From positions 1 to 64,000 of the IMG/VR virus record IMGVR_UViG_3300028394_000044: 64,000 nucleotides of DNA; one strand, 5' to 3'. Source of the stretch: a virus. Position numbers and translations under genes: made by a program. A model generated the notes under the pieces. That model worked only from the letters and a program-made list of their open reading frames with translations. It was not told the origin of the DNA and ran no database searches. Below, piece by piece: positions 1-64,000 of this stretch (its first letter is position 1; every line of letters begins with the position of its first letter).

Positions 1-2
1 TG

Positions 3-3000
3 AATATTACAACTTTTCCTAGTTTAGATATTCATTCCGTTCCACACACATCAATTAACACCTCAACAACAACGACATATAATTCCACCAAAATTGGTAC
101 ATTAAATGCCAATATGATGCGGTATAATGATTCTACTAATTCTGCTAATGGAACAACCCATACATTTTCTGTTAATGTATTTGGTGCAAATACTTCACCC
201 ATTACGGGAACTGTTCCTACAGGATCAACAAATACAGTAATAAAATTGCCAGCAGGATTCTCAACTGTTGCAGGAGCAAATGCCTATGCAAATATGTTCT
301 TCAGAATTACTTCCGGTACTTTAAGTGCTGATGGTCCTATTACAATTTCTTCATCAAGTTCTACAGCAAATACAGTTACATTATCCACAAATCTGTCCGC
401 TATTCCTAGTGCAGCAAATGGTAATACATTCTCTATCGAATCGAGTTTGGGAAATGCAGAATCATTAGTTTCAAGTGATGGCACTTTCTTAGCATTTGCT
501 GGTAATATTAATACCGAATCTAAAGATGCTGCCACAGGTTTTGTTAGTATCAATGAACCAAAACGAAACTCATTACTATTTAATGTTCCTTATGAAGCTA
601 TTAGAATTGGAACAATTAATAATATGGATTTGTATGCCCGAAAGTCATACTTAAACCGTACAACTGATGCTGGCGGTTCCATTACAATTAATTCTGGTGG
701 TACAGATACATTTGCATTCTCAGGTTCTCCTGGTGTTCTTTCTGATCCATTAATTTTGAACAATATCATTTGTTTCGTTCGTAGCGGAACTGCAAGCAAT
801 ACTCAATATGGCATTTATGCTAATACAGTACTTAGCTTGGCAAATAATAATTACACAGTAACTGCTGTTTCTCCAACCCAGTTTACGGTTAATTTGGTAG
901 TTCCTGGTGTATCCGTTGATTTATTAATTACGACAAAGGTAAATAATGCGGAAAATGGTTCAACAGGTTCCACTAGAGGCAAACAACTTATTCCATTGAG
1001 TGATGCTACACATTTAGCTGTACCATATGAAATGGGTGGATTGAATACTTTGCCTAGTTCCAATACAACTGGTGCAGTTACAACATTTTCTGGAGGTAAA
1101 GTATTTACTTCCGTTGGTGCAACCAATTTTACTGAAGCGTCTATATTGACAGATTTACGTACACCTGGTAAAGTTGTAAGTTTACAAATACCTGATGTTT
1201 ACGAAATTATTGGCATTTATGATTCTAAGAGTCCTGTTGCTAACGTATCGACTGCTATGATTGGTGACTCTTCATATGATATTACAGACAGTTATGAATT
1301 TGATAACGGACAACGTAAAACTCATTATGACCACGCAACTCTTAAATTAAAACGTGGGTATTCAGCTCCTCGTGGAACTTTATTTGTTCAATACAAATAT
1401 TTAAAACACATTTCGTCTCCTGCTACAGGTGGTAATGGACTATTTACTTTAGATTCATACTTACAAGCTGGTTCAAATTTCTCATATTCACAAATTTCAA
1501 AATTTAATAATAGTGAAGATAATAGACTAGTTTCTTTACGTTCAGCATTTGATTTTAGACCAACTCGTAGTATTGGTGCAACCTCACTTTATGGTGCATT
1601 AAATCCAGAACCACTAGAAACGGTTAAAACAAATTTTGATTATTATTTGGCACGCATTGACCAAGTTGTAATTAAATCCTCAAAAGAAATTTCTATCGTT
1701 ACTGGACAATCGGATATTCAACCAACCGTTCCTCCAGTAGACGCAAAAGATATGTTGATTTATACTTTGTATATTCCACCATATACAGAAACCGTAAAAG
1801 AGGTTCGTGCAGATTTTAAAAATCATCGCCGTTACACGATGGAAGATATTCAATCCTTTGATGATAGAATTCGTGGATTGGAATATTACGTTTCATTGAA
1901 TACACTGGAGAAAGATGCAGCATCAACTAAAATTTTGGATGCTAATGGACTTGAGCGTTCAAAATATGGTATCCTTGTAGACAATTTTACATCTAAAGAT
2001 TTTCAAGCAACTCGCGGAGATGTTGGTACAGATAATCGCAACTTGATTGATAATGGTGTTTTACAGCCAGCAACACTAATGAATACTGTAAAATTGATTC
2101 CTCGGGCTAACGGTACAACAGGATCAGCATATACAGCGGGTTCAGGTACCAAAAAAGTCATGATGATTTCTTACACTTCAACGAAAATTATTGAGCAGCC
2201 TTATGCTACAAAATCAATAGCTATCGCAAATGCACAGTTTGCCAATTTCCGCGGTAAAATGAAATTATTTCCTGAATTTACAGGAGATGTTGATACTGGT
2301 TATGTTAGTAAAGTGACATTGAATTCAACACAAGGTCTTACAAATGCGTTCAATTTTGTAAACGATGCATTCAAATATATTTCAGATAATACTCCTAAGT
2401 GGAGAGATGATAAAAATAGTCCGTTTGCTCAAATTGCTGATGCTCAATGGTATAAAACTGTAAGAGAAGCCGCAGGAAATCCATATTCGGTACAAATAGA
2501 TCAACGTACTGTTGGTGTTTATCAAGCATACAATGATAACACATACATCTCAAAAGGTGCTCAATTAAAAGAAAAAGGAATTGCAACTTCTTCTTCACAG
2601 GTAACGGTTGGTAGTTTTGTTACTGATTTGGCAATTCAACCATATATGAAGCCTAGACAGATTTTGTTTATCGCTCAAGGTCTACGTCCTAAGACAGTAA
2701 CATACTCGTTTTTTGATGATACTGATGTGAACAAATATGTTGTTGTACCCAACAAAGTTACATTAAATGCCAACACACAATTGATTTCAAGTGAAGCAAT
2801 TCTTATTGCAAATACGATTTCAGATTTGACTGCTAACTTATCAAGTTTAATAAGCGGAAATACCTCTTATGATGCTGCATTTGTTGTAGTAAGCGAAACA
2901 GGTTCAGCTAATGTTTCTATAATTAACGAAACAGGAAAACCTTTAACTAACAAATATGTTTATGGTTTAGATAGTGGTAAGTTTTTTAGAATTTCAACTG

Positions 3001-5072
3001 TAGAAGAACATCATTCTGGTATAGGTTCTATTTCAGGATCAACTATTGTTTTACAACAAGACGCATCTTCAGTCAATAGTTATTACAATGGAAACACAAT
3101 AACTCTCGTTCGCACAACAAGCACAGAAGAAGGCATTGGTTACCAAGGAACAATTTCTGGTTATGTCGGCGCTACACGAACTGCTACATTTACAACAATT
3201 GCTTCTGTACCTAAAGTCTTACAGCCAGTTGGAACTAAAGTAACATACACTATTGGTGAAAATAAAACTAACAAACTTGGACAAGTTGGTGGTGCATTCT
3301 ATATGCCACCAGCTACATTCCGTTCAGGTCAAAGAACTTTCCGTCAAACAGAATCGTTCAATAATACCTATGATGCGGATGCTATTTCTTTCACCGATAA
3401 AATTTATACCTCATCAGGTATAACAGAAAATAAAACTACTCTGGTAGATACTGTTTTCAACATTGATGTTAATTACCAAGTCATTGGAACCTTAACAGCC
3501 GATAGATTGATGGGTTCTACACCTGCTGGCGTAAAACTGTTACAAACATACAACGTTGATCCTTTGGCTCAAACTTTCTACATTGATGAAGCAGTTTATC
3601 CATTGGGTATTTTCTTAGAGAGTATGAATTTATTCTTTAAAGCAAAAGATGGAAATAACATTCCAGTAACTGTGCAGATTCGTCCAACAGTTAATGGATT
3701 CCCTTCTTCAGATTTCTGGTACCCAGAATCTGTTATAACAAAATATCCTTCCGAAATTAACGTTTCTGAAAATCCTTCAGTAACAGATAGTACAACAGCA
3801 ACAAACTTCAAATTTGATGTTCCTGTTTATTTGAAACCTGGTTTGTATGCCTTTATTGTTATTTCAGATTCACCAGAAAACATTCTTTGGGAAGCTGAAA
3901 AAGGTGGAACTACTAAGAATAATGAATATGTCGATAAACAACCATATTCAGGAACTCTGTATAAATCTCAGAATGCTATGGAATTTTCTCCATTCATTAA
4001 TGAAGATTTGATGTTTACTCTGAATCGTTGTTTGTTTAGTAAAGAACTTGCAGTACATTTATTACAGAATGAAAAGTTAAACTATTCTTACAATGTAGAT
4101 AAGTTACGTTTGATTGAGACTTCTATTATTCCTTCAAATAAAGAAATTTCATTTACTCGTTATGTACAGTTAACAACAAGTGATGGTGTTAAAGAAACAC
4201 TTTCTAGATCAATTTCTCCAGGTGTTACCTATGGTTTTGGTGATGATAGTTATTATGCTGTTGGTTACCGTAGAAAATCTATGCAAGCACAAAATGACTT
4301 TACTCTCAGAATGGAAATGCTAACAACAAATGATGCGATTTCTCCAATTGTTTCATTGGAAGGTGCAAGCATTAATGTTTGGGAAAATTTCTTAGATAAT
4401 GCAGAAATTAATTCTGAAGATTTTACCATTGTAGCAGGCGGCTCTGGTTATACAAATGCAAACTCTATCATCATTACTAGCTCAACTGGCACTGGTGCTA
4501 CTGCAAATGTTAATGTTGATGCTAATGGTAACGTAGTTGGAATTTATGTATCTGCTGTTGGCTCTGGCTACTTAGACGATTTTAGTGTTTCATATCCAAG
4601 GGTTGGAAGTTCTTCTACAGTTACATCGAATGCAAATATTGTATTGAATAGTGAATATGATTCTTCGGGTGGTCCTTGTCTAGCACGATACATTACTAAA
4701 CCAATTTCTTTAGCTGATGGATATGATGCTGGTGATATGAGAGTATTCTTGAGTGCTAATAAGCCTGGAGTTTCTGAAGTTTCTGTTTATTACAAAATGC
4801 TTTCAGCAAGTGATTCTACTTTGTTTGTTGATCGTCCATACCAAAAAATGGTATGTATTAATCCAACAACTACAGCATCATTAGATGGAACATATCGTGA
4901 ATATGAATATCGTCCTTCTGCTATTTTCAATTCAATTTCATATACAGCAACAAATGGTGTTACATTTAATACATTTAAAACTTTCTCAATTAAAATTGTT
5001 ATAACATCAAGTGATCCATCAGTTGTTCCTACGGTCAGAGATTTACGTGTTATTGCAACGCCCGCAGGATGA
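3..5072 (+). CDS. Giant virion structural protein, VrlC/DUF4815-like (baseplate-associated), 5'-truncated by window edge
   Basis: Frame is open from position 3 (ORF track starts at first Met, 114). Contains RYTMEDI..FDDRIRGLEYYVSL and C-terminal DPLAQTF.../KTFSIKIV..SSDPS.VP.VRDLRVIA motifs typical of the large structural protein of T4-like cyano/freshwater myophages. Confidence 0.75.
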   Translation, partial: NITTFPSLDIHSVPHTSINTSTTTTYNSTKIGTLNANMMRYNDSTNSANGTTHTFSVNVFGANTSPITGTVPTGSTNTVIKLPAGFSTVAGANAYANMFFRITSGTLSADGPITISSSSSTANTVTLSTNLSAIPSAANGNTFSIESSLGNAESLVSSDGTFLAFAGNINTESKDAATGFVSINEPKRNSLLFNVPYEAIRIGTINNMDLYARKSYLNRTTDAGGSITINSGGTDTFAFSGSPGVLSDPLILNNIICFVRSGTASNTQYGIYANTVLSLANNNYTVTAVSPTQFTVNLVVPGVSVDLLITTKVNNAENGSTGSTRGKQLIPLSDATHLAVPYEMGGLNTLPSSNTTGAVTTFSGGKVFTSVGATNFTEASILTDLRTPGKVVSLQIPDVYEIIGIYDSKSPVANVSTAMIGDSSYDITDSYEFDNGQRKTHYDHATLKLKRGYSAPRGTLFVQYKYLKHISSPATGGNGLFTLDSYLQAGSNFSYSQISKFNNSEDNRLVSLRSAFDFRPTRSIGATSLYGALNPEPLETVKTNFDYYLARIDQVVIKSSKEISIVTGQSDIQPTVPPVDAKDMLIYTLYIPPYTETVKEVRADFKNHRRYTMEDIQSFDDRIRGLEYYVSLNTLEKDAASTKILDANGLERSKYGILVDNFTSKDFQATRGDVGTDNRNLIDNGVLQPATLMNTVKLIPRANGTTGSAYTAGSGTKKVMMISYTSTKIIEQPYATKSIAIANAQFANFRGKMKLFPEFTGDVDTGYVSKVTLNSTQGLTNAFNFVNDAFKYISDNTPKWRDDKNSPFAQIADAQWYKTVREAAGNPYSVQIDQRTVGVYQAYNDNTYISKGAQLKEKGIATSSSQVTVGSFVTDLAIQPYMKPRQILFIAQGLRPKTVTYSFFDDTDVNKYVVVPNKVTLNANTQLISSEAILIANTISDLTANLSSLISGNTSYDAAFVVVSETGSANVSIINETGKPLTNKYVYGLDSGKFFRISTVEEHHSGIGSISGSTIVLQQDASSVNSYYNGNTITLVRTTSTEEGIGYQGTISGYVGATRTATFTTIASVPKVLQPVGTKVTYTIGENKTNKLGQVGGAFYMPPATFRSGQRTFRQTESFNNTYDADAISFTDKIYTSSGITENKTTLVDTVFNIDVNYQVIGTLTADRLMGSTPAGVKLLQTYNVDPLAQTFYIDEAVYPLGIFLESMNLFFKAKDGNNIPVTVQIRPTVNGFPSSDFWYPESVITKYPSEINVSENPSVTDSTTATNFKFDVPVYLKPGLYAFIVISDSPENILWEAEKGGTTKNNEYVDKQPYSGTLYKSQNAMEFSPFINEDLMFTLNRCLFSKELAVHLLQNEKLNYSYNVDKLRLIETSIIPSNKEISFTRYVQLTTSDGVKETLSRSISPGVTYGFGDDSYYAVGYRRKSMQAQNDFTLRMEMLTTNDAISPIVSLEGASINVWENFLDNAEINSEDFTIVAGGSGYTNANSIIITSSTGTGATANVNVDANGNVVGIYVSAVGSGYLDDFSVSYPRVGSSSTVTSNANIVLNSEYDSSGGPCLARYITKPISLADGYDAGDMRVFLSANKPGVSEVSVYYKMLSASDSTLFVDRPYQKMVCINPTTTASLDGTYREYEYRPSAIFNSISYTATNGVTFNTFKTFSIKIVITSSDPSVVPTVRDLRVIATPAG

Positions 5073-5305
5073 GTATGTTATTAAAAGTTGAAGGTACTAA
5101 TTTTGTAAAAGATACCAACACCAATGCCCTATTAATGACTGGGCGTGGTGCTTTATTGGAAAATGAAGCTAGAAAAAAGTTGGGTGAAAGAATAAATGGC
5201 AAAAATGAAGACATAAATAACCTAAAGACGCAGGTGAACGATTTATCCGCCGACATGGCAGAAATAAAAAATCTACTATCTGCTTTGTTGAAACAGAGTA
5301 AATAA
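5069..5305 (+). CDS. Small conserved protein that follows the VrlC-like gene (C-terminal coiled coil)
   Basis: ATGA overlap with upstream gene; KVEGTNFVKD..TNAL motif plus heptad C-terminus. Confidence 0.6.
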   Translation: MSMLLKVEGTNFVKDTNTNALLMTGRGALLENEARKKLGERINGKNEDINNLKTQVNDLSADMAEIKNLLSALLKQSK

Positions 5306-5307
5306 GA

Positions 5308-8300
5308 ATGTCAATTTCAAACATCACAAGAACAAACACAATTGACGAATGGCGTATACAAACGAACCTATCGGCTAATAGTCTTAATACAATTGAGACT
5401 GGAGTTTATAACAAAACTTCGGGTACATTAGCTATTGGCTCAAATGCTTCGCTACAAGTTTCGAATACAGCACTTTTCTCTACCGATATTACTGTTGCTA
5501 GAGATATTTCTGTTGGTACAGCAGGTATAGCAAAAGGTAATATTGGTGTTGGTGGTGTTGTTTCAATTTATGGACCAGGAAATGGTCTGATTGTAGCCAA
5601 CAATATTACTTCTAATGGAAGTGTTATTGTTAAGAACACGATTCTAGCCAACAATGTAACAGTCAATTCAAATGCAGTTGTTGTCGGTACAACTACTAGC
5701 GGATATTTAATTGTTAATAATAATGCAACAATCGGATCAAATGCAACGGTTGTTGGTACTGCAAATATAGGTTTCTTGGGTGTAGCTAATACTGGTGTCT
5801 TTGGTAAATCAGTTTCTATCGGCGAAAATTTAAATGTTACTGGTAATTCTTATGTCACCGGAACTTCTTATGTAACAGGGAACACTTTTTTAAATGGTAT
5901 TCTGACAGTTGAACAAAATATCACCACTAACGGAAGCTCCATTGTTAAGAACACCTTAACTGCAAACAACATTACAGTTAATTCAAACGTTGTCGTTGTT
6001 GGTACAACTACTAGCGGGTATTTAATTGTTAATAACAATGCAACAATCAGTTCAAATGCAACAGTTATTGGTACAACAAACACAGGATTTTTAGGTGTCG
6101 TTAATACTGGCGTATTCGGCAAATCAGTTTCTATTGGTGAAAATTTAAACGTTACTGGCAATTCTTCTGTTACAGGTACTTCTTCCGTAACTGGAAATAC
6201 TTTTTTGAGTGGAATTTTAAACGTTGAACAGAATATTACGACCAACGGAAGTTCTGTTGTTAAGAACACTTTAACTGCAAATAACATTACAGTTAATTCT
6301 AATGTTGTTGTGGTAGGTACAACAAATACAGGTTTCTTAGGTGTCGCTAATACTGCAAACTTTGGACAATCTGTTACTGTTGGTACAAATTTAACGGTTA
6401 GTGGAAATGCATCATTAACAAATGCGACAGTATCAGGCACTCTTACAACAAAAGATTCTTCTTTAACGGGTAATCTTTCTGTCTCAGGTAATGCATCAGT
6501 AACAAATAAACTAACAGTAACAGGTGATATTCAAACTCTATCAAACTCAAAAGTTAATGGTAATCTTAACGTTGATGGAGATACCAATCTTGTTGGTAAT
6601 TTGGGTGTTACAGGTAACTTTACTTTAACTGGACTTACAGTTTTAGACACTGATAAATTTATTATTGGCTCAACTACTCCAATCACTATAGGTAATGCTT
6701 ATCTTGGTGTTTACAGAGGCAACACAACCGGCATCTTAGGTACAGCTAATGCTAACGCATATATTCGTTGGGCAGGTACGGCTAAAGAATGGCAAGTTCG
6801 TGATGTTGACAATACCGACATCAATACAAGTTTCTCTAAAATACTTACTGCTAATCTGATTACAATCAGTACAGCAACTACAAGCAACACAACTTTCCCA
6901 AGTTCATGGTTAATGAAGAACTATGTGGATAATGCTAATACTAGCATGAAGAGTTATGTTGACAATAATGCTATTGCTGTTGCTGCCGCAAACACTGGTG
7001 CAGGTTTAATTTCTGTTACATCTGCTTACCAAGCAAATGTTGGTGCGGTCAACATTGGACTCAACAACGAGATTAGTAACCGTCAAGCTAACGTTGGTTC
7101 AGCAGTTATCACTTTAACATCTGGTTATCAAGCAAACGTAGGTGCCGCACGAATTGCTGACCAATTAACTTCACAAGCAAACGTTGGTGCTGGTCTTATT
7201 GCCACAACAAACGCATATCAAGCAAACGTTGGTGCAGTTAACATTGCTCTTAACTCTGAGATTACAAACCGCCAAGCAAACGTTGGTGCCGCTGTAATAA
7301 CTGCCGCTAGTGCTACAAGTACAGCTAATACTAATTTGAAAAATTATGTTGATACGGCTATCACTACAACAACTTCAGCTTATCAAGCAAACGTTGGTGC
7401 TGGTCTAATTTCAACAACTTCTGCTGTTACTTCAGCATACCAAGCTAACACTGGTGCAGCATTAATTACTGCCACTGTTGCTACAAGTACTGCCAATACC
7501 AACCTGAAAAATTATGTTGATACTGCGATTAATACAACAACTTCTGCTGTCACTTCAGCATACCAAGCTAACACTGGTGCAGCATTAATTACTGCCACTG
7601 TTGCTACAAGTACTGCCAATACCAACCTGAAAAATTATGTTGATACTGCGATTAATACAACAACTTCTGGTTATCAAGCTAATACTGGTGCTGTAAATAT
7701 TGGACTAAACTCTGAAATTACTAATCGCCAAGCTAACGTTGGTGCAGGTTTAATTGCAACAACTTCTGCTGTCACTTCAGCATACCAAGCTAACGTTGGT
7801 GCAGGTTTAATTTCTACAAGCTCTACACTCACTTCTGGTTACCAAGCTAACTCTGGTGCAGCCTTGATTAGTGCTAAAAGTTATTATACAGGTTCTTCAC
7901 CTATTTCGGTTAGCTCAGGTGCAATTTCAATTCAAGCCGCCACATCCGGTCAAAACGGCTATATGTCTTCAACATATGCCAGTAAATTGGATGGTATTGC
8001 CTCTGGTGCAACAAACGTTACCAATACAAATCAGTTGACAAATGGTGCAGCATTTATTACAGCAGGTTCAACAACTACAGGCACACACAGTGGTTTAGTT
8101 ACTGGACCTGTTAGAAACATAATTTCAGTTATTGGAACAAATACAACTGCTATTGCTGGTTATTCTTATATTTTAACTGCATCATTGACACTAACATTAC
8201 CTCTTTCACCTACACCAGGAGATTCTATCGTTATAGTCAATACTTCAGGTACAGCAACGCCAGTCGTTGCACGTAACAGCGAAAACATAATGTCCATTGC

Positions 8301-8385
8301 AGAAGATATGACTATAAATACTGTTGGTGCTTCATTCACTCTTACCTACGCTGATGCGACACGCGGCTGGGTAATTATTTTTTAA
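5308..8385 (+). CDS. Long tail fibre/whisker-like protein (beta-helical repeats, Ala/Asn coiled coil, T4 gp34-N-like C-terminal domain)
   Basis: N-terminal TIDEWRIQTN virion-attachment motif; 105-aa beta-rich repeats; YQANxGA repeats; C-terminal LTLPLSPTPGDSIVIVN..VARNSENIM..TLTYADATRGWV. Confidence 0.7.
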   Translation: MSISNITRTNTIDEWRIQTNLSANSLNTIETGVYNKTSGTLAIGSNASLQVSNTALFSTDITVARDISVGTAGIAKGNIGVGGVVSIYGPGNGLIVANNITSNGSVIVKNTILANNVTVNSNAVVVGTTTSGYLIVNNNATIGSNATVVGTANIGFLGVANTGVFGKSVSIGENLNVTGNSYVTGTSYVTGNTFLNGILTVEQNITTNGSSIVKNTLTANNITVNSNVVVVGTTTSGYLIVNNNATISSNATVIGTTNTGFLGVVNTGVFGKSVSIGENLNVTGNSSVTGTSSVTGNTFLSGILNVEQNITTNGSSVVKNTLTANNITVNSNVVVVGTTNTGFLGVANTANFGQSVTVGTNLTVSGNASLTNATVSGTLTTKDSSLTGNLSVSGNASVTNKLTVTGDIQTLSNSKVNGNLNVDGDTNLVGNLGVTGNFTLTGLTVLDTDKFIIGSTTPITIGNAYLGVYRGNTTGILGTANANAYIRWAGTAKEWQVRDVDNTDINTSFSKILTANLITISTATTSNTTFPSSWLMKNYVDNANTSMKSYVDNNAIAVAAANTGAGLISVTSAYQANVGAVNIGLNNEISNRQANVGSAVITLTSGYQANVGAARIADQLTSQANVGAGLIATTNAYQANVGAVNIALNSEITNRQANVGAAVITAASATSTANTNLKNYVDTAITTTTSAYQANVGAGLISTTSAVTSAYQANTGAALITATVATSTANTNLKNYVDTAINTTTSAVTSAYQANTGAALITATVATSTANTNLKNYVDTAINTTTSGYQANTGAVNIGLNSEITNRQANVGAGLIATTSAVTSAYQANVGAGLISTSSTLTSGYQANSGAALISAKSYYTGSSPISVSSGAISIQAATSGQNGYMSSTYASKLDGIASGATNVTNTNQLTNGAAFITAGSTTTGTHSGLVTGPVRNIISVIGTNTTAIAGYSYILTASLTLTLPLSPTPGDSIVIVNTSGTATPVVARNSENIMSIAEDMTINTVGASFTLTYADATRGWVIIF
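5602..6360 (+). repeat. In-frame 315-bp (105-aa) tandem duplication, about 2.4 copies
   Basis: NIT(S/T)NGS..VKNT starts at 5602, 5917 and 6232 (315-bp spacing). Confidence 0.85.
7415..7669 (+). repeat. Near-exact 123-bp (41-aa) tandem duplication
   Basis: caagctaacactggtgcagcattaattactgccactgttgc... at 7441 and 7564; TTSAVTSAYQANTGAALITATVATSTANTNLKNYVDTAIN twice. Confidence 0.9.
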
Positions 8386-8398
8386 TATTGATATTTTT

Positions 8399-8851
8399 AT
8401 GATTAAAATTCCAAATCCAGAAGAGATAGAATCACAAACTTTAGAGCAAACGCTTCAGTATGCTAAGTATCAACAACCTTGGTTAGTTTATCGTGATGAA
8501 AATAAATTTTATGTTAACTCCGGTGATGAATATGCCTACGAATATGTAGAGCATGAACAAAGTTACTATGTTGATACTAACATGCAAAAAGGCATGTTGG
8601 TTTTACCACCAAATCCAAGAGATGGATTTAAAATTATTGTGAGTGACTATTTTGGTAGTTGGATATATCATCCACTCATAATTCATCGTAACGGAAAATC
8701 AATCATGGGGTTTGATGAGCACATGACATGTGACGTACCAAATATGATTTTTGGTTTAATATATACCAATACAAGAGTTGGATGGGTTGTAACACAGAAT
8801 CTTACAACCAATGAACTTTCAAATAAGGTCAAGAAAGGACCATTTCAATGA
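8399..8851 (+). CDS. Stand-alone paralogue of the C-terminal domain of the upstream fibre
   Basis: LVLPPNPRDGFKIIVSD..IHRNGKSIMGFDEHMTCD..GLIYTNTRVGWVV aligns by eye with the C-terminus of 5308..8385. Confidence 0.6.
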   Translation: MIKIPNPEEIESQTLEQTLQYAKYQQPWLVYRDENKFYVNSGDEYAYEYVEHEQSYYVDTNMQKGMLVLPPNPRDGFKIIVSDYFGSWIYHPLIIHRNGKSIMGFDEHMTCDVPNMIFGLIYTNTRVGWVVTQNLTTNELSNKVKKGPFQ

Positions 8852-9627
8852 GTAGTTTATCTTCATTTATTGCCGCCGCAGGTGGAGGTGGTGGCAAATT
8901 AAAATACCAAGAATTTACTGCATCTGGTACATTCACTCCTTCTGCAACTCTAGTTACCAACGGAGGTCAAGTTTGGGTTCAACTTGTATCTGGAGGAGGC
9001 TCTGGTGGTGGTGGATATACTGACAACGATACCTACGCTTTCTACGGTGGCGCTGGCGGTGGTGGTGGTATGAAAATAAGTCCATTTACAGCGACTTCAG
9101 CACAAAGTGTAACCATTGGTGCCGGCGGGACGGGAGTTGCCGGGGGGACGTACCCCGGTACCACAGGTAATCAAGGAGGAACTTCTTCATTTGGAAGTTT
9201 TTCAATTATTGGCGGTGGTCCGGCTGCCGCCGCCTTCTCCGCCTTTACTACTATGTCTGGGGCGTGTGGTGGAAGTATCGCATCTCAGAGTTATGCGGCT
9301 GGAGGTGGTGGAGGCATGGGTGGAAGCGCAAGTGGTGGTGGTGGAGGTCCTGGAAGTATTGGTAGTGCGGGAAATGGCCCTCCAGTTAACTCCGGCTCAT
9401 CCCAAGGAATAATTGGTGCACTTGGATTTGCAGGAGGCGGTGGCGGTGGCGGTGGTGGTACAGGATCTTCTGGTGGTGGCAATAGCGGCGTTTACCCCAG
9501 TAGCGTTGGCGGCAGTGCAGCAACTGTAAACACAGGTAGTGGCGGTGGTGGCGGAGCGGTTGGAATTTCGGGTGGTGGCGGTGGTGCTGGCGGTTCAGGC
9601 TTTTGTCGCGTGTGGTGGTTTGAATAA
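8848..9627 (+). CDS. Glycine-rich (polyglycine) virion/adhesin-like protein
   Basis: EFTASGTFT..VWVQLVSGGGSGG..GGGGG repeats ending GGSGFCRVWW; SD AAGGA upstream. Confidence 0.65.
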   Translation: MSSLSSFIAAAGGGGGKLKYQEFTASGTFTPSATLVTNGGQVWVQLVSGGGSGGGGYTDNDTYAFYGGAGGGGGMKISPFTATSAQSVTIGAGGTGVAGGTYPGTTGNQGGTSSFGSFSIIGGGPAAAAFSAFTTMSGACGGSIASQSYAAGGGGGMGGSASGGGGGPGSIGSAGNGPPVNSGSSQGIIGALGFAGGGGGGGGGTGSSGGGNSGVYPSSVGGSAATVNTGSGGGGGAVGISGGGGGAGGSGFCRVWWFE

Positions 9628-9636
9628 GGAAATAAA

Positions 9637-10122
9637 ATGCAATATGCACTCATTAAAAATAACGTAGTTGAAAACATTGCAGTGGGCGATGAAGATTGGG
9701 CGACTGCTATTGCTTCTGATTGGCAATTTGTAGTTGACGTAACTGATATGGTTTCATCGCCTGGACTTAACTGGACTTACAATGGAAGCACATTTACTGC
9801 ACCCGTTTATATTCCTGATCCAATAGTTCCAGTAGATATTAATTGGAAAATTACAAAATTTGCATTTCGTTCTCGTTTCACCTTATCCGAAAAAGTAGCT
9901 ATAGAACTAGCTTCTTTAGATAATCCAACAGGAACTCAAGAACAACGCACCAGATCCGCAATGGTAAGAACTATACAAAAAGATGTAGATGCTGCAACAT
10001 ACATCGATTTAAAAAATCAAGATACTCGAACTGGTGTTCAAGCACTAGAGACCGCAGGTCTAATTTCTGTGGGACGTTCTAATCAGATTTTAAATGTTGA
10101 ACCAACTATAAATGAAAATTGA
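9637..10122 (+). CDS. Fibre-associated partner/assembly protein
   Basis: MQYALIKNNVVENIAV..WTYNGSTFTAP and ITKFAFRSRFT..E motifs; follows a Gly-rich gene; SD AAGGA. Confidence 0.55.
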   Translation: MQYALIKNNVVENIAVGDEDWATAIASDWQFVVDVTDMVSSPGLNWTYNGSTFTAPVYIPDPIVPVDINWKITKFAFRSRFTLSEKVAIELASLDNPTGTQEQRTRSAMVRTIQKDVDAATYIDLKNQDTRTGVQALETAGLISVGRSNQILNVEPTINEN

Positions 10123-10186
10123 CAACAAATATAATTTTTAGTTCTTTATTTGTTAGTTGATTTGTGGATTACTAACTCTCCAAAGA

Positions 10187-10194
10187 ACTAAATA
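10187..10194 (+). promoter_or_regulatory. Late promoter variant ACTAAATA
   Basis: Resembles T4 late TATAAATA; lies ~20 nt upstream of the TTG start at 10216. Confidence 0.45.
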
Positions 10195-10215
10195 GTTGAA
10201 TTAAGGAAATAAGTT

Positions 10216-10548
10216 TTGGCTGCATTTACAGAAATTGTTGTTGAGCAAGGGGCAACGTTTGAGACTAAACTCAACGTTGAAGATTCGTATGGAACGGCAA
10301 TTAATTTGTATGCATATAGTGCTAGTTCACAAATGCGTAAATCGTATTACTCATCTACAAGTTATGCATTCAATTCAAGTGTAACTGGTACAGCCAATGG
10401 TGAAATCACTCTTCGGATGACCGCTGCTAATACTGCAATTTTATCATCAGGTCGTTATGTTTATGATGTTAAAATTACATCTCCAGCCAATACAGTAACT
10501 AGAGTTGTTGAAGGAATTGTGACCGTATTACCCTCTGTAACGAGATAA
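10216..10548 (+). CDS. Small conserved virion protein (Ig-like/BppU-like fold)
   Basis: VEQGATF..SQMRKSYYS..GRYVYDV..VTRVVEGIVTV.PSVT motif; TTG start with SD AAGGA. Confidence 0.65.
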   Translation: MAAFTEIVVEQGATFETKLNVEDSYGTAINLYAYSASSQMRKSYYSSTSYAFNSSVTGTANGEITLRMTAANTAILSSGRYVYDVKITSPANTVTRVVEGIVTVLPSVTR

Positions 10549-10550
10549 AT

Positions 10551-10808
10551 ATGGCAATAACCGCACGCATTCAACAACCAGGAACAATAGGTAAAGTTGT
10601 AGTAAGACCTACAATTAGAACCACAATTGCAGATCCAAAGTATAAACCTGAATTACAGGTTTCCATTTACGATTTAACTGATGTAGATTTAATAACAAAA
10701 AAACAAGGTGATGTTATTCTGTATGATTCTGCAACAAATCGTTATAAGTCAGCACCATTTGGTGATGCTGAAATAAATGTTCCATTGATTTTTGGTGGTT
10801 ACTTTTAA
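10551..10808 (+). CDS. Small fibre adaptor protein ending in GGYF
   Basis: LTDVD...GDVILYD motif common in phage fibre linkers. Confidence 0.5.
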   Translation: MAITARIQQPGTIGKVVVRPTIRTTIADPKYKPELQVSIYDLTDVDLITKKQGDVILYDSATNRYKSAPFGDAEINVPLIFGGYF

Positions 10809-10829
10809 AATAATAAAAAAAGGAAAAAA

Positions 10830-12479
10830 ATGTCTAATACTGTAATTCAACTAAAATATTCTAACGTAACCAATAAACCGCCTACGTTGAATGTATCCGA
10901 ACCAGCATACTCAAGTGTATCTGGTACCCTTTGGATTGATGATGGAACTTCTGTTGTTGCTATTGGTGGTAAAGCATACACCACAAAAATTGACAATGCA
11001 ACTTCTGCGGCTACTGCAAATACTTTAGTCCTGCGTGATGCCACAGGCAATGCATCTTTCAATTACGTCACCGCTAACATTAATGGTAATATTTACGGTA
11101 ATGCTACAAGCGCAGATAAATGGTTTACTGCTAGAAATATTGGAGTTTCTGGAGATGCAACGGGTATTGTTTCTGTTGATGGAACAGCAAATGCTAATAT
11201 TCCATTAGTTCTTTCCAACTCCGGCGTAAGTGTAGGAAATTATGGTGGATCAACTAATGCCGCAGTAATTTCTGTGGATTCAAAAGGTCGTATAACATAT
11301 GCTGCTAACGTTGCTATTTCTTCATCACTAAATTTTGCGGGTGATGTTGGTGCTGCGCCAGGTAGCTTGTCTCTAATTACTGACACATTGAATATCAAGG
11401 GAGGTTTAAACGGTGGTATCAGCACAAATGCAATTGATGCTAACAATACAGTACTTGTTAGTGTTGATAATACTGTTCTTAGAAATTCTGGAAATCAGTT
11501 TATTACAGGCGACTTGTCACTAACAGGGAGTTTGTTTGTTGCTGGTAATACCACAACAGTAGATACTACAACAGTATCCACTGCTGATTCTTTAATTAGA
11601 TTAGCCGCTAACAATACAATAAGCGATGTTCTTGATATTGGTTTCTATGGTAAAGCAAATACAGGAACATCAGTTACTCATCACGGTCTTGTTCGTAGAG
11701 CAGGAACTGGTAATGATTTCTTTTTATTCAAAGGATTAACTTCCGATCCAACATCAAATGTTTTGGCCACAGGTTCAGTAACGGCTGCTAATACCGCAAC
11801 ATTGAGGGCTAACCTAACTGGCGGTATGATTTCAGCACTTGCTAATACAATTAGCGTTGTTGACGGTGGTACTGGTGCAGGCACATTTGCTGTTGGTAGC
11901 ATTATAGTTGGTGATGGAACAAACTCATTAAAAGTACTCGCTAATACAGGTACGGCAGGAACATATGGTTCCACATCTAACACATTAATTGTTACTACAG
12001 ACTCTTACGGTCGGGTATCATCAGTTACAAATAGTGCAATTCAAATTGACGCATCTAATATTGTATCTGGTAAATTGGCAATTACAAGAGGCGGCACAAA
12101 CAACGATACCTATACAACTGGCGCCGCAGTATTCTATGATGGTACTGCAATCAAAACATTAGCAAATACTGGTTCAGCAGGATCTTATGGTTCAGCATCT
12201 TATGTTCCAGTTATTACAACTGATGCTTTTGGTCGAGTTTCTGGTGTAAGCAATACTGCAATAAATATTGATACTAGTGCAGTTGTTTCTGGTACATTTG
12301 GTGTTGCAAGAGGTGGTTCAGGAGCATCTTCATTCTCAATTAAAGGTGTTATTGTATCTGATACATCATCGACAACTGGTGCATTGTCTTCATTGACTTC
12401 ATCAACAGAAGGTCATCTATTACAAATTAGTTCATCAGGAGCACCAACTTTTGCACACTTGAGCGGCGGAACATTTTAA
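10830..12479 (+). CDS. Tail fibre protein (Mtd-N-like N-terminus, VDSKGR/TDSYGR repeats), ends in GGTF
   Basis: MSNTVIQLKYS..PPTL N-terminus; G.YG....I..D..GRV repeats typical of fibre shafts. Confidence 0.65.
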   Translation: MSNTVIQLKYSNVTNKPPTLNVSEPAYSSVSGTLWIDDGTSVVAIGGKAYTTKIDNATSAATANTLVLRDATGNASFNYVTANINGNIYGNATSADKWFTARNIGVSGDATGIVSVDGTANANIPLVLSNSGVSVGNYGGSTNAAVISVDSKGRITYAANVAISSSLNFAGDVGAAPGSLSLITDTLNIKGGLNGGISTNAIDANNTVLVSVDNTVLRNSGNQFITGDLSLTGSLFVAGNTTTVDTTTVSTADSLIRLAANNTISDVLDIGFYGKANTGTSVTHHGLVRRAGTGNDFFLFKGLTSDPTSNVLATGSVTAANTATLRANLTGGMISALANTISVVDGGTGAGTFAVGSIIVGDGTNSLKVLANTGTAGTYGSTSNTLIVTTDSYGRVSSVTNSAIQIDASNIVSGKLAITRGGTNNDTYTTGAAVFYDGTAIKTLANTGSAGSYGSASYVPVITTDAFGRVSGVSNTAINIDTSAVVSGTFGVARGGSGASSFSIKGVIVSDTSSTTGALSSLTSSTEGHLLQISSSGAPTFAHLSGGTF

Positions 12480-12501
12480 ATTATATTGAAAGGATTTTAT
12501 T

Positions 12502-13065
12502 ATGGATGTGAGATTACAAAATGCTTATGTGGAAGTTCTGCTTTCCAATTTTATGGAAGTTGTAAAGCAGAATTTAATGTTCCAAGCACAACTTGAAGTA
12601 AATAAAAATAGTATACGGGAAGCAGAAGATTCGATAAAAAAATTAAAAGAAGTTTCTGATTCAAATATTCAATACCAAAATCAAAGTGTTGAAAAAGACA
12701 AAATTATAAATCAATTGACCACCGAAAGGGACAACTTAAAAAGTTCCGCAGGATCAAATAATTCTGTACTTCAAGAAAGAGATAGATTGCAAAATGCAGT
12801 TAATGACTACATGAGGCAATTAAAAGATACACAGTTAGAGGTGTTAAAAGTTAAGAGTGAATCCCAGGATGTTTTATTGCAAAACAATAATAGGATTGAA
12901 GAACTCACTAAATATGTAACTAGATTGGAAGCTGTAGTTTCAGCAAACAAACTTAAAAAAGTTAAACTTGGTGAAATTGTTCAACCCGATTCTCCAGAAT
13001 TTACAGATAAAATGTCGTTAGAAATTACGAGTAATGATAGTGTAAAGTCTGGAGGAACATTCTAA
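12502..13065 (+). CDS. Coiled-coil protein, probable fibre assembly chaperone, ends in GGTF
   Basis: Long heptad-rich Q/E/K sequence within the fibre locus; SD AAGGA. Confidence 0.5.
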   Translation: MDVRLQNAYVEVLLSNFMEVVKQNLMFQAQLEVNKNSIREAEDSIKKLKEVSDSNIQYQNQSVEKDKIINQLTTERDNLKSSAGSNNSVLQERDRLQNAVNDYMRQLKDTQLEVLKVKSESQDVLLQNNNRIEELTKYVTRLEAVVSANKLKKVKLGEIVQPDSPEFTDKMSLEITSNDSVKSGGTF

Positions 13066-13075
13066 AATTCAGTAA

Positions 13076-14041
13076 ATGGCCAATACAATAATTAAGTTAA
13101 AAAATTCGGGCGCAATAGGTAATGTACCAACTATACTTTATCCGGGTGAACTTGCTATCAATTATGGTGATGGTAAGCTATACTACGGCAATTCGACAAA
13201 TAGCGCAGTTCCTTTTAACACCACATTTCAACCGGTTGGTCTAGATCAGGAAATTCAATTTAACGATTTGGGTAGCTTTGGTGCATCTGCAAATCTTAAA
13301 TTTAATAAAACTACAAAAACTTTAACTACCGATAACCTTATAGTCACAGGTAATATTACCAGTAATATTATCATAAGAATCGGTGATGTTTCAAACTCAG
13401 CATTTGGCCAATCAAACTCAGCTTTTGGTCAGGCTAACTTAGCATTTGACAAAGCTAACAGTGCCAATTCTTTGGCTCAAGCGGCTTACGATAGAGCTAA
13501 TTCTGCTAGTGGCACAGTTTATTCAAGTACGCCGCCAGAATTTCCAACAGTAGGCCTTCAGTGGGTAAATACAGATACTGGAATAAAATATGATTACACC
13601 AATGATGGTGATTCATATCAGTGGATTGAATTAGGTCCAACAACAGTTGCTGTTCCAGTTATTGGTTACACAACACAAGTAGTTTTGGTTGGAACAACTG
13701 AAGGTAGTTCAGAGAAAGAAATCTTTGTCAACGGAATTACCAATAATAGAATTCCTGTTAATGCAAACAAAACAAGCTACTACACAATTGATGTTGTTAC
13801 TAGAAGAACTGATGTACCAGGTGAATCTGGTTCTTTCTTTTTGAAAGCAACGGCTGCAAATAATTCAGGTACTGTTTCCGATGTTGGTGCAGTTTATGAA
13901 GTTGTAGTTGCAAGAGATGATGTAGGATTTACTGTAGATGCTCGGGCAAACAACACCACAAAGTCTATAAATATATACGTTACAGGTGTTACTGGCAAAA
14001 CATTAAACTGGAAAGCCGTAGTTACCACATTAGAGGTATGA
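13076..14041 (+). CDS. Fibre adaptor/branch protein (Mtd-N-like N-terminus)
   Basis: MANTIIKLKNS..P..LYPGELAINYGDGKLYY; SAFGQAN repeats; GLQWVNTDTG..YQWIELG domain; C-terminal domain paralogous to 28534..28995. Confidence 0.6.
   Translation: MANTIIKLKNSGAIGNVPTILYPGELAINYGDGKLYYGNSTNSAVPFNTTFQPVGLDQEIQFNDLGSFGASANLKFNKTTKTLTTDNLIVTGNITSNIIIRIGDVSNSAFGQSNSAFGQANLAFDKANSANSLAQAAYDRANSASGTVYSSTPPEFPTVGLQWVNTDTGIKYDYTNDGDSYQWIELGPTTVAVPVIGYTTQVVLVGTTEGSSEKEIFVNGITNNRIPVNANKTSYYTIDVVTRRTDVPGESGSFFLKATAANNSGTVSDVGAVYEVVVARDDVGFTVDARANNTTKSINIYVTGVTGKTLNWKAVVTTLEV
13966..13973 (+). promoter_or_regulatory. T4-type late promoter TATAAATA (inside upstream CDS)
   Basis: Exact consensus 75 nt upstream of the 14048 start. 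Confidence 0.5.
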
Positions 14042-14047
14042 GTAAAT

Positions 14048-17000
14048 ATGGCGTATAATTTTCCTAGTGATCCAGCTTTAGGTCAAACATACTCTTTCGG
14101 TGGCAAAACTTGGAAGTGGAATGGATATGCTTGGGATTTATTACAAGGTCTACTTCCTCCCGCATCAGGAAATAATTCATTAGTTCTTTCATCTGACGGA
14201 ACAAATTATGTTTTTACTGCTGGCGGAGCATCACCTGACATTTATGCAAGAAACAAAGCAAACACTGCATATAATGTCGCAAGCCTTGCATACGATGCCG
14301 CTAATAACGCAGTCGATACTTGGGTAAGACAAGCGGCTAATAGTGCTAGTGCTTATGCCAATTCAGCATTTGGTCAAGCTAATACAGCATTCAATAAAGC
14401 CAATTCTGCATATGATGTTGCGGGTCTAGCATATAATGCCGCAAACAATGCAGTAGATACTTGGGTAAGACAGGCGGCTAATAGTGCTAGTGCTTATGCC
14501 AATTCAGCATTTGGTCAAGCTAACACAGCATTAATTGCGGCCGCAAATGCAGTATTATCAGGTCAAGCAAACGTAGGTGCTGGACTAATTACCATTACTT
14601 CCGCTTATCAAGCTAACGTAGGTGCTGGTCTTATTGTTGTAAATGGTAGACTCAACTCGTCTTTTGACCAAGCTAACTTAGCTTATAATGCCGCTAATAC
14701 CGCAGTTACAACCGGACAAGCTAACGTTGGTGCTGGTCTTATTGTTGTAAATGGAAAAATTAGTTCCGCATTTGACCAAGCTAATCTTGCATATGGTGCG
14801 GCTAATACGGCAGTTACTACCGGACAAGCTAACGTTGGTGCAGGATTAATTGCAATAAGTTCTTCACTTACTTCAGCTTACCAAGCAAACGTAGGTGCTG
14901 GATTAATTACCATCACTTCAGCTTACCAAGCTAACGTTGGTGCCGGAATTATTCTTGTAAACAATAGAGTTGGCTCAGCCTTTGACCAAGCTAACTTAGC
15001 TTATAATGCCGCAAATAATGCGGTAGATACTTGGGTAAGACAAGCAGCCAATAGTGCTGGCGCTTATGCAAATGCCGCTTTTGATAAGGCTAATTCAGCT
15101 TATAACGTTGCGGGTCTAGCGTATGATGCCGCCAATAATGCAGTACTATCTGGTCAAGCAAACGTTGGTGCCGCAGTAATTACTATCACTTCGGCGTATC
15201 AGAATAACGTTGGTGCTGGACTTATTTCTACTACAAATGCTTACCAAGCAAATGTTGGTTCAGCTAGAATTGAAGTTCTTGGTCGTGCAGACTCAGCATT
15301 TGGTCAGGCTAATCTTTCTTATAATACGGCTAACTCTGGTGTTGGTATTGGTACTTCAGCATTTGGTCAGGCTAACTTAGCATATAACACCGCAAACTCT
15401 GGTGTTGGTATTGCTACATCCGCTTTTGGTCAGGCTAACTTGGCTTATACTACAGCCAATTCTGGAGTAGGAATTTCCACTTCAGCTTTTGGTCAAGCTA
15501 ACTTAGCATTTGATAAAGCAAATTCTGGTTTTGGTTTAGCTACATCATCATTTGGTCAAGCTAATCTTGCTTATACTGCGGCTAATTCTGGTATTGGTAT
15601 TGCTACATCAGCCTTTGGTCAAGCTAACTTAGCATTTGATAAAGCAAATAGCGCAAACATTTTAGCACAAACCGCTTACGATACAGCAAATACTAAATTC
15701 AGTTCTTCTGGTGGTACAGTTTCAGGTAGTGTAACAATTACAGGAAACTTAACTGTTTCGGGTAATGTAACAAGTATCTCAGCAAATAATTTGTCTATTA
15801 AAGACAACATGATTTATTTGAATTCGAATAGTGATGTTGCTAACCCAGATTTAGGTTTTGCTGGTAATTATAATGATGGTACATATCATCATACAGGTTT
15901 GTTTAGAGATGCATCGGATGGTATTTGGAAGTTTTTTGATAATTATCGACCAGAGCCTGATGCATCACCGTATATTGATACTTCAAATTCAACATTTAGA
16001 ATTGCAGGATTAACTGCCAATTTGATTACTGATGTTATTAGCGTTCGTGGCATGGATCCATTAGATAGAGCCAATAACGCATTTGGTCAAGCCAACTTAG
16101 CTTATGATGCCGCTAACAGTGCTGTTATTGTTGGTCAAGCTAACGTAGGTGCTGGACTTATTGCAGTTACTTCTGCATATCAGGCAAACGTTGGGGCTGG
16201 TCGTATTGCCGACCAAGCCTCTGCACAAGCAAACGTTGGTGCAGGACTTATCAGTACCACTTCAGCTTATCAGGCTAACTCTGGTGCTGGTTTAATCTCT
16301 CTCAGTTCATCATTAACTTCCGCATATCAAGCTAACTCTGGTGCTGGACTTATATCTTTAAATTCCAGTTTAACATCAGCTTACCAAGCAAACGTAGGCG
16401 CCGGTTTAATTGCCACAGCGAATGCGGCTCAAGCTAACGTAGGCGCAGGACTAATTTCTTTAAACTCAACATTGACTTCAGCTTACCAAGCTAACGTAGG
16501 TGCCGGTTTAATTACACTGAATTCAAATTTAACTTCTGCATATCAGGCTAACGTAGGTGCAGGACGTATTGCCGACCAAACCTCTGCACAAGCTAACTCC
16601 GGTGCAGGATTAATATCATTAAGTAACACTTTAACTCCAGCATATCAAGCTAACTCTGGTGCTGGACTTATATCTTTAAATTCCAGTTTAACATCAGCTT
16701 ACCAAGCTAACGTTGGTGCTGGTTTAATTGCTACTGCTAATGTGGCTCAAGGAAATACTGGTGCTGGATTAATTTCATTGAGTTCAGCTTTAACCTCTGC
16801 ATATCAAGCTAACGTTGGTGCTGGTCGTATTGCCGACCAAGCCTCTGCACAAGCTAATACTGGCGCTGGTCTAATCACCGCTAAAGCTAACTGGGAAGCA
16901 AATACTGGTGCAGGTTTAATTACCGCTAAGTCCACTTGGGAAGCAAATACTGGCGCTGGATTAATTACAAAAGTATCTAAAGCTGGTGATAACATGACTG

Positions 17001-17368
17001 GTGGTTTATATGCACCATCATTAGCAGCTAATACGACAGTTACAATTAATACTGCACTAACACAAGGTGCAACAGTAGTTACAACTGCAACTACATCACA
17101 AATTACATTAGATTCATTCTCTACAAGCACATATCGTTCTGCAAAATACTTTGTCCAGATGACTAGTGGTTCTGCATATCATGTTATTGAACTAAGCGTT
17201 CTACATGATAATACAACTGCATACTTAACACAATATGGTGAAATTAAAACTGGGGCTACATTGGGTGTATTCGACTCAACGATCACAACAGGCACATTAA
17301 GTCTACTATTTACACCAAATAATTCAATAACTACAGTTAAGGCAAGTTTTAACAAGATTGCCGTATAA
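14048..17368 (+). CDS. Long Ala/Asn-rich coiled-coil fibre protein
   Basis: MAYNFPSDP..GKTWKWNGYAW N-terminus; dozens of SAFGQANLAY and YQANxGAGLI repeats; C-terminal DSFSTSTYRSAKYFVQ..HD..AYLTQYG domain. Confidence 0.7.
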   Translation: MAYNFPSDPALGQTYSFGGKTWKWNGYAWDLLQGLLPPASGNNSLVLSSDGTNYVFTAGGASPDIYARNKANTAYNVASLAYDAANNAVDTWVRQAANSASAYANSAFGQANTAFNKANSAYDVAGLAYNAANNAVDTWVRQAANSASAYANSAFGQANTALIAAANAVLSGQANVGAGLITITSAYQANVGAGLIVVNGRLNSSFDQANLAYNAANTAVTTGQANVGAGLIVVNGKISSAFDQANLAYGAANTAVTTGQANVGAGLIAISSSLTSAYQANVGAGLITITSAYQANVGAGIILVNNRVGSAFDQANLAYNAANNAVDTWVRQAANSAGAYANAAFDKANSAYNVAGLAYDAANNAVLSGQANVGAAVITITSAYQNNVGAGLISTTNAYQANVGSARIEVLGRADSAFGQANLSYNTANSGVGIGTSAFGQANLAYNTANSGVGIATSAFGQANLAYTTANSGVGISTSAFGQANLAFDKANSGFGLATSSFGQANLAYTAANSGIGIATSAFGQANLAFDKANSANILAQTAYDTANTKFSSSGGTVSGSVTITGNLTVSGNVTSISANNLSIKDNMIYLNSNSDVANPDLGFAGNYNDGTYHHTGLFRDASDGIWKFFDNYRPEPDASPYIDTSNSTFRIAGLTANLITDVISVRGMDPLDRANNAFGQANLAYDAANSAVIVGQANVGAGLIAVTSAYQANVGAGRIADQASAQANVGAGLISTTSAYQANSGAGLISLSSSLTSAYQANSGAGLISLNSSLTSAYQANVGAGLIATANAAQANVGAGLISLNSTLTSAYQANVGAGLITLNSNLTSAYQANVGAGRIADQTSAQANSGAGLISLSNTLTPAYQANSGAGLISLNSSLTSAYQANVGAGLIATANVAQGNTGAGLISLSSALTSAYQANVGAGRIADQASAQANTGAGLITAKANWEANTGAGLITAKSTWEANTGAGLITKVSKAGDNMTGGLYAPSLAANTTVTINTALTQGATVVTTATTSQITLDSFSTSTYRSAKYFVQMTSGSAYHVIELSVLHDNTTAYLTQYGEIKTGATLGVFDSTITTGTLSLLFTPNNSITTVKASFNKIAV

Positions 17369-17371
17369 ATA
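17364..17371 (+). promoter_or_regulatory. T4-type late promoter TATAAATA
   Basis: Exact consensus overlapping the stop codon, upstream of 17403. Confidence 0.6.
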
Positions 17372-17402
17372 TAATAATAACAGACTAAGTGGAGAGTGAA
17401 AC

Positions 17403-17834
17403 TTGTCAAATCAAAATTTTATAGTTAAGAATGGCTTAACCGTTGGTACAACTGACGTAATAGCGGCAAATGGCGCATGGACTGGATTACCATTTAGTTC
17501 AGTTGCTTTTGCATCAAACTCAGGTAATACTAGCAATATTAGTATCACTAATGATACGACAACAAGTGCAGTCGTGTTTCCTGTTTGGTCGACCGCAAAC
17601 ACAGGCAATATCTCTCTTAAAGTAGCATCAACGAAATTAACATATAATCCAAGTACGGGAGATATGAAATCTACAGCATTCGTTGCTAATAATGGCGTTA
17701 TGGTTGTTGGTACCACGGTCACAGAAAATTATACAATTGCTACTGGAACAAATGGATTATCAGTTGGTCCAGTTACTATTGCCAATGGCGCAACTCTTAC
17801 ACTGTCTTCTGGACAGAGATATATTGTCCTATGA
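17403..17834 (+). CDS. Short fibre adaptor protein
   Basis: TTG start with GGAG SD; NFIVKNGL N-terminus; KLTYNPSTG and C-terminal NYTIATGTNGLSVGPVTIANGATLTLSSGQRYIVL modules. Confidence 0.6.
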   Translation: MSNQNFIVKNGLTVGTTDVIAANGAWTGLPFSSVAFASNSGNTSNISITNDTTTSAVVFPVWSTANTGNISLKVASTKLTYNPSTGDMKSTAFVANNGVMVVGTTVTENYTIATGTNGLSVGPVTIANGATLTLSSGQRYIVL

Positions 17835-20461
17835 GTAGCATATCTTCAGGCACACTAGTTAATACCGGTTTAGTTGTTGCATCAGATACATCCGGTAATT
17901 TGGTTGTAAAAACTGGAGCCACAGGTAATACTGCGGCAGTTTTTGATGCTAATGGTAGTGTCAACTTTGGTTACTCAGTTACTCATGGTGTTGGTACAGC
18001 CAACGGCGTTGCCTACCTGAACGGTAGCAAAGTCGTAACCACAGGGTCTGCACTAACGTTTGATGGAACAAACTTTGCCACCACCGGAACGGCAACGGCT
18101 ACAAAACTTATTCCCACAGGAACTAGCGTAACGGGCAACGGTATGTACTTGCCTGCCACCAATTCAATTGGCATTTCTACGGCAGGTACAAACGCTGTTT
18201 ACATAGACGCAAGCCAGAACGTAGGTATTGGGACGAGTAGTCCTGCTGGTAAGTTAGATGTTACAGGCAGTTTAGGTAAATTTACTATTGATGCCTCTGG
18301 AACGTCCGTATCCTTAACTTACGGTGTAGCAAATTATATTCGCGCGTCATCCGCAAGTGGTAATTTAAATGTTGGTGCTTATGACTATCTTTCATTTCAA
18401 ACTGGTTCTGGATTTACGGACCGGATGCGTATTGACTCCTCCGGTAACGTATTTATTGGAGGCAGTAGCGGCCTAAGCGCAGAACGTTTTTACGTTAGGG
18501 GGGCTACTCTTGGCGGCACATCAGGTAACACTTCATACAACAGTGTGTTTTATACACCTGACGTTACAAACGCGACACGGCTGAGTATTCTCGACTATCG
18601 CTTTTCAAACGGTACAAGTCATATATCGTCTAGAAACCTGATCCAAAGGACTGTGGATGTTACTAATATGGGATATGTAGGGTTTGACAGTTATGCCACC
18701 TCAATTGGGTGGGGGACAACCGAAGCCATGCGTATCGACTCCTCCGGTAACGTAGGTATTGGGACGAGTTCGCCAGCGGTGAAACTGGATGTCAATGGAA
18801 TTACTGGTTGGCAAGGGGGCACAACTGGTCAAACGGCGCAAATTGTTGGTGCGTCAAGTGGCATAAATGGCGGTGGTAACTTTAGGGTTTTGAGCAACAC
18901 CACACAAGCCGTAGATGTTGGAGGCGCGTTAACGCTTGGTGGATACTATACAAGCACAACAGCTTCGGTTGATTTTGGCGTTATTCTGGGGGCCAAAGAA
19001 AATAGTACTAGTGGTAATACTGCTGGCTATTTAGCGTTTGGAACACGCCCTAATGCTGGCAACATGACCGAACGGATGCGTATCGACTCCTCCGGTAACC
19101 TTGGACTGGGTATTACTCCGAGTGTTTGGACTACTTTTTCATCCGTATTTGAAGTGCCCGGCGGCGCTTTGGCAGGTATTTCGGCTAACCAAATAGGTGT
19201 TTGGCAAAACTGTTTTTATAACTCGTCATCTTTTAAATACAAATCTTCTGCTGGCGCTACTTTGTATCAGCAAGCGGGATCGAGTCACGTTTGGTACAAC
19301 GCCCCCTCTGGCACAGCAGGTAATGCCATCACGTTTACTCAGGCGATGACGCTAGATGCAAGTGGGCGACTGTTAATTGGAACTACAAGCGGCGGCGCTC
19401 CTTTGGTTGTTAAAGTTGCAACAAATGCAAACTTTGCAGTGCAAAACGCAAGTGGACACCTCCAATTGCAGGGCATTAACGATGCTGGTAACGCTTTTGC
19501 ACAGCTTGACCTTGCTGGTTCATTTATTACTCTTAGTCCAGCATCCTCTGAAGCTGTTCGTATAGACTCCAGTGGCAATTTAATTGTTGGTGGCACTTCT
19601 CCATTTGGTCTTATTACTTCCCTAAAAAACTCAGCAGGTGGTTACTCTTCAGCTTTTACTGCCAGAGCAATAGGTGGAGCAAACAGTCAACTGACTGGTT
19701 ATTCGTTCATGCCAACTTTTGGCAACACAGCAGATTACACACCACGCCGCGCTGCTGATATGTGGGGCGGTTTTAACGCTGGTAACTGGGGTACTGAGTT
19801 CTTGGCGTTTGGTGTTGGCACAGGCACAGGCAACGATGGTGGTAGCTTAACCACTGAACGGATGAGAATTACGGGCGATGGTGCCGTATTGGTCGGAAGC
19901 ACCAGTGCTATTGCTGGCTATACACAAGTAAGCGTCACAGGATCAAGCACCAACCGTGGTGCATTTGTTATGGGTCGAACAACGGCAGCAACAACTGGTG
20001 TGGCTGGTACGCTGGTAGCCTACAACGGTAGCAACGCCGTTTGTGGCATGGATTTCCAATCCAATAGCGCAAATAACAGCGGCTACATTGGTACATATAC
20101 CTACAACGCTGGTGCTTTTGCTCAAGGTCCATATCTCAATACTGGCGGCACAAGTTGGACAACAGCATCAGATCAGAATCTAAAAGATGTCACGGGCGAA
20201 ATCACCAACGCCCTGAACAAAGTGTCTCAAATTCGTGCAGTTGAATTTACTTGGAAAGCAGACGAATCCAAAAAACAACATGTTGGCTTTATCGCTCAAG
20301 ATGTGCAAGCAGTTTTGCCTGAAGTAATTGACACTGACACTAATGGTTATCTTGGCGTTCGGTACGCTGAAGTTACTTCGTTGTTGCTTGCCGCAATCAA
20401 AGAACAGCAAACTCTTATTGAATCACTTACAACTCGCCTCACGGCGCTGGAGCAAACATGA
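17831..20461 (+). CDS. Tail fibre with MRIDSSGN modules and C-terminal S74 intramolecular chaperone
   Basis: Repeated (E/D)RMRIDSSGN(V/L)GIG; SDQNLK..GFIAQDVQAVLPE..AIKEQQ S74 signature; visibly higher GC than its flanks. Confidence 0.8.
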   Translation: MSSISSGTLVNTGLVVASDTSGNLVVKTGATGNTAAVFDANGSVNFGYSVTHGVGTANGVAYLNGSKVVTTGSALTFDGTNFATTGTATATKLIPTGTSVTGNGMYLPATNSIGISTAGTNAVYIDASQNVGIGTSSPAGKLDVTGSLGKFTIDASGTSVSLTYGVANYIRASSASGNLNVGAYDYLSFQTGSGFTDRMRIDSSGNVFIGGSSGLSAERFYVRGATLGGTSGNTSYNSVFYTPDVTNATRLSILDYRFSNGTSHISSRNLIQRTVDVTNMGYVGFDSYATSIGWGTTEAMRIDSSGNVGIGTSSPAVKLDVNGITGWQGGTTGQTAQIVGASSGINGGGNFRVLSNTTQAVDVGGALTLGGYYTSTTASVDFGVILGAKENSTSGNTAGYLAFGTRPNAGNMTERMRIDSSGNLGLGITPSVWTTFSSVFEVPGGALAGISANQIGVWQNCFYNSSSFKYKSSAGATLYQQAGSSHVWYNAPSGTAGNAITFTQAMTLDASGRLLIGTTSGGAPLVVKVATNANFAVQNASGHLQLQGINDAGNAFAQLDLAGSFITLSPASSEAVRIDSSGNLIVGGTSPFGLITSLKNSAGGYSSAFTARAIGGANSQLTGYSFMPTFGNTADYTPRRAADMWGGFNAGNWGTEFLAFGVGTGTGNDGGSLTTERMRITGDGAVLVGSTSAIAGYTQVSVTGSSTNRGAFVMGRTTAATTGVAGTLVAYNGSNAVCGMDFQSNSANNSGYIGTYTYNAGAFAQGPYLNTGGTSWTTASDQNLKDVTGEITNALNKVSQIRAVEFTWKADESKKQHVGFIAQDVQAVLPEVIDTDTNGYLGVRYAEVTSLLLAAIKEQQTLIESLTTRLTALEQT

Positions 20462-20757
20462 CTACTATCACTTGGACAATCTCACAGACAGATTACCTTG
20501 TCGCTGACGGGTTTATTACCACAGCCCACTGGAGAGCAACTGCTGTAGACGGTGAATTTACGGAATCTATTTATTCCATGCTTATTTTTGCTCCCGGTAC
20601 ACCGACTATTTCATATAATGAAGTGACACAAAACGATGTGTTGAATTGGATTTGGGCAAACGGTGTAGATAAAGAAGCTACAGAATCAAGTCTTACACAA
20701 AAAATTGAGCAATTAAAGAACCCAGTAAAAGCTGCTGGTTTACCTTGGGCAATATAA
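20458..20757 (+). CDS. Small fibre-associated protein (follows S74 fibre)
   Basis: MTTITWTI..AHWR..VLNWIW..GLPW; paralogue of 26218..26604. Confidence 0.55.
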   Translation: MTTITWTISQTDYLVADGFITTAHWRATAVDGEFTESIYSMLIFAPGTPTISYNEVTQNDVLNWIWANGVDKEATESSLTQKIEQLKNPVKAAGLPWAI

Positions 20758-20770
20758 TAAGTAAAAATCT

Positions 20771-22969
20771 ATGAGCAATATAATTTCTGCCGACAACGGT
20801 GCATTCACTGGCATAGCGGGTATCAAATTAAGTAGTGATACTTCTGGTGCATTAGTAATACAATCAGGAAATAACGTTACTGCGTTAACGGTGGATTCTA
20901 GCCAAAACTTATCTTTGGTTGGTAATTTAACTGTACGTGGAATGGATCCTCTCGGTACTGCTAACTTAGCGTATACTGCAGCCAACTCTGGTATTGGTAT
21001 TGCTACTTCTGCATTTGGTCAAGCAAATAGTGCTTTTGGTCAGGCTAACCTTGCTTATACTACTGCAAACTCTGGTGTTGGTATCGCTACATCAGCTTTT
21101 GGTCAGGCTAACCTTGCTTATACTGCCGCAAACTCTGGTGTTGGTATTGCTACATCAGCTTTTGGTCAAGCTAACTTGGCTTATACTGCCGCTAATACCG
21201 CAGTTACAACAGGACAAGCTAATACTGGTGCTGGACTTATTGCCACAACAAGTGCATATCAAGCAAACTCTGGTGCAGGTTTAATCTCATTAAATTCTAC
21301 TCTAACATCTGCTTATCAAGCTAACGTTGGAAGTGCTATTGCACAAGGACAAGCTAACACTGGTGCTGGACTTATTACTGAAGTTGCGGCTAGACAAGCT
21401 AACACTGGCGCAGGTTTAATCTCATTAAATTCTACTCTAACATCTGCTTATCAGGCTAACGTTGGTGCTGGATTAATTACTTTAAACACAAGTTTAACTT
21501 CTGCTTATCAGGCTAACGTTGGTGCTGGATTAATTACTGAAGTTGCTGCTAGACAAGCTAATACTGGTGCAGGCCTAATCTCTCTAAGTTCCACTTTAAC
21601 ATCCGCATATCAGGCTAACTCTGGGGCTGGACTAATCTCTCTAAGTTCCACTTTAACATCCGCATATCAGGCTAACGTTGGTGCTGGTTTATTAACCAAA
21701 GCTGGGACAACAGGCTCCGGTGCTTCTGGCACTTGGGGTATCAACGTTACAGGTAGTGCAGGTTCAGCAACAACAGCCACCAACGTGTCTGGCGGTACAG
21801 TATCGGCAACTACAGGTACTTTTAGTGGCCTTATTAAGGCTGATGGTGGGACAACTCAAGTTGGCTCTAGCGCAGGCACGTATCGTCAGTTTCGATATGA
21901 CGGAACCATATCGTCCGATGGCACAAATTTTTATACCCTACTCAATTCTAACAACTATACCAGCTACAGCCCATCATTGACAGGTTCCGGAGCTTCTGGT
22001 ACTTGGAGTATTACAGCCACCAATGCCACCAACTCTACATTATTGTCCAATGCTGGCACAGGCATATATGCCGCTTCATCGGGCACAGCGTATAGCAGTG
22101 TTGTTTGTGTTCGTGAAGCTGGTCTTGGAGGTTCTGGTGCTTCTGCACCTAGGCTTGGATGGCATTGGGGTGGTGTTGTTGCTTCCAGTATTTCCATAGA
22201 ATCTGGCGGACGAATTGCTGTATGTAATAACCCCGGCACTTCATACGAAAACTTTATTGCCGCCATTTCATATGGTTCTGCTAGTGTTAGAGCACCATTA
22301 TTTTATGACTCTGATAACACTGGTTATTATGTTGATGCGGCCAGTACATCACAGTTGAATCAAGTTAACTTAAATGGCCCATTAGTTAGAACCACAGTAA
22401 GTCAAGGTTATTTAAGTGGAAATTATGCTTCATCAGAAACATCATACACACCAGGTTGTATATACACAATTGGTGGCAGTTATGTACCATCCGGATCCAG
22501 CTTAAATAACATATATGGTATAGGTTACACACACACTAACCAAGGTTCTATGTTGGGTAGTGGCGGCTGGGGATTATGGGTTTCTTTTAGTGGCACAGTA
22601 AGACATTATTTGGATGAAGGTGGTAATTCATTACATACAGGTAACGTCACTGCATATTACTCGGATGAAAGACTGAAAACTAAATTAGGTAAAATAGAAA
22701 ATCCAATTGAAAAAGTAAAATCATTAAATGGTTTTTATTATGAAGCAAATGAAATTGCACAACAATTAGGATATAAAGTTAAGCGTGAAGTTGGTCTCTC
22801 CGCTCAAGAAGTTCAAGCAATTTTACCTGAGATTGTAGCTCCTGCACCAGTTGATGCAAAATATTTAACAATTCATTATGAAAGAATTGTTCCTCTATTA
22901 GTTGAAGCCATCAAAGAACAACAACTTCAGATTGAAGAATTAAAATCCTTAGTATTATCACGACAATAA
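20771..22969 (+). CDS. Tail fibre with Ala/Asn coiled coil and C-terminal S74 chaperone
   Basis: SAFGQAN/YQAN repeats, RAPLFYDSD module, SDERLK..VGLSAQEVQAILPE..YERIVPLLVEAIKE. Confidence 0.8.
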   Translation: MSNIISADNGAFTGIAGIKLSSDTSGALVIQSGNNVTALTVDSSQNLSLVGNLTVRGMDPLGTANLAYTAANSGIGIATSAFGQANSAFGQANLAYTTANSGVGIATSAFGQANLAYTAANSGVGIATSAFGQANLAYTAANTAVTTGQANTGAGLIATTSAYQANSGAGLISLNSTLTSAYQANVGSAIAQGQANTGAGLITEVAARQANTGAGLISLNSTLTSAYQANVGAGLITLNTSLTSAYQANVGAGLITEVAARQANTGAGLISLSSTLTSAYQANSGAGLISLSSTLTSAYQANVGAGLLTKAGTTGSGASGTWGINVTGSAGSATTATNVSGGTVSATTGTFSGLIKADGGTTQVGSSAGTYRQFRYDGTISSDGTNFYTLLNSNNYTSYSPSLTGSGASGTWSITATNATNSTLLSNAGTGIYAASSGTAYSSVVCVREAGLGGSGASAPRLGWHWGGVVASSISIESGGRIAVCNNPGTSYENFIAAISYGSASVRAPLFYDSDNTGYYVDAASTSQLNQVNLNGPLVRTTVSQGYLSGNYASSETSYTPGCIYTIGGSYVPSGSSLNNIYGIGYTHTNQGSMLGSGGWGLWVSFSGTVRHYLDEGGNSLHTGNVTAYYSDERLKTKLGKIENPIEKVKSLNGFYYEANEIAQQLGYKVKREVGLSAQEVQAILPEIVAPAPVDAKYLTIHYERIVPLLVEAIKEQQLQIEELKSLVLSRQ

Positions 22970-22994
22970 ATAGCCAATAACAGAGGAAATTTAA

Positions 22995-25900
22995 ATGAGT
23001 TCTATCATCAATGCTGATGACGGCAGTGTTTCAGGTCGTGCAGGTCTAAAGACAATATCCGGAAATAACGGTACACTAGAGATACAATCTAAAGGTGTAA
23101 CCGCTATTACGGTTAATGATACACAATCCGTTACATTTGCAAATACTATTTACACACCATCAATTGTAAGTGCAAGTATTAATGTACTGACTGGTTCAGC
23201 AACATCAGCATTTGGTCAGGCTAACTTAGCTTATAATGCGGCTAATACCGCAGTTACAACAGGACAAGCAAACGTTGGGTCTGCGGTTATTGCAGTTACT
23301 TCTGCATATCAAGCTAATACTGGTGCGGTCAATATTTCATTGAATAATGAGATTACTGATAGACAAGCAAATGTAGGTTTAGTCAATATTGGTTTAAACT
23401 CTGAGATTAGTAACCGCCAAGCTAACGTTGGTGCGGTCAATATTTCATTAAACACTGAGATTAGTAACCGCCAAGTTAACGTTGGCGATGCGGTAATTTC
23501 AACCACCAATGCTTACCAAGCTAACGTAGGTGCTGGACTTATTGCTACCACTAATGTTTATCAAGCTAATACTGGTGCAGTTAATATCTCACTCAATAAT
23601 GAAATTGCAAACCGCCAAGCAAACGTTGGTGCTGGTCGTATTGCCGACCAATTATCTGCTCAAGCTAATACTGGTGCTGGACTTATTGCCACCACAAATG
23701 CTTATCAAGCAAACGTTGGTGCGGTAAATATTTCCTTGAATTCGGAGATTACAAACCGCCAAGCAAACGTTGGTGATGCGGTAATTTCTACAACAAATGC
23801 TTACCAAGCTAACGTAGGCTTAGCTAGAATTGCATTACAAGGTCGTGCAGACTCCGCATTTCAACAAGCTAACTTAGCATATAACACAGCCAATTCTGGA
23901 AGTGGTGTGGCCGCTTCTGCATTTGGTCAAGCTAATTTGGCTTATAACACAGCAAACTCTGGTATTGGTATTGCTACTTCTGCATTTGGTCAGGCTAACC
24001 TTGCTTATACTGCCGCAAACTCTGGTATTGGTATTGCCACATCAGCCTTTGGTCAGGCTAACTTAGCATATAACACAGCCAATTCTGGAAGTGGTGTAGC
24101 CGCTTCTGCATTTGGTCAGGCTAACCTTGCTTATACTGCGGCTAATACCGCAGTCACTACTGGTCAAGCTAACGTAGGTGCTGGACTTATTGCCACAACA
24201 AGTGCATATCAGGCTAACTCTGGTGCTGGTTTAATTACACTGAATTCAAATTTAACTTCTGCATATCAGGCTAACTCTGGTGCTGGTTTAATTACACTGA
24301 ATTCAAATTTAACTTCTGCATATCAAGCTAACTCTGGGGCTGGTTTAATTACTGAAGTTGCGGCTAGACAAGCTAATACTGGTGCAGGTCTAATCTCATT
24401 AAGTTCTACTCTAACATCTGCTTATCAAGCTAACGTTGGTGCTGGTCTTATTACTACGACTTCTGCATATCAGGCTAACTCTGGTGCAGGTCTAATCTCA
24501 TTAAGTTCTACTCTAACATCTGCTTATCAAGCTAACACTGGTGCTGGTATATTAACCAAAGTTTCAAAATCTGGTGATACACTGACCGGGTTATTTCAAA
24601 TTTCCGGTCAAGCAACAATCAATACTACAACACCAGGAACAGGAAATTATGGTCTACATTTTACTGGTCAAACAACTGCCGATCAAGCCGCAGGTATAAC
24701 TTGGAACGGAGGCTACGGTACAACTGGTGCTCAAGCCGGTATCTATGTACAAGGTTCAGGTAGTTATGGTACAAAAATGTATTTTGCTACAACTGATTCT
24801 TATGCGTCGGGTTCTAAAACTGCATTGTCTATTGACCATTCTGGTACAAGTAGTTTTCTAAGAAGCTATACATCTTCTGTTGGTTCTTTTAGAGCACCAT
24901 TATTCTATGACTCTGATGATACTACTTATTATGGAGATTTTGCTAGTACGTCTAACATTTATAACCTAATAATTAAAGGCGTAATAGGCGATGGTACAGC
25001 CCCACTACGGCTTTCACCAACAAGTTCTTCTGGCACTTTTCAATGGGCATCTACTTCTATATCAACTTCGCTTGGTGCTGGTCAGACGATGGCCCATTTT
25101 ATTGGCAATGCTTTAAGTCCCGGCAATAGCGGGTATTTGGGATTCAACTATACCAGTGCAGCCTCCGGAAGTAACTACGTATCGCTTGGTCATTACGGAA
25201 ACGATAACATCTTGCGCGTGTACTACGGTACATACACGCAATCTTTGGGAAGTATGCGTGCACCACTTTTCTATGACTCTGATGATACTGCATATTATAT
25301 TGATCCTAACTCAACATCTAATACTGGTTTAAAAATGCGTGGAGGTGCACTTTTTGGACCAAACACATCATGGAGTGCTTATCTTTATGTTGGTACAAAC
25401 GGAAACGTAAGCGGTACCGCAACTGTTGCCGCCACAAACGGCAACCTGCATATTGATACGGCTGGTTCTGGATATCCATTATACTTACAATATTACTGTG
25501 GTGGTTATACAGAAGCATATGGCAGTATGCGCTCTCCAATATTTTATGATTTGAATGACACTGGCTATTATACTAACCAAGCTAGTGGTAGTAATCATCG
25601 TTATCAACAACTTTCCGGTGCTTGGGCAGGATCGCCTTTTGGCTCTGGCAGTGAACAATTAACTATTCGTTCAAATTATCCTTCTATGTGTCATAGAAAC
25701 ACAGATACTGGATACTATTGGTTAATTCATATGGCGGCCAATAACACATTAAATTGGTATGGCGGTGGTGGTGGTGTTGATGGTAGCAGTTGGGCTCAAC
25801 TTAAAATTTTAGATATGTCAGGTAATCTGACTGCATCAGGCAACATTACTGCTTATTCGGATAGAAGATTAAAAACAAACATTGTTGTTATTGATAATGC

Positions 25901-26192
25901 ACTCGATAAAATTAAAAAACTAAGAGGTGTGTATTTTGATTGGATTAAAACAGGTGAACATTCTATAGGTATGATTGCTCAAGAAGTTGAAGAAGTTATT
26001 CCTGAATTGGTGTTGACACATGAAGAAATTAAACCAGGTGAAGATGAAATCTCTAGCATTACAAAATCTTTAGACTATGCAAAACTTGTTTCCTTACTGA
26101 TTGAAGGTATGAAAGAACAACAACTTCAGATTGAATCACAACAAAAACAAATTGAAGAATTGAAATCATATATATCAGATGATAACAAATAA
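22995..26192 (+). CDS. Tail fibre with Ala/Asn coiled coil, three RAP(L/I)FYD modules and C-terminal S74 chaperone
   Basis: SDRRLK..IGMIAQEVEEVIPE..YAKLVSLLIEGMKE; SD GAGG. Confidence 0.8.
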   Translation: MSSIINADDGSVSGRAGLKTISGNNGTLEIQSKGVTAITVNDTQSVTFANTIYTPSIVSASINVLTGSATSAFGQANLAYNAANTAVTTGQANVGSAVIAVTSAYQANTGAVNISLNNEITDRQANVGLVNIGLNSEISNRQANVGAVNISLNTEISNRQVNVGDAVISTTNAYQANVGAGLIATTNVYQANTGAVNISLNNEIANRQANVGAGRIADQLSAQANTGAGLIATTNAYQANVGAVNISLNSEITNRQANVGDAVISTTNAYQANVGLARIALQGRADSAFQQANLAYNTANSGSGVAASAFGQANLAYNTANSGIGIATSAFGQANLAYTAANSGIGIATSAFGQANLAYNTANSGSGVAASAFGQANLAYTAANTAVTTGQANVGAGLIATTSAYQANSGAGLITLNSNLTSAYQANSGAGLITLNSNLTSAYQANSGAGLITEVAARQANTGAGLISLSSTLTSAYQANVGAGLITTTSAYQANSGAGLISLSSTLTSAYQANTGAGILTKVSKSGDTLTGLFQISGQATINTTTPGTGNYGLHFTGQTTADQAAGITWNGGYGTTGAQAGIYVQGSGSYGTKMYFATTDSYASGSKTALSIDHSGTSSFLRSYTSSVGSFRAPLFYDSDDTTYYGDFASTSNIYNLIIKGVIGDGTAPLRLSPTSSSGTFQWASTSISTSLGAGQTMAHFIGNALSPGNSGYLGFNYTSAASGSNYVSLGHYGNDNILRVYYGTYTQSLGSMRAPLFYDSDDTAYYIDPNSTSNTGLKMRGGALFGPNTSWSAYLYVGTNGNVSGTATVAATNGNLHIDTAGSGYPLYLQYYCGGYTEAYGSMRSPIFYDLNDTGYYTNQASGSNHRYQQLSGAWAGSPFGSGSEQLTIRSNYPSMCHRNTDTGYYWLIHMAANNTLNWYGGGGGVDGSSWAQLKILDMSGNLTASGNITAYSDRRLKTNIVVIDNALDKIKKLRGVYFDWIKTGEHSIGMIAQEVEEVIPELVLTHEEIKPGEDEISSITKSLDYAKLVSLLIEGMKEQQLQIESQQKQIEELKSYISDDNK

Positions 26193-26217
26193 CTCGTCAA
26201 AATTTTAGGAGAAAATA

Positions 26218-26604
26218 ATGACAATGCCACCAACAATAACAATTAGTAGACCAGACTACTCACACTTGACCTTTACTTGGTCAGTTACAAGTCTAAAAAC
26301 TAAGAATGAAGGTTCAAACGAATCAGCCGTAGTTCAGACATACTGGAAAAAGATTGGTACCGATGCACAAGGTAACACAGGTGAATTTTCTGGAGCTACT
26401 CCATTCACCTCAACAACTATGCCAGAAGGTGACACATTTGTTCCATTTTCTGAACTAACAGAGGAAATTGTTCTTGGTTGGATTAAAGATGTGGTCGTTG
26501 GTTCTTATGAAGACCACGTAAACGGTAAAATTGCCGAACAAATTGATGCAAAAGTGAATGTAGTGGCTGAAGCAGAATTGCCTTGGTCCACTCCATCCGC
26601 TTAA
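26218..26604 (+). CDS. Small fibre-associated protein (follows S74 fibre)
   Basis: FTWSV..YWK..FVPFSELTEEIVLGWI..LPW; paralogue of 20458..20757; SD AGGAG. Confidence 0.55.
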   Translation: MTMPPTITISRPDYSHLTFTWSVTSLKTKNEGSNESAVVQTYWKKIGTDAQGNTGEFSGATPFTSTTMPEGDTFVPFSELTEEIVLGWIKDVVVGSYEDHVNGKIAEQIDAKVNVVAEAELPWSTPSA

Positions 26605-26643
26605 CTAAATAACTAATTATCATTTATACATAAGGAGATTGAA

Positions 26644-26835
26644 ATGAATGAACAACAAGAACCAACAGTAACTTTGGAACTTAAAGCAACCCAAGTAAAC
26701 GCAATCATTGCAGGCTTGGAAGAACTTCCACATAAAGTAAGCCGTGCTATCATTGATGAAATTATTCGTCAAGGACAACCACAATTGCAAGCACAAGCTC
26801 CAGCAGGTCCATTGGCTGACAAAGTTATCAACTAA
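26644..26835 (+). CDS. Small helical protein, possible fibre chaperone
   Basis: Strong SD TAAGGAG; LELKATQVNAIIAGLEELP motif; ACTAAATA at 26604-26611 upstream. Confidence 0.5.
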   Translation: MNEQQEPTVTLELKATQVNAIIAGLEELPHKVSRAIIDEIIRQGQPQLQAQAPAGPLADKVIN

Positions 26836-26847
26836 GGATAATTAAGA

Positions 26848-27789
26848 ATGGCATTGCCATCATCACCATCATCTATTTCATTAAACCAAGTTAACACAGA
26901 ACTAGGATTTAGTGCTACTGCAATTATTGCGATGAATGATGCCGCTGTTCGCACACTATTTGGTGTTGCTTCTGGTGCAATTAGCATGTCCAATGGATAT
27001 GGTAAGTCAAACGCTTTGGCGGTTAATTACTTGGTAGTTTCAGGTGGAAATATAGGTCAGCAAGGTGGTGGTGGCGGAGGTGCTGGAGGATATATTTCTA
27101 CTTCAGCATCTCTTTCTAAAGGAACAGCCTTTACTGTCACAGTTGCTGCCGGAGGGTCTACACCTGGTCAAATTGGACCTAGTTCATCATTTAATGGGAC
27201 TGCCCCATTAGGTGGTGGATCTACAGTGAATCGTAGTTATACAGATATTCCTGGTGGTTCAGGTTATGGACAGTTTTATGGTCCCTCATTTGGTTATGGT
27301 ACAGCAGGTCAAGGAAATAATGGTGGCGCTGGTTATTATAATGGCGGTTGCGGTGCTGTCAGTTATGGTGGTGGTGGTGGCGGTGCGGGTGCAGCCGGTG
27401 GTGGACCTGGTGCTGGCGGTGCTGGCTTAACTTGGTATGATGGCATAACTCGCGCTGGCGGGGGTGGTGGTACTATTTCATATCTTACTTATTGTGCTTG
27501 CGGACCATTTTGGTATGGACAATCTGGATATGCTGGTGGCGCCGGAGGAGGTGGAACAGGTGCATCTAGTGATGATTGTAATGGCTATACAGCAGGAGTT
27601 AGCGGTTCTGCAAATACTGGTGGTGGTGGTGGTTCTGGTGCGATTAACGGAACTGCTGGCCCATCAGGTGGTTCGGGCGTAGTAGTTATCCGCTATGCAG
27701 GTTCTCAAGTTGCTACGGGTGGAACCGTTACTTCTTCTGGTGGTTATACCTACCATACTTTTACTACATCAGGAACTTTTACTACATAA
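26848..27789 (+). CDS. Glycine-rich (polyglycine) adhesin-like virion protein
   Basis: MALPSS..ISLNQVNTELG docking N-terminus; GGGGGAG motifs separated by variable Cys/aromatic loops; GGSGVVVIRY..YHTFTTSGTF. Confidence 0.65.
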   Translation: MALPSSPSSISLNQVNTELGFSATAIIAMNDAAVRTLFGVASGAISMSNGYGKSNALAVNYLVVSGGNIGQQGGGGGGAGGYISTSASLSKGTAFTVTVAAGGSTPGQIGPSSSFNGTAPLGGGSTVNRSYTDIPGGSGYGQFYGPSFGYGTAGQGNNGGAGYYNGGCGAVSYGGGGGGAGAAGGGPGAGGAGLTWYDGITRAGGGGGTISYLTYCACGPFWYGQSGYAGGAGGGGTGASSDDCNGYTAGVSGSANTGGGGGSGAINGTAGPSGGSGVVVIRYAGSQVATGGTVTSSGGYTYHTFTTSGTFTT

Positions 27790-27796
27790 TAATCCA

Positions 27797-28213
27797 ATGG
27801 CACATTTTGCACAACTTAATGAAAACAACATAGTTATAAACGTGTTGGTTATTGAACAAACAATGATTGATACGGGTCTTTGGGGTGACCCTTCACGTTG
27901 GTTTCAAACTAGTTTTAATACGCGTGGTGGAATTTATTATATTCCAAATACAAATACTCCGGATCCAGATCAAACTAAAGCATTTCGTAAAAACTTTGCA
28001 GGTATAGGAGATACATACTTAGTTAATGGTCCAAGTGGTGAGGGTTTTACTAAACAACAACCATATCCATCATGGAAAATGAATAATTTTTCTTATTTAT
28101 TCGAACCACCTATTCCAATGCCAATTGCTCAAGGATACTGTAGCTGGGATGAGTCTATTTTAAATTGGTCATGTTTAGATAAAATTATTGAAATTCCTAT
28201 ATATCCGGAGTAA
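27797..28213 (+). CDS. Partner of glycine-rich protein (MAHFAQL family)
   Basis: True start re-assigned to ATG 27797 (MAHFAQLNENNIV); WFQTSFN..FRKNFAGIG..PYPSW motifs. Confidence 0.6.
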   Translation: MAHFAQLNENNIVINVLVIEQTMIDTGLWGDPSRWFQTSFNTRGGIYYIPNTNTPDPDQTKAFRKNFAGIGDTYLVNGPSGEGFTKQQPYPSWKMNNFSYLFEPPIPMPIAQGYCSWDESILNWSCLDKIIEIPIYPE

Positions 28214-28216
28214 TTT

Positions 28217-28462
28217 ATGACAATAAAACTTAAAGAATCAACTTCACTATTACCGGAACAACTTGTGATGTTTGTTTCAGCAAATGTACGTAAAGAACGA
28301 TTATCTATGTGTAACGCATGTGAACATGCTAAGCCTATACCTCTAGTTGAATACCGTAGATGTGAATTGTGTAATTGTGTGATTGAATTAAAAACAACTA
28401 TTAAAGCTACAAGTTGTCCAATAGCTAAGTGGTCTACTAGTACCGAAAATTATGAACAATAA
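28217..28462 (+). CDS. Small Cys-rich protein (CxxC..CxxCxC..CP..KW; DUF6171-like)
   Basis: RLSMCNAC..RCELCNC..SCPIAKW. Confidence 0.55.
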   Translation: MTIKLKESTSLLPEQLVMFVSANVRKERLSMCNACEHAKPIPLVEYRRCELCNCVIELKTTIKATSCPIAKWSTSTENYEQ

Positions 28463-28533
28463 CTGACTTATAAGTATAAAAAAACAAAAAAACATATATA
28501 GTTATATAACTTCTCCACAAAAAAGAATTTTAA

Positions 28534-28995
28534 ATGAGTATTATTTTAGATGGCACAAATGGTATCAACATTAATGGCGTAGCTATTAATGCTACTGGAG
28601 GAACGTATTATTCCAATCAATATTTAATGACTGGTATTACTTCAAGTAATACAGAGACTGAAATTTTTATAGGTGGAGTAGCAAACAGTAGAATTGGTAT
28701 AGTTTCATCAAATACAATTTATTATAATATAGATGTAATGACAATTAGAACTGGAGACTATGCTTATATTTCACCAGAATGTGCTACGTTTTATATTAAA
28801 GGTGCTATAAGAAATATCGGAGGAACAGTTTCTGATATTGGTAATTTATATGAAGTTGTAGTTACTAGATCAGATGCTGCTTTTTTGGTAGATTCTAGGG
28901 CTAACAATATAGACAAATCATTAAGCGTATATGTAAAAGGCAAACCGTCTATAAACATGAAATGGACTGCAATCGTTACTACAATGGAGTTATAA
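28534..28995 (+). CDS. Virion protein paralogous to the C-terminal domain of 13076..14041
   Basis: EIFIGGVANSRI..YYNIDV..GTVSDIGNLYEVVV.R.DA.F.VDSRANN..W.A.VTT.E shared. Confidence 0.6.
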   Translation: MSIILDGTNGININGVAINATGGTYYSNQYLMTGITSSNTETEIFIGGVANSRIGIVSSNTIYYNIDVMTIRTGDYAYISPECATFYIKGAIRNIGGTVSDIGNLYEVVVTRSDAAFLVDSRANNIDKSLSVYVKGKPSINMKWTAIVTTMEL

Positions 28996-28996
28996 T

Positions 28997-29491
28997 ATGC
29001 CAAGAAGAACGCGGTCAATACTTATAGATAATTCTTTAGGAAAAGTTTTCACTAACGTGGATGATAGTGCAGTTGTAAATTCTTCCAGTGTAATTGCTTC
29101 CAGTGTATCAAAAACATTGCAATTTCCTCCACCAACAACAACTACTAAGGTTGCGGTATTGAATAATCTAGGTCTCAGTGGCTTAGGTACAAATTTTCCA
29201 AATGGTGCATTTATTACTAATATAGAACTTAGTGCAGTTACCGCTCCAAAGGGAAAAACTGCCGGGCAACCTGGTGGAGATATTGCTATAAGGTTAAGAA
29301 CAGGAACTTCTAACTCTAACTCATCAAATCTAGGAACATTCGCATTACCCGGACCTCTAACACTTAAAAAATATATCAATCAAACACTAACTATATCTAC
29401 AGGAGAGAATTTGTATGTTGATATAATTAGAATAGGCAACTCAGTAACAGGCGCAGGTTTCGGATTCACAATATCATATTTCACATCATGA
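28997..29491 (+). CDS. Hypothetical virion/fibre-tip protein
   Basis: Beta-rich C-terminus LYVDIIRIGNSVTGAGF; co-oriented in cassette. Confidence 0.45.
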   Translation: MPRRTRSILIDNSLGKVFTNVDDSAVVNSSSVIASSVSKTLQFPPPTTTTKVAVLNNLGLSGLGTNFPNGAFITNIELSAVTAPKGKTAGQPGGDIAIRLRTGTSNSNSSNLGTFALPGPLTLKKYINQTLTISTGENLYVDIIRIGNSVTGAGFGFTISYFTS

Positions 29492-29700
29492 CAGACGATA
29501 AAATTAAAACATATTTTGGAGAAAAAACAGTGTATAAGTTCACTGGACCTCCAAATCAAATAGTACAACTATTAATAAATAAAGAAATTTCAGTAAATTA
29601 TATAGTAGTTGATGATATTGCATATTTAATAACTTCAGAACCTTTAAATGATATGCTCAACGATCAGTTGAGTATATTTTCAACACCAATAGGAATATAA
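29488..29700 (+). CDS. Hypothetical protein
   Basis: ATGA overlap with upstream gene. Confidence 0.45.
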   Translation: MTDDKIKTYFGEKTVYKFTGPPNQIVQLLINKEISVNYIVVDDIAYLITSEPLNDMLNDQLSIFSTPIGI

Positions 29701-29703
29701 TAT

Positions 29704-30723
29704 ATGTACGCTAAATTAGTAGTAGGTGGATCACCTATCACATCGGTTGCTGCTATACGAGATATTGGTAGATTACTCACAGCACCGGAAGGCAATGTTA
29801 GCACAAGTTTATTGGGAGCTTTTAGCAACTCAAGTTCAGTTATACTAGATTCCACTCCAGCGGGTTGGACTTATGTTGGCAGTACTAATCCATTGGACAG
29901 ACCTACTATTGGAGTAGTTGGAACAACTTATACACAAAACACAACTGCACCAAATAACATATGTTGTTCTGCACCTTGTTTAGAAGGTAGTGCATTAAAA
30001 TATGTAGCGCTTACTGTGGGGTATAATAGTACTGGAAATACTGGCTATTTTGCTATGACTACAGCTTCTAGTGCAAATTCAACAGGGGTTTTGGTTAATG
30101 AAACTGTTAGAAATTTTATGACCAGCTCATCGGTCGCTGTAACCAATAATTTTGCGGTAACTGGTGGACAAGTTTATCATTTAATTGCAAATCAACAAGG
30201 TGTCACTATAGTTTGTGAAAATACAGGGTTATCTGCCGTCTGGGAATCTAGTATGACTGATGTTAATCGATTTTATGGTACTGCACCGGTAGTCCATTAT
30301 TTACATAATATTTCTACGAGTGTACAGTTTACAGATTCTTCTATAGGCCCATCGTCCTCTATGGTGGGGGCTAAAGCATTTGCAATAACAGTTGCAGTAA
30401 CCGATGTAAATACTGGAACTTATTACGGAACGTATGATGTTACTAGTTCAGGTTCTGCTAACATTTTCTTTTTAGCACAGAATGATTTAACTTACCGTAA
30501 AAATTCTATTGATGCTACAGGAGCACCAAAATACCAAATAACTCCAATCTTGTACACAAATAGTTCCCTTGGGCATCCAATACAATATGTAACTGGGGTT
30601 GTTCCAATTTACTGGACTAAAGGTTCTTTAGGCAATAGTGGCGATACAGTTATGGTTGGCGCTGATCCATATACATATTTTAATTGTGGAACTGGATTTG
30701 GTATAATTATGAAAACGAGTTAA
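29704..30723 (+). CDS. Putative virion structural protein
   Basis: 339-aa S/T/G-rich beta-type composition. Confidence 0.5.
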   Translation: MYAKLVVGGSPITSVAAIRDIGRLLTAPEGNVSTSLLGAFSNSSSVILDSTPAGWTYVGSTNPLDRPTIGVVGTTYTQNTTAPNNICCSAPCLEGSALKYVALTVGYNSTGNTGYFAMTTASSANSTGVLVNETVRNFMTSSSVAVTNNFAVTGGQVYHLIANQQGVTIVCENTGLSAVWESSMTDVNRFYGTAPVVHYLHNISTSVQFTDSSIGPSSSMVGAKAFAITVAVTDVNTGTYYGTYDVTSSGSANIFFLAQNDLTYRKNSIDATGAPKYQITPILYTNSSLGHPIQYVTGVVPIYWTKGSLGNSGDTVMVGADPYTYFNCGTGFGIIMKTS

Positions 30724-30727
30724 CGTT

Positions 30728-30907
30728 ATGGCACTATTAGCAAATACCATTTCTAATGACATTGTATCCACATTGTCAAACTTGACTCTTATAAAAACGT
30801 ATATACCCAGTACACTTGTATATAAACGTTTAAGTGTTGCTGCTGATCCTTTTCTTGATCCTACTATTGTAAGAAGAGAAACAGCATATCAAAGTTACGT
30901 TACATAA
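30728..30907 (+). CDS. Small hypothetical protein (59 aa; not in ORF track)
   Basis: ATG 30728 to TAA 30905-30907, MALLANTISND...AYQSYVT; fills the gap before the terminator. Confidence 0.5.
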   Translation: MALLANTISNDIVSTLSNLTLIKTYIPSTLVYKRLSVAADPFLDPTIVRRETAYQSYVT

Positions 30908-30924
30908 TTTTTGCAAATTACCAT

Positions 30925-30955
30925 AATAACCTCACTTTGGTGAGGTTATTTTTTA
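30925..30955 (+). terminator. Rho-independent terminator closing the fibre locus
   Basis: AATAACCTCAC-TTTG-GTGAGGTTATT followed by a T run. Confidence 0.8.
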
Positions 30956-30959
30956 TCTT

Positions 30960-30967
30960 TATAAATA
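30960..30967 (+). promoter_or_regulatory. T4-type late promoter TATAAATA
   Basis: Exact consensus upstream of gp13. Confidence 0.75.
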
Positions 30968-30993
30968 AGTAATAAACTATAGGTATATTACAC

Positions 30994-31947
30994 ATGGCTA
31001 AACCTACAACAAGAACCGAATTTAAAGACTACTGTTTACGTAGATTAGGTCATCCAGTTATTCAAATTAACGTTGATGATGACCAAGTTGAAGATCGTAT
31101 TGATGATGCTTTATCATTTTTTCACGATTACCATTTTGATGGTTGTGAAAAAATGTTTATGAAACATCAAATGACACAAGTTGATATTGACAGACGCTGG
31201 ATTTATTGCCCGGATGCCGTATTATTTGTGACTGGTGTTATGCCTTTCGACTCTTCTTCATCATCAGTCAATATGTTTGACTTACGTTATCAATTGCGTT
31301 TACATGATTTGTATGATTTTACATCAGTTTCTTATGTCTCATATGAGATTACCATGCAACACATCCAGACATTAAATTTATTATTCTCTGGTACACCTCA
31401 ATTTAGATTTAATCGCAAACAAAATAAAGTATTTCTTGATATAAATTGGAGTTCCGATTTGCAAGTGGGTGAGTATGTTATACTTGATTGTTACCGTAAA
31501 GTTAGTCCAGACATATTTACAATTTCTGGAACAGTTACAACTTCAAATACCACTAACCTTGTTACTGGTACAGGAACAGTATTCTCCAGAGATGTTACTA
31601 TTGGCGATGATATGACTTTTGGTAGCGAATCTAAACGTATTGTATCTATTATCAGTGACACACAATTAGTTGTGGATTCAACATTTAGCACAATACAAAC
31701 AAATGTGACTGCGTTTAAAGCTGGCGAATCCGATGTATGGGATGATAAATTTTTAAAATCGTATGCAACTGCTAAAATTAAATATCAATGGGGAACTAAT
31801 TTATCTAAGTTTGCAGGCATTCAAATGCCCGGTGGTGTAACATTAGATGGTCCTCGTATTATGCAAGAAGCACAAACTGAGATTGATAAACTAGAAGAAG
31901 AAATGTTCAACTCCAATAGTTTGCCAAGTGAAATTTTTACTGGATAA
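30994..31947 (+). CDS. gp13: Neck protein gp13
   Basis: YCLRRLG.PVIQINVDDDQVEDRIDDAL; QWGTNLSKFAGIQMPGGVTLDG. Confidence 0.93.
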   Translation: MAKPTTRTEFKDYCLRRLGHPVIQINVDDDQVEDRIDDALSFFHDYHFDGCEKMFMKHQMTQVDIDRRWIYCPDAVLFVTGVMPFDSSSSSVNMFDLRYQLRLHDLYDFTSVSYVSYEITMQHIQTLNLLFSGTPQFRFNRKQNKVFLDINWSSDLQVGEYVILDCYRKVSPDIFTISGTVTTSNTTNLVTGTGTVFSRDVTIGDDMTFGSESKRIVSIISDTQLVVDSTFSTIQTNVTAFKAGESDVWDDKFLKSYATAKIKYQWGTNLSKFAGIQMPGGVTLDGPRIMQEAQTEIDKLEEEMFNSNSLPSEIFTG

Positions 31948-32853
31948 TTGGAGCATAAAATTTCTACCAACTTTTATTTCAATAATTTTCCACAACATCA
32001 AATTACCAGTGAGCAATTACTGGTTGAAGATTTGGTGATTGAAGCTATGCAAATTCATGGTATGGATGTATTCTATCTTCCTCGCATGACTGGAGATAGT
32101 GTAGATTATATTTATGGTGAAGATACATTGAAACAATATCGTCAAGCATTACCTATAGAAATGTATCTAGAAAACGTTACAGGTATGGATGGTGAAGGCG
32201 ATTTTATCTCTAAGTTTGGTCTTGAAATTCGAGATGAAGTTACTTTATTAGTATCTCGCCGTAGATTTGCGGCAACAGTAAAACAAATTAGACCTAATGA
32301 AGGTGACTTGGTTTACATTCCATTGTTACAGAACTTTTTTGAAATTACATTTGTTGAACATGAAAACAATCAAGCAATGTTCTATACACTTGGTCGCGGA
32401 CGTGGCGGCAACGTTTATGTTTACGCTTTGCGTATGAAACAATTTGTCTTCTCTGAAGAAATTATTTCTACCGGTATTGAAGAGGTTGATGGTCAGATAT
32501 TTGATTCATATAAACGCACTAAATTGATACTTGCAAACACTGGTTCAGGTTCATTCTTGCCAACAGAAAGTGTGTACCAAGGAACATCATTGGCAACATC
32601 AACAGCGCAAGCTGTGGTGTATTCTTATTCACCACATTCTGAAATTATGGTTATTCAACTTCAAGGAACATTTGCTAATGGAGCCAATGTGATTGGTGCT
32701 ACGAGCGGTGCTTCACGACCAATTATTCAAGAAGATACTTGGACTCAAGTGGGCAATACTATGTTTGAAGAACTTGCAGATAACACAAGATTAGAAAATG
32801 AAGGTAAAGACATTATTGATTTTACAGAACATAATCCATTTGGTGAAGCCTGA
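31948..32853 (+). CDS. gp14: Neck protein gp14 (start may be ATT at 31960)
   Basis: EQLLVEDLVIEA..G.DVFYLPR; SKFGLEIRDE; RPNEGDLVY; DFTEHNPFG. Confidence 0.92.
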   Translation: MEHKISTNFYFNNFPQHQITSEQLLVEDLVIEAMQIHGMDVFYLPRMTGDSVDYIYGEDTLKQYRQALPIEMYLENVTGMDGEGDFISKFGLEIRDEVTLLVSRRRFAATVKQIRPNEGDLVYIPLLQNFFEITFVEHENNQAMFYTLGRGRGGNVYVYALRMKQFVFSEEIISTGIEEVDGQIFDSYKRTKLILANTGSGSFLPTESVYQGTSLATSTAQAVVYSYSPHSEIMVIQLQGTFANGANVIGATSGASRPIIQEDTWTQVGNTMFEELADNTRLENEGKDIIDFTEHNPFGEA

Positions 32854-33851
32854 TGTTAAATAACGATCACTTTTACAACCGAACAATAAGAAAAGTTATT
32901 GTTGCATTTGGTAGTGTGTTTAATGATATTGAAATTATTCGTTATAATAAAGCACAAACTACAGAGTATGAAAGAATTCGTGTTCCATTGTCCTATGGAC
33001 CAAAAGAAAAATATTTAACTCGCATTACTACTGATCCAAATTTGACAAAATCTATTGCTACTATGGTTCCACGTATTGGATTTGACTTATCTAGTTTATC
33101 GTATGACGTTAATAGAAAATTAAATACTATGTCCAGAAATACAGCCATTCAAAACAATGGTTCCATTGCTGGACAATACAATCCAGTTCCATACGATTTT
33201 GATTTTGACATGGCAATTTATGTCAGAAACATTGAAGATGGTACTCAAATTCTTGAACAAATTCTTCCATTTTTTACCCCAGATTTTACAGTCACTGTGA
33301 ATCTAAATGAAGCGATGGGTAGAAAATATGATATGCCTATTATTTTAAATTCAGTTTCTTCTGAAATTGATTATGAGAGTGATATGACTACAACAAGATT
33401 GGTCATGTGGAATCTTTCATTTACAGCTAAAGGTTATATTTTTCCTGCCGTAAAAACAGATGCCAAAATAATTAACCGAGCTAACACCAATTTTTATATT
33501 GACAGTAGAAATACACAAAGTCAACAAGTGTATGTTGATAAAGCAAACAGTTCTGGGGTGTTTACAACAAACGAAACTTATCGAGAAATTGCTACAGGCA
33601 AAACTGGAACAATTGTTTATTATGCAAACAATACAACAGGATCATTAGTAGTTACGAATGTATCAGATTTATTGGATGAGGGTGATGAAATTATTGGTGA
33701 TTATTCTCACTCTAGAGCAATCATAAATACAGTAGATGTTAATCCATTAAAAACAGTTTCTGTAGTTATTACAACAAATCCTTATGGTAAATTACCCAAT
33801 AGTGATTTTGGTTATATAACAACAAGAAAAGAGTTTCCAAAAACAATATGA
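32853..33851 (+). CDS. gp15: Tail sheath stabiliser/completion protein gp15
   Basis: FYNRTIRK..AFGSVFNDI..VPLSYGPKEK..QILEQILPFFTP. Confidence 0.92.
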   Translation: MLNNDHFYNRTIRKVIVAFGSVFNDIEIIRYNKAQTTEYERIRVPLSYGPKEKYLTRITTDPNLTKSIATMVPRIGFDLSSLSYDVNRKLNTMSRNTAIQNNGSIAGQYNPVPYDFDFDMAIYVRNIEDGTQILEQILPFFTPDFTVTVNLNEAMGRKYDMPIILNSVSSEIDYESDMTTTRLVMWNLSFTAKGYIFPAVKTDAKIINRANTNFYIDSRNTQSQQVYVDKANSSGVFTTNETYREIATGKTGTIVYYANNTTGSLVVTNVSDLLDEGDEIIGDYSHSRAIINTVDVNPLKTVSVVITTNPYGKLPNSDFGYITTRKEFPKTI

Positions 33852-34234
33852 AAAATAGTGACCAAAAATTATCGGATATTTTTGATATTGCGCCTGCAAT
33901 AAATGTAACACCTGCGCTTGTGCCTATTGTGGATGAGGGGGTTGAATCTGATTTTGCTTTTGCTAGAAAAAATATTAGAGATTTGGTAGAAAAAGGAAAT
34001 ACAGCGGTTGATAATATACTTCAAGTTGCATCGGCTACAGATCATCCAAGAGCATATGAAGTTGCATCTAACATGATTAAACAACTTGGAGAGTTAAATC
34101 GTGATTTACTTTCTCTACAAAAAATGCGTAAAGAATTATCTCCTCAAGCATTACAAACAACTGTTAATGTTGATAAGGCAGTATTTGTTGGATCAACAGC
34201 GGAATTAATTAAACAAATCAAAGGAATCCAATAA
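33848..34234 (+). CDS. gp16: Terminase small subunit gp16
   Basis: DFAFARKN..HPRAYEV..VFVGSTAEL. Confidence 0.9.
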   Translation: MKNSDQKLSDIFDIAPAINVTPALVPIVDEGVESDFAFARKNIRDLVEKGNTAVDNILQVASATDHPRAYEVASNMIKQLGELNRDLLSLQKMRKELSPQALQTTVNVDKAVFVGSTAELIKQIKGIQ

Positions 34235-34668
34235 TGGATACACTCATTCAACAACTAAAAGTTATTCTTGGTACAAATTTTGCACTGTATTTTAAGTCAC
34301 ATGGTTTCCATTGGAACATTGAGGGTTCAAATTTTCCACAGTATCACGATTTCTTAAATAATTTTTATACTGCTGTATTTGCACAAACTGATACTATTTC
34401 AGAACATATTCGTTATCTTGGTTCATATTCACCAGGATCGTTAGCTAGAATGTTAGAGCTTGCAGACATTCAAGAATCGACTAATATTCCAGATGCACTA
34501 AGCATGATGACAGAATTGAAAGCGGATAATGATAGATTCATTTATCATTTGAGAGCAGGCATTCAAGCCGCGGAAAATGCACAAGAACCTGCGGTGTCAA
34601 ATTTTCTACAAGACTTATTGGGTAACCATCAAAAACAAGCATGGATGTTAAGAAGCATTATTAAGTAA
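34234..34668 (+). CDS. dps: Dps/ferritin-like DNA-protecting protein
   Basis: HGFHWNIEG.NF..YH..Y......D.ISEHIR.LG ferroxidase motifs; H.KQAWML C-terminus. Confidence 0.88.
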   Translation: MDTLIQQLKVILGTNFALYFKSHGFHWNIEGSNFPQYHDFLNNFYTAVFAQTDTISEHIRYLGSYSPGSLARMLELADIQESTNIPDALSMMTELKADNDRFIYHLRAGIQAAENAQEPAVSNFLQDLLGNHQKQAWMLRSIIK

Positions 34669-34669
34669 T

Positions 34670-36304
34670 ATGGAATTAGGTGGATATCAAGGTAACTCAA
34701 AACTCAAACGTGGTGGTATTGAAATTGAATACACACATGAACAGTTAATTGAAATTACAAAGTGCATTAAAGATCCAGTATATTTTATTAAAAATTACAT
34801 GAAAATTGTGAACGTAGATCACGGTCTTGTTCCTTTTAATATGTGGCCATTTCAAGAAGAAATGGTTAAAAGTTTTCATGTAAATAGATTTACTATTGCA
34901 AAAATGCCGCGGCAGGTTGGTAAAACAACCACAACAGCAGGATACATGCTTTGGTCCATATTATTCCAAGATGATTATAAGATTGCTATTCTAGCCAACA
35001 AAGGCGATTTGGCACGTGATATTCTTGGTCGGATTAAGTATGCTTACGAATATCTTCCTTTGTGGATGCAACAGGGCATCATGGAGTGGAACAAAGGTAA
35101 TATTGTACTAGAAAATGGTTCTGAAATTTCAGCATATGCTACTAGCGCAAGTGGTGTTCGTGGTGGATCATACAACTTAATCTTTTTGGATGAGTTTGCA
35201 TTCGTTCCACATAACATGGCGGAAGAATTCTTTACTTCTACATATCCGGTTATTTCATCTGGTAAAACAACAAAGGTTATTATTGTTTCAACACCACATG
35301 GACTGAATCAATTCTACCGTATGTGGACCGATGCAGTTGAGAAACGTTCAACTTATATTCCATTAGAAGTACATTGGTCTATGGTTCCAGGTAGAGATGC
35401 CGATTGGAGAGAAGAGACAATTAGAAACACCAGTGAAGAACAATTTAGGCAGGAATTTGAAACTGAGTTTATCGGTTCATCCGCTACATTAATTCCTGGT
35501 GCTAAATTGAAGATGTTGACCTTCTTTTCCCCACAAAGCTCACACGAAAATCATGACATTTATGAAGAACCAAAAACTGGTCACACATATGTTTCTGTAG
35601 TTGATTGTGCTGAAGGTGTAAACAGAGACTATTCTGTGGTTTCTGTATTTGATGTTACCGAGATTCCATATAGACATGTAGCTAAGTTTAGGGATAATAA
35701 ATTATCTCCATTGATTTTTCCAACATATGTTTATAATATTGCAATGCGATATAATCGAGCATACGTTTTAGTAGAAACTAATAGTGTTGGTCAACAAGTT
35801 GTAGACATTTTACATTATGATTTGGAATATGAGAACATTTTCCGTATCGAAAGTCATGAAGTTAAAGGTCAACATATCGCTTCAGGCTTTAAAAAAGGTG
35901 CAGCTTATGGAGTAAAAACTTCAAAAACTGTAAAAAAGATTGGTTGTGCAAACTTAAAAACTTTAATTGAAACTGATAAATTAATTACTAATGATTTTGA
36001 CACCATTGCAGAACTAAATACATTTGTACGAAATAAAGACTCCTACGAAGCTGAAGAAGGTAACAATGACGATATTGTTATGACTTTGGTGCTTTTTTCT
36101 TGGTTAACTGCACAAAGTTACTTCAGAGAAATTACAGACTCTGATGTTAGACAAAGATTGTTGGATGAAAGAAATCTTCAACTTGAAGATGAAATGCTTC
36201 CAGTTGGAATGCTTGATGATGGTCTGGAAGAACAAAAAGAATTTGATGGACAAGATTTATGGTCTTCTGTTAAAGACCGTGGCTATCTAACCTCAAGTTT
36301 ATAA
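34670..36304 (+). CDS. gp17: Terminase large subunit gp17
   Basis: KMPRQVGKTT Walker A, FLDEFAF Walker B, IIVSTP.G, F.QEFE, NDDIVM. Confidence 0.96.
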   Translation: MELGGYQGNSKLKRGGIEIEYTHEQLIEITKCIKDPVYFIKNYMKIVNVDHGLVPFNMWPFQEEMVKSFHVNRFTIAKMPRQVGKTTTTAGYMLWSILFQDDYKIAILANKGDLARDILGRIKYAYEYLPLWMQQGIMEWNKGNIVLENGSEISAYATSASGVRGGSYNLIFLDEFAFVPHNMAEEFFTSTYPVISSGKTTKVIIVSTPHGLNQFYRMWTDAVEKRSTYIPLEVHWSMVPGRDADWREETIRNTSEEQFRQEFETEFIGSSATLIPGAKLKMLTFFSPQSSHENHDIYEEPKTGHTYVSVVDCAEGVNRDYSVVSVFDVTEIPYRHVAKFRDNKLSPLIFPTYVYNIAMRYNRAYVLVETNSVGQQVVDILHYDLEYENIFRIESHEVKGQHIASGFKKGAAYGVKTSKTVKKIGCANLKTLIETDKLITNDFDTIAELNTFVRNKDSYEAEEGNNDDIVMTLVLFSWLTAQSYFREITDSDVRQRLLDERNLQLEDEMLPVGMLDDGLEEQKEFDGQDLWSSVKDRGYLTSSL

Positions 36305-36307
36305 AAA

Positions 36308-36315
36308 CATAAATA
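36308..36315 (+). promoter_or_regulatory. Late promoter variant CATAAATA
   Basis: Upstream of gp18. Confidence 0.55.
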
Positions 36316-36360
36316 GAATAATGAAACTAGTTCTATAAAATAAATAAAAGGAGAACATAA

Positions 36361-38025
36361 ATGGCTTTTCAATTATCACCTGGTGTTCAAGTATCCGAAG
36401 TAGATTTGACAACAGTTGTCCCTTCAGTAGCTACTACTGTTGGAGCTATTGTTGGTGGATTTTCTTGGGGACCTGCAAACACTATTACCACTATTAGCAA
36501 CGAGATTCAACTTGTTGATAGATTTGGTAAACCTGATGCGAATACATACGAAACTTTCTATACTGCTGCTAATTTTTTGTCTTATGGTCAAGACTTGAGA
36601 GTTATTCGGATGGTTGGTGCAGGCGCAAAAAACGCTGTAGCAAACGCTAATGCAAGCACAGTTTTGATTGAAAATCGTACTTCTTACGAACAATCTTACA
36701 GTTCAAACACTTCATCTATATTTAATGCTAAGTATGCTGGCGCATTAGGTAACTCCATCAAAGTTTCTATTGCAGATTCTAATACATTTAGCTCATGGAC
36801 ATATTCATCTAATTTCGACTCTACTCCAGCGACTACAGTGTGGGCATCAGATCGCAGTTCTTCAAATGATGAAATGCACATTATTGTTATTGATACTAAT
36901 GGTAGAATCAGCGGTATTGCTGGTACAATTTTAGAAAAATATCCTTTTGTTTCTAAAGCATCCGATGCTAAAAATCCAGATGGTTCTAGCAACTATTACA
37001 AAGAGGTTATTAATTCTAAATCTAAATACCTATGGTGGGCTGGCCACATGAAAGCTAACTGGGGTACAGATTCTAGTGGTGCGGTTTCATATTCAGTTAT
37101 GACAACACCATTTACTGCTACTCTATCTGGTGGGGTTGATGCTACTCCTTCTACTGGTAACACAAACTTTGGCTATGGTACTTTTGCTAATCCTGATTCT
37201 ATTGATGTTTCTCTAATCATGGCAGGCAATGGTGGTGCAACTACAGTTAACTATCTAATTTCTATTGCAGAAAGTCGTAAAGATTGTTTAGTGTTTGCTT
37301 CTCCATTGAAAACAGATTGTGTAGATAGTGTTGGTTCTGAATCTGCCGAGATTATTGCAACAGCAGGAACTTATACAAAATCTAGTTATGCAGTTATGGA
37401 TTCCGGTTGGAAATATCAATACGACAAATACAATGACGTATATCGTTGGGTACCATTGAATGGTGACATTGCTGGGTTGTGTGTACGTACTGACATTGAA
37501 CGTGATCCTTGGTTCTCACCAGCAGGTTTGAATCGTGGTATTATTAAGAACGTTATTCGCTTGGCTTGGAATCCAACTAAAGCTGAACGTGATGACTTGT
37601 ATAAAAACGGCGTTAACCCAGTTGTTTCTTTCCCAGGTGAAGGCACAATCCTTTACGGTGATAAGACTCTTCTGAACCGTCCTTCTGCATTTGACCGTAT
37701 TAACGTTCGTAGACTTTTCATTGTACTTGAAAAATCAATTGCAAAAGCTGCTCGCTCTTCTATGTTCGAATTTAATGATGAATTTACTCGTGCAGCATTC
37801 GTTAACTTGGTAGAACCATATTTGCGTAATGTACAAGGTCGCCGAGGCATCTATGACTTTAAAGTTGTGTGCGATACTACAAACAATACGGGTGAAGTTA
37901 TTGACCAAAATCAATTCATTGGTGATATTTACATCAAACCAGCTCGTTCAATCAACTACATTCAATTGAATTTCACTGCGGTACGTACCGGCGTGAACTT
38001 CTTTGAGATTGTTGGAAAAGCGTAA
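36361..38025 (+). CDS. gp18: Tail sheath protein gp18
   Basis: LSPGVQVSEVDLT; PWFSPAGLNRG; FDRINVRRLF; KPARSINYIQLNF. Confidence 0.96.
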   Translation: MAFQLSPGVQVSEVDLTTVVPSVATTVGAIVGGFSWGPANTITTISNEIQLVDRFGKPDANTYETFYTAANFLSYGQDLRVIRMVGAGAKNAVANANASTVLIENRTSYEQSYSSNTSSIFNAKYAGALGNSIKVSIADSNTFSSWTYSSNFDSTPATTVWASDRSSSNDEMHIIVIDTNGRISGIAGTILEKYPFVSKASDAKNPDGSSNYYKEVINSKSKYLWWAGHMKANWGTDSSGAVSYSVMTTPFTATLSGGVDATPSTGNTNFGYGTFANPDSIDVSLIMAGNGGATTVNYLISIAESRKDCLVFASPLKTDCVDSVGSESAEIIATAGTYTKSSYAVMDSGWKYQYDKYNDVYRWVPLNGDIAGLCVRTDIERDPWFSPAGLNRGIIKNVIRLAWNPTKAERDDLYKNGVNPVVSFPGEGTILYGDKTLLNRPSAFDRINVRRLFIVLEKSIAKAARSSMFEFNDEFTRAAFVNLVEPYLRNVQGRRGIYDFKVVCDTTNNTGEVIDQNQFIGDIYIKPARSINYIQLNFTAVRTGVNFFEIVGKA

Positions 38026-38053
38026 TAAATAAGAGAGAACAGGAGAAAACTAA

Positions 38054-38599
38054 ATGGCTTTCAATATTAACCAATTCCGCTCTCAAATGCAGGGCGATGG
38101 CGCCCGCCCAAATTTATTTGAGGTAACATTACCCTTTCCAGGATTCGCATTGCCTGGCACCGCACTAACTAAATTAAGTTTCATGTGCAAAACTGCTCAG
38201 TTGCCTGGTTCTACAGTTAACACAGTTCCTGTCCAATATTTTGGACGTGAATTAAAGTTTGCTGGTAATAGAACTTTCCAAGACTGGACTATCACAGTTA
38301 TCAATGATGAAGATTTTATTATCCGTAATGCTTTTGAGCGTTGGATGAATGGTCTAAATAGTCATGCATTGAACGTTCGTAATCCAGCGGCTGCTACACC
38401 AAGTAGTTACACCGTTGATTCAGAAGTACGTCAATATAGTAAGGCTGGGAATATTCTGAAGAAATACAAATTCATTGGAATGTTTCCTACGGATGTTGCA
38501 CCAATTGATGTTGATTGGGGTTCTAATGATACTATCGAAGAATTCTCAGTTACTTTATCATTCCAATGGTGGGAATCCGCAGAGGACTTAGTAGCCTAA
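38054..38599 (+). CDS. gp19: Tail tube protein gp19
   Basis: GARPNLFEV; GRELKFAGNRTF.DWTIT..NDEDF; AATAAATA late promoter at 38024-38031. Confidence 0.95.
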   Translation: MAFNINQFRSQMQGDGARPNLFEVTLPFPGFALPGTALTKLSFMCKTAQLPGSTVNTVPVQYFGRELKFAGNRTFQDWTITVINDEDFIIRNAFERWMNGLNSHALNVRNPAAATPSSYTVDSEVRQYSKAGNILKKYKFIGMFPTDVAPIDVDWGSNDTIEEFSVTLSFQWWESAEDLVA

Positions 38600-38604
38600 T
38601 TTGA

Positions 38605-38629
38605 GAGGGAGGATATCTCCCTCATTTTT
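38605..38629 (+). terminator. Rho-independent terminator after gp19
   Basis: GAGGGAG-GATAT-CTCCCTC followed by ATTTTT. Confidence 0.7.
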
Positions 38630-38652
38630 GTAATGAAAAGGAAATAAATCGG

Positions 38653-40326
38653 ATGGCAATCAAACTTTTTGGTTTCAGCATCGGCGGTAAGGATATTATT
38701 CAAAGAGAAGTCCCTGAACAGGCTTCTTTTGCCTTGCCAACGGATGCTTTGGATGATGGTGCAGTTACCATTACTCAAAATGCTCATTATGGAACATATG
38801 TTGACTTAGAAGGTTCAGTACGAAATGAGCTAGAATTAATTTCACGTTATCGTGAAATGTCTAATCATCCAGAATGTGACCAAGCAGTAACCGAGATTGT
38901 TGATGAAGCAATCACACATGATGATAACGGTAAAGTTGTAGATATTATTCTTGACAAACTTAAACAACCTGAATCTATCAAAAAGAAAATCAGAGATGAA
39001 TTTGACACTGTTTTAAAAATGTTAAATTTCTCTAACCTAGCAGATGATATTTTCAGACGCTGGTATATTGACGGTAGAATTTACTACCACGTTATAGTTA
39101 ATGAAAAGAACCCTAAAGAGGGTATTCAGGAATTGCGTTATATTGATCCACGTAAAATCCGTAAGGTACGTGAAGTTCAAAAGGGGCGTGATCTAAAAAC
39201 TGGTGCTGACATTATCAAATCTGTTGCTGAATATTACATGTATAATGATAAAGGTAGTGCTACACAGTCATTTACAGCTTCTGCTAATCAAGGTCTAAGA
39301 ATTGCACCAGATTCAGTTATTAATGTTAACTCTGGTTTGATGGATGCAAAAAACACTTTCGTTATTTCGTTCTTACATAAAGCAATTAAGCCACTTAACC
39401 AGTTGCGTATGATTGAAGATGCGGTTGTTATTTACCGTATTTCAAGGGCACCTGAACGCCGTATTTTTTATATTGACGTTGGTAACTTACCAAAAGGTAA
39501 AGCAGAACAATATCTACGTGACGTTATGATAAAGTACAAAAATAAAATGGTGTATGATGCACAGACTGGTGAATTGCGTGATGACCGTAAGCACATGTCT
39601 ATGTTGGAAGATTTTTGGTTACCTCGCCGTGAAGGTGGTAAAGGTACTGAAATTACAACTTTACCAGCAGGTCAAAACCTAGGTCAAATTGAAGACGTAC
39701 AATATTTCCAAAAGAAACTATTGCAATCCATGAATGTTCCTTACTCACGTATGGAACCACAGGGTGGAGGTATGGTTGGTCTAGGTCGTAGTAGTGAAGT
39801 AACTAGAGATGAATTAAAGTTCAATAAATTTGTTACAAAAGTTCGTAATAAATTTTCACAGCTATTTGACCATGCTTTAAAGATTCAATTGAGTTTAAAA
39901 GGTATTTGTACTCAAGAAGAATGGGAAGAATTAAGAGAAAATATTTTCTACGATTACAAAAAAGATAATAACTTTACTGAATTAAAAGAAGCCGAATTGT
40001 GGCAGAACAGACTACAGATGTTGGGTCAAGTTGATCCGTATGTTGGTCGCTATTTCTCACAAGAATGGGTAAAAAGAAACATTCTTCATTTATCGGATGA
40101 AGAACTAGAAGAAATGCAAAAGCAGATTGATTCTGAACCTGAACCGGAGCAATTGGGACCAGATGGTAACCCAATGCAACAAGGTCAAGAACAAGAACAA
40201 CCTCAAGTTGATCCTAACCAATATCCTCCTGAGGATAATGTTAGTGATAAGAATTCTACAGAATCAGAAACACCAGAACTTGATAGTGTAACGGGTAGAT
40301 TTAGTAGAGTACTAAGTAAAAAATAA
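38653..40326 (+). CDS. gp20: Portal vertex protein gp20
   Basis: YRISRAPERRIFYIDVGNLPK.KAEQY; EDFWLPRREGGKGTEITTLP. Confidence 0.97.
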   Translation: MAIKLFGFSIGGKDIIQREVPEQASFALPTDALDDGAVTITQNAHYGTYVDLEGSVRNELELISRYREMSNHPECDQAVTEIVDEAITHDDNGKVVDIILDKLKQPESIKKKIRDEFDTVLKMLNFSNLADDIFRRWYIDGRIYYHVIVNEKNPKEGIQELRYIDPRKIRKVREVQKGRDLKTGADIIKSVAEYYMYNDKGSATQSFTASANQGLRIAPDSVINVNSGLMDAKNTFVISFLHKAIKPLNQLRMIEDAVVIYRISRAPERRIFYIDVGNLPKGKAEQYLRDVMIKYKNKMVYDAQTGELRDDRKHMSMLEDFWLPRREGGKGTEITTLPAGQNLGQIEDVQYFQKKLLQSMNVPYSRMEPQGGGMVGLGRSSEVTRDELKFNKFVTKVRNKFSQLFDHALKIQLSLKGICTQEEWEELRENIFYDYKKDNNFTELKEAELWQNRLQMLGQVDPYVGRYFSQEWVKRNILHLSDEELEEMQKQIDSEPEPEQLGPDGNPMQQGQEQEQPQVDPNQYPPEDNVSDKNSTESETPELDSVTGRFSRVLSKK

Positions 40327-40336
40327 GGAGTAGATT

Positions 40337-40492
40337 ATGGAAACAAGAGATTTTATTGATTTATTAGGAGCTGGTGAAGCATCCGAAGCTAAAAATGCTT
40401 TGGAAGAATTGCTCTCAGCTAAAGCATTTGATGCATTAGAAACAAAAAAACAAGAAATTGCATCCACACTTTTCACTACACAAGAAACATAA
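40337..40492 (+). CDS. Prohead core protein gp67-like (51 aa; not in ORF track)
   Basis: SD TAAGGAG, METRDFIDLL..AFDALETKKQEIASTLF; position immediately after portal. Confidence 0.7.
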   Translation: METRDFIDLLGAGEASEAKNALEELLSAKAFDALETKKQEIASTLFTTQET

Positions 40493-41187
40493 TGAAATCT
40501 TTACAAGAATTTAAATTAATTTCTGAGGAAGAAAAACAAGACTTCACTAAGTTTGATGCGCTTGTTCGTGCAGGTTTAGCCAATAAAGCACAACTTCAAA
40601 GATTGCATAAAATTCTCAGTAAAATGTCGGAAGAAAAACCTAATTTTTCACCAGCAGATAAAGCTATTATACAAAATGTATTTTCGAAAATGGTTGATTT
40701 GATTACTAATAATCCTCAAATTAATCGCCAAGTACGTAAGGCGGTTAATGAGAATGTTCATGATACTTCAGATTTCAAACTTGATGCTACAGGCAGAAAA
40801 GTCAAGGCACACAGGTTTAAAATAGGCAAAGATGAAACAATTGAAGAATCGATTAGTAATCAACCTCCCTACGTTATTGTTCTTAAAAGAACAGCAATTC
40901 GTTTGTATCCTAATGGAACAAAAGTTGCAACTTATTATAGTCAACGTTTAAATAAAGAATTTGCTATACCTTTTAGTGAAGATTCACTAAATATACAATC
41001 AGAAGGTTACGTTGTAGATTTTGATGACGGTGAATTTGTATTGGTAGATTTTGATACGGCATCAATAATGAATCAAGTATATGAATCCTTGAATAATGCA
41101 AACAAAGATAAATTTGCTAATATGATGCATGAATCTTTAGAACAATTTGAAAAGGCAAAATCTTTTGCTCTGAGTAAAACTAAATGA
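40492..41187 (+). CDS. Prohead core-associated hypothetical protein
   Basis: PPYVIVLKR.AIRLYP; VYESLN..NK.KF; between gp67 and gp68. Confidence 0.55.
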   Translation: MKSLQEFKLISEEEKQDFTKFDALVRAGLANKAQLQRLHKILSKMSEEKPNFSPADKAIIQNVFSKMVDLITNNPQINRQVRKAVNENVHDTSDFKLDATGRKVKAHRFKIGKDETIEESISNQPPYVIVLKRTAIRLYPNGTKVATYYSQRLNKEFAIPFSEDSLNIQSEGYVVDFDDGEFVLVDFDTASIMNQVYESLNNANKDKFANMMHESLEQFEKAKSFALSKTK

Positions 41188-41624
41188 GATTAATTGACTT
41201 CATATTTGAAGGTAGAGCTGTAGAAGCAAGAGAAGAAATTTTTTCTCGCTTAAATGATATTGTAGCTAAACGTTTAGAAGAAGCAAAGCAAATTATTGCA
41301 ACACATATATATGAAGAGATAGAGATTCTTGATGAAGCTCCTTCACGTAATATTATTAGACAAGGTAGAGTTGAAAAGATTCGCCGTAGAATTAGACGTA
41401 ATTCACAAGGACGAATTGTAGTTCAACGTAACGTTAAACGTTCTGCTCTAAAAGGATTTAAAATTTCTGGAAATACTGTAAAAAGAATACCTGCTATGCA
41501 ACGTATTCAAAAGACCAGAAAGTTGAAAAGATATTGGAAAACAAAAGGTAGGGCTAAAATGAATAGAACATTATTAAAAAGAAAAATGTCAATTCGCCGC
41601 CGCACATCAATGGGAATAAAATAA
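41184..41624 (+). CDS. Prohead core protein gp68-like
   Basis: Highly basic C-terminus KRKMSIRRRTSMG; synteny. Confidence 0.7.
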   Translation: MRLIDFIFEGRAVEAREEIFSRLNDIVAKRLEEAKQIIATHIYEEIEILDEAPSRNIIRQGRVEKIRRRIRRNSQGRIVVQRNVKRSALKGFKISGNTVKRIPAMQRIQKTRKLKRYWKTKGRAKMNRTLLKRKMSIRRRTSMGIK

Positions 41625-41625
41625 A

Positions 41626-41985
41626 ATGTCATATGAAGTAAACAATACTCTGAGGGGCACAAGTGTAATTCGTGTAGTTGATCCTGGCACGTATACAATT
41701 ACTTTAGCAAACCTTTCTTCTAATACACAATTAGAGACGGTTAGTGCAGCAAACATTAAACGTATTCAATGGTCATCAAATGGTTACATCAATATCGGTC
41801 GGGGTGCTACACCAACTCCAATGTTGGCATTATCTCAATCTGGTGAAATGTATTTTGATACATTAGGATATTCATTAGCAAACACCAATACGGGTAACGT
41901 TGTTGTTACCGTTGTAACGGGTGGCACTGTTGTTATGGAAGTATCTAAGATTGCAACTTATTCAACCAACTTGGATAATACGTAA
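41626..41985 (+). CDS. Small conserved head-region protein
   Basis: 119 aa beta-rich, immediately upstream of gp21. Confidence 0.55.
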   Translation: MSYEVNNTLRGTSVIRVVDPGTYTITLANLSSNTQLETVSAANIKRIQWSSNGYINIGRGATPTPMLALSQSGEMYFDTLGYSLANTNTGNVVVTVVTGGTVVMEVSKIATYSTNLDNT

Positions 41986-41986
41986 C

Positions 41987-42640
41987 ATGAAACTAATTAC
42001 AGAAACAGTTGAAGACGTAAGATATTTAACTGAAAAAACGGAAGATGGAAAGAAAAATCTTTTTATTGAAGGTATCTTTCTTGTAGGCGAACAGGCAAAC
42101 AGAAATCGTAGAATGTATAAAATAAATACTCTACGTGAAGAAGTTGGTCGTTATACAACTGAATTCATCAAGACAAATCGTGCTCTTGGTGAACTTGGAC
42201 ATCCTGATACACCATCAATTAATTTAGAACGTGTGTGTATCAAAATTGAATCTTTGAAAGAAGATGGCGGTAATAGATTCATCGGTAAAGCGAGAGTTTT
42301 AGAAACTCCATATGGCAATATTGTTAAAAACTTTATTGAGTCTGGTGTTTCTTTGGGTGTTTCTTCCAGAGGTATGGGTTCATTAGTTCCTGGTCGTGAT
42401 GGTATTAACATTGTAGGCGATGACTTTAGATTAGCTACGGCTGCGGATGTTGTTGCTGATCCATCAGCACCAGGTGCATTTGTGAATGGTATTATGGAAA
42501 ACAAAGAATGGGTATTTGTTGAAGGACGTTTTGTGGAAATGCACATAGATAACGCAAAACGTCAAATACAACAAGCATCTAGAAAAGATATTGAACAAGT
42601 GGCTTATCGCCTCTTTGAAAACTTTATTTCAAAACTTTAA
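41987..42640 (+). CDS. gp21: Prohead protease gp21
   Basis: Start re-assigned to ATG 41987 (MKLITE); RALGELGHP; GVSSRGMGS; DVVADPSAPGAFV. Confidence 0.95.
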   Translation: MKLITETVEDVRYLTEKTEDGKKNLFIEGIFLVGEQANRNRRMYKINTLREEVGRYTTEFIKTNRALGELGHPDTPSINLERVCIKIESLKEDGGNRFIGKARVLETPYGNIVKNFIESGVSLGVSSRGMGSLVPGRDGINIVGDDFRLATAADVVADPSAPGAFVNGIMENKEWVFVEGRFVEMHIDNAKRQIQQASRKDIEQVAYRLFENFISKL

Positions 42641-42643
42641 AAT

Positions 42644-42651
42644 TATAAATA
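42644..42651 (+). promoter_or_regulatory. T4-type late promoter TATAAATA
   Basis: Exact consensus upstream of gp22-gp23. Confidence 0.8.
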
Positions 42652-42675
42652 GATAAACACAAAAGGAGATTCCTA

Positions 42676-43668
42676 ATGGCTACTAATAAACTTTTTGAGG
42701 CTGCGGCTGAAATTCTTGCTTCCGGCAAGGGTAAGAATGCTATGCCTACACAAAAGCTGGACGGCGAAACCGTAGACGCTGGTGGACCAACACCAGAAAA
42801 TTATAAACAAGATGATGATTCTGCAAAGATCACACCCGCAACAAAGAGCGCAACTCCAGCAACAACAAAAGCATCAGATGCTTCTGCCGAAATGGCTAAG
42901 AAGACTCTTTCTAAAGAAGAAACCGAAGCTGAAGAATTTATGGATCTTTCTGATGATATTGATGCTATGTTTGCGGATGACAATACCATTTCTGAAGAAT
43001 TTAAAACTAAAGTTTCCACAATTTTTGAAGCACGTGTTTTAGATCGTATTTCACAAATTGAAGAAAATATTGAATCACATTATTCTTCTTTGTTAGAAGA
43101 AGCAGTTGAGTCCGTTAAAACAGACTTAACAGAAAAAGTTAATGATTACCTTGCTTACGTTGTTGAGCAATGGATGGCAGATAATGAAATCGCTATTGAA
43201 AAAGGCATTCGTGCTGAATTAACAGAAGATTTTATTTCTGGCCTACGTAATTTATTTGCAGAACATTATATTGATGTTCCTGCCGAAAAAGTTGACCTAG
43301 TCGATGAAATGGCTTCAAAGATTGATGATCTTGAAGTTAAACTCGATGAAGAAGTTGAGCGCAATGTAGAGTACCGTAAGGCTCTTATTGAAGCTCACAA
43401 AGTTGAAGCTACCCGTGAAGTTTGTGAAGGTTTGACCGACACTCAAGTTGAAAAGATTAAATCGCTTGCAGAGAGCGTAGAGTTTTCCACAGAGGAAGAA
43501 TATAAATCTAAACTTGAAACTATTCGTGAAAACTATTTTCCTTCCGGAGTTAAGAAGGCTGATGAAGGCCAACTTAATGAGCAAGTAGAGCAAGTTGGTG
43601 ATGTTAAAATTACTGATGCTTACATGAACTCAATCGTCCAATCAATTTCAAAAACAACAAGAATTTAA
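42676..43668 (+). CDS. gp22: Prohead scaffold protein gp22
   Basis: SEEFKTK..TIFEA; YL.YVVEQWM..N; F.EHYIDVP; acidic coiled coil. Confidence 0.93.
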   Translation: MATNKLFEAAAEILASGKGKNAMPTQKLDGETVDAGGPTPENYKQDDDSAKITPATKSATPATTKASDASAEMAKKTLSKEETEAEEFMDLSDDIDAMFADDNTISEEFKTKVSTIFEARVLDRISQIEENIESHYSSLLEEAVESVKTDLTEKVNDYLAYVVEQWMADNEIAIEKGIRAELTEDFISGLRNLFAEHYIDVPAEKVDLVDEMASKIDDLEVKLDEEVERNVEYRKALIEAHKVEATREVCEGLTDTQVEKIKSLAESVEFSTEEEYKSKLETIRENYFPSGVKKADEGQLNEQVEQVGDVKITDAYMNSIVQSISKTTRI

Positions 43669-43690
43669 TTTAAATCAAGGAGTATCCTAA

Positions 43691-45025
43691 ATGTTTCTTT
43701 CCGAAAATCTACAAAAAAAGTGGGCACCTGTTCTAGAACATGCTGACCTACCAAAAATTACTGATCCATATAAGCGTGCTGTTACAGCCGTTATTTTGGA
43801 AAATCAGATCCAAGCAATGCAAAAAGACGCTGGTTATTTAACAGAAGCTGTACCTACAAACGCTTCTGGTACCGGTGGTTTTGGTGGTGCTGACGCTCAA
43901 AACGGCGGTCCAGTAGCCGGTTTCGATCCAATCCTTATTAGCTTGGTTCGCCGTTCATTGCCTAATTTGATTGCTTATGACGTTTGCGGTGTACAACCAA
44001 TGACTGGTCCTACAGGCATGATCTTTGCAATGCGTTCAATGTATGCAACTGACCGTACTACAGCTACTGGTACAGAAGCATTCTACAACGAAGCTAATAC
44101 TGCTCATTCTGGTGTTTCCAATTCTGTCCAACAAACATTGGCATTGAAAGGTTCTACTTCTGACCGTGCATATGGTGTCTTTGATGCTAACACGGCCGCT
44201 GCTATGGCTACAGCTACTGCTGAAAACTTGACACCACTTGAAATGGGTTTCAGCATTGAGAAAGTTACAGTTACTGCAAAGACACGTGCTTTGAAGGCTG
44301 AATACTCAATGGAACTTGCACAAGATTTAAAAGCAGTTCACGGTCTAGACGCTGAAACAGAATTGTCTAACATTCTGTCTTCTGAAATTCTTGCTGAAAT
44401 TAACCGTGAAGTTCTGCGTACAATCTACACAGTTTCTAAAGTTGGTTGCAAAGTTGGTACAACTACTGTTGGTACATTCGACTTGGACACTGACTCTAAC
44501 GGTCGTTGGATGGTTGAAAAAGTTAAAGGTTTGGCTTTCCAAATCGAACGTGAAGCTAACCAAATTGCTAAATTGACTCGTAGAGGTAAAGGCAATACAT
44601 TGATCTGTTCTTCTGACGTAGCTTCTGCTTTGGCAATGGCTGGTTTGTTGGACTATCAATCTGCATTGCAGAGCCAAGTTAACTTGACAGTTGACGATAC
44701 AGGTAACACATTTGCTGGTACATTGTTCGGTCGTATCAAAGTGTATATTGATCCATATTTCCCAACAGGCGCAACTTCCGAGTTCGCAGTTGTTGGTTTC
44801 AAAGGTTCTAATGCATATGATGCTGGTCTGTTCTATTGCCCATACGTTCCTTTGCAAATGGTTCGCGCAGTTGACACTAACACCTTCCAACCAAAAATTG
44901 GTTTCAAGACACGTTACGGTCTAGTTGCTAATCCATTCGCTGAAGGTACTGCTGCTGGTCTTGGTGCGTTGAATGCTACTGCAAACAACTACTATCGCGC
45001 ATTTAAGATTACAAACATTATGTAA
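43691..45025 (+). CDS. gp23: Major capsid protein gp23
   Basis: GVQPMTGPTG.IFA; RALKAEYS.ELAQDLKAVHGLDAE; FYCPYVPL; FQPKIGFKTRYG. Confidence 0.98.
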   Translation: MFLSENLQKKWAPVLEHADLPKITDPYKRAVTAVILENQIQAMQKDAGYLTEAVPTNASGTGGFGGADAQNGGPVAGFDPILISLVRRSLPNLIAYDVCGVQPMTGPTGMIFAMRSMYATDRTTATGTEAFYNEANTAHSGVSNSVQQTLALKGSTSDRAYGVFDANTAAAMATATAENLTPLEMGFSIEKVTVTAKTRALKAEYSMELAQDLKAVHGLDAETELSNILSSEILAEINREVLRTIYTVSKVGCKVGTTTVGTFDLDTDSNGRWMVEKVKGLAFQIEREANQIAKLTRRGKGNTLICSSDVASALAMAGLLDYQSALQSQVNLTVDDTGNTFAGTLFGRIKVYIDPYFPTGATSEFAVVGFKGSNAYDAGLFYCPYVPLQMVRAVDTNTFQPKIGFKTRYGLVANPFAEGTAAGLGALNATANNYYRAFKITNIM

Positions 45026-45055
45026 TCAAAACCTCCGTTAAGAGAGGTACTTTAG

Positions 45056-45083
45056 AGGGAGATCGAAAGGTCTCCCTTTTTTT
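45056..45083 (+). terminator. Rho-independent terminator after gp23
   Basis: AGGGAGATC-GAAA-GGTCTCCCT plus T7; preceded by a small ACCTC..GAGGT hairpin (45031-45048). Confidence 0.88.
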
Positions 45084-45086
45084 GTA

Positions 45087-45094
45087 TATAAATA
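45087..45094 (+). promoter_or_regulatory. T4-type late promoter TATAAATA
   Basis: Exact consensus 5 nt upstream of the gp3 ATG. Confidence 0.75.
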
Positions 45095-45099
45095 TACAC

Positions 45100-45633
45100 A
45101 TGACTACAGCAATATCAACAACACCAATTAATCAGAATTTTCTTCACCCAAATAAGTTCCAGATGAACTTTGCTCGGTTGCCAGATATGCAATTCTTTTG
45201 TCAGTCTGTAAACGTACCTGGTATTTCATTAGGTGAAATTTCCGTACCTACTCCTTTCGTTGAAATGTATTCTCCGGGGGAAAAGGCAATTTATGATATA
45301 TTAAATGTAACTTTTGCTATTGATGAAGATATGCAATCATGGTTAAAAATACATGATTGGATTCGTGCTATGACGTTTCCGGAAGACTTTGACCAGTACA
45401 AACAACTGGGTAGATTATCTAGCAAAATAAGTAATCCAGCGGCGCCACAATTCTCAGATGCAACTTTAACGATACTTTCTTCAGCTTACACGCCCAATAT
45501 AAGATTCAAATTTACTAATTTGTTTCCTACTTCTCTTTCTTCTTTTGTACTAGCTACGGCAGATAGCCCACAATCAATATTAACTGCCGATGTATCGTTC
45601 AGATTTACTTATTATACTATTGACAAATTTTGA
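45100..45633 (+). CDS. gp3: Tail tube terminator/completion protein gp3
   Basis: NFLHPNKF..FFCQSVNVPGISL..F.IDED..W..IHDW..FSDATL; start re-assigned to ATG 45100. Confidence 0.88.
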   Translation: MTTAISTTPINQNFLHPNKFQMNFARLPDMQFFCQSVNVPGISLGEISVPTPFVEMYSPGEKAIYDILNVTFAIDEDMQSWLKIHDWIRAMTFPEDFDQYKQLGRLSSKISNPAAPQFSDATLTILSSAYTPNIRFKFTNLFPTSLSSFVLATADSPQSILTADVSFRFTYYTIDKF

Positions 45634-45648
45634 TAAATGATGTAAACT
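45620..45648 (+). promoter_or_regulatory. Sigma70-type promoter for uvsY-uvsW
   Basis: TTGACA-17nt-TAAACT with TG extension. Confidence 0.7.
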
Positions 45649-45667
45649 CCTAGAAGGAGATTTTGTA

Positions 45668-46102
45668 ATGACTAAACTTGATGAACTAATGACAGAATGG
45701 AGTAAAGACTCCCAGATTGACCGTACCGAACCAGGTAAGGCTCTAATTGACATATCCAAACTACACTCGAAATACCTGAATATTCTTTCTAGACATAAGT
45801 TATTGTCTAAAGAAGCTGAGTTCAGATTTAATAAAATGAAGAAAATTAAATGGGAATATTATACAGGTAAAATGGGAGATGATGATCTAAAGAAATATGG
45901 TTGGACTCCTTTTCCTTTTGTACTCAAATCTGACATTGCTACATATATGGATGCTGATGATGATTTGAATAAACATCTAGCAAATAAAATGGTGCATGAA
46001 GAGATTGTAGATAGTTGTGAGCTTATAATGAAAGAATTACATAGCAGAACTTTTCAATTAAAATCATTCATAGATTGGGAGAGGTTCATTCAGGGTGTAT
46101 GA
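45668..46102 (+). CDS. uvsY: Recombination mediator UvsY
   Basis: W.KDS.ID..LHSKYL..KWEYYTGK..R.FQLKSFIDW.RF. Confidence 0.9.
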   Translation: MTKLDELMTEWSKDSQIDRTEPGKALIDISKLHSKYLNILSRHKLLSKEAEFRFNKMKKIKWEYYTGKMGDDDLKKYGWTPFPFVLKSDIATYMDADDDLNKHLANKMVHEEIVDSCELIMKELHSRTFQLKSFIDWERFIQGV

Positions 46103-47564
46103 TGTAATAGTACATAAAGTAAATGAAGCGTTTGTTAGTATAGAATGTGAAAGAAGTTTAGCTCAAGAAGTTTCTGACCATTTTACATTTTACGTACCAA
46201 ACCACCAATTTACTCCAGCGTTCCGTAATCGATTATGGGATGGTAAAATTAGACTTCTAGATTTAAGGTCAAATCAAATATATTATGGTTTGTTGCCTTA
46301 CCTAGAAAAGTTTTGTATTGATAGAGAATACAAAATTCATTTTGACCGTGATGTGAATGTTACAGAAAACATTTCACTTAAAGAGGCAAAAGACTTTATT
46401 GCTACATTAAATTTACCAACTAACTTGGAACAAAGAGATTATCAAATTGAATCTTTTGTTCATGCAATTCGTAATAAGAGGGTTTTGTTGTTGTCACCAA
46501 CTTCTTCAGGTAAATCTTTTATTCAATATCTGATTATTAGGCACATACAAACGCAGTGTAAAAAAGGCTTGATGATTGTTCCACGTACATCATTAGCTGA
46601 ACAAATGTATACCGATTTTGCTTCTTATGGATACGATTCGGAAAAATATTGTCATAGACAATATGCAGGTAAGGATAAATTTACAGACAAGTTTTTGACA
46701 ATAACAACTTGGCAATCCATATACACCTTACCTAAAGAATATTTTGAACAATTTGATTTTGTTCTTGGTGATGAAGCACATGAATTCAAAGCAAAATCTT
46801 TGACTACAATTATGTCAGGACTTGAGAATACAAAATATCGTATTGGTTGCACCGGAACTTTAGATGGTACTCAAACCCACAAACTAATGCTTGAAGGTTT
46901 GTTTGGTCCTGTATTGAAAGTTATTACCACCAAAGAATTGATGGATAAAAATTATGTTGCAGATTTCAAAATTAAATGTTTGATTTTAAAATATCCAAAA
47001 GAAATATGTTCAGAAATAAAAAAACTAGACTATCATGGAGAGATTGACTACATAGTTAAGAACACTGCTAGAAATAACTTCATTAAAAATTTATCACTAT
47101 CACTCAAAGGCAATAGTCTTATTTTGTTTCAGTTGGTAGAAAAACATGGTAAAGAGTTATATAGAATCATTGATGCGGAAAAAAATAGCAGAAAAGTATT
47201 TTTCGTATATGGTGCAACAGATGTTCAAGTTAGAGAAGATGTTCGTAGAATTGTGGAAAAAGAAAATGATGCAATTATTGTTGCGTCTTATGGTACCTTT
47301 TCTACTGGGGTTAATATTAGGAATCTTCACAATGTTATTTTTGCAAGTCCTTCTAAATCAAGAATCAGAAACTTGCAATCCATCGGAAGAGGTTTACGAA
47401 AAGGCGATAACAAATCACAAGCAATATTATTTGATATAGCTGACGATTTCAGAATAGGTAAACATAAAAACTTTACATTGAATCATTTCATCGAAAGAGT
47501 TAAGATTTATGAAGAAGAAAAATTCACTTACAAATTTTACCCTATAGAGTTAAAAAATGGATAA
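46095..47564 (+). CDS. uvsW: RNA-DNA/DNA helicase UvsW
   Basis: WDGKIRL; RDYQ; PTSSGKS; DEAH; QSIGRGLR. Confidence 0.95.
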   Translation: MYDVIVHKVNEAFVSIECERSLAQEVSDHFTFYVPNHQFTPAFRNRLWDGKIRLLDLRSNQIYYGLLPYLEKFCIDREYKIHFDRDVNVTENISLKEAKDFIATLNLPTNLEQRDYQIESFVHAIRNKRVLLLSPTSSGKSFIQYLIIRHIQTQCKKGLMIVPRTSLAEQMYTDFASYGYDSEKYCHRQYAGKDKFTDKFLTITTWQSIYTLPKEYFEQFDFVLGDEAHEFKAKSLTTIMSGLENTKYRIGCTGTLDGTQTHKLMLEGLFGPVLKVITTKELMDKNYVADFKIKCLILKYPKEICSEIKKLDYHGEIDYIVKNTARNNFIKNLSLSLKGNSLILFQLVEKHGKELYRIIDAEKNSRKVFFVYGATDVQVREDVRRIVEKENDAIIVASYGTFSTGVNIRNLHNVIFASPSKSRIRNLQSIGRGLRKGDNKSQAILFDIADDFRIGKHKNFTLNHFIERVKIYEEEKFTYKFYPIELKNG

Positions 47565-47949
47565 CATTCAAATTATTAGATTACGTGACGGTGAAGATAT
47601 TATTGCTAACATAGCAAAGTCTGACCATAGTGTGTTTCACCTTACTAACCCAATGTCACTTTTTCATAAAAGAATGTCTGAAGGTAGAATGGTAGTCTTT
47701 ATGACACCTTGGTTACCTATTGAGATAATTGAAATAAACGAAGCTAAGATATTCTGTAATGAGGTTCTTACTCTTATTGAACCTAAGAAATCTATGACAG
47801 AGTATTACACCAAGGCAGTTGCTGAGATGAATGAGAATCTTGAACACTTGGAAGAAAACATCACAGCGTATGATGAGATGGAAGAAGATGAAGAACCATC
47901 AGAACAACTACCAGTTATTGAAGATGTAAAAGATAAAGTAATACATTAA
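47557..47949 (+). CDS. Conserved hypothetical protein (Sm-like N-terminus) between uvsW and gp55
   Basis: IIRLRDGEDIIA..NPM..PW; synteny. Confidence 0.65.
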   Translation: MDNIQIIRLRDGEDIIANIAKSDHSVFHLTNPMSLFHKRMSEGRMVVFMTPWLPIEIIEINEAKIFCNEVLTLIEPKKSMTEYYTKAVAEMNENLEHLEENITAYDEMEEDEEPSEQLPVIEDVKDKVIH

Positions 47950-47964
47950 AATGCAACACTAGTG

Positions 47965-47993
47965 ATTGTACAGAGACTTTCTCCTTTTGTCAA
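47965..47993 (-). promoter_or_regulatory. Sigma70-type promoter on the minus strand (antisense)
   Basis: Minus strand reads TTGACA-aaaggagaaagtctctg(17)-TACAAT with TG extension. Confidence 0.65.
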
Positions 47994-48024
47994 GCACTAT
48001 TTGAGGCAATATTGAAAATAATAT

Positions 48025-48053
48025 TTGATTTAAATTATGAAACGTGATACAAT
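48025..48053 (+). promoter_or_regulatory. Sigma70-type promoter for gp55
   Basis: TTGATT-17nt-TACAAT. Confidence 0.55.
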
Positions 48054-48059
48054 AGATTT

Positions 48060-48668
48060 ATGAATGAAACACTTGCCCCAGAAAAACTAGTAATGTCCAA
48101 ATCAAAACACTATGTCAATAATGCAGATTTTCTAATTGCATTAAATGAATATAATCAAACTTGTGAAAATTGTAGAGCTACAGGTAAAACTGAGCCTAAT
48201 ATTCCAAATTATATTGGCGAATGTTTTCTGAAAATTGCTACACACTTATCCCGCAAACCAAATTTTATATCATATTCATTCCGTGAAGAAATGATTGGTG
48301 ATGGTATTGAAAACTGTATGATGTATTTTAGAAATTTCGATCCTTCAAAATCTTCTAATCCTTTTGCTTATTTTACACAGATTATTTACTTTGCTTTTCT
48401 AAGAAGAATACAAAAAGAGAAAAAGCAATTATATTTAAAATATAAAGCTACTGAACAATTTGGTCTTCTTGGCGAAGGTGAAATGTATGAAGACGTTGAC
48501 GGTAATATGAAACAATTTGTACTTTATGATAATATTTCAGAATTTATCCATACGTTTGAAGAAAAGAAAGCGGCAAAGAAGAAAACAAAGACTAAAGGAC
48601 TTGACAAATTCATAGAACCTGATATAATTGAAGAATTGATATTACCAGAAGATAGTGAAGAGTTATGA
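48060..48668 (+). CDS. gp55: Late-transcription sigma factor gp55
   Basis: HYVNN; YIGECFLKIA.HLS.KPNF; NPFAYFTQI.YFAFLRRIQKEKKQ. Confidence 0.95.
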   Translation: MNETLAPEKLVMSKSKHYVNNADFLIALNEYNQTCENCRATGKTEPNIPNYIGECFLKIATHLSRKPNFISYSFREEMIGDGIENCMMYFRNFDPSKSSNPFAYFTQIIYFAFLRRIQKEKKQLYLKYKATEQFGLLGEGEMYEDVDGNMKQFVLYDNISEFIHTFEEKKAAKKKTKTKGLDKFIEPDIIEELILPEDSEEL

Positions 48669-49126
48669 TGAAAATTGGATTTACTTGCTCAACATTTGAT
48701 TTGTTTCATGCAGGTCACATTATGATGTTGAAAGATGCTAAAGAAAAATGTGGGTATCTGATTGTCGGGTTACAAACAGATCCAACAATTGACCGAGAAG
48801 AAAAGAATAAACCTGTACAGTCCGTATTTGAACGATTTATTCAACTTGATGCGTGTAAGTACGTAGATGAAGTTGTCGTTTATGCTACAGAAAAAGAATT
48901 ATTGGATATTCTTCAGTCGTATCATATTGACGTTCGTATTATTGGTGAAGAGTATCAAGATAAAATATTTACTGGCAAAGAACTTGATATTGAAACTTAC
49001 TACAACAAACGTAGACATAGTTTTTCCACTACAGAATTACGTAAAAGAGTACAAGAAGCAGAATCGTTGAAATCAGCTAAAAACGATGATATGCGAATTG
49101 CCTCAGTTAAAAACGATAAGTGGTGA
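48665..49126 (+). CDS. tagD: Glycerol-3-phosphate cytidylyltransferase-like (TagD family)
   Basis: FDLFHAGH (HxGH); LIVGLQTDP; R.HSFSTT. Confidence 0.85.
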   Translation: MMKIGFTCSTFDLFHAGHIMMLKDAKEKCGYLIVGLQTDPTIDREEKNKPVQSVFERFIQLDACKYVDEVVVYATEKELLDILQSYHIDVRIIGEEYQDKIFTGKELDIETYYNKRRHSFSTTELRKRVQEAESLKSAKNDDMRIASVKNDKW

Positions 49127-49140
49127 TATGCGAATTGCCT
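49087..49140 (+). repeat. 17-bp exact direct repeat TGATATGCGAATTGCCT at the tagD/gp47 junction
   Basis: Copies at 49087-49103 and 49124-49140. Confidence 0.9.
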
Positions 49141-50195
49141 TAATAAACGATACACATGCAGGCGCACGTGGAGATAGCTTACTCTTCAATGAATTCTTTT
49201 TTAAATTCTGGGAAGGCACATTTTTTCCCTACTTAAAAGAAAATAACATTAAACACATTGTTCATTTGGGTGATGTTGTTGATCGCCGTAAGTTTATAAA
49301 CTATGTAATTTTAAATCAATGGAGAACACGTTTCTTTGATGTACTACAGCGTGAAGGCATCACAATGGATGTTATCGTTGGCAATCATGATGTTACATTC
49401 AAAAATACAAATGAAATTAATGCAATGCATGAATTGTTTGACCATTACACAAATATTCAAGTATTGATAGCACCGAAATTAAATAATTACGATGGTCTTG
49501 ATGTGCTGATGGTTCCATGGATTAACTCTGGCAACTATGAACAATCAATGGAAGAACTTAGCACAACTTCTGCACAAGTTGCATTTGGACATTTTGAAAT
49601 TGCTGGCTTTGAAATGGATAGAGGCAATATATCACATTCAGGTTTAGATAGAAAAGTTTTTGATAAATTTGACATGGTTTTGTCTGGTCACTTCCATCAC
49701 AAATCTACAGATGGTACAATTTACTATCTTGGTAATCAATATGAAATCACTTGGGCAGATCATGAAGATACTCGCGGGTTCCATGTGTTTGATACGACAA
49801 CAAGAGACTTGACATTTATTCAAAATCCCAATAAAATATTTTATAAAGTTTCATATGATGATTCTGTGCAAGACTTTTCTTCGTGGAAAAAATATGACTA
49901 TTCGCAACACAAAAATACATATGTTAAAATTGTTGTAGTCAATAAACAAAATTCATACATGTTTGATTATGTTATAGATGCAATGTACAAGGCACAAGTT
50001 GCTGATATTGCTATTGTTGAAGACTACACGGATATCTCTATAGAAGATGATGAAGAATTGGTAAATCAAGCTGAAGATACAATGACAATTCTTGCCAAAT
50101 ATATTGATGGATTGACAGTTAATGTCGATTCGACTAAACTCAAAAATTTAATGCGTGAGTTATATGTCGAATCTTTGAATACAGAAATTGAATGA
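49128..50195 (+). CDS. gp47: Recombination endonuclease gp47 (Mre11/SbcD-like)
   Basis: DTH, GDVVD, GNHD, GHFH phosphoesterase motifs; start re-assigned to ATG 49128. Confidence 0.94.
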   Translation: MRIALINDTHAGARGDSLLFNEFFFKFWEGTFFPYLKENNIKHIVHLGDVVDRRKFINYVILNQWRTRFFDVLQREGITMDVIVGNHDVTFKNTNEINAMHELFDHYTNIQVLIAPKLNNYDGLDVLMVPWINSGNYEQSMEELSTTSAQVAFGHFEIAGFEMDRGNISHSGLDRKVFDKFDMVLSGHFHHKSTDGTIYYLGNQYEITWADHEDTRGFHVFDTTTRDLTFIQNPNKIFYKVSYDDSVQDFSSWKKYDYSQHKNTYVKIVVVNKQNSYMFDYVIDAMYKAQVADIAIVEDYTDISIEDDEELVNQAEDTMTILAKYIDGLTVNVDSTKLKNLMRELYVESLNTEIE

Positions 50196-51904
50196 TTATA
50201 TTTAAAACTATTCGGTACAAGAACTTTCTGAGTACTGGTAATTATTTTACAGAAATAAAATTGAATGGTAGTACTAATACGTTGGTTATTGGTACAAATG
50301 GTGCTGGCAAAAGTACTATGCTTGATGCGTTATGTTTTGGTTTGTTTGGGAAACCTTTTCGTAATATCAATAAGCCACAACTTATGAACAGTATCAATCA
50401 AAAAGATTGTGTTGTTGAAATTGAACTTTCTATAGGTACAAAAGAGTATAAAATTGTACGTGGTATAAAGCCAAATGTGTTTGAAATTTATCTAGATGGT
50501 GAGTTATTAAATCAAGATGCCGCAGTAAAAGACTATCAAGAACATTTGGAAAAATTTATTCTCAAATTGAATTATAAATCATTTACACAAATTGTAATTC
50601 TTGGTTCAGCATCATTCGTTCCTTTTATGCAATTATCATCTTCTGATCGCCGTGCAATTATTGAAGATTTGCTTGATATTCAAATCTTTTCTACCATGAA
50701 CACAGTATTAAAAGACAAAGTTGCAATCAATAAAGAAGCAATCAATAATAATAAGCACGATACAAATTTGTTTACTACTAAGCATGATATGCAAGAATCT
50801 CATATTGAGGTTTTAAAACAAAACAACAATGAGATGATTGTAAAAAAAGAATCTGAAATTGCCACAATCATGTTACAGATTAAAAATGTGAATAGCATTA
50901 TTGCAGAATTGAACACAGAAGTTTCTGAGTTACAGGGTAGTATTAATGATAAAGATAGTGTTAATGCTAAACTCAAAAAATTGAATCAGTTTGAAACTCA
51001 GATCGAGTCTAACCTTTCAAAACATAAAAAAGATATTAACTTTTTTGAGAACAATGATGATTGTCCAACTTGCCGTCAAGCAATTAACCAAGAATTCAAA
51101 AATACACAAATAAAAGAACTTGGCAGTAAAATAGAAAAGTTTGCTGAAGGCTTATCAAAACTTGAAATTGATATTATTGAGCAACAGAATAAATTGAATG
51201 TTATTCAAGAGATTACTTCGGATATACACAGTAAACAAGTTAGTATTGCCTCCAATACAACAACAGTAATACAGTCTACCAATTATATTACTAAACTTCA
51301 AAAAGAAATTATTGAGTTGAGTGGTACAAAAGAAGATTTAAGATCCGAGACTGATAAGTTGGATAAGTTAAAAACTTCACTGTTAAATTTGGAAGAGACA
51401 AAGAAACAATTATTTGATGAAAAAACGTACTTAGAGGCAGCATCATTATTGCTGAAAGATTCTGGAATAAAAACAAAAATTATCAAACAGTATTTGCCAG
51501 TAATTAATAAATTGGTAAATAAATATTTGGCTACACTAGATTTCTTTGTTAACTTTAACCTTGATGAATCATTTAAAGAAACTATCAAGTCTCGTCACCG
51601 AGATGAGTTTAGCTATGCATCTTTTAGTGAAGGTGAAAAACAACGTATCGATATGGCTCTGATGTTAACTTGGCGCGCTGTTGCTAAGTTGAAGAACTCT
51701 ACGAATACGAATCTTCTTATTTTGGATGAGGTGTTTGACTCTTCACTAGATAATAATGGTACAGAATATTTAATGAGCATTTTGCAGATGCTTGAAGATG
51801 TTAACTTGTTTGTCATTTCTCATAAGGGTGATATTCTACAAGATAAATTTAGGTCTGTATTACGTTTTGAAAAAGTTAATAATTTTAGTAGGATAGCAAC
51901 ATGA
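50192..51904 (+). CDS. gp46: Recombination ATPase gp46 (Rad50/SbcC-like)
   Basis: GTNGAGKS; CPTC hook; FSEGEK; LILDEVFD; ISH. Confidence 0.95.
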   Translation: MIIFKTIRYKNFLSTGNYFTEIKLNGSTNTLVIGTNGAGKSTMLDALCFGLFGKPFRNINKPQLMNSINQKDCVVEIELSIGTKEYKIVRGIKPNVFEIYLDGELLNQDAAVKDYQEHLEKFILKLNYKSFTQIVILGSASFVPFMQLSSSDRRAIIEDLLDIQIFSTMNTVLKDKVAINKEAINNNKHDTNLFTTKHDMQESHIEVLKQNNNEMIVKKESEIATIMLQIKNVNSIIAELNTEVSELQGSINDKDSVNAKLKKLNQFETQIESNLSKHKKDINFFENNDDCPTCRQAINQEFKNTQIKELGSKIEKFAEGLSKLEIDIIEQQNKLNVIQEITSDIHSKQVSIASNTTTVIQSTNYITKLQKEIIELSGTKEDLRSETDKLDKLKTSLLNLEETKKQLFDEKTYLEAASLLLKDSGIKTKIIKQYLPVINKLVNKYLATLDFFVNFNLDESFKETIKSRHRDEFSYASFSEGEKQRIDMALMLTWRAVAKLKNSTNTNLLILDEVFDSSLDNNGTEYLMSILQMLEDVNLFVISHKGDILQDKFRSVLRFEKVNNFSRIAT

Positions 51905-52101
51905 CAAAAAAATATGATGAAGACTTAATTCCATTGCAGTCTCATTTTGAAGGTAATAAAATGGCAACTGTTTATTTTGAAAAAGATGGTGGTTTTGTTG
52001 TTTTGTTGTCCGATGAAGATTCTGGTTTTAGAGATAAACAGTTTTTCGATAATGAAAATAAAGCAGAAGATTATGCTGAAAATTGGGTACTAGGAATATA
52101 A
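51901..52101 (+). CDS. Small hypothetical protein
   Basis: AEDYAENWV C-terminus; ATGA overlap. Confidence 0.55.
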   Translation: MTKKYDEDLIPLQSHFEGNKMATVYFEKDGGFVVLLSDEDSGFRDKQFFDNENKAEDYAENWVLGI

Positions 52102-52102
52102 T

Positions 52103-52672
52103 ATGAGTGAATATTTAACAATCAATACAGCACCAGAAAAAGTTAAAAAAGAACCGGTACCATATCAAGTGTGTACTGAAGGTAGTGCATCACTACTTTT
52201 TAAGCCTGCTGACATTCCAATTGAAGACATTAAGCATCCACAAATGCAGGAAATGATTGAACGATTAAAATTGACAATGAAAGTCTACCGTGGTATAGGT
52301 TTGTCCGCTAATCAGTGTGGCATTAATGCGCGAGTATTTGTTATGGGTTCTGATGTGTTTCAAATGGTGTGTATCAATCCTAAAATTGTAAAAACATTTG
52401 ATGAAATGGAAAGAATAAAAGAAGGTTGCTTATCTTTTCCTGGAATGTATTTGTCAATTCCACGTTTCAAAAAGATCGCCGTAGAATTTCAGAATCAAGA
52501 AGGTGAAACAATTATTACCGAACTTGAAGGCATTTCTGCTCAAGTTTACCAACATGAGCTTGACCATATGAATGGAATGTGCTACACTAAGCATGTTGGA
52601 CCTTTAGCTATAAAGATGGCTAAACAGAAACAAGCAAAACTGATTAAAACAATTGTAAGGAAATCAAAATGA
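52103..52672 (+). CDS. def: Peptide deformylase
   Basis: GIGLSANQCG, EGCLS, HELDH motifs. Confidence 0.93.
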   Translation: MSEYLTINTAPEKVKKEPVPYQVCTEGSASLLFKPADIPIEDIKHPQMQEMIERLKLTMKVYRGIGLSANQCGINARVFVMGSDVFQMVCINPKIVKTFDEMERIKEGCLSFPGMYLSIPRFKKIAVEFQNQEGETIITELEGISAQVYQHELDHMNGMCYTKHVGPLAIKMAKQKQAKLIKTIVRKSK

Positions 52673-53037
52673 ATGATATAGATGTTGAAGAAACTACTCA
52701 ATATGAGAGTTGTCTTGATTTTGAAAGTGATGAAATAAATGACGTTTCTAAATTCATGGATGATGAAACAGTAGAAGAAAAACTTCCTATAGTTGAAGTT
52801 GATGATTCGTTGCTCACTAGGGACCAATTCTTTAAGAAATATTGGAAAGGTATGCCAACATTTGACCAGAACGATAATCCTCCATGGAAACAACTATATG
52901 TAAACTTCAGAAATGAAGAAGATTACAATACTTTTGCTAAGTTGATTGACCAAGCATTAACGTATAAGAGCAAAAGTATTTGGTATCCAAAACTTGATAT
53001 TGAAGAAAACTCCTTAAATCGTTGGATCGTAGAATGA
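52669..53037 (+). CDS. Acidic partner protein of TAGT-like glycosyltransferase
   Basis: WKGMP.F.Q..VNFRNEED..FAKLI.Q..T.KSKSIWYP; translationally coupled to the downstream GT. Confidence 0.55.
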   Translation: MNDIDVEETTQYESCLDFESDEINDVSKFMDDETVEEKLPIVEVDDSLLTRDQFFKKYWKGMPTFDQNDNPPWKQLYVNFRNEEDYNTFAKLIDQALTYKSKSIWYPKLDIEENSLNRWIVE

Positions 53038-53939
53038 TTGATCCCAAGTATCCAGTTTATATTATCTCTAAAGGTCGACATGAATCCATGTTGACTTCTA
53101 GGTCACTTGCTCGTATGAAAGTTCCTCATTACATTGCGATTGAACCACAAGACTTGGAGAATTATGAGAAAGCATTGGATGAATTTAAGATTCGCCCATA
53201 TGTTACATTGCTAATTGCGCCATTCAGCAATCATGGTGATGGACCAGGTCGTGCTAGAAATTGGTGTTGGGATCATGCGATTGAAATTGGTACCGAAAAG
53301 CACTGGGTACTAGATGATAATATCTCCGACTTCTATAGATTGAATCAGAACAAGCGTTACCGCGTTGAATCTGGTGCTATCTTCCGAGCCGCAGAAGATT
53401 TTGTTGACCGCTTTGAGAATGTGCCAATCTCCGGCTTTCAGTATCGATTCTTCATTGCACCAAATTCTAAATATCCACCTTTCGTAACAAACACACGAAT
53501 CTATTCATGTTTGTTAATCTCTAATGATTGTAAACATCGTTGGCGAGGTCGGTACAATGAAGATACTGATATCTGTCTACGTGTATTGAAAGATGGGGAT
53601 TGCACAATTCAATTCAATGCATTTTTACAGGGCAAAGCGGCTACACAAACAGTTAAGGGTGGTAACACCGAAGAATTCTATCATAAAGAATTCGCTGATG
53701 CTGATGAAAACTTTAAGAAGACTGGTTACAATAGTAGCGGTACAATTAATAAATCACAGATGCTTGCAGATATGCATCCAGATGTTGCAAGAGTTGTATG
53801 GCGTTATGGTCGTTGGCATCATTATGTTGACTACAATCCATTTAAAGTAAACAAACTGAGAATGAAATCTGATGCGGTAATTCCAGAAGGCAATAATGAA
53901 TATGGAATGAAGCTGATTCGTAATTGGAAACCAGATTAA
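53034..53939 (+). CDS. TET-associated/GREB1-like glycosyltransferase (putative DNA base glycosyltransferase)
   Basis: YPVYIISKGR; ARNWCWDH; HWVLDDNI; RIYSC; WRGRYNEDTD; GGNT; RWHH.VDY; start re-assigned to ATG 53034. Confidence 0.72.
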   Translation: MIDPKYPVYIISKGRHESMLTSRSLARMKVPHYIAIEPQDLENYEKALDEFKIRPYVTLLIAPFSNHGDGPGRARNWCWDHAIEIGTEKHWVLDDNISDFYRLNQNKRYRVESGAIFRAAEDFVDRFENVPISGFQYRFFIAPNSKYPPFVTNTRIYSCLLISNDCKHRWRGRYNEDTDICLRVLKDGDCTIQFNAFLQGKAATQTVKGGNTEEFYHKEFADADENFKKTGYNSSGTINKSQMLADMHPDVARVVWRYGRWHHYVDYNPFKVNKLRMKSDAVIPEGNNEYGMKLIRNWKPD

Positions 53940-54775
53940 TGAGCATAGTTGATGAAATAGGCAAAGAGAGTTTAAAGCGATATCTTGAAAACTGCGCTAA
54001 GGTTGCGGATATTGATGTTGGGGCGGCATTCAAAGTCACATTGAATTGTATGAAAGCGCATGATGGCGCAATCATACCTGATGATGATATGCGTCAAATG
54101 AAAGACCTTGAGAATAGATGGTATGAATCCTTGGAAACAGGAACGCCAGACTATTCTGTTTATTCTGATGCTTATTATTTCTGCGAAGTTTGGATGTGCT
54201 GGTCAAAATATTCCAGAAGGTATCTCAAAGAAATCAATGCACCAAAGTCTATGTTTGGTAAAAGTATAGTTGAGTACATTGGTAATGTTGACAATGTGGT
54301 TGATTTAGGATGCGGTTTCGGTTATACTACAGTCGGTATGAAAGAATTGTTTTCAAACTCAAACGTCTATGGTACAAATCTAAAAGATAGTTACCAGTAT
54401 AAGATGGCAACAGAGTTGGGTAACAAACACAATTTCAAAATCATTGAGGATCTTACACAAGTTGAAAAGCCAGGAACAAGTTTGTTTTTTGCTTCCGAAT
54501 ACTTTGAACACTTTGATAGACCGATTGAGCATTTGATTGATGTAATTGAACAAGGCTCACCAACTTATATGTTGATTGCTAACACATTCAACGGGAAAGC
54601 CATTGGTCACTTCAATCAATACAAAGATGGCACCGAAGTCTATGACGGAAAACAAATGGGAAGACTGTTTGGCAAGACACTCAGAAAATTTGGATACGAA
54701 AGTATTAATACTAATTGCTGGAATAGTAGACCAGCATTTTGGCAGAGAAAAAATAGTTGTTTTTTGACAACATAA
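53939..54775 (+). CDS. Class I SAM-dependent methyltransferase
   Basis: VVDLGCGFG motif I; SEYFEH; TAATG coupling to the GT gene. Confidence 0.75.
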   Translation: MSIVDEIGKESLKRYLENCAKVADIDVGAAFKVTLNCMKAHDGAIIPDDDMRQMKDLENRWYESLETGTPDYSVYSDAYYFCEVWMCWSKYSRRYLKEINAPKSMFGKSIVEYIGNVDNVVDLGCGFGYTTVGMKELFSNSNVYGTNLKDSYQYKMATELGNKHNFKIIEDLTQVEKPGTSLFFASEYFEHFDRPIEHLIDVIEQGSPTYMLIANTFNGKAIGHFNQYKDGTEVYDGKQMGRLFGKTLRKFGYESINTNCWNSRPAFWQRKNSCFLTT

Positions 54776-54789
54776 TACTTTAGTAGTAC

Positions 54790-54817
54790 TTGACATTCCT
54801 TCTGGTCCTGATATACT
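54790..54817 (+). promoter_or_regulatory. Sigma70-type early promoter with upstream palindromes
   Basis: TTGACA-16nt-TATACT; imperfect palindromes at 54755-54772 and 54773-54788. Confidence 0.7.
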
Positions 54818-54842
54818 TGTATTTGTATTTAGAAGGAACAAC

Positions 54843-57101
54843 ATGCAATTTACTCAAGAATCTAAGTCCCAACTAGCCAAGCTAATGGCTACCGAAAATC
54901 TCCGTGTTGAACATGCCAACGTTCAAACGGCTATGTTTAACCTCAAAACTCGTACACTGACCTTGCCAATTTGGAAAGATATGTCAGGCGAACTTTATGA
55001 CCTTTTAACAGGACATGAGGTTGGTCACGCATTGGAAACTCCAGAAGAAGGCTGGCACAATGCTGTTGTTGGTTCTGGAAAATACAATAAAAATTTCAAG
55101 CACTTTTTAAATGTGGTAGAAGACTGCCGTATTGAGAAGAAAATGAAACGCCGTTATCCAGGTCTACGTCCTTCTTTTGTGAAGGCTTATGGACAATTAA
55201 TTGAACGTGATTTTTTTGGTATAAAAGACCGTAATATCAATTCAATGTCATTTATTGACCGTTTAAATCTTTATACAAAAGCTGGTGTTGCTTTGAATAT
55301 AAGTTTCACTGATGAAGAACAGAAAATGGTTTCTGATGTAGAAACTTGTGAAACATGGGATGACGTTTTGCGAGTAACTGAAACTGTTTATGGTTATTCT
55401 AAACAAGAACAAGAAGAACAATTCAAACTAGCCAATCTCAATTCTATTGATGAAGATGATTCTGAATATGAATATGAGGATAGTGATTTTAATGATTCCG
55501 ATGAAACTGGTGATTCAGATTCAAACTCCGATGAAACTGGTGATTCAGATTCAAACTCCGATGAAACTGGTGATTCAGATTTAGATTCTGATAATGTGGA
55601 AGACTCAAAAACTGGTAATCGTTTAGAACGATTTAAAGATTCTAAACCAACGGATTCCGTTAGTGATTTTGAACCAATATGCGAAACTGATGAAACATTC
55701 CGCAGAAATGAAAATAAATTATTGGATGAAAAAAGTCGTCCATATGTTTATGTTACTCTACCAAAACCAATTATGTCCGAAATTCTGACACCATATAAAC
55801 GTGTACATGAATTGATGGAAGAATACTGGTTTGGTCAAGCATTCATTTCAAAAGAATTACAACAAAGACTGTATAATGAATTCAAACAAAAGAATGACCG
55901 TTATATTGGCTTACTGGCTAAAGAATTTGAAATGCGTAAAGCCGCTTCTAAATTCTCAAAACAAAAAATTTCTGAAACTGGTGATATTGATGTTTCTCGC
56001 ATCTACAAATACCAAGTTGATGACAATATTTTCCGTAAGATTAGCCGTGTTCCAAAAGGTAAATCTCATGGACTAGTTTTATTGTTTGATCGTTCAGGTT
56101 CAATGCAGTATAATATGGAAAGTACGATTGAGCAATTCTTGATTCTTTCTTTGTTTTGCCGTAAAGTAAATATTCCTTTCGTGGTGTATGGTTTTGGTAA
56201 TAATACTGATGGATTTGCTCTTGACCATGGCCGTCCTAATGGAAATTGCTTTGATGAGAAAATTGGTTCATTGAATATGCCAAGCGTTTATTTGCGTGAA
56301 TATCTTAATTCTAAAATGTCTATGAGTGAATTCACTCGTTGCGTTAAAAATTTGGTATGTCTTGGAGAATCATTTGCTCCAAAAAGTTATCGCAAATTAT
56401 TTCCTCCTCGTTCAGAGAATTTGTCTTGTACACCAATGATTGAATCGATTGTTGCATTGAAACCTCTCACAGAAGAATTCCGTAAAAACAATAATCTTGA
56501 TATTGTTAATATGGTACTATTACATGATGGTGATGCCGACGATATAAATTCTTATTACAATCATAACGGAAGTATTTCGAGTTTTTATCTAGGAAGCAGT
56601 AATGTAATTTTGCGTGATGAAAAAACCAAATTTGAAACTAAGTTGAATTATTTGGATGGTGATTCTGGTGTACGTGAAGGTGTTTTTAATTGGTACCAGA
56701 AAACAACAGGTGCTAAAATTATTGGTTTCTTCATTAATGGTGGAACAAATGGTCAAGTGAAGAATAGCATACTTCGCCGATATCACGATAAAGATGGCAA
56801 AACTATTTTTGAAAATACTGAAAAACTTGAGAAGTACCGTCAAAGTTACGCACAAGAAATAATTGTAAAAAATTTAGTTAAAACTATGAAAGAAGAACGA
56901 TTCTTAGAATCAAATAATCGTGGTTATAAAAAGTTCTTTTTGATACCTGGTGGTTCTGACCTTGATACGGTGAACGATAACCTTCAAATTGAAGGTAATG
57001 TTACAGCTTTAAAGCTAAAGAATGCATTTATCAAAATGAATAAGAAACGTCAAGTTTCTCGTGTTTTGGTAAACCGCTTCATTGGCGAAATTGCTGTATG
57101 A
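54843..57101 (+). CDS. CobT-like protein: N-terminal HExxH metallopeptidase-like domain, acidic linker, vWA (MIDAS) domain
   Basis: HEVGH; NVVED.RIE; DRSGS MIDAS; LHDGD; partner of downstream AAA ATPase. Confidence 0.8.
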   Translation: MQFTQESKSQLAKLMATENLRVEHANVQTAMFNLKTRTLTLPIWKDMSGELYDLLTGHEVGHALETPEEGWHNAVVGSGKYNKNFKHFLNVVEDCRIEKKMKRRYPGLRPSFVKAYGQLIERDFFGIKDRNINSMSFIDRLNLYTKAGVALNISFTDEEQKMVSDVETCETWDDVLRVTETVYGYSKQEQEEQFKLANLNSIDEDDSEYEYEDSDFNDSDETGDSDSNSDETGDSDSNSDETGDSDLDSDNVEDSKTGNRLERFKDSKPTDSVSDFEPICETDETFRRNENKLLDEKSRPYVYVTLPKPIMSEILTPYKRVHELMEEYWFGQAFISKELQQRLYNEFKQKNDRYIGLLAKEFEMRKAASKFSKQKISETGDIDVSRIYKYQVDDNIFRKISRVPKGKSHGLVLLFDRSGSMQYNMESTIEQFLILSLFCRKVNIPFVVYGFGNNTDGFALDHGRPNGNCFDEKIGSLNMPSVYLREYLNSKMSMSEFTRCVKNLVCLGESFAPKSYRKLFPPRSENLSCTPMIESIVALKPLTEEFRKNNNLDIVNMVLLHDGDADDINSYYNHNGSISSFYLGSSNVILRDEKTKFETKLNYLDGDSGVREGVFNWYQKTTGAKIIGFFINGGTNGQVKNSILRRYHDKDGKTIFENTEKLEKYRQSYAQEIIVKNLVKTMKEERFLESNNRGYKKFFLIPGGSDLDTVNDNLQIEGNVTALKLKNAFIKMNKKRQVSRVLVNRFIGEIAV
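55497..55581 (+). repeat. 30-bp in-frame tandem repeat (SDETGDSDSN) x ~2.8
   Basis: tccgatgaaactggtgattcagattcaaac repeated. Confidence 0.92.
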
Positions 57102-57118
57102 TTTTTACAACACCATGC

Positions 57119-57147
57119 TTGACAGTGTGGTGTATTTGATGTATAAT
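57119..57147 (+). promoter_or_regulatory. Consensus sigma70 promoter
   Basis: TTGACA-17nt-TATAAT. Confidence 0.85.
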
Positions 57148-57181
57148 TGATTTATTGATTTGATTGATTGGAGTTTTTATT

Positions 57182-58348
57182 ATGCGTACAATTCAGACCG
57201 CCCAGCGTGAGCAATTTTTGACCCTTGCCATTGCCACAGGTAAATCCGTTTTAACATGGACAGATATTCACAATATTTGCAATGAAAATAATATTAAAGT
57301 GCCGCAATGGTATACCAAAGACGTTGCTAATCGTGCAGGTCGTGGTTTGTATAAAGTTCCTAATGCCTCAGTTTCCATGGCTACTGTTATCTCTATGAAA
57401 AAACCAGAACCCGAATTTGATTCTCAGAAACGAATTACTAATATCGTTACTGACCTTGAAACTGAAAATTTGGTTCCACAAATTTATAAGAATTATGTTC
57501 CTTTCGGCAACTATGATGACTTAGTTGCTATTGTTCAAAGTAACCAATTCTTTCCTATTTTTATTACAGGTCAATCTGGCAATGGTAAAACAATGTCTAT
57601 TGAACAAGCCTGTGCAAAAACAAAACGTAAATTTATTTGCGTTTCAATGACACCTGATACTGATGAATCCGATTTGCTTGGTAATTATGTTCTTATCAAC
57701 GGTCAAATGGAATGGCGTGATGGTCCAGTTACTGTTGCGGCTCGCCAAGGTGCAGTTTTGTGTATTGATGAGATTGATTATGGTGCTCAAAACTTAGCTT
57801 GTTTGCAACGTGTACTTGAAGGCAAACCATTCTTGTTGAAAAAGAAAAACGAATTGGTATCACCGGCTGAAGGTTTTACCATTGTAGCCACTGCCAATAC
57901 AAAAGGTAAAGGTTCAGAAGATGGTCGATTTATGTTCACCAATGTTTTAAATGAAGCCTTCTTGGAACGTTTCTTGAATACATATGAACAACAATATCCT
58001 CCTGTTGCGATTGAAAAGAAAATTATTCGTAAAGAAATGAAATCTTTTGGCCGTGAAGATGATTCGTTTGCCGATAAACTTGTTATCTGGGCAGATACAA
58101 TTCGTAAAACTTTTGAAGAAGGTGGTGTAGATGAAATCATCTCTACTCGCCGTCTGGTTCACATTTGTAAAACCTATGGCATCTATGGTGATCGAATGAA
58201 GGCAATTTCACTTTGTTTGAATCGTTTTGATACTGATACCAAAGTTTCTTTTCTTGACTTGTATTCCAAACTGGATGCTGATGTTAAGAAAGAAGAAATT
58301 CCAGTGAGTACTGTAACTAATCCTTACACGGAAGAAGTTCCTTTTTAA
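57182..58348 (+). CDS. cobS: CobS-like/MoxR-type AAA+ ATPase
   Basis: GQSGNGKT; IDEID; ATANTKGKGS.DGRF; LNEAFLERF; ISTRRL; start re-assigned to ATG 57182 after GGAG. Confidence 0.85.
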   Translation: MRTIQTAQREQFLTLAIATGKSVLTWTDIHNICNENNIKVPQWYTKDVANRAGRGLYKVPNASVSMATVISMKKPEPEFDSQKRITNIVTDLETENLVPQIYKNYVPFGNYDDLVAIVQSNQFFPIFITGQSGNGKTMSIEQACAKTKRKFICVSMTPDTDESDLLGNYVLINGQMEWRDGPVTVAARQGAVLCIDEIDYGAQNLACLQRVLEGKPFLLKKKNELVSPAEGFTIVATANTKGKGSEDGRFMFTNVLNEAFLERFLNTYEQQYPPVAIEKKIIRKEMKSFGREDDSFADKLVIWADTIRKTFEEGGVDEIISTRRLVHICKTYGIYGDRMKAISLCLNRFDTDTKVSFLDLYSKLDADVKKEEIPVSTVTNPYTEEVPF

Positions 58349-58372
58349 CTTGCATATTTGCCTACAGGATGG

Positions 58373-58401
58373 TTGCTAATTGTCCTGTGGTATGTTATAA
58401 T
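58373..58401 (+). promoter_or_regulatory. Sigma70-type promoter
   Basis: TTGCTA-17nt-TATAAT with TG extension. Confidence 0.75.
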
Positions 58402-58407
58402 CATAAT

Positions 58408-58448
58408 ATGAGACTTCGAATCACCTCTCATTTTTTCAAGTGTGATTT
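58408..58448 (+). promoter_or_regulatory. Predicted H-type RNA pseudoknot in the 5' UTR
   Basis: S1 ATGAGA(58408-13)/TCTCAT(58426-31); S2 AATCAC(58419-24)/GTGATT(58442-47). Confidence 0.6.
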
Positions 58449-58463
58449 TATTATGGAGCTATT

Positions 58464-58721
58464 ATGGCTAAACTGACTGCTAAACAAAAAATGCTTGCTA
58501 CTTTGAGCAAGAAAACAGGATACAACACCTTTACTGTTGCTCAAGCCCGCGTTCGTTTTGGTGTTACCAATGTTGCCGCACGTATCAATGAGCTACGTAA
58601 TGATGGATATTCTATTTACACTAACACCCGTAAACTGGATGATGGTCGTAAGATTTCCTTCTATCGTATGGGTACACCAACCAAAACTATGGCTAAACAA
58701 GGTTACCGCACTTTCGCCTAA
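58464..58721 (+). CDS. Small basic winged-helix DNA/RNA-binding protein
   Basis: FTVAQAR.RFGV.NV.ARINELRNDGYSIYTN..YR.G. Confidence 0.7.
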   Translation: MAKLTAKQKMLATLSKKTGYNTFTVAQARVRFGVTNVAARINELRNDGYSIYTNTRKLDDGRKISFYRMGTPTKTMAKQGYRTFA

Positions 58722-58741
58722 AATTGTAAGTTAAATTTAAT

Positions 58742-58779
58742 GGGGATGTGATATATACATGTATCACTCCCTCTTTTTT
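58742..58779 (+). terminator. Probable Rho-independent terminator
   Basis: GGGA(T)GTGATA..TATCACTCCC followed by TCTTTTTT. Confidence 0.65.
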
Positions 58780-58790
58780 ATGGATATATT

Positions 58791-59606
58791 ATGGAAATTA
58801 AAGTTAAAGTTGAAGACTTGAAGAAGCATAAACTGTTTGTTGCAACCCCAATGTATGGCGGCATGAATCATGGCATGTACATGAAATCCTGTCTCGATTT
58901 ACAATCAATGTTGACCAAATATGAAGTTGAAGTTCGTTTTTCTTTTTTGTTTAACGAATCACTAATTACACGGGCCCGAAATTATCTAGTAGATGAATTC
59001 TTACGTTCCGAATGTACGCACATGATGTTCATTGATTCTGATGTACATTTTAATCCACAAGACGTTATTGCTTTGCTTGCACTTGATAAAGATGTTATTG
59101 GCGGCCCGTATCCCAAGAAATCTATTAACTGGGGTAACATTGCAGAAGCTGCACGTAAACATCCAGACTTGGTTCCTTCTGATCTGGAAAATTTGGTTGG
59201 AGATTATGTTTTCAACGTTGTTGCTGGAACAAAACAATTCTCTGTAACTGAACCTCTGAAAGTTATGGAAATTGGTACAGGTTACATGATGATTAAACGT
59301 GAAGTATTTGATAAGATGAAAGACGCTTATCCACAACTGCGCTACAAACCTGACCATGTTGGACAAGCCAACTTTGATGGCTCACGTTACATTCATGCAT
59401 ATTTTGATACAATTATCGACACTGTTGATAGTGCAACAGGAGGTGGTTCAGACCGTTACCTATCTGAGGACTATATGTTCTGTCAATTGTGGCGCAAAAT
59501 TGATGGTGATATTTACTTGTGTCCTTGGATGAAGACTCAACATATTGGTACATATGCATTCACTGGCAATATGTCTAAGATTGCAGAGTTAACTGGAAAA
59601 CTGTAA
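58791..59606 (+). CDS. GT-A fold glycosyltransferase-like protein
   Basis: ATPMYGG; SLITRARN; FIDSD (DxD); GTGYM.IKR.VF; YLSEDY.FC. Confidence 0.7.
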   Translation: MEIKVKVEDLKKHKLFVATPMYGGMNHGMYMKSCLDLQSMLTKYEVEVRFSFLFNESLITRARNYLVDEFLRSECTHMMFIDSDVHFNPQDVIALLALDKDVIGGPYPKKSINWGNIAEAARKHPDLVPSDLENLVGDYVFNVVAGTKQFSVTEPLKVMEIGTGYMMIKREVFDKMKDAYPQLRYKPDHVGQANFDGSRYIHAYFDTIIDTVDSATGGGSDRYLSEDYMFCQLWRKIDGDIYLCPWMKTQHIGTYAFTGNMSKIAELTGKL

Positions 59607-59911
59607 TGATACCCGGTGAAGGTCGAAAATTTGATGGTGGTAAACTTGAATATGGTTTACTGCCACCATTAGCACTTGAGGAAACTGTTAAAGTCCTTAC
59701 GTTCGGTGCTCAAAAATATGAACGTGATAATTGGAAAAAAGTACCAGACTCAAAACGCAGGTACTTTGATGCTTTACAGCGACATTTGTGGGCTTGGAAA
59801 CAAGGTGAACAACTTGATCCTGAATCTGGCATCCATCATCTTGCTCATGCAATGTGTTGTTTGATGTTTCTTATGGAACATGATGTGAAATATTCTCTTG
59901 ACAACGAGTGA
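59606..59911 (+). CDS. dATP/dGTP diphosphohydrolase-like protein (DUF5664 family)
   Basis: KFDGGK....LLP..VLTFGAQKY..NW..A..RH..D.ESG.HHLAHA. Confidence 0.8.
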   Translation: MIPGEGRKFDGGKLEYGLLPPLALEETVKVLTFGAQKYERDNWKKVPDSKRRYFDALQRHLWAWKQGEQLDPESGIHHLAHAMCCLMFLMEHDVKYSLDNE

Positions 59912-59926
59912 ATTAAAATGTATAAT
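59898..59926 (+). promoter_or_regulatory. Consensus sigma70 promoter for gp45-44-62-regA
   Basis: TTGACA-17nt-TATAAT. Confidence 0.85.
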
Positions 59927-59945
59927 GAATTTTTTGGAGTATAAA

Positions 59946-60629
59946 ATGAAACTATCTAAAGACACCCTAGGTGTATTAAAAAACTTTGCATCTATCAATG
60001 ATGGAATTATGTTCCGTAAAGGTAGTGTATTGCGTACATGTGATGCACAAAAACAAGTATTGGCAGAAACTACAATCTCAGAAACGATTGATGAAGATTT
60101 TGGTATATATGACTTAAATAAATTTCTTGCTGTTCTAAGTTTACATCAAGATACCTCTCAAGTTGAAATTGATACTGCAACAAAATCTGCTATTATAAAA
60201 GATTCTTCAGGAAGAAGTAAAATTACTTATCGTATATGTGATGCAACGATGATTAAAAACGCATCAGATAAATCAATCAAAATGCCAGATCCAGAAGTAA
60301 CTTTTATTATGAAACAAGAAGACCTTGAATTTAGTATAAGAGCTTCTTCTACTCTTGGCACACCACATATTGCAATAACTTCTGATGGAAATAAAGTATT
60401 TGTTTCTGGACTAGACGATAAAAACACAGCTACCCATAGCAATGAACTTGCAGTTTGCGATGGTAATGGAAAGAAATACAAGATGATTTTTAAGACTGAG
60501 AACATGAAAATGATTCCAGGAGAGTATCAAGTTTCTATCTCCTTCAAAGGTATAGCACATTTCCAAAATACAACAAAACCATTACAATATTGGATAGCAA
60601 CCGAACTAGGTTCTACTGGAGAAATCTAA
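59946..60629 (+). CDS. gp45: Sliding clamp gp45
   Basis: MKLSKDTL.VLKNFASIN; FGIYDLNKFL; YWIA.E; start re-assigned to ATG 59946. Confidence 0.94.
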   Translation: MKLSKDTLGVLKNFASINDGIMFRKGSVLRTCDAQKQVLAETTISETIDEDFGIYDLNKFLAVLSLHQDTSQVEIDTATKSAIIKDSSGRSKITYRICDATMIKNASDKSIKMPDPEVTFIMKQEDLEFSIRASSTLGTPHIAITSDGNKVFVSGLDDKNTATHSNELAVCDGNGKKYKMIFKTENMKMIPGEYQVSISFKGIAHFQNTTKPLQYWIATELGSTGEI

Positions 60630-60802
60630 TGTTCTTCTATGTTACTGACAATTTTTCAACAACTTGGGCTATCAATGTCAATAAAGTAATTAAGATGGTT
60701 GAAAGTAAAAGAATAACCTTGATTTATCTTGATGATGGTGTTATAATTAAAACAACCAGACCAATGGCTGAATTGGTAACACAAATGAACTTGGTTCAGT
60801 GA
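60629..60802 (+). CDS. Small hypothetical protein (FlbD-like pattern)
   Basis: TAATG coupling; IN...VIKM.E...TLIYL.DG. Confidence 0.5.
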   Translation: MFFYVTDNFSTTWAINVNKVIKMVESKRITLIYLDDGVIIKTTRPMAELVTQMNLVQ

Positions 60803-60828
60803 TTTGAATTTTATATTATGGAGTTGTT

Positions 60829-61761
60829 ATGGAACATATGCTTTGGACAGAAAAACATCGTCCAAAAACAATTGAGGAATGCATTCTTCCAGTAAGGCTC
60901 AAAACGCCTTTCCAAGAGTATGTAACCACTGAAAAGATTCCGCACCTGTTGCTATCTGGTGGCGCAGGTGTTGGTAAGACTACCGTTGCTAAAGCAATGT
61001 GTAATGAGATTGATGCCGACTACATTATGATTAACGGTTCTGACGAATCTGGTATTGATGTTTTTCGTACCAAGATTAAGAACTTTGCATCTTCAATGTC
61101 TTTCACTGGCGGTCGTAAGGTCATTATTATTGATGAAGCAGACTATTTGAATCCTAATTCAACACAGCCTGCTTTACGTAATGCAATGGAAGAATTTGCA
61201 AGTAATTGTTCATTCATTTTCACCTGTAACTTTAAGAATCGTATTATTGATCCACTGCATTCACGTTGTGCAGTGGTTGATTTTACCTTGAAGAACGATG
61301 AGAAGACTGCCATGGCTGGTCAATTCTTCAAACGTATCCAATCAATCTTAAATGTTGAATCTGTTGAGTATGAACCTAAAGTAATTGCAGAACTGGTAAA
61401 GAAACACTTTCCAGATTTTCGCCGCATTCTAAATGAGCTACAGCGTTATTCTCAGTTTGGTAAGATTGATACTGGAGTTTTATCTCAAATTGCAGATGTT
61501 TCGATTGGTGAAATTGTAAAGCATTTGAAAGATAAAGACTTTGGTGCAATTCGTAAATGGGTTGCGGTGTCTGATGTTGATCCTGCTACACTGTATCGCA
61601 AATTATATGATAATCTGTATGAAGTTTTGCAACCACAAACTATTCCTCAAGCAGTAATTATTCTTGCAGACTATCAGTACAAACAAGCATTTGTTGCTGA
61701 TGCTGAAATCAATACTGTTGCTTGTTTGACAGAGTTGATGGTGAGTGTGGAATTCAAATGA
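60829..61761 (+). CDS. gp44: Clamp loader large subunit gp44
   Basis: LWTEKHRP; GGAGVGKTT; IDEAD; PLHSRC. Confidence 0.96.
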   Translation: MEHMLWTEKHRPKTIEECILPVRLKTPFQEYVTTEKIPHLLLSGGAGVGKTTVAKAMCNEIDADYIMINGSDESGIDVFRTKIKNFASSMSFTGGRKVIIIDEADYLNPNSTQPALRNAMEEFASNCSFIFTCNFKNRIIDPLHSRCAVVDFTLKNDEKTAMAGQFFKRIQSILNVESVEYEPKVIAELVKKHFPDFRRILNELQRYSQFGKIDTGVLSQIADVSIGEIVKHLKDKDFGAIRKWVAVSDVDPATLYRKLYDNLYEVLQPQTIPQAVIILADYQYKQAFVADAEINTVACLTELMVSVEFK

Positions 61762-62045
61762 TTGAAATTTTTAAACCTACTATAAATTGGATACGTGATG
61801 ATTTTAATTCTCATCCTTTTCGTTTTTTCATTGAGTTGCTTGCTTGGTGCATTTCAATTGGGTGTTCAATCACAATGGCTATTACAGTCCCGAATCCACC
61901 TCTACTTACTCTTTATCCTATTTGGATCTTCGGCTGCGGTCTCTATGCTTGGGCTGCTTTTACTAGGAAATCATTTGGCATGTTGGCTAACTACATGCTA
62001 CTGGTAACAATAGATTCTGTTGGTTTAATTCGGATGCTGACATGA
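61758..62045 (+). CDS. Small integral membrane protein
   Basis: Three to four hydrophobic segments; ATGA overlap with gp44. Confidence 0.6.
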   Translation: MIEIFKPTINWIRDDFNSHPFRFFIELLAWCISIGCSITMAITVPNPPLLTLYPIWIFGCGLYAWAAFTRKSFGMLANYMLLVTIDSVGLIRMLT

Positions 62046-62635
62046 TTAATACCACAATCTTAGGTAAGTCATTGGGTTGGTTCAATAAGAATGAAATCTA
62101 TGAAATGAAAAATCAAATCACTGCGGTTGTGTATTCAATCGCATTTTTGGATGAAAAGCCTGATGAACATGTTTACCCTTTTGATATTGTGGACACAATA
62201 TACTTCGGTATGTCTGGTGGTATGATAAATGATTATAGGTTTGATAGAAAAAACAAAGATACTGGAAAAGGTGTTTTATATTCAATGTTTGCAACAAGAA
62301 TTAAAACCCATTTCAATAATCTGGAAAATATCAAAGATAACTCGGAATTCAAGTACCATCTTTTTTATGAGAAATATCTGCCGAATCTGAATCCTGCTAA
62401 GAGCATTTATGTCAACTTGTTTGTTCCTGATGAAAATAAGATTGAGCATTTTCTGCACCGATCCTTTATCAGCTCAATGGAATCAGAATTCATCCTACAA
62501 TATGGCATCAAGTATGGTAGACTTCCCGTAATGAATCTGGATGAACAATATGATCGCAGTCCAATTAACAAGCAGAGTGTTTCAGGTAGCATGAGGGAAT
62601 TTGTATCCCATAATAGTTTAACGAAGTTTTTATAA
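62042..62635 (+). CDS. GIY-YIG-like nuclease (tentative)
   Basis: VVYS..IYFG..TRIKTH..ESEFI..P.MN matches the order of GIY-YIG catalytic residues (Y,Y/G,R,H,E,N). Confidence 0.45.
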   Translation: MINTTILGKSLGWFNKNEIYEMKNQITAVVYSIAFLDEKPDEHVYPFDIVDTIYFGMSGGMINDYRFDRKNKDTGKGVLYSMFATRIKTHFNNLENIKDNSEFKYHLFYEKYLPNLNPAKSIYVNLFVPDENKIEHFLHRSFISSMESEFILQYGIKYGRLPVMNLDEQYDRSPINKQSVSGSMREFVSHNSLTKFL

Positions 62636-63021
62636 TGAGTAATCCTTTTGACTATGTAAATGAGATTCTTCAAGGTAAGAAACAACTTATTGTTGATGAC
62701 TATACTGAAAAATCCTATGAGCCTTTTTTGACTAATCGTTCTCTATCATACCACAAAGATTGTATCATGTATGCAAATGAGATGAATCGCCGACACTTCC
62801 TCGATAAAAAAATGCAGAATGATTTTTTGCTAAATACTATAAGGTCAAGAAAACGACCTTTTAGTAAGTGGGCTAAATCTGAGAAAAGTGAAGATATGTC
62901 ATGTGTAAAAACCTATTTCAATCTTTCCGATGCTAAAGCACGTGAAGCTCTACGCCTACTTTCTGATGAACAAATTCGAGAGTTGAAAGATAAAACTGAC
63001 ACCGGTGGTTTGAGAAAATAA
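62635..63021 (+). CDS. gp62: Clamp loader small subunit gp62
   Basis: PFDYVN.I; YEPFLTNR.LS..D....ANEMN; RKR.FSKW. Confidence 0.92.
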   Translation: MSNPFDYVNEILQGKKQLIVDDYTEKSYEPFLTNRSLSYHKDCIMYANEMNRRHFLDKKMQNDFLLNTIRSRKRPFSKWAKSEKSEDMSCVKTYFNLSDAKAREALRLLSDEQIRELKDKTDTGGLRK

Positions 63022-63089
63022 CACTTCCAAATGAAGGTTCTTAAACGCTGAATAGTTAGTTACAATAAGAACCTTCAAAAGGCAAAGTG
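63022..63089 (+). promoter_or_regulatory. Long hairpin in the gp62-regA intergenic region
   Basis: Perfect 12-bp IR TGAAGGTTCTTA(63032-43)/TAAGAACCTTCA(63066-77) plus basal CACTT/AAGTG. Confidence 0.6.
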
Positions 63090-63091
63090 AT

Positions 63092-63508
63092 ATGATTGAT
63101 ACAAATGATATTTTTCGTGGTGTAGGAGTTGAAATTCTACTGAATGAACAAGATGATTTCCTTAAAGTCCGAGAGACCCTAACTAGAATTGGTGTCTCCT
63201 CTAGCAAAGAAAAAATTCTATACCAATCTTGCCACATCTTACACAAGCAAGCTAGATACACAATATTACATTTTAAAGAATTGTTTGAGTTGGACGGAAA
63301 ACCATCCAATATTTCTGATAATGACATTGAAAGACGGAATGCAATTGCTAAACTTCTTGAAGAATGGGGTTTAGTGAAGATAATTAAACCAGAACTCATA
63401 GGTGAAAAAATAGCACCTATGCACCAGATTAAGATTATTTCATATCGTGAAAAAGATGGATGGCAGTTGGTAAGCAAATACAATATTGGAAAGAAACCTC
63501 AGGAATGA
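63092..63508 (+). CDS. regA: Translational repressor RegA
   Basis: DDFLKVRETLTRIG; LYQSCHILHK; HFKELF.LDG; RRNAIA.LL. Confidence 0.96.
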   Translation: MIDTNDIFRGVGVEILLNEQDDFLKVRETLTRIGVSSSKEKILYQSCHILHKQARYTILHFKELFELDGKPSNISDNDIERRNAIAKLLEEWGLVKIIKPELIGEKIAPMHQIKIISYREKDGWQLVSKYNIGKKPQE

Positions 63509-63514
63509 TATATT

Positions 63515-63700
63515 ATGAAAAAATTGAAAGAGAAAGTGACCAGACTAAAGAACATTTACACTGGTGAAATCGTTATAACTAGTAACTTGTTTGAGAAAAG
63601 AGTTGATAGTACCATGACATTCATTCAGGTATATACCGAGACCAATCCGCAAAGAAAATTCTTTGTTAACGGCGCGGCTTTTGTTCCGGCGACTAAATAA
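63515..63700 (+). CDS. Small hypothetical protein
   Basis: 61 aa with SD AGGA; LKNIYTGEIV motif. Confidence 0.55.
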   Translation: MKKLKEKVTRLKNIYTGEIVITSNLFEKRVDSTMTFIQVYTETNPQRKFFVNGAAFVPATK

Positions 63701-63703
63701 TAG

Positions 63704-63883
63704 TATCTCGGGGATGGGAACATGGCGATAGTAACCATGTAAATAACTATCACTAATTTAAGAACCCACCTTAGGGCTGTTTGATGCTACGGTAAAAGGC
63801 GTCCGGGCAATTGCACTGTCACCCGTTAGTTGTCCCTGTATTAAGTAAGCAGGACCCAGCTACGCTTTCGGGGTAGCTTTTTA
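63704..63883 (+). ncRNA. Candidate structured RNA (tandem pseudoknots) upstream of hsp20
   Basis: GC-rich 200-nt intergenic region with two H-type pseudoknots, further stems and a terminal hairpin plus T tract; ACTAAATA late-promoter variant at 63692-63699. Confidence 0.6.
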
Positions 63884-63906
63884 ACTTGCTTTTAAAGGAG
63901 AAATTT

Positions 63907-64000
63907 ATGACTAATCTAGGTCGTATTAATTTTGGACCATTGAGTCCAAGTACCGTTGGCTTTGAACGTTTTTTTGATGCGTTTGACCAACTCACCGCGG
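63907..64000 (+). CDS. hsp20: Small heat-shock protein Hsp20 (5' fragment only)
   Basis: SD AAGGAG; ..STVGFERFFDAF N-terminal IbpA-like motif; regA-hsp20 synteny in T4-like aquatic phages. Confidence 0.7.
   Translation, partial: MTNLGRINFGPLSPSTVGFERFFDAFDQLTA

Follow-up and report, generated by a model that had tools for sequence, protein, structure and literature searches.

The fibre genes of this uncultured T4-like myovirus probably form a host-recognition supermodule, in which several fibre sub-assemblies combine conserved C-terminal ends with matching heads encoded downstream. About a dozen separate proteins are involved, and hundreds of other phages keep the conserved end pieces of these proteins side by side in this order, which suggests that stalks, adaptors and swappable tips may clip together end to end; binding itself is weakly predicted. 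What is observed are the end modules, the exact termini they occupy and, across many lineages, their adjacency in a fixed direction; from these we infer physical docking, its stoichiometry, sharing of the hub among tips and presence in the virion. The C-terminus of each proximal protein, a conserved domain or peptide, would be free, and the next gene or genes would carry the matching N-terminal head. Trimeric proximal ends would hold the N-terminal 30-40 residues of the distal proteins by non-covalent contacts, and gene order would accordingly run from proximal to distal. Branched docking is known in principle; the modules described here are without description in the literature we found.

The window, the whole stretch of 64,000 nucleotides that was analysed, is the first part of the complete 162-kb record IMGVR_UViG_3300028394_000044, from a T4-like (Kyanoviridae-like) virus with 251 ORFs. 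The fibre genes (Table 1) occupy 5308-30907, with 25 ORFs, all on the + strand, and are flanked by baseplate genes and the neck genes gp13-15. The T4-like context is given by gp13, gp14 and gp15 and by the baseplate genes at the genome end. The N-terminus of the giant VrlC/DUF4815-type protein is encoded at the other end of the record (161152-162299); it is the same as that of a 2074-aa homolog in locus L007, and the layout of the gene agrees with that of HTVC008M.

Table 1. Features of the fibre locus and its borders; in the text, genes are named by start position or letter.
Position	Strand	Product	Distinguishing features
114..5072	+	Giant VrlC/DUF4815-type baseplate-associated protein, C-terminal part	Pfam DUF4815, E 2.7e-18; phrog_358
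5308..8385	+	Fibre 1, 1025 aa	Clade-conserved N-terminal anchor, repeat shaft, gp34N-like C-terminal end domain
8399..8851	+	Candidate connector, 150 aa	Same domain class as end of fibre 1
8848..9627	+	Gly_rich_2 protein	N-terminus MSSLSSF; Pfam PF21722, E 4e-7
9637..10122	+	Accessory protein of module I cassette, 161 aa	Position after Gly-rich gene
10216..10548	+	A, 110 aa	phrog_3304, E 1.3e-22, 'L-shaped tail fiber protein assembly' (T5 p132 collar type by name)
10551..10808	+	B, 85 aa	N-domain that heads long fibres of other phages; GGYF tail
10830..12479	+	C, 549-aa fibre	I.LK.S head, GGTF tail
12502..13065	+	D, 187-aa coiled-coil protein	GGTF tail
13076..14041	+	E, 321-aa short fibre	I.LK.S..GELAIN head, Ala/Asn repeat, FP..P..G..W motif, C-terminal tip domain
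14048..17368	+	F, 1106-aa fibre	C-terminal YRSAKY domain, 16976-17365
17403..17834	+	Adaptor, 143 aa	NFIVKNGL head, hub tail (last ~45 aa)
17831..20461	+	Tip fibre 1, 876 aa	Head class i (MSSISSG..); S74 chaperone end, Pfam Peptidase_S74, E 3e-16
20458..20757	+	DUF7936 small protein after S74 fibre	PF25590, E 4e-20
20771..22969	+	Tip fibre 2, 732 aa	Head class ii (MSNIISADNG..); S74 end, E 9e-10
22995..26192	+	Tip fibre 3, 1065 aa	Head class ii (MSSIINADDG..); S74 end, E 3e-17
26218..26604	+	Second DUF7936 protein, paralog of 20458	PF25590, E 2e-14
26848..27789	+	Second Gly_rich_2 protein	PF21722, E 1.7e-10
28534..28995	+	Mini-tip, 153 aa	Head class iii (MSIILDGTNG..); tip domain as in 13076
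28997..30907	+	Four ORFs: 164, 70, 339, 59 aa	No family, no module evidence
30994..33851	+	Right boundary: neck and sheath-terminator genes gp13, gp14, gp15	T4_neck-protein, E 6e-31; T4-gp15_tss, E 3e-68; phrog_211

The original prediction had described a plug-and-socket array, and this interpretation is partly supported. The features it described are real and lie where it placed them, and all the termini it quoted were found. Seven proteins are fibre-like (5308, 10830, 13076, 14048, 17831, 20771 and 22995), and the two polyglycine proteins, 8848 and 26848, belong to Gly_rich_2. Four of the five proposed pairs recur with the head after the tail in distant lineages; many of the compared loci are kin, so that these and the following adjacency counts are not counts of independent events. 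The remaining pair, 13076 with 14048, is not supported: both proteins carry the same kind of motif rather than complementary ones, and their pairing is limited to one lineage. The single branched tree of about 24 genes is likewise unsupported, at least ten ORFs of the locus being devoid of module evidence; among them, the four in 28997-30907 had no match in Pfam and PHROG searches.

The adaptor 17403, which has a TTG start and an ATGA overlap with 17831, is the only protein of the 162-kb genome with the hub motif. IMG/VR holds at least 551 hub relatives, and of 80 fetched loci, 76 have the motif about 27 aa before the stop; the carriers are 68-934 aa long and their N-termini are unrelated. The distance to the start of the following gene is -41 to +54 nt, in most cases within 16 nt. 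The hub would receive the heads of class i (17831), ii (20771, 22995) and iii (28534), 17403 being a pure adaptor that would turn a single fibre end into a multi-tip hub. An HMM built from only the window's three heads matches 19 of 63 first-downstream genes versus 17 of 438 other ORFs (Fisher p 1e-9); each of its matches is found downstream of a hub-ending gene, at 0-2.9 kb, with no match upstream. Heads of class iii come after hubs in many loci, and 28534 is a fourth plug-headed protein that had been left unlisted beside the three S74 fibres, whose related N-termini were correctly noted. Starts of the MS.I/L type are found in the locus at 8848, 17831, 20771, 22995 and 28534, the loose pattern also starting two short ORFs, near 103 kb and 119 kb, that are unrelated.

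A complex prediction with three copies each of hub residues 70-143 and 17831 residues 1-60 scored 0.44, versus 0.00 for the best of three controls. Its runs share at least 68% of contacts, with a partner pLDDT of at least 75, and one of the three runs scored 0.02. Of solved complexes, 58 of 80 reach the mark used for such predictions, as do 2 of 110 mismatched pairs; with scores of 0.60 or less, only 7 of those 80 reach it, plus both passing mismatches. This model, the one complex prediction made, lends weak support to binding of the 17831 head by the hub.

A different reading, which we consider unlikely, is that each fibre or tip uses an N-terminal head of its own to attach independently to baseplate, collar or neck, that the C-terminal modules are trimerisation caps or receptor-binding tips, and that gene order is fixed by cassette recombination at conserved ends. 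A small set of head types recurs across several fibres of one genome, as shared baseplate sites would predict, and no fused socket-plug proteins, which the docking hypothesis had led one to look for, were seen in the compared genomes. Against it, the tail-to-head adjacency is the same in podoviruses, myoviruses and jumbo-size contigs despite their very different baseplates, the hub and GGxF modules require an exact free C-terminus, and 17403, hardly more than a head and a hub tail, would be odd as a stand-alone fibre.

GGxF ends occur on only three of the 251 ORFs (10551, 10830 and 12502) and are kept at the end of 71 of 74 unique homologs (B 20/20, C 25/28, D 26/26), a pattern that persists in the cultured phage Melnitz. 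These tails would join the I.LK.S heads of 10830 and 13076, which are homologous (hhalign 97%, E 1e-10). Outside the clade, I.LK.S/GELAIN heads come after (D/N)GGx(F/Y) tails, borne by proteins of 73-827 aa, in 21 of 28 contexts, and L009-type genomes have an additional 186-aa GGTF-ending protein immediately before C. Recurrence of plugs after sockets had also been claimed within the window; it holds for the GGxF pair, found twice, and for none of the others as a direct adjacency. Two observations count against docking here: the protein next after the GGTF tail of 10830 is 12502, with a different N-terminus that lacks the I.LK.S head, and some E-type heads come after ..APGG, hub or FFAFF tails. 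Heads are short and of low complexity, as a chance or compositional resemblance of Ser/Thr/Gly-rich termini would have it, but the restriction and retention of the GGxF ends and the strictly directional enrichments (p 1e-9 and 1e-5) make this explanation very improbable, and the comparative counts already contradict it.

The GGxF set is located behind gene A, whose product is a probable fibre-anchoring platform, with homologs in HTVC008M, Melnitz and cyanomyoviruses and a mean column identity of 81% over 27 relatives. The N-domain of B heads a 738-aa fibre in L009 (BLAST), and a 1020-aa HTVC008M protein adjoining the A homolog resembles it, by eye only; the domain is fused to other fibres, not to C. 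D resembles only coiled-coil look-alikes in virus-only clusters, and Melnitz has no D homolog. The tip domain of E (residues 198-321) is 44% identical to 28534 (E 2e-35), and the length of the distal part of E varies between 144 and 1101 aa across relatives.

Assembly chaperones are often encoded directly after fibre genes. The small proteins 8399, 9637, 10551, 12502, 20458 and 26218, together with the terminal peptides, might likewise aid fibre folding, as T4 gp38, gp57A or Tfa proteins do, without belonging to the virion; the names of phrog_863 and phrog_3304 include 'assembly', and D is a plain coiled coil. We regard such chaperone-client pairs as improbable: the downstream partners of hub and GGxF tails are long fibres with S74 chaperone ends or tip domains rather than small chaperones, P-SSP7 genes 37 and 38 determine host recognition (PMC5520035), and T5 p132, the namesake of gene A's PHROG family, is a structural collar protein (PMC10038345). 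Conserved gene order as such could reflect either cassette-wise recombination or chaperone-client pairing.

The third joint would connect the YRSAKY end of 14048, a candidate gp9-like socket, to the NFIVKNGL head of 17403. The domain is C-terminal in all 47 contexts, and NFIVKNGL heads begin 23 of 44 genes in the first downstream position, 23 of 66 further downstream and 0 of 66 upstream (p 1e-5), the direction being strict. Its structure model (pLDDT 79) matches T4 gp9 residues 169-284 with a Z-score of 10.0 (rmsd 2.9 Å, 103 aligned residues), tied with the end domain of the Fri1 tailspike (Z 9.7). Being equally close to distal tailspike domains, it could be a tip rather than a socket, as independently attached fibres would have it. 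Near-identical YRSAKY domains also precede different heads (L022 versus L026), which is likewise in line with independent attachment; together with the heads that follow other tails, this speaks against the obligate one-to-one docking originally envisaged.

In module I, the gp34N-like end of 5308 would be followed by the connector 8399 and the candidate tip or adhesin 8848. The end domain comprises the last ~90 aa of 5308 (about 8113-8382, ending in ..RGWVIIF) and shares 54-64% identity (E<=1e-33) with its counterpart on the protein that directly precedes the 8399 homologs of podovirus-type loci; in most clade relatives the 5308 counterpart ends in an S74-type domain instead. 8399 matches the N-proximal domain of T4 gp34-type fibres, other tail proteins and spikes (13 PHROGs, best E 1.5e-9; phrog_972, E 8e-5), and is 31% identical to the C-terminal end of 5308 and 30-35% to the upstream end domains of the compared loci. 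In those loci its homolog invariably lies between a gp34N-like end domain and a Gly-rich gene, and the order is unchanged wherever upstream sequence is kept, so that the proposed pairing with MSSLSSF holds in every such locus found. MS(S/N)LS-headed homologs of 8848 come after the 8399 homolog in every locus extending downstream; in one of them, L140, only the longest ORF was read, and this ORF has its start further upstream. A 9637-type gene is next in every compared locus reaching that far, and a comparable small gene (27797-28213) follows the second Gly-rich gene here, as another does that of Melnitz. Module I is a mobile cassette that podoviruses also carry. L007 lacks the cassette and has gene A right behind its 5308-type end domain, which counts against docking.

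The closest parallel to the hub is P-SSP7, a podovirus, where the module, which also ends MEP401 gp57, forms the C-terminal end of gp17 with the motif 27 aa from the stop. Three small paralogous genes (37-39) with different N-terminal tags follow directly, and genes 37 and 38 carry resistance-breaking (host-recognition) mutations (Schwartz & Lindell 2017, PMC5520035); that paper describes no docking module and states that direct evidence for a structural role is lacking. There the hub ends a 715-aa T7-type fibre, whereas in the present T4-like myovirus it ends a short adaptor, with long S74 fibres as the tips. In the anchor-branch complexes of G7C gp66/gp63.1, CBA120 TSP1-4, K1-5 gp37 and the Klebsiella KP32 and phiK64-1 groups (PMC6872550), a primary protein with a docking site is likewise accompanied by secondary receptor-binding proteins, encoded alongside, with short conserved N-terminal peptides, an arrangement that permits several interchangeable tips. 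Their docks, however, are T4gp10-like domains near the N-terminal end of the primary protein, whereas the candidate docks here are extreme C-terminal modules in which gp10 similarity is not detectable.

In T5, the collar protein p132, which has an Ig fold, anchors the L-shaped fibre pb1 by about 50 residues at the N-terminus of the fibre (PMC10038345). Gene A shares its PHROG annotation, the direct sequence match to the solved p132 chain not being significant (E 0.6); T5 is a siphovirus whose collar surrounds p140. The contrast originally drawn with T4 was overstated, since the T4 long fibre is itself an end-to-end chain seated in a gp9 socket: it attaches coaxially to the gp9 C-domain, and gp9-gp34-gp35-gp36-gp37 are separate proteins whose gene order roughly equals assembly order (PMC3004832). 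The modelled YRSAKY domain shares the gp9 C-domain fold, and 8399 and the 5308 end share the gp34 N-proximal type of domain. Orthologs of gp34-37, however, are absent here; the gp9-like domain ends a fibre instead of belonging to a baseplate protein, and the head that follows it is not gp34-like.

A point for the proposed sub-assemblies is that promoter-like TATAAATA sites closely precede 8399 (8313-8320), 14048 (13966-13973), 17403 (17364-17371) and gp13 (30960-30967); their counts show no excess over chance, a point in favour of chance resemblance. The DUF7936 protein 20458 is possibly a fibre accessory. Among the remaining paralogs, 26848 is 33% identical to 8848 with a different N-terminus, 22995 is 38% identical to 20771, and the repeat shafts of 5308, 14048, 20771 and 22995 are 30-38% identical to one another.

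The source record is complete (162,299 bases, with direct terminal repeats). Its linearisation splits a giant DUF4815/VrlC-type protein, and the fibre region sits between this protein and the neck genes, in a position equal to that of the fibre regions of Pelagibacter phage HTVC008M and Methylophilales phage Melnitz. The top cultured relatives of gp15 are cyanomyoviruses, with 31–42% identity; a megablast search with the locus in 50,697 phage records gave no match, and there is no near-identical phage record. The original prediction described about 24 genes at 5308-30907; a fibre locus is indeed present there, with 25 + strand ORFs. Every terminus quoted in that prediction is present, confirming the observation made on the sequence. 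Seven fibres are encoded, of which three end in the Peptidase_S74 chaperone (confirmed genome-wide), together with two Gly_rich_2 proteins. The repeat shafts of 5308, 14048, 20771 and 22995 are 30–38% identical; more broadly, an Ala/Asn repeat family represents a shaft paralogy linking 5308, 13076, 14048, 20771 and 22995 (window 5308-26192). Throughout the genome, GGxF ends are found in 10551, 10830 and 12502 only, and the hub motif of 17403 in that protein only. The MS.I/L heads in the locus belong to 8848, 17831, 20771, 22995 and 28534, and this loose pattern also heads a pair of short, unrelated ORFs near 103 and 119 kb. Module evidence is absent from about ten ORFs (9637, 20458, 26218, 26644, 27695, 28217 and 28997-30728).

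Features of the fibre region and its surroundings (window positions unless marked as genome; single numbers are ORF starts on the + strand)
Feature	Position	Remarks
Giant DUF4815/VrlC-type protein, C-terminal part	114-5072	first window ORF
Giant DUF4815/VrlC-type protein, N-terminus	161152-162299 (genome)	last genome ORF
Baseplate genes	148-161 kb (genome)	
Fibre	5308	gp34N-like domain at its end
Cassette protein	8399	gp34N-like domain
Gly_rich_2 (PF21722)	8848	30.6 bits; cut-off 24.3
Gly_rich_2 (PF21722)	26848	41.7 bits; cut-off 24.3
Genes A, B, C, D, E	10216, 10551, 10830, 12502, 13076	five-gene module
Fibre	14048	C-terminal YRSAKY domain
Candidate adaptor, 143 aa	17403	NFIVKNGL head; hub tail
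Fibre, C-terminal Peptidase_S74 (PF13884)	17831	59.7 bits; cut-off 22; class i head
Fibre, C-terminal Peptidase_S74 (PF13884)	20771	39.2 bits; cut-off 22; class ii head
Fibre, C-terminal Peptidase_S74 (PF13884)	22995	63.2 bits; cut-off 22; class ii head
Tip protein	28534	class iii head
DUF7936 small proteins	20458-20757, 26218-26604	
Gly_rich_2 gene plus small gene	8848-10122, 26848-28213	
Cys-rich protein, 81 aa	28217-28462	
T4 gp13, gp14 and gp15 genes	30994-33851	
TATAAATA sites	8313, 13966, 17364, 30960, 42644, 45087	all + strand

Each proposed pair, in which a terminal module of one protein would receive the N-terminus of a protein encoded downstream, was judged by the adjacency of matching modules in other genomes (IMG/VR loci), with counts that ignore kinship among loci. 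By this sequence comparison, four of the five candidate joints show directional adjacency, across T7-like podoviruses to jumbo-size contigs.

The first joint would connect the hub, the last ~45 residues of the candidate adaptor 17403, to the MSS/MSN heads of the fibres that follow. The hub has at least 551 relatives in IMG/VR; a motif N-x-x-S-x-G-P lies about 27 residues before the free C-terminus in 17403 and in 76 of the 80 best loci of these relatives, and at the equal C-terminal position in P-SSP7 gp17 and MEP401 gp57. Apart from these two phages, cultured carriers include many cyanomyoviruses. In the best 80 loci of the at least 551, the carriers are 68–934 amino acids long with several unrelated N-termini, and the next gene starts between −41 and +54 nt from the hub gene, mostly at ≤16 nt. 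A head HMM derived only from the three fibre heads of the window matched 19 of 63 unique first-downstream genes versus 17 of 438 other ORFs (Fisher p 1e-9, kinship ignored). All matches, the 17 others included, are found on the downstream side of the hub stop, at 0–2.9 kb, with none on the upstream side. Crude patterns place a tag of class i–iv on the first downstream gene in 49 of 68 unique hub contexts, and several hub loci carry heads of classes i, ii and iii consecutively; in the window, too, all three classes are found downstream of the hub, as i (MSSISSG), ii twice (MSNIISADNG and MSSIINADDG) and iii (MSIILDGTNG). The ~40-residue heads are conserved in 29 sequences with unrelated distal parts, and in the close relative L004 the heads are kept with different distal parts and intervening genes.

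A 3:3 complex prediction of hub residues 70-143 with residues 1-60 of the 17831 head lends weak support to physical hub–head binding. The runs share at least 68% of contacts and the partner pLDDT is at least 75. Of 80 solved complexes, 58 attain the mark used, as do 2 of 110 mismatched pairs; the score of 0.44 (best of three controls, 0.00) falls in the range up to 0.60, where only 7 of the 80 solved complexes attain it, along with both of these mismatched pairs.

Little of 17403 lies outside its NFIVKNGL head and hub tail; it is the best candidate here for a protein that would act purely as an adaptor. It has no gp10 match in Pfam or PHROG. Its monomer model is of low confidence (pLDDT 63.5), and a Foldseek search with it returned nothing at E ≤ 0.001, the top row being CBA120 TSP4-N with a non-significant E of 1.5; PDB profile searches with the hub, the YRSAKY domain and 8848 gave nothing significant. 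The 17403 gene has a TTG start behind a GGAG ribosome site. A TTG-read start codon also begins the homologous NFIVKNGL heads of 15 or more other loci (next-gene starts of L151-L186) and alternative, collagen-like MATTRL.. heads, and may be a conserved means of low stoichiometry.

For the second joint, between the YRSAKY domain of fibre 14048 and the NFIVKNGL head of 17403, the domain is C-terminal in 47 of 47 unique contexts, with the motif 78–83 residues before the stop, on fibres of at least three different N-terminal types. NFIVKNGL-type heads begin 23 of 44 first-downstream genes and 23 of 66 later ones, versus 0 of 66 upstream genes (p 1e-5, kinship ignored), bearing out the proposed adjacency. 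Near-identical YRSAKY domains in loci L022 and L026 are, however, followed by different heads, which counts against specificity. The AlphaFold model of the domain (pLDDT 79) aligns best to the C-domain of T4 gp9 (1qex_A residues 169-284; Z 10.0, rmsd 2.9 Å over 103 aligned residues, 12% identity), in a tie with the end domain of the Fri1 tailspike (6c72_A, Z 9.7) and with a chain of a Klebsiella myophage baseplate (9f4a_LA, Z 9.1); unrelated rows have Z ≤ 6. T4 gp9 is the 'socket protein', whose C-domain is joined coaxially by the long fibre (PMC3004832). The likeness concerns the gp9-fold C-terminal beta-sandwich; the protein that would dock differs, 17403 having no gp34-type PHROG match, and the gp34N-like domain of the locus is found in 8399 and at the end of 5308 instead.

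The third joint would link GGxF tails to the 'I.LK.S' heads of 10830 and 13076. The module formed by genes A to E is common to about 40 IMG/VR loci, and the GGxF end is present in 20 of 20 unique homologs of B, 25 of 28 of C and 26 of 26 of D. The 10830 head is homologous to that of 13076 (hhalign 97%). Outside this clade, in contexts with head identities of 44–57% and including contigs of 146–302 kb, a protein ending in (D/N)GGx(F/Y) precedes 21 of 28 unique heads (kinship ignored). Melnitz retains A, B (ending GGTF) and C (ending GGTYS), and the next protein there has an E-like head; loci where a tail-less B domain heads a 738-aa fibre have an extra 186-aa, GGTF-ending protein directly before C. 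There are exceptions: the GGxF tail of 10830 precedes 12502, a protein without the head, and some E-type heads are preceded by FFAFF, ..APGG or hub tails. For both 12502 and 8399, the Atlas gave unnamed viral clusters only.

Two further ideas about these proteins were rejected. The 10830 and 13076 heads are not Mtd_N (PF18454): there is no Pfam match even at E 10, and hhalign against true Mtd_N heads of relatives gives a probability of 1%; the head of the 14048-type protein in L022 does match Mtd_N (E 2e-15). A Rosetta-stone fusion of B and C was likewise dropped, as the B N-domain heading the 738-aa fibre of L009 has no C-type head after it, nor does a 1020-aa HTVC008M protein with, by eye, a similar N-terminus. 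Gene A matches phrog_3304 (E 1.3e-22) and phrog_1084 (E 1e-27), but PDB chain 8hqz_Q only at a non-significant E of 0.6. Its PHROG family annotation, 'L-shaped tail fiber protein assembly', is that carried by T5 p132. In T5 this protein makes up a collar by which some 50 N-terminal residues of the side fibre are anchored (PMC10038345).

At the fourth joint, the order runs from the end of 5308 via 8399, which bears a 30–35% identical copy of the same end domain, to 8848. Because L007 is without 8399-9637, this arrangement could be read as a local indel. That reading is overturned by the finding that 13 loci, mostly podovirus-type contigs, share 8399, 8848 and 9637 as a mobile cassette, and that in every locus with upstream sequence the protein before the cassette ends in the 5308 end-domain class. 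In the ten podovirus-type loci this upstream domain shares 54–64% identity with the final 90 residues of 5308 (E ≤ 1e-33); for L138 and L139, inspection by eye suggests a variant with the end ..ARWSVTAG. The gene after the 8399 homolog encodes a Gly_rich_2 protein starting MS(S/N)LS wherever the start is readable. L007 and L004/L139 (IMG/VR 3300009159 contigs 000218 and 000072) come from the same metagenome, and each is interrupted within the 14048 homolog; they probably belong to a single genome. In it, the 8399 cassette lies after the last fibre, just before gp13, and not after the 5308 homolog. The G+C content of the 8399-9637 cassette is 43%, versus about 35% around it. Over 8001-10000 and 18001-22000, covering the cassette and the first two S74 fibres, it is 0.43–0.48 versus about 0.35 elsewhere, which fits recent acquisition from higher-GC phages.

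The remaining pair, 13076 to 14048, did not hold up: the supposed partners are two copies of one motif type, a pattern seen among all loci in these two window proteins only, and the pair itself is seen in the window and L007 only. 13076 ends in a tip domain that also occurs in 28534.

All four candidate joints need exact free termini. Given this, and directional adjacency in distant lineages, end-to-end docking of fibre proteins appears to fit best. No descriptions of these modules were found in the literature. A far-reaching version, which we consider doubtful, is that one virion uses four undescribed docking codes, that the gp9-like socket of 14048 receives 17403, whose hub would hold three interchangeable tip classes (17831; 20771 or 22995; 28534), that gene order spells a two-level branched appendage, and that the same codes form a universal 'connector grammar' of aquatic podoviruses, myoviruses and jumbo phages, P-SSP7 included. 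In P-SSP7, the hub forms the end of gp17 and genes 37-39 come next, as the tagged tips do after 17403. Resistance-breaking mutations map to genes 37 and 38, for which direct structural evidence was stated to be lacking (Schwartz and Lindell, PMC5520035), and cryo-EM of a related cyanopodovirus left distal fibre parts unresolved (PMC10575957). Branched receptor-binding complexes are known in Klebsiella and Escherichia phages (PMC6872550). In anchor-branch complexes, the primary protein has a T4gp10-like branching domain and secondary receptor-binding proteins carry short conserved N-terminal peptides; the tip heads of the window are like these peptides; the T4 long fibre also illustrates the joining principle. 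Branched complexes have been established before, in Klebsiella, Escherichia and Salmonella phages; any novelty would lie in the types of module and in how widely they occur, not in the principle. Should the joints prove real, tips clipping onto common stalks via a few portable end modules would determine the host range of abundant aquatic phages (T4-like cyanophage relatives, pelagiphage and methylophage relatives, P-SSP7-type podoviruses). This would place the P-SSP7 host-range proteins (genes 37-39) on the particle, account for the hypervariable islands that viromes show downstream of fibre genes, and provide rules by which the fibre architecture of uncultured phages could be inferred from their gene order.

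The six TATAAATA sites compare with 7.6 expected, a count not above chance and no evidence in itself; only their positions are suggestive. At least four, within or beside the locus, lie 34–86 nt upstream of the starts of 8399, 14048, 17403 and gp13, and the one at 17364 overlaps the 14048 stop codon. The Cys-rich protein in the middle of the locus has a sub-threshold DUF6171 match (26.3 bits; cut-off 27), and the true start of the 27695 ORF is probably an internal Met at about 27797. The DUF7936 small proteins come after two of the three S74 fibres, one via an ATGA overlap, and similar small genes follow S74 fibres in locus L005. Directly after each Gly_rich_2 gene comes a small gene belonging to one family (phrog_14370/phrog_7759 type), an arrangement also seen in L135 (5897-7218) and in Melnitz.

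Follow-up and report, generated by a model that had tools for sequence, protein, structure and literature searches.

Comparison with related phages indicates that the hsp20 gene of this T4-type phage is preceded by a real, conserved and modular RNA leader, bearing out a preliminary description of the region as a multi-domain, pseudoknot-rich and late-promoter-driven RNA upstream of hsp20. The 3′ end of the leader appears to be a new phage branch of a known type of regulator, the ROSE-like thermometers, and its 5′ two-thirds consist of new structured RNA motifs for which no described family was matched. We favour, with moderate confidence, the reading that the leader exerts ROSE-like translational control over hsp20, through temperature and/or feedback by Hsp20, and carries two accessory RNA modules.

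The window, i.e. the whole stretch of 64,000 nt (64 kb) that was analysed, is the first part of a 162-kb virus record with terminal repeats. The genome is of the T4 type, and its gp44 has 61% identity to that of Methylophilales phage Melnitz (family Kyanoviridae). The locus is organised as follows:

63092-63508: regA (Pfam Translat_reg, E 7e-43)
63515-63700, + strand: 61-aa ORF, kept in 67 viral loci (49-97%)
63692-63699, + strand: ACTAAATA, a motif of T4-type late promoters that overlaps the 61-aa ORF at its stop codon; putative promoter
63706-63719, + strand: P0, 5′-terminal hairpin UCUC/GGGA in the conserved GGGAUGGGA box of module A (63706-63751); pairing read by eye
63720-63751, + strand: H-type pseudoknot of module A, with stem S1 ACAUGG/CCAUGU, stem S2 GAUAGU/ACUAUC and an A-rich loop 3
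63761-63855, + strand: module B, with two hairpins, an H-type pseudoknot X/Z and the H3 hairpin; 103 bits with model R1
63856-63909, + strand: 3′ module, with hairpins I and II
63907-64000, + strand: start of hsp20 (162 aa; Pfam HSP20, E 1e-15), which runs past the window end

The 61-aa ORF, which belongs to no family in a Pfam search, occupies the same position between regA and the leader in all 67 viral contigs. The spacer between the regA side and hsp20 (63701-63906, 206 nt) had been called the largest and GC-richest gap. It is the GC-richest (0.437 versus 0.367 for the window) and not strictly the longest, as stretches of 270 and 243 nt that lack a long ORF are present elsewhere in the window. 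All of the strings from which the preliminary description built its helices are present where it had placed them. Outside the window, the same genome carries 27 tRNA genes clustered at record positions 115614-121504 (aragorn) and, at 137516-137901 (+ strand; 217-602 of locus L324), a permuted two-piece tmRNA that scores 92.6 bits with tmRNA_permuted and 73.7 bits with alpha_tmRNA, and is uncalled by aragorn -m. This tmRNA has a sigma-70-like promoter (TTGACA-17-TATAAT) and the tag frame ANDSRFLMVA*; its alphaproteobacterial type hints at the host.

By fold energy the region is ordinary. The minimum free energy (MFE) of positions 63692-63906 is -54.1 kcal/mol versus -52.4 ± 4.2 kcal/mol in shuffles (z -0.40), 66 of 200 shuffles fold as well as the + strand of the window, and the - strand (z +0.47) is also no better than shuffles. 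The case for the leader therefore rests on comparison with relatives. A search with the 61-aa ORF gathered 67 viral contigs in which a small ORF, a spacer and hsp20 follow one another. The spacers measure 100-266 nt and are mosaics of a few common modules, with module A only, module B only, or A followed by B. Comparing related regA-hsp20 spacers was a check that the preliminary description itself had named, and it revealed strong covariation in more than 100 related phage contigs: in 95 distinct homologues for module B, 66 for hairpin I and 42 for module A, covariation was far above that in shuffled and slid controls.

The same description had been unable to place the RNA in an Rfam family, which holds for the 5′ 150 nt and fails for the 3′ 55 nt, related to the ROSE type. 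No Rfam 15 family matches modules A and B at the gathering score, either across the window or across 19 related loci; with E values up to 10, positions 63400-64000 gave only chance-level matches (E 6-10). Across 19, 11 and 8 related loci, Rfam returned tRNAs, ROSE_3 in Melnitz and S-CAM9, chance matches and nothing else. BLAST searches against 50,697 phage records, with the spacer and with two divergent copies of module B as queries, found the Shine-Dalgarno (SD) region only, and literature searches by topic and by sequence string found no description of modules A and B. PMC10690425 catalogues a large number of candidate phage RNAs; hsp20 and a motif of this kind go unmentioned in its text, and its tables could hold the modules unnamed.

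A late promoter upstream of the RNA had been proposed from the ACTAAATA motif alone, and comparison strengthens the proposal. NTAAATA is kept at the end of the small ORF in 22 of 22 distinct relatives, as the variants TATAAATA, CATAAATA, ACTAAATA and GATAAATA. In one group of relatives the stop codon is read in the other register of the motif (GTA TAA ATA), which argues that NTAAATA is conserved for its own sake. Genome-wide, 18% of NATAAATA/NCTAAATA sites precede an SD, an ATG and an ORF, versus 2-5% for scrambled motifs; late motifs are followed by this arrangement 4-8 times more often than their scrambled versions. Late leaders of this genome usually measure 14-45 nt, which makes the length of the hsp20 leader, about 195 nt, exceptional.

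Module A would open the transcript. The pyrimidine arm of P0 pairs with the second GGGA of the invariant GGGAUGGGA, and in about 35 distinct contigs the arm and the box lie 11-14 nt past TAAATA or 6-8 nt past TATAAT. In contigs where module A stands behind TATAAT instead of TAAATA, it does so at the matching distance, starting 4-7 nt past the predicted +1 with either promoter; under both promoter types the structured RNA is predicted to start at the 5′ end. The first pseudoknot of the preliminary description (ACAUGG/CCAUGU with GAUAGU/ACUAUC) is well founded: an H-type pseudoknot of at least 10 bp and of the same geometry (loop 1 of 0-1 nt, A-rich loop 3) is found in 29 of 42 promoter-linked instances, compared with 3.9% of dinucleotide shuffles, and is built from many different stem sequences. 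The stems vary freely, with ACAGG/CCUGU plus UGGCA/UGCCA in one copy and ACUAGC/GCUAGU plus UACCGGUG/CACCGGUG in another, and covariation is strong across the roughly 30 distinct copies of the module. A helix GGGGAUGGG/CCCACCUU had been drawn around this pseudoknot. It cannot be general, because one of its strands lies in module A and the other in module B, and in relatives each module is found without the other.

Module B, of which the window's genome has one copy, is the most widely sampled part of the leader. Searching with a pattern made from its two invariant segments yields 119 or more viral stretches, of which about 90% are real copies, and the covariance model R1 aligned 95 distinct copies. 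The covariation score of the module is 0.393, versus 0.111 in shuffles and at most 0.048 with the pairing partners slid. A pattern scan of 185,579 prokaryote genomes was swamped by chance matches, with no real module-B copy among the 120 matches listed. The helices of the module are, all on the + strand:

63765-67/63774-76: P1, 98% paired
63777-80/63789-92: P2, CUGU/ACGG, 95% paired, three of four pairs changed on both sides
63804-07/63822-25: helix X, CGGG/CCCG, 95% paired
63818-21/63831-34: helix Z, GUCA/UGUC, 4-5 bp, 99.3% paired, double changes at five of five pairs
63835-39/63849-53: H3 hairpin, CCUG/CAGG, loop AUUAAGUAA, 99.4% paired, double changes at five of five pairs

Three helices listed earlier for this part are thereby upheld: GCUGU/ACGGU in the form of P2, CCUG/CAGG as H3, and CGGG/CCCG as helix X, one position of which is UA (40), AU (20), CG (17) or GC (12), though X is absent from the model. 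Helices X and Z interleave and form the second H-type pseudoknot of the leader; the window copy of Z has one U-U mismatch. Covarying Z, knotted with X, takes the place of the GGGCAAUUG/UAGUUGUCC helix that had been proposed, and the competing GUCC/GGAC pairing drops out, as GGAC is not conserved. Other contacts are compatible with the alignment and lack compensatory change. GAUGCU/GGCGUC, the second stem of the second pseudoknot of the preliminary description, is 87% paired, with an invariant 3′ strand and one-sided changes only; GAUG could pair with CGUC, again through invariant bases; and CCUUA could pair with AAGG of the UAAGG tail (87-89% paired, invariant bases, no double changes). Two further pairings were rejected: kissing of CCUUA with the H3 loop, as UAAGG is present in only 27 of 92 copies and without compensation, and pairing of the 3′ strand of H3 with CUUGCUU, which is seen in the MFE fold and is not conserved in the GUAACC class.

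Amid these freely changing helices, some 30 positions of the ~95-nt module are invariant, or about 35 if near-invariant unpaired bases are counted. The invariant segments include CCUUAGG, AGGCGUCCG, AAUU..AC and the H3 loop AUAARGUAA, and the module has the conserved tail AAGGCGUCCG. A variant of the first domain occurs in four loci (L069, L091, L100, L122), where CCUUAGG pairs with CCUAAGG (7 bp) and a CCCCC/GGGGG helix is crossed by the pairing of the tail CGUCCG with a CGGACG farther away; the topology is unchanged, the second half is different and the H3 hairpin is absent.

Module B is not tied to hsp20. Among 92 distinct copies, the following gene is hsp20 in 53, a small phasin-like ORF in seven and a 134-aa protein in 11; others precede genes for an M23/LysM peptidase, a GNAT-like protein, a fatty-acid desaturase, a phosphoesterase or a DUF4422 protein. 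Several of the downstream products start with MKITELL, MRAKEF or MRYKEF, which we take to resemble the capsid-targeting sequence of T4 internal proteins; one product of this group is an M23 peptidase with LysM. In the contigs encoding them, the start codon lies 11-13 nt past module B, via a CTAAATAC motif. Two copies of the first domain of module B adjoin tRNA genes. Judged by its sequence contexts, module B is probably a portable, self-contained RNA domain, and because it precedes unrelated genes, the metabolite riboswitch that had been considered for this RNA is unlikely. The idea of type III antitoxin-like (ToxI) pseudoknot repeats is excluded. The hallmark of ToxI-like RNAs is tandem repeats of one pseudoknot unit by a toxin gene; here the modules differ in sequence and architecture and are no repeats of one unit, module B is single-copy, and the leader is flanked by regA, the 61-aa ORF and hsp20.

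Two other regularities were seen around module B. In L081, L087, L089, L090, L128, L134, L139 and others, the downstream gene starts 4-7 nt past the late-promoter-like CTAAATAC motif and has no SD, and the late mRNAs of these genes may be leaderless. A small conserved peptide ending in (D/E)YPVYPEDDGTDRPRNPYSP terminates at module B in L081, L128, L134 and L072, and starts after module B in L118.

The 3′ module, which follows module B, comprises, on the + strand:

63858-63878: hairpin I, AGCUAC[G]CU-UUCG-GGGUAGCU; the bulged G sits two pairs beneath the UUCG loop
63878-63882: U5, directly after hairpin I
63885-63900: hairpin II, anti-SD CUUGCU (63885-90) facing SD AGGAG (63896-900), with a bulged G; ROSE motif U(U/C)GCU

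Hairpin I, anticipated as GCUAC...GUAGC, is 92.8% paired in 66 sequences, with double changes at six of eight pairs; its bulged G and GCC/GGG core are invariant, and the same hairpin is present in the ROSE_3 consensus. The preliminary description had coupled this hairpin to a T5 run before the SD, a run that the marine relatives do not keep. In most freshwater copies, five to seven of the nine nucleotides after hairpin I are U, compared with none or one in P-TIM40 and S-RIM2; in the marine relatives hairpin I lies 6 nt past the promoter and is followed by a CACAA-rich linker with no U run. Because the linker is CACAA-rich in isolates, the U run of the window does not appear to be a conserved terminator feature, and a scan of the window with the intrinsic-terminator consensus found none. 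Of 66 leaders, 64 have the arrangement CU(C/U)GCU-N3-8-AGGAG-N4-9-AUG. In hairpin II neither strand varies, which leaves nothing for a covariation test; we infer that the two strands pair. Reading TTGCTT as a MotA box was rejected: most copies have CGCTT as the core, and transcription from such a promoter would begin within hsp20.

Of ten isolates examined, six have the 3′ module ahead of hsp20 (Melnitz, P-TIM40, P-SSM3, S-CAM9, S-RIM2 and S-SSM5). The module directly follows the late-promoter motif in all of these except S-CAM9, where an additional hairpin intervenes, and it stays with hsp20 also where the upstream gene differs or is on the opposite strand. In L057-L061 (e.g. L057, 1140-1352) a 71-aa phasin-like ORF lies between the ROSE-like module and hsp20; it took over the CUUGCU/AGGAG start region, leaving hsp20 with a plain SD.

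ROSE elements are known from small heat-shock genes of alpha- and gamma-proteobacteria, and a literature search found no report of ROSE-type elements in phages. The phage module has much in common with the ROSE_3/ibp leaders. Both belong to the 5′ UTR of a gene for a small heat-shock protein, and both have a hairpin I that is stable, rich in G+C and has its bulged G within the core AUGCC...GGGU. A single-stranded linker then leads to a hairpin II in which ACU(C/U)GCU pairs imperfectly, with a bulged G, with AGGAG, and the AUG is free. These features of ROSE-like thermometers are described in PMC3669281. The Melnitz leader can be aligned across the whole of Rfam ROSE_3 at 34.1 bits (E 5e-6 locally), below the cut-off of 43 bits, and the alignment reproduces both the bulged-G hairpin I and the hairpin II ACUcGCu...AGgAG; S-CAM9 scores 20 bits. 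In the window, ROSE_3 does not report the 3′ module at E values up to 10 or reach its gathering score of 43 bits, and among 11 freshwater loci searched up to E 3 it reports none. With model R2, for which 51 uncultured phage copies were the sole input, the isolates score 25-43 bits, and the 5′ UTR of E. coli ibpB is found as well (30.1 bits, E 1e-5). The ibpB leader has the cUUCGg loop hairpin, ACUCGCUU and AGGAGAAA..CUAUG in common with the phage module, and ibpA is matched partially, at the hairpin CUCGCUGAUUUCAGGAG; the anti-SD/SD segment of hairpin II aligns with both E. coli leaders. The link to ROSE is thus indirect, running from the phage copies through R2 to ibpB while the window copy itself escapes ROSE_3. 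R2 has a second, weak match in the genome (record positions 137866-137924, + strand, 20.1 bits), where a terminator-like hairpin GCAAGUUGA...UCAACUUGC with U6 contains AACUUGCUU; AGGAG and the beginning of a secreted-looking protein of 147 aa come next, and the resemblance is probably only partial.

Hairpin II differs from that of ROSE_3. It has only five pairs, 2 bp fewer than in Pseudomonas, and of the G-C clamp of the Pseudomonas type (PMC3669281) it has the lower C-G and lacks the upper part, with a U-A pair at the top and then a loop of 3-8 nt. Counting against a ROSE-like reading, its predicted stability is -0.3 kcal/mol at 37 °C, close to unfolded. Nearest-neighbour modelling, in a model without the non-canonical pairs of ROSE, gives constant SD accessibility of the 3′ module from 5 to 42 °C and no clear melting of the module taken by itself. 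The phage leader is also unlike bacterial ROSE elements in having a late promoter rather than a sigma-32 promoter, and unlike any of them in the roughly 150 nt of pseudoknotted modules in front. We use the wording ‘ROSE-like relative’ because ROSE_3 does not report the window copy and because hairpin II is shorter, lacks the clamp and is barely stable. Three hallmarks of ROSE-like thermometers, namely the position in the 5′ UTR of an Hsp20/IbpA gene, U(U/C)GCU facing the SD and a stable hairpin I, are present; the 3′ module appears to be a relative of ROSE elements while falling outside the family by the Rfam criterion. Its 55 nt are homologous to the E. coli ibpB leader and have the architecture of short ROSE-like thermometers, which favours the thermosensor component of the preliminary description. 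Rfam freshwater-2 RNA (RF02980), a cis-regulatory candidate from freshwater metagenomes, also ends in AAAGGAGAAAAcAAAUG behind hairpins; it aligns with the window at 13.8 bits and with Melnitz at 16.9 bits, mostly in the SD region and well below its gathering score of 49.9, and the leader is not a member.

The protein encoded downstream is consistent with feedback. In E. coli, IbpA binds the ROSE-type 5′ UTR of its own mRNA and thereby represses its translation; for this R93 is indispensable, positions R97/K98 must be basic and Y34 must be aromatic, with Y34F functional, and IbpB lacks R93 (PMC10474464). We aligned IbpA and IbpB from the MG1655 record with the Hsp20s of the window, Melnitz, P-TIM40 and L016. 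Window Hsp20 is 32% identical to IbpA. All four phage proteins have Arg in the R93 column; columns 97/98 are Lys-Lys in the window, Melnitz and L016 and Ala-Arg in P-TIM40; and the Y34 column holds Phe or Tyr, Phe in the window. The phages would thus resemble the IbpA system in placing an IbpA-like Hsp20, with equivalents of R93, 97/98 and Y34, behind a ROSE-type leader. Since the residues that IbpA needs to act on its own 5′ UTR are retained, feedback of the phage chaperone on its own leader is plausible by analogy.

In the reading that we favour, the spacer would be the ~195-nt 5′ leader of a late hsp20 mRNA, made of autonomous RNA modules. A stable hairpin I would be followed by the weak hairpin II, in which CUUGCU, with its bulged G, covers the SD AGGAG; the closed hairpin would hold hsp20 translation down, and release would come with warming, with Hsp20 leaving its own mRNA as for E. 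coli IbpA, or with both. Phage hosts live at much lower temperatures than the bacteria with ROSE systems, and thermosensing by the phage leader is proposed by analogy with these. Gene and leader were apparently acquired together from a proteobacterial ibp locus and placed under a late promoter, and in the freshwater lineage modules A and B would have been inserted between promoter and thermometer. They could act in cis as self-folding accessory domains, shielding the 5′ end, making the transcript more stable and insulating the sensor hairpin, which is weak; PMC3669281 discusses a role of this kind for ROSE hairpin I. A passive stabilising role of module B is strained, however, by its ~35 invariant unpaired bases, which exceed what such a role needs, by the unrelated genes that follow it and by its tRNA neighbours.

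Placing a pseudoknot at the mRNA 5′ end has a counterpart among T4-type phages. The leader of T4 gene 32 mRNA has an H-type pseudoknot at its 5′ end, ahead of an A/U-rich translation start region. The two leaders, which can be compared by description only as Rfam holds no model for the former, share a 5′-end H-type pseudoknot in the mRNA of a T4-type phage and differ in gene and in sequence; no cognate binding protein is evident for the hsp20 leader. The gene 32 pseudoknot is also cited in PMC10690425.

The degree to which module B is conserved leaves real room for a second reading, tentative and in our view less likely than not, in which module B, possibly together with module A, represents a new functional RNA class of aquatic T4-type phages with a specific biochemical activity. 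It would be a portable ~95-nt cassette, doubly pseudoknotted, ahead of highly expressed late genes, and it would do more than stabilise passively: it could cleave itself, or bind with high affinity a factor of host or phage, for instance a ribonuclease, a defence protein or a component of the ribosome.

An unlikely alternative has modules A and B, up to hairpin I and the U run, released as a ~175-nt trans-acting small RNA that binds or decoys a protein or nuclease of host or phage, with hsp20 expressed by read-through only. The five to seven U after hairpin I in most freshwater copies would suit it, as would the autonomy of module B ahead of unrelated genes, the very high conservation of loops and junctions, and the two contigs with the first domain inside tRNA clusters, where stable RNAs get processed out. 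This last setting recalls T4 rnaC and rnaD, which are likewise phage-encoded structured RNAs in a T4-type genome. They were rejected as relatives of module B: with filters off, the best R1 score is 8 bits, elsewhere in the locus, and no common motifs are seen by eye. Against a small RNA stand also the missing U run in marine relatives, with hairpin I there so close to the promoter, the downstream space, too small for a separate hsp20 promoter, and the frequent location of module B 11-13 nt before a start codon without a terminator.

Rather improbable, in our estimate, is that module B is a catalytic or ligand-binding RNA, i.e. a new class of self-cleaving ribozyme or riboswitch by which late transcripts are processed or gated. 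A pattern typical of such RNAs is seen in its nested and pseudoknotted fold, where about 35 unpaired nucleotides stay invariant amid freely covarying stems; the module is intergenic in phages, like many small ribozymes, and is absent from Rfam. It resembles no ribozyme model at E up to 10, however, the unrelated downstream genes (hsp20, those for capsid-targeted proteins, M23 peptidase, desaturase, phosphoesterase) speak against a metabolite switch, and no expression platform is recognisable where the module abuts the start codon.

We consider it very unlikely that the region forms a structure at the 3′ end of the regA/small-ORF transcript, as a terminator and exonuclease block, and plays no role in hsp20 expression. 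It does start just past a stop codon, as module B lies close behind stop codons in other contigs too, and the window has a hairpin followed by U5. Such a role would leave unexplained the promoter motif directly upstream, conserved independently of the reading frame, the TATAAT boxes at the same distance from module A in some relatives, the linkage of the 3′ module to hsp20 even behind another or an opposite-strand gene, and the conserved anti-SD/SD arrangement. Finally, that the helices are chance pairings in a GC-richer spacer, as the fold energies on both strands would allow, is already refuted by the covariation in 95, 66 and 42 distinct homologues.

The finding bears on aquatic phages beyond this genome. 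The same sensor module precedes hsp20 in cyanophages, in an OM43 phage and in many uncultured freshwater phages. If the reading of ROSE-like control is true, these phages read temperature or the protein-folding state of the host when making their chaperone, which bears on the long-standing question of what purpose the widespread cyanophage hsp20 serves. The pseudoknotted modules A and B, which recur in well over 100 uncultured aquatic phage contigs, are two undescribed RNA motifs with about 30 and 95 distinct copies, respectively, and the conservation pattern of module B is of the kind that earlier led to new ribozymes and riboswitches.
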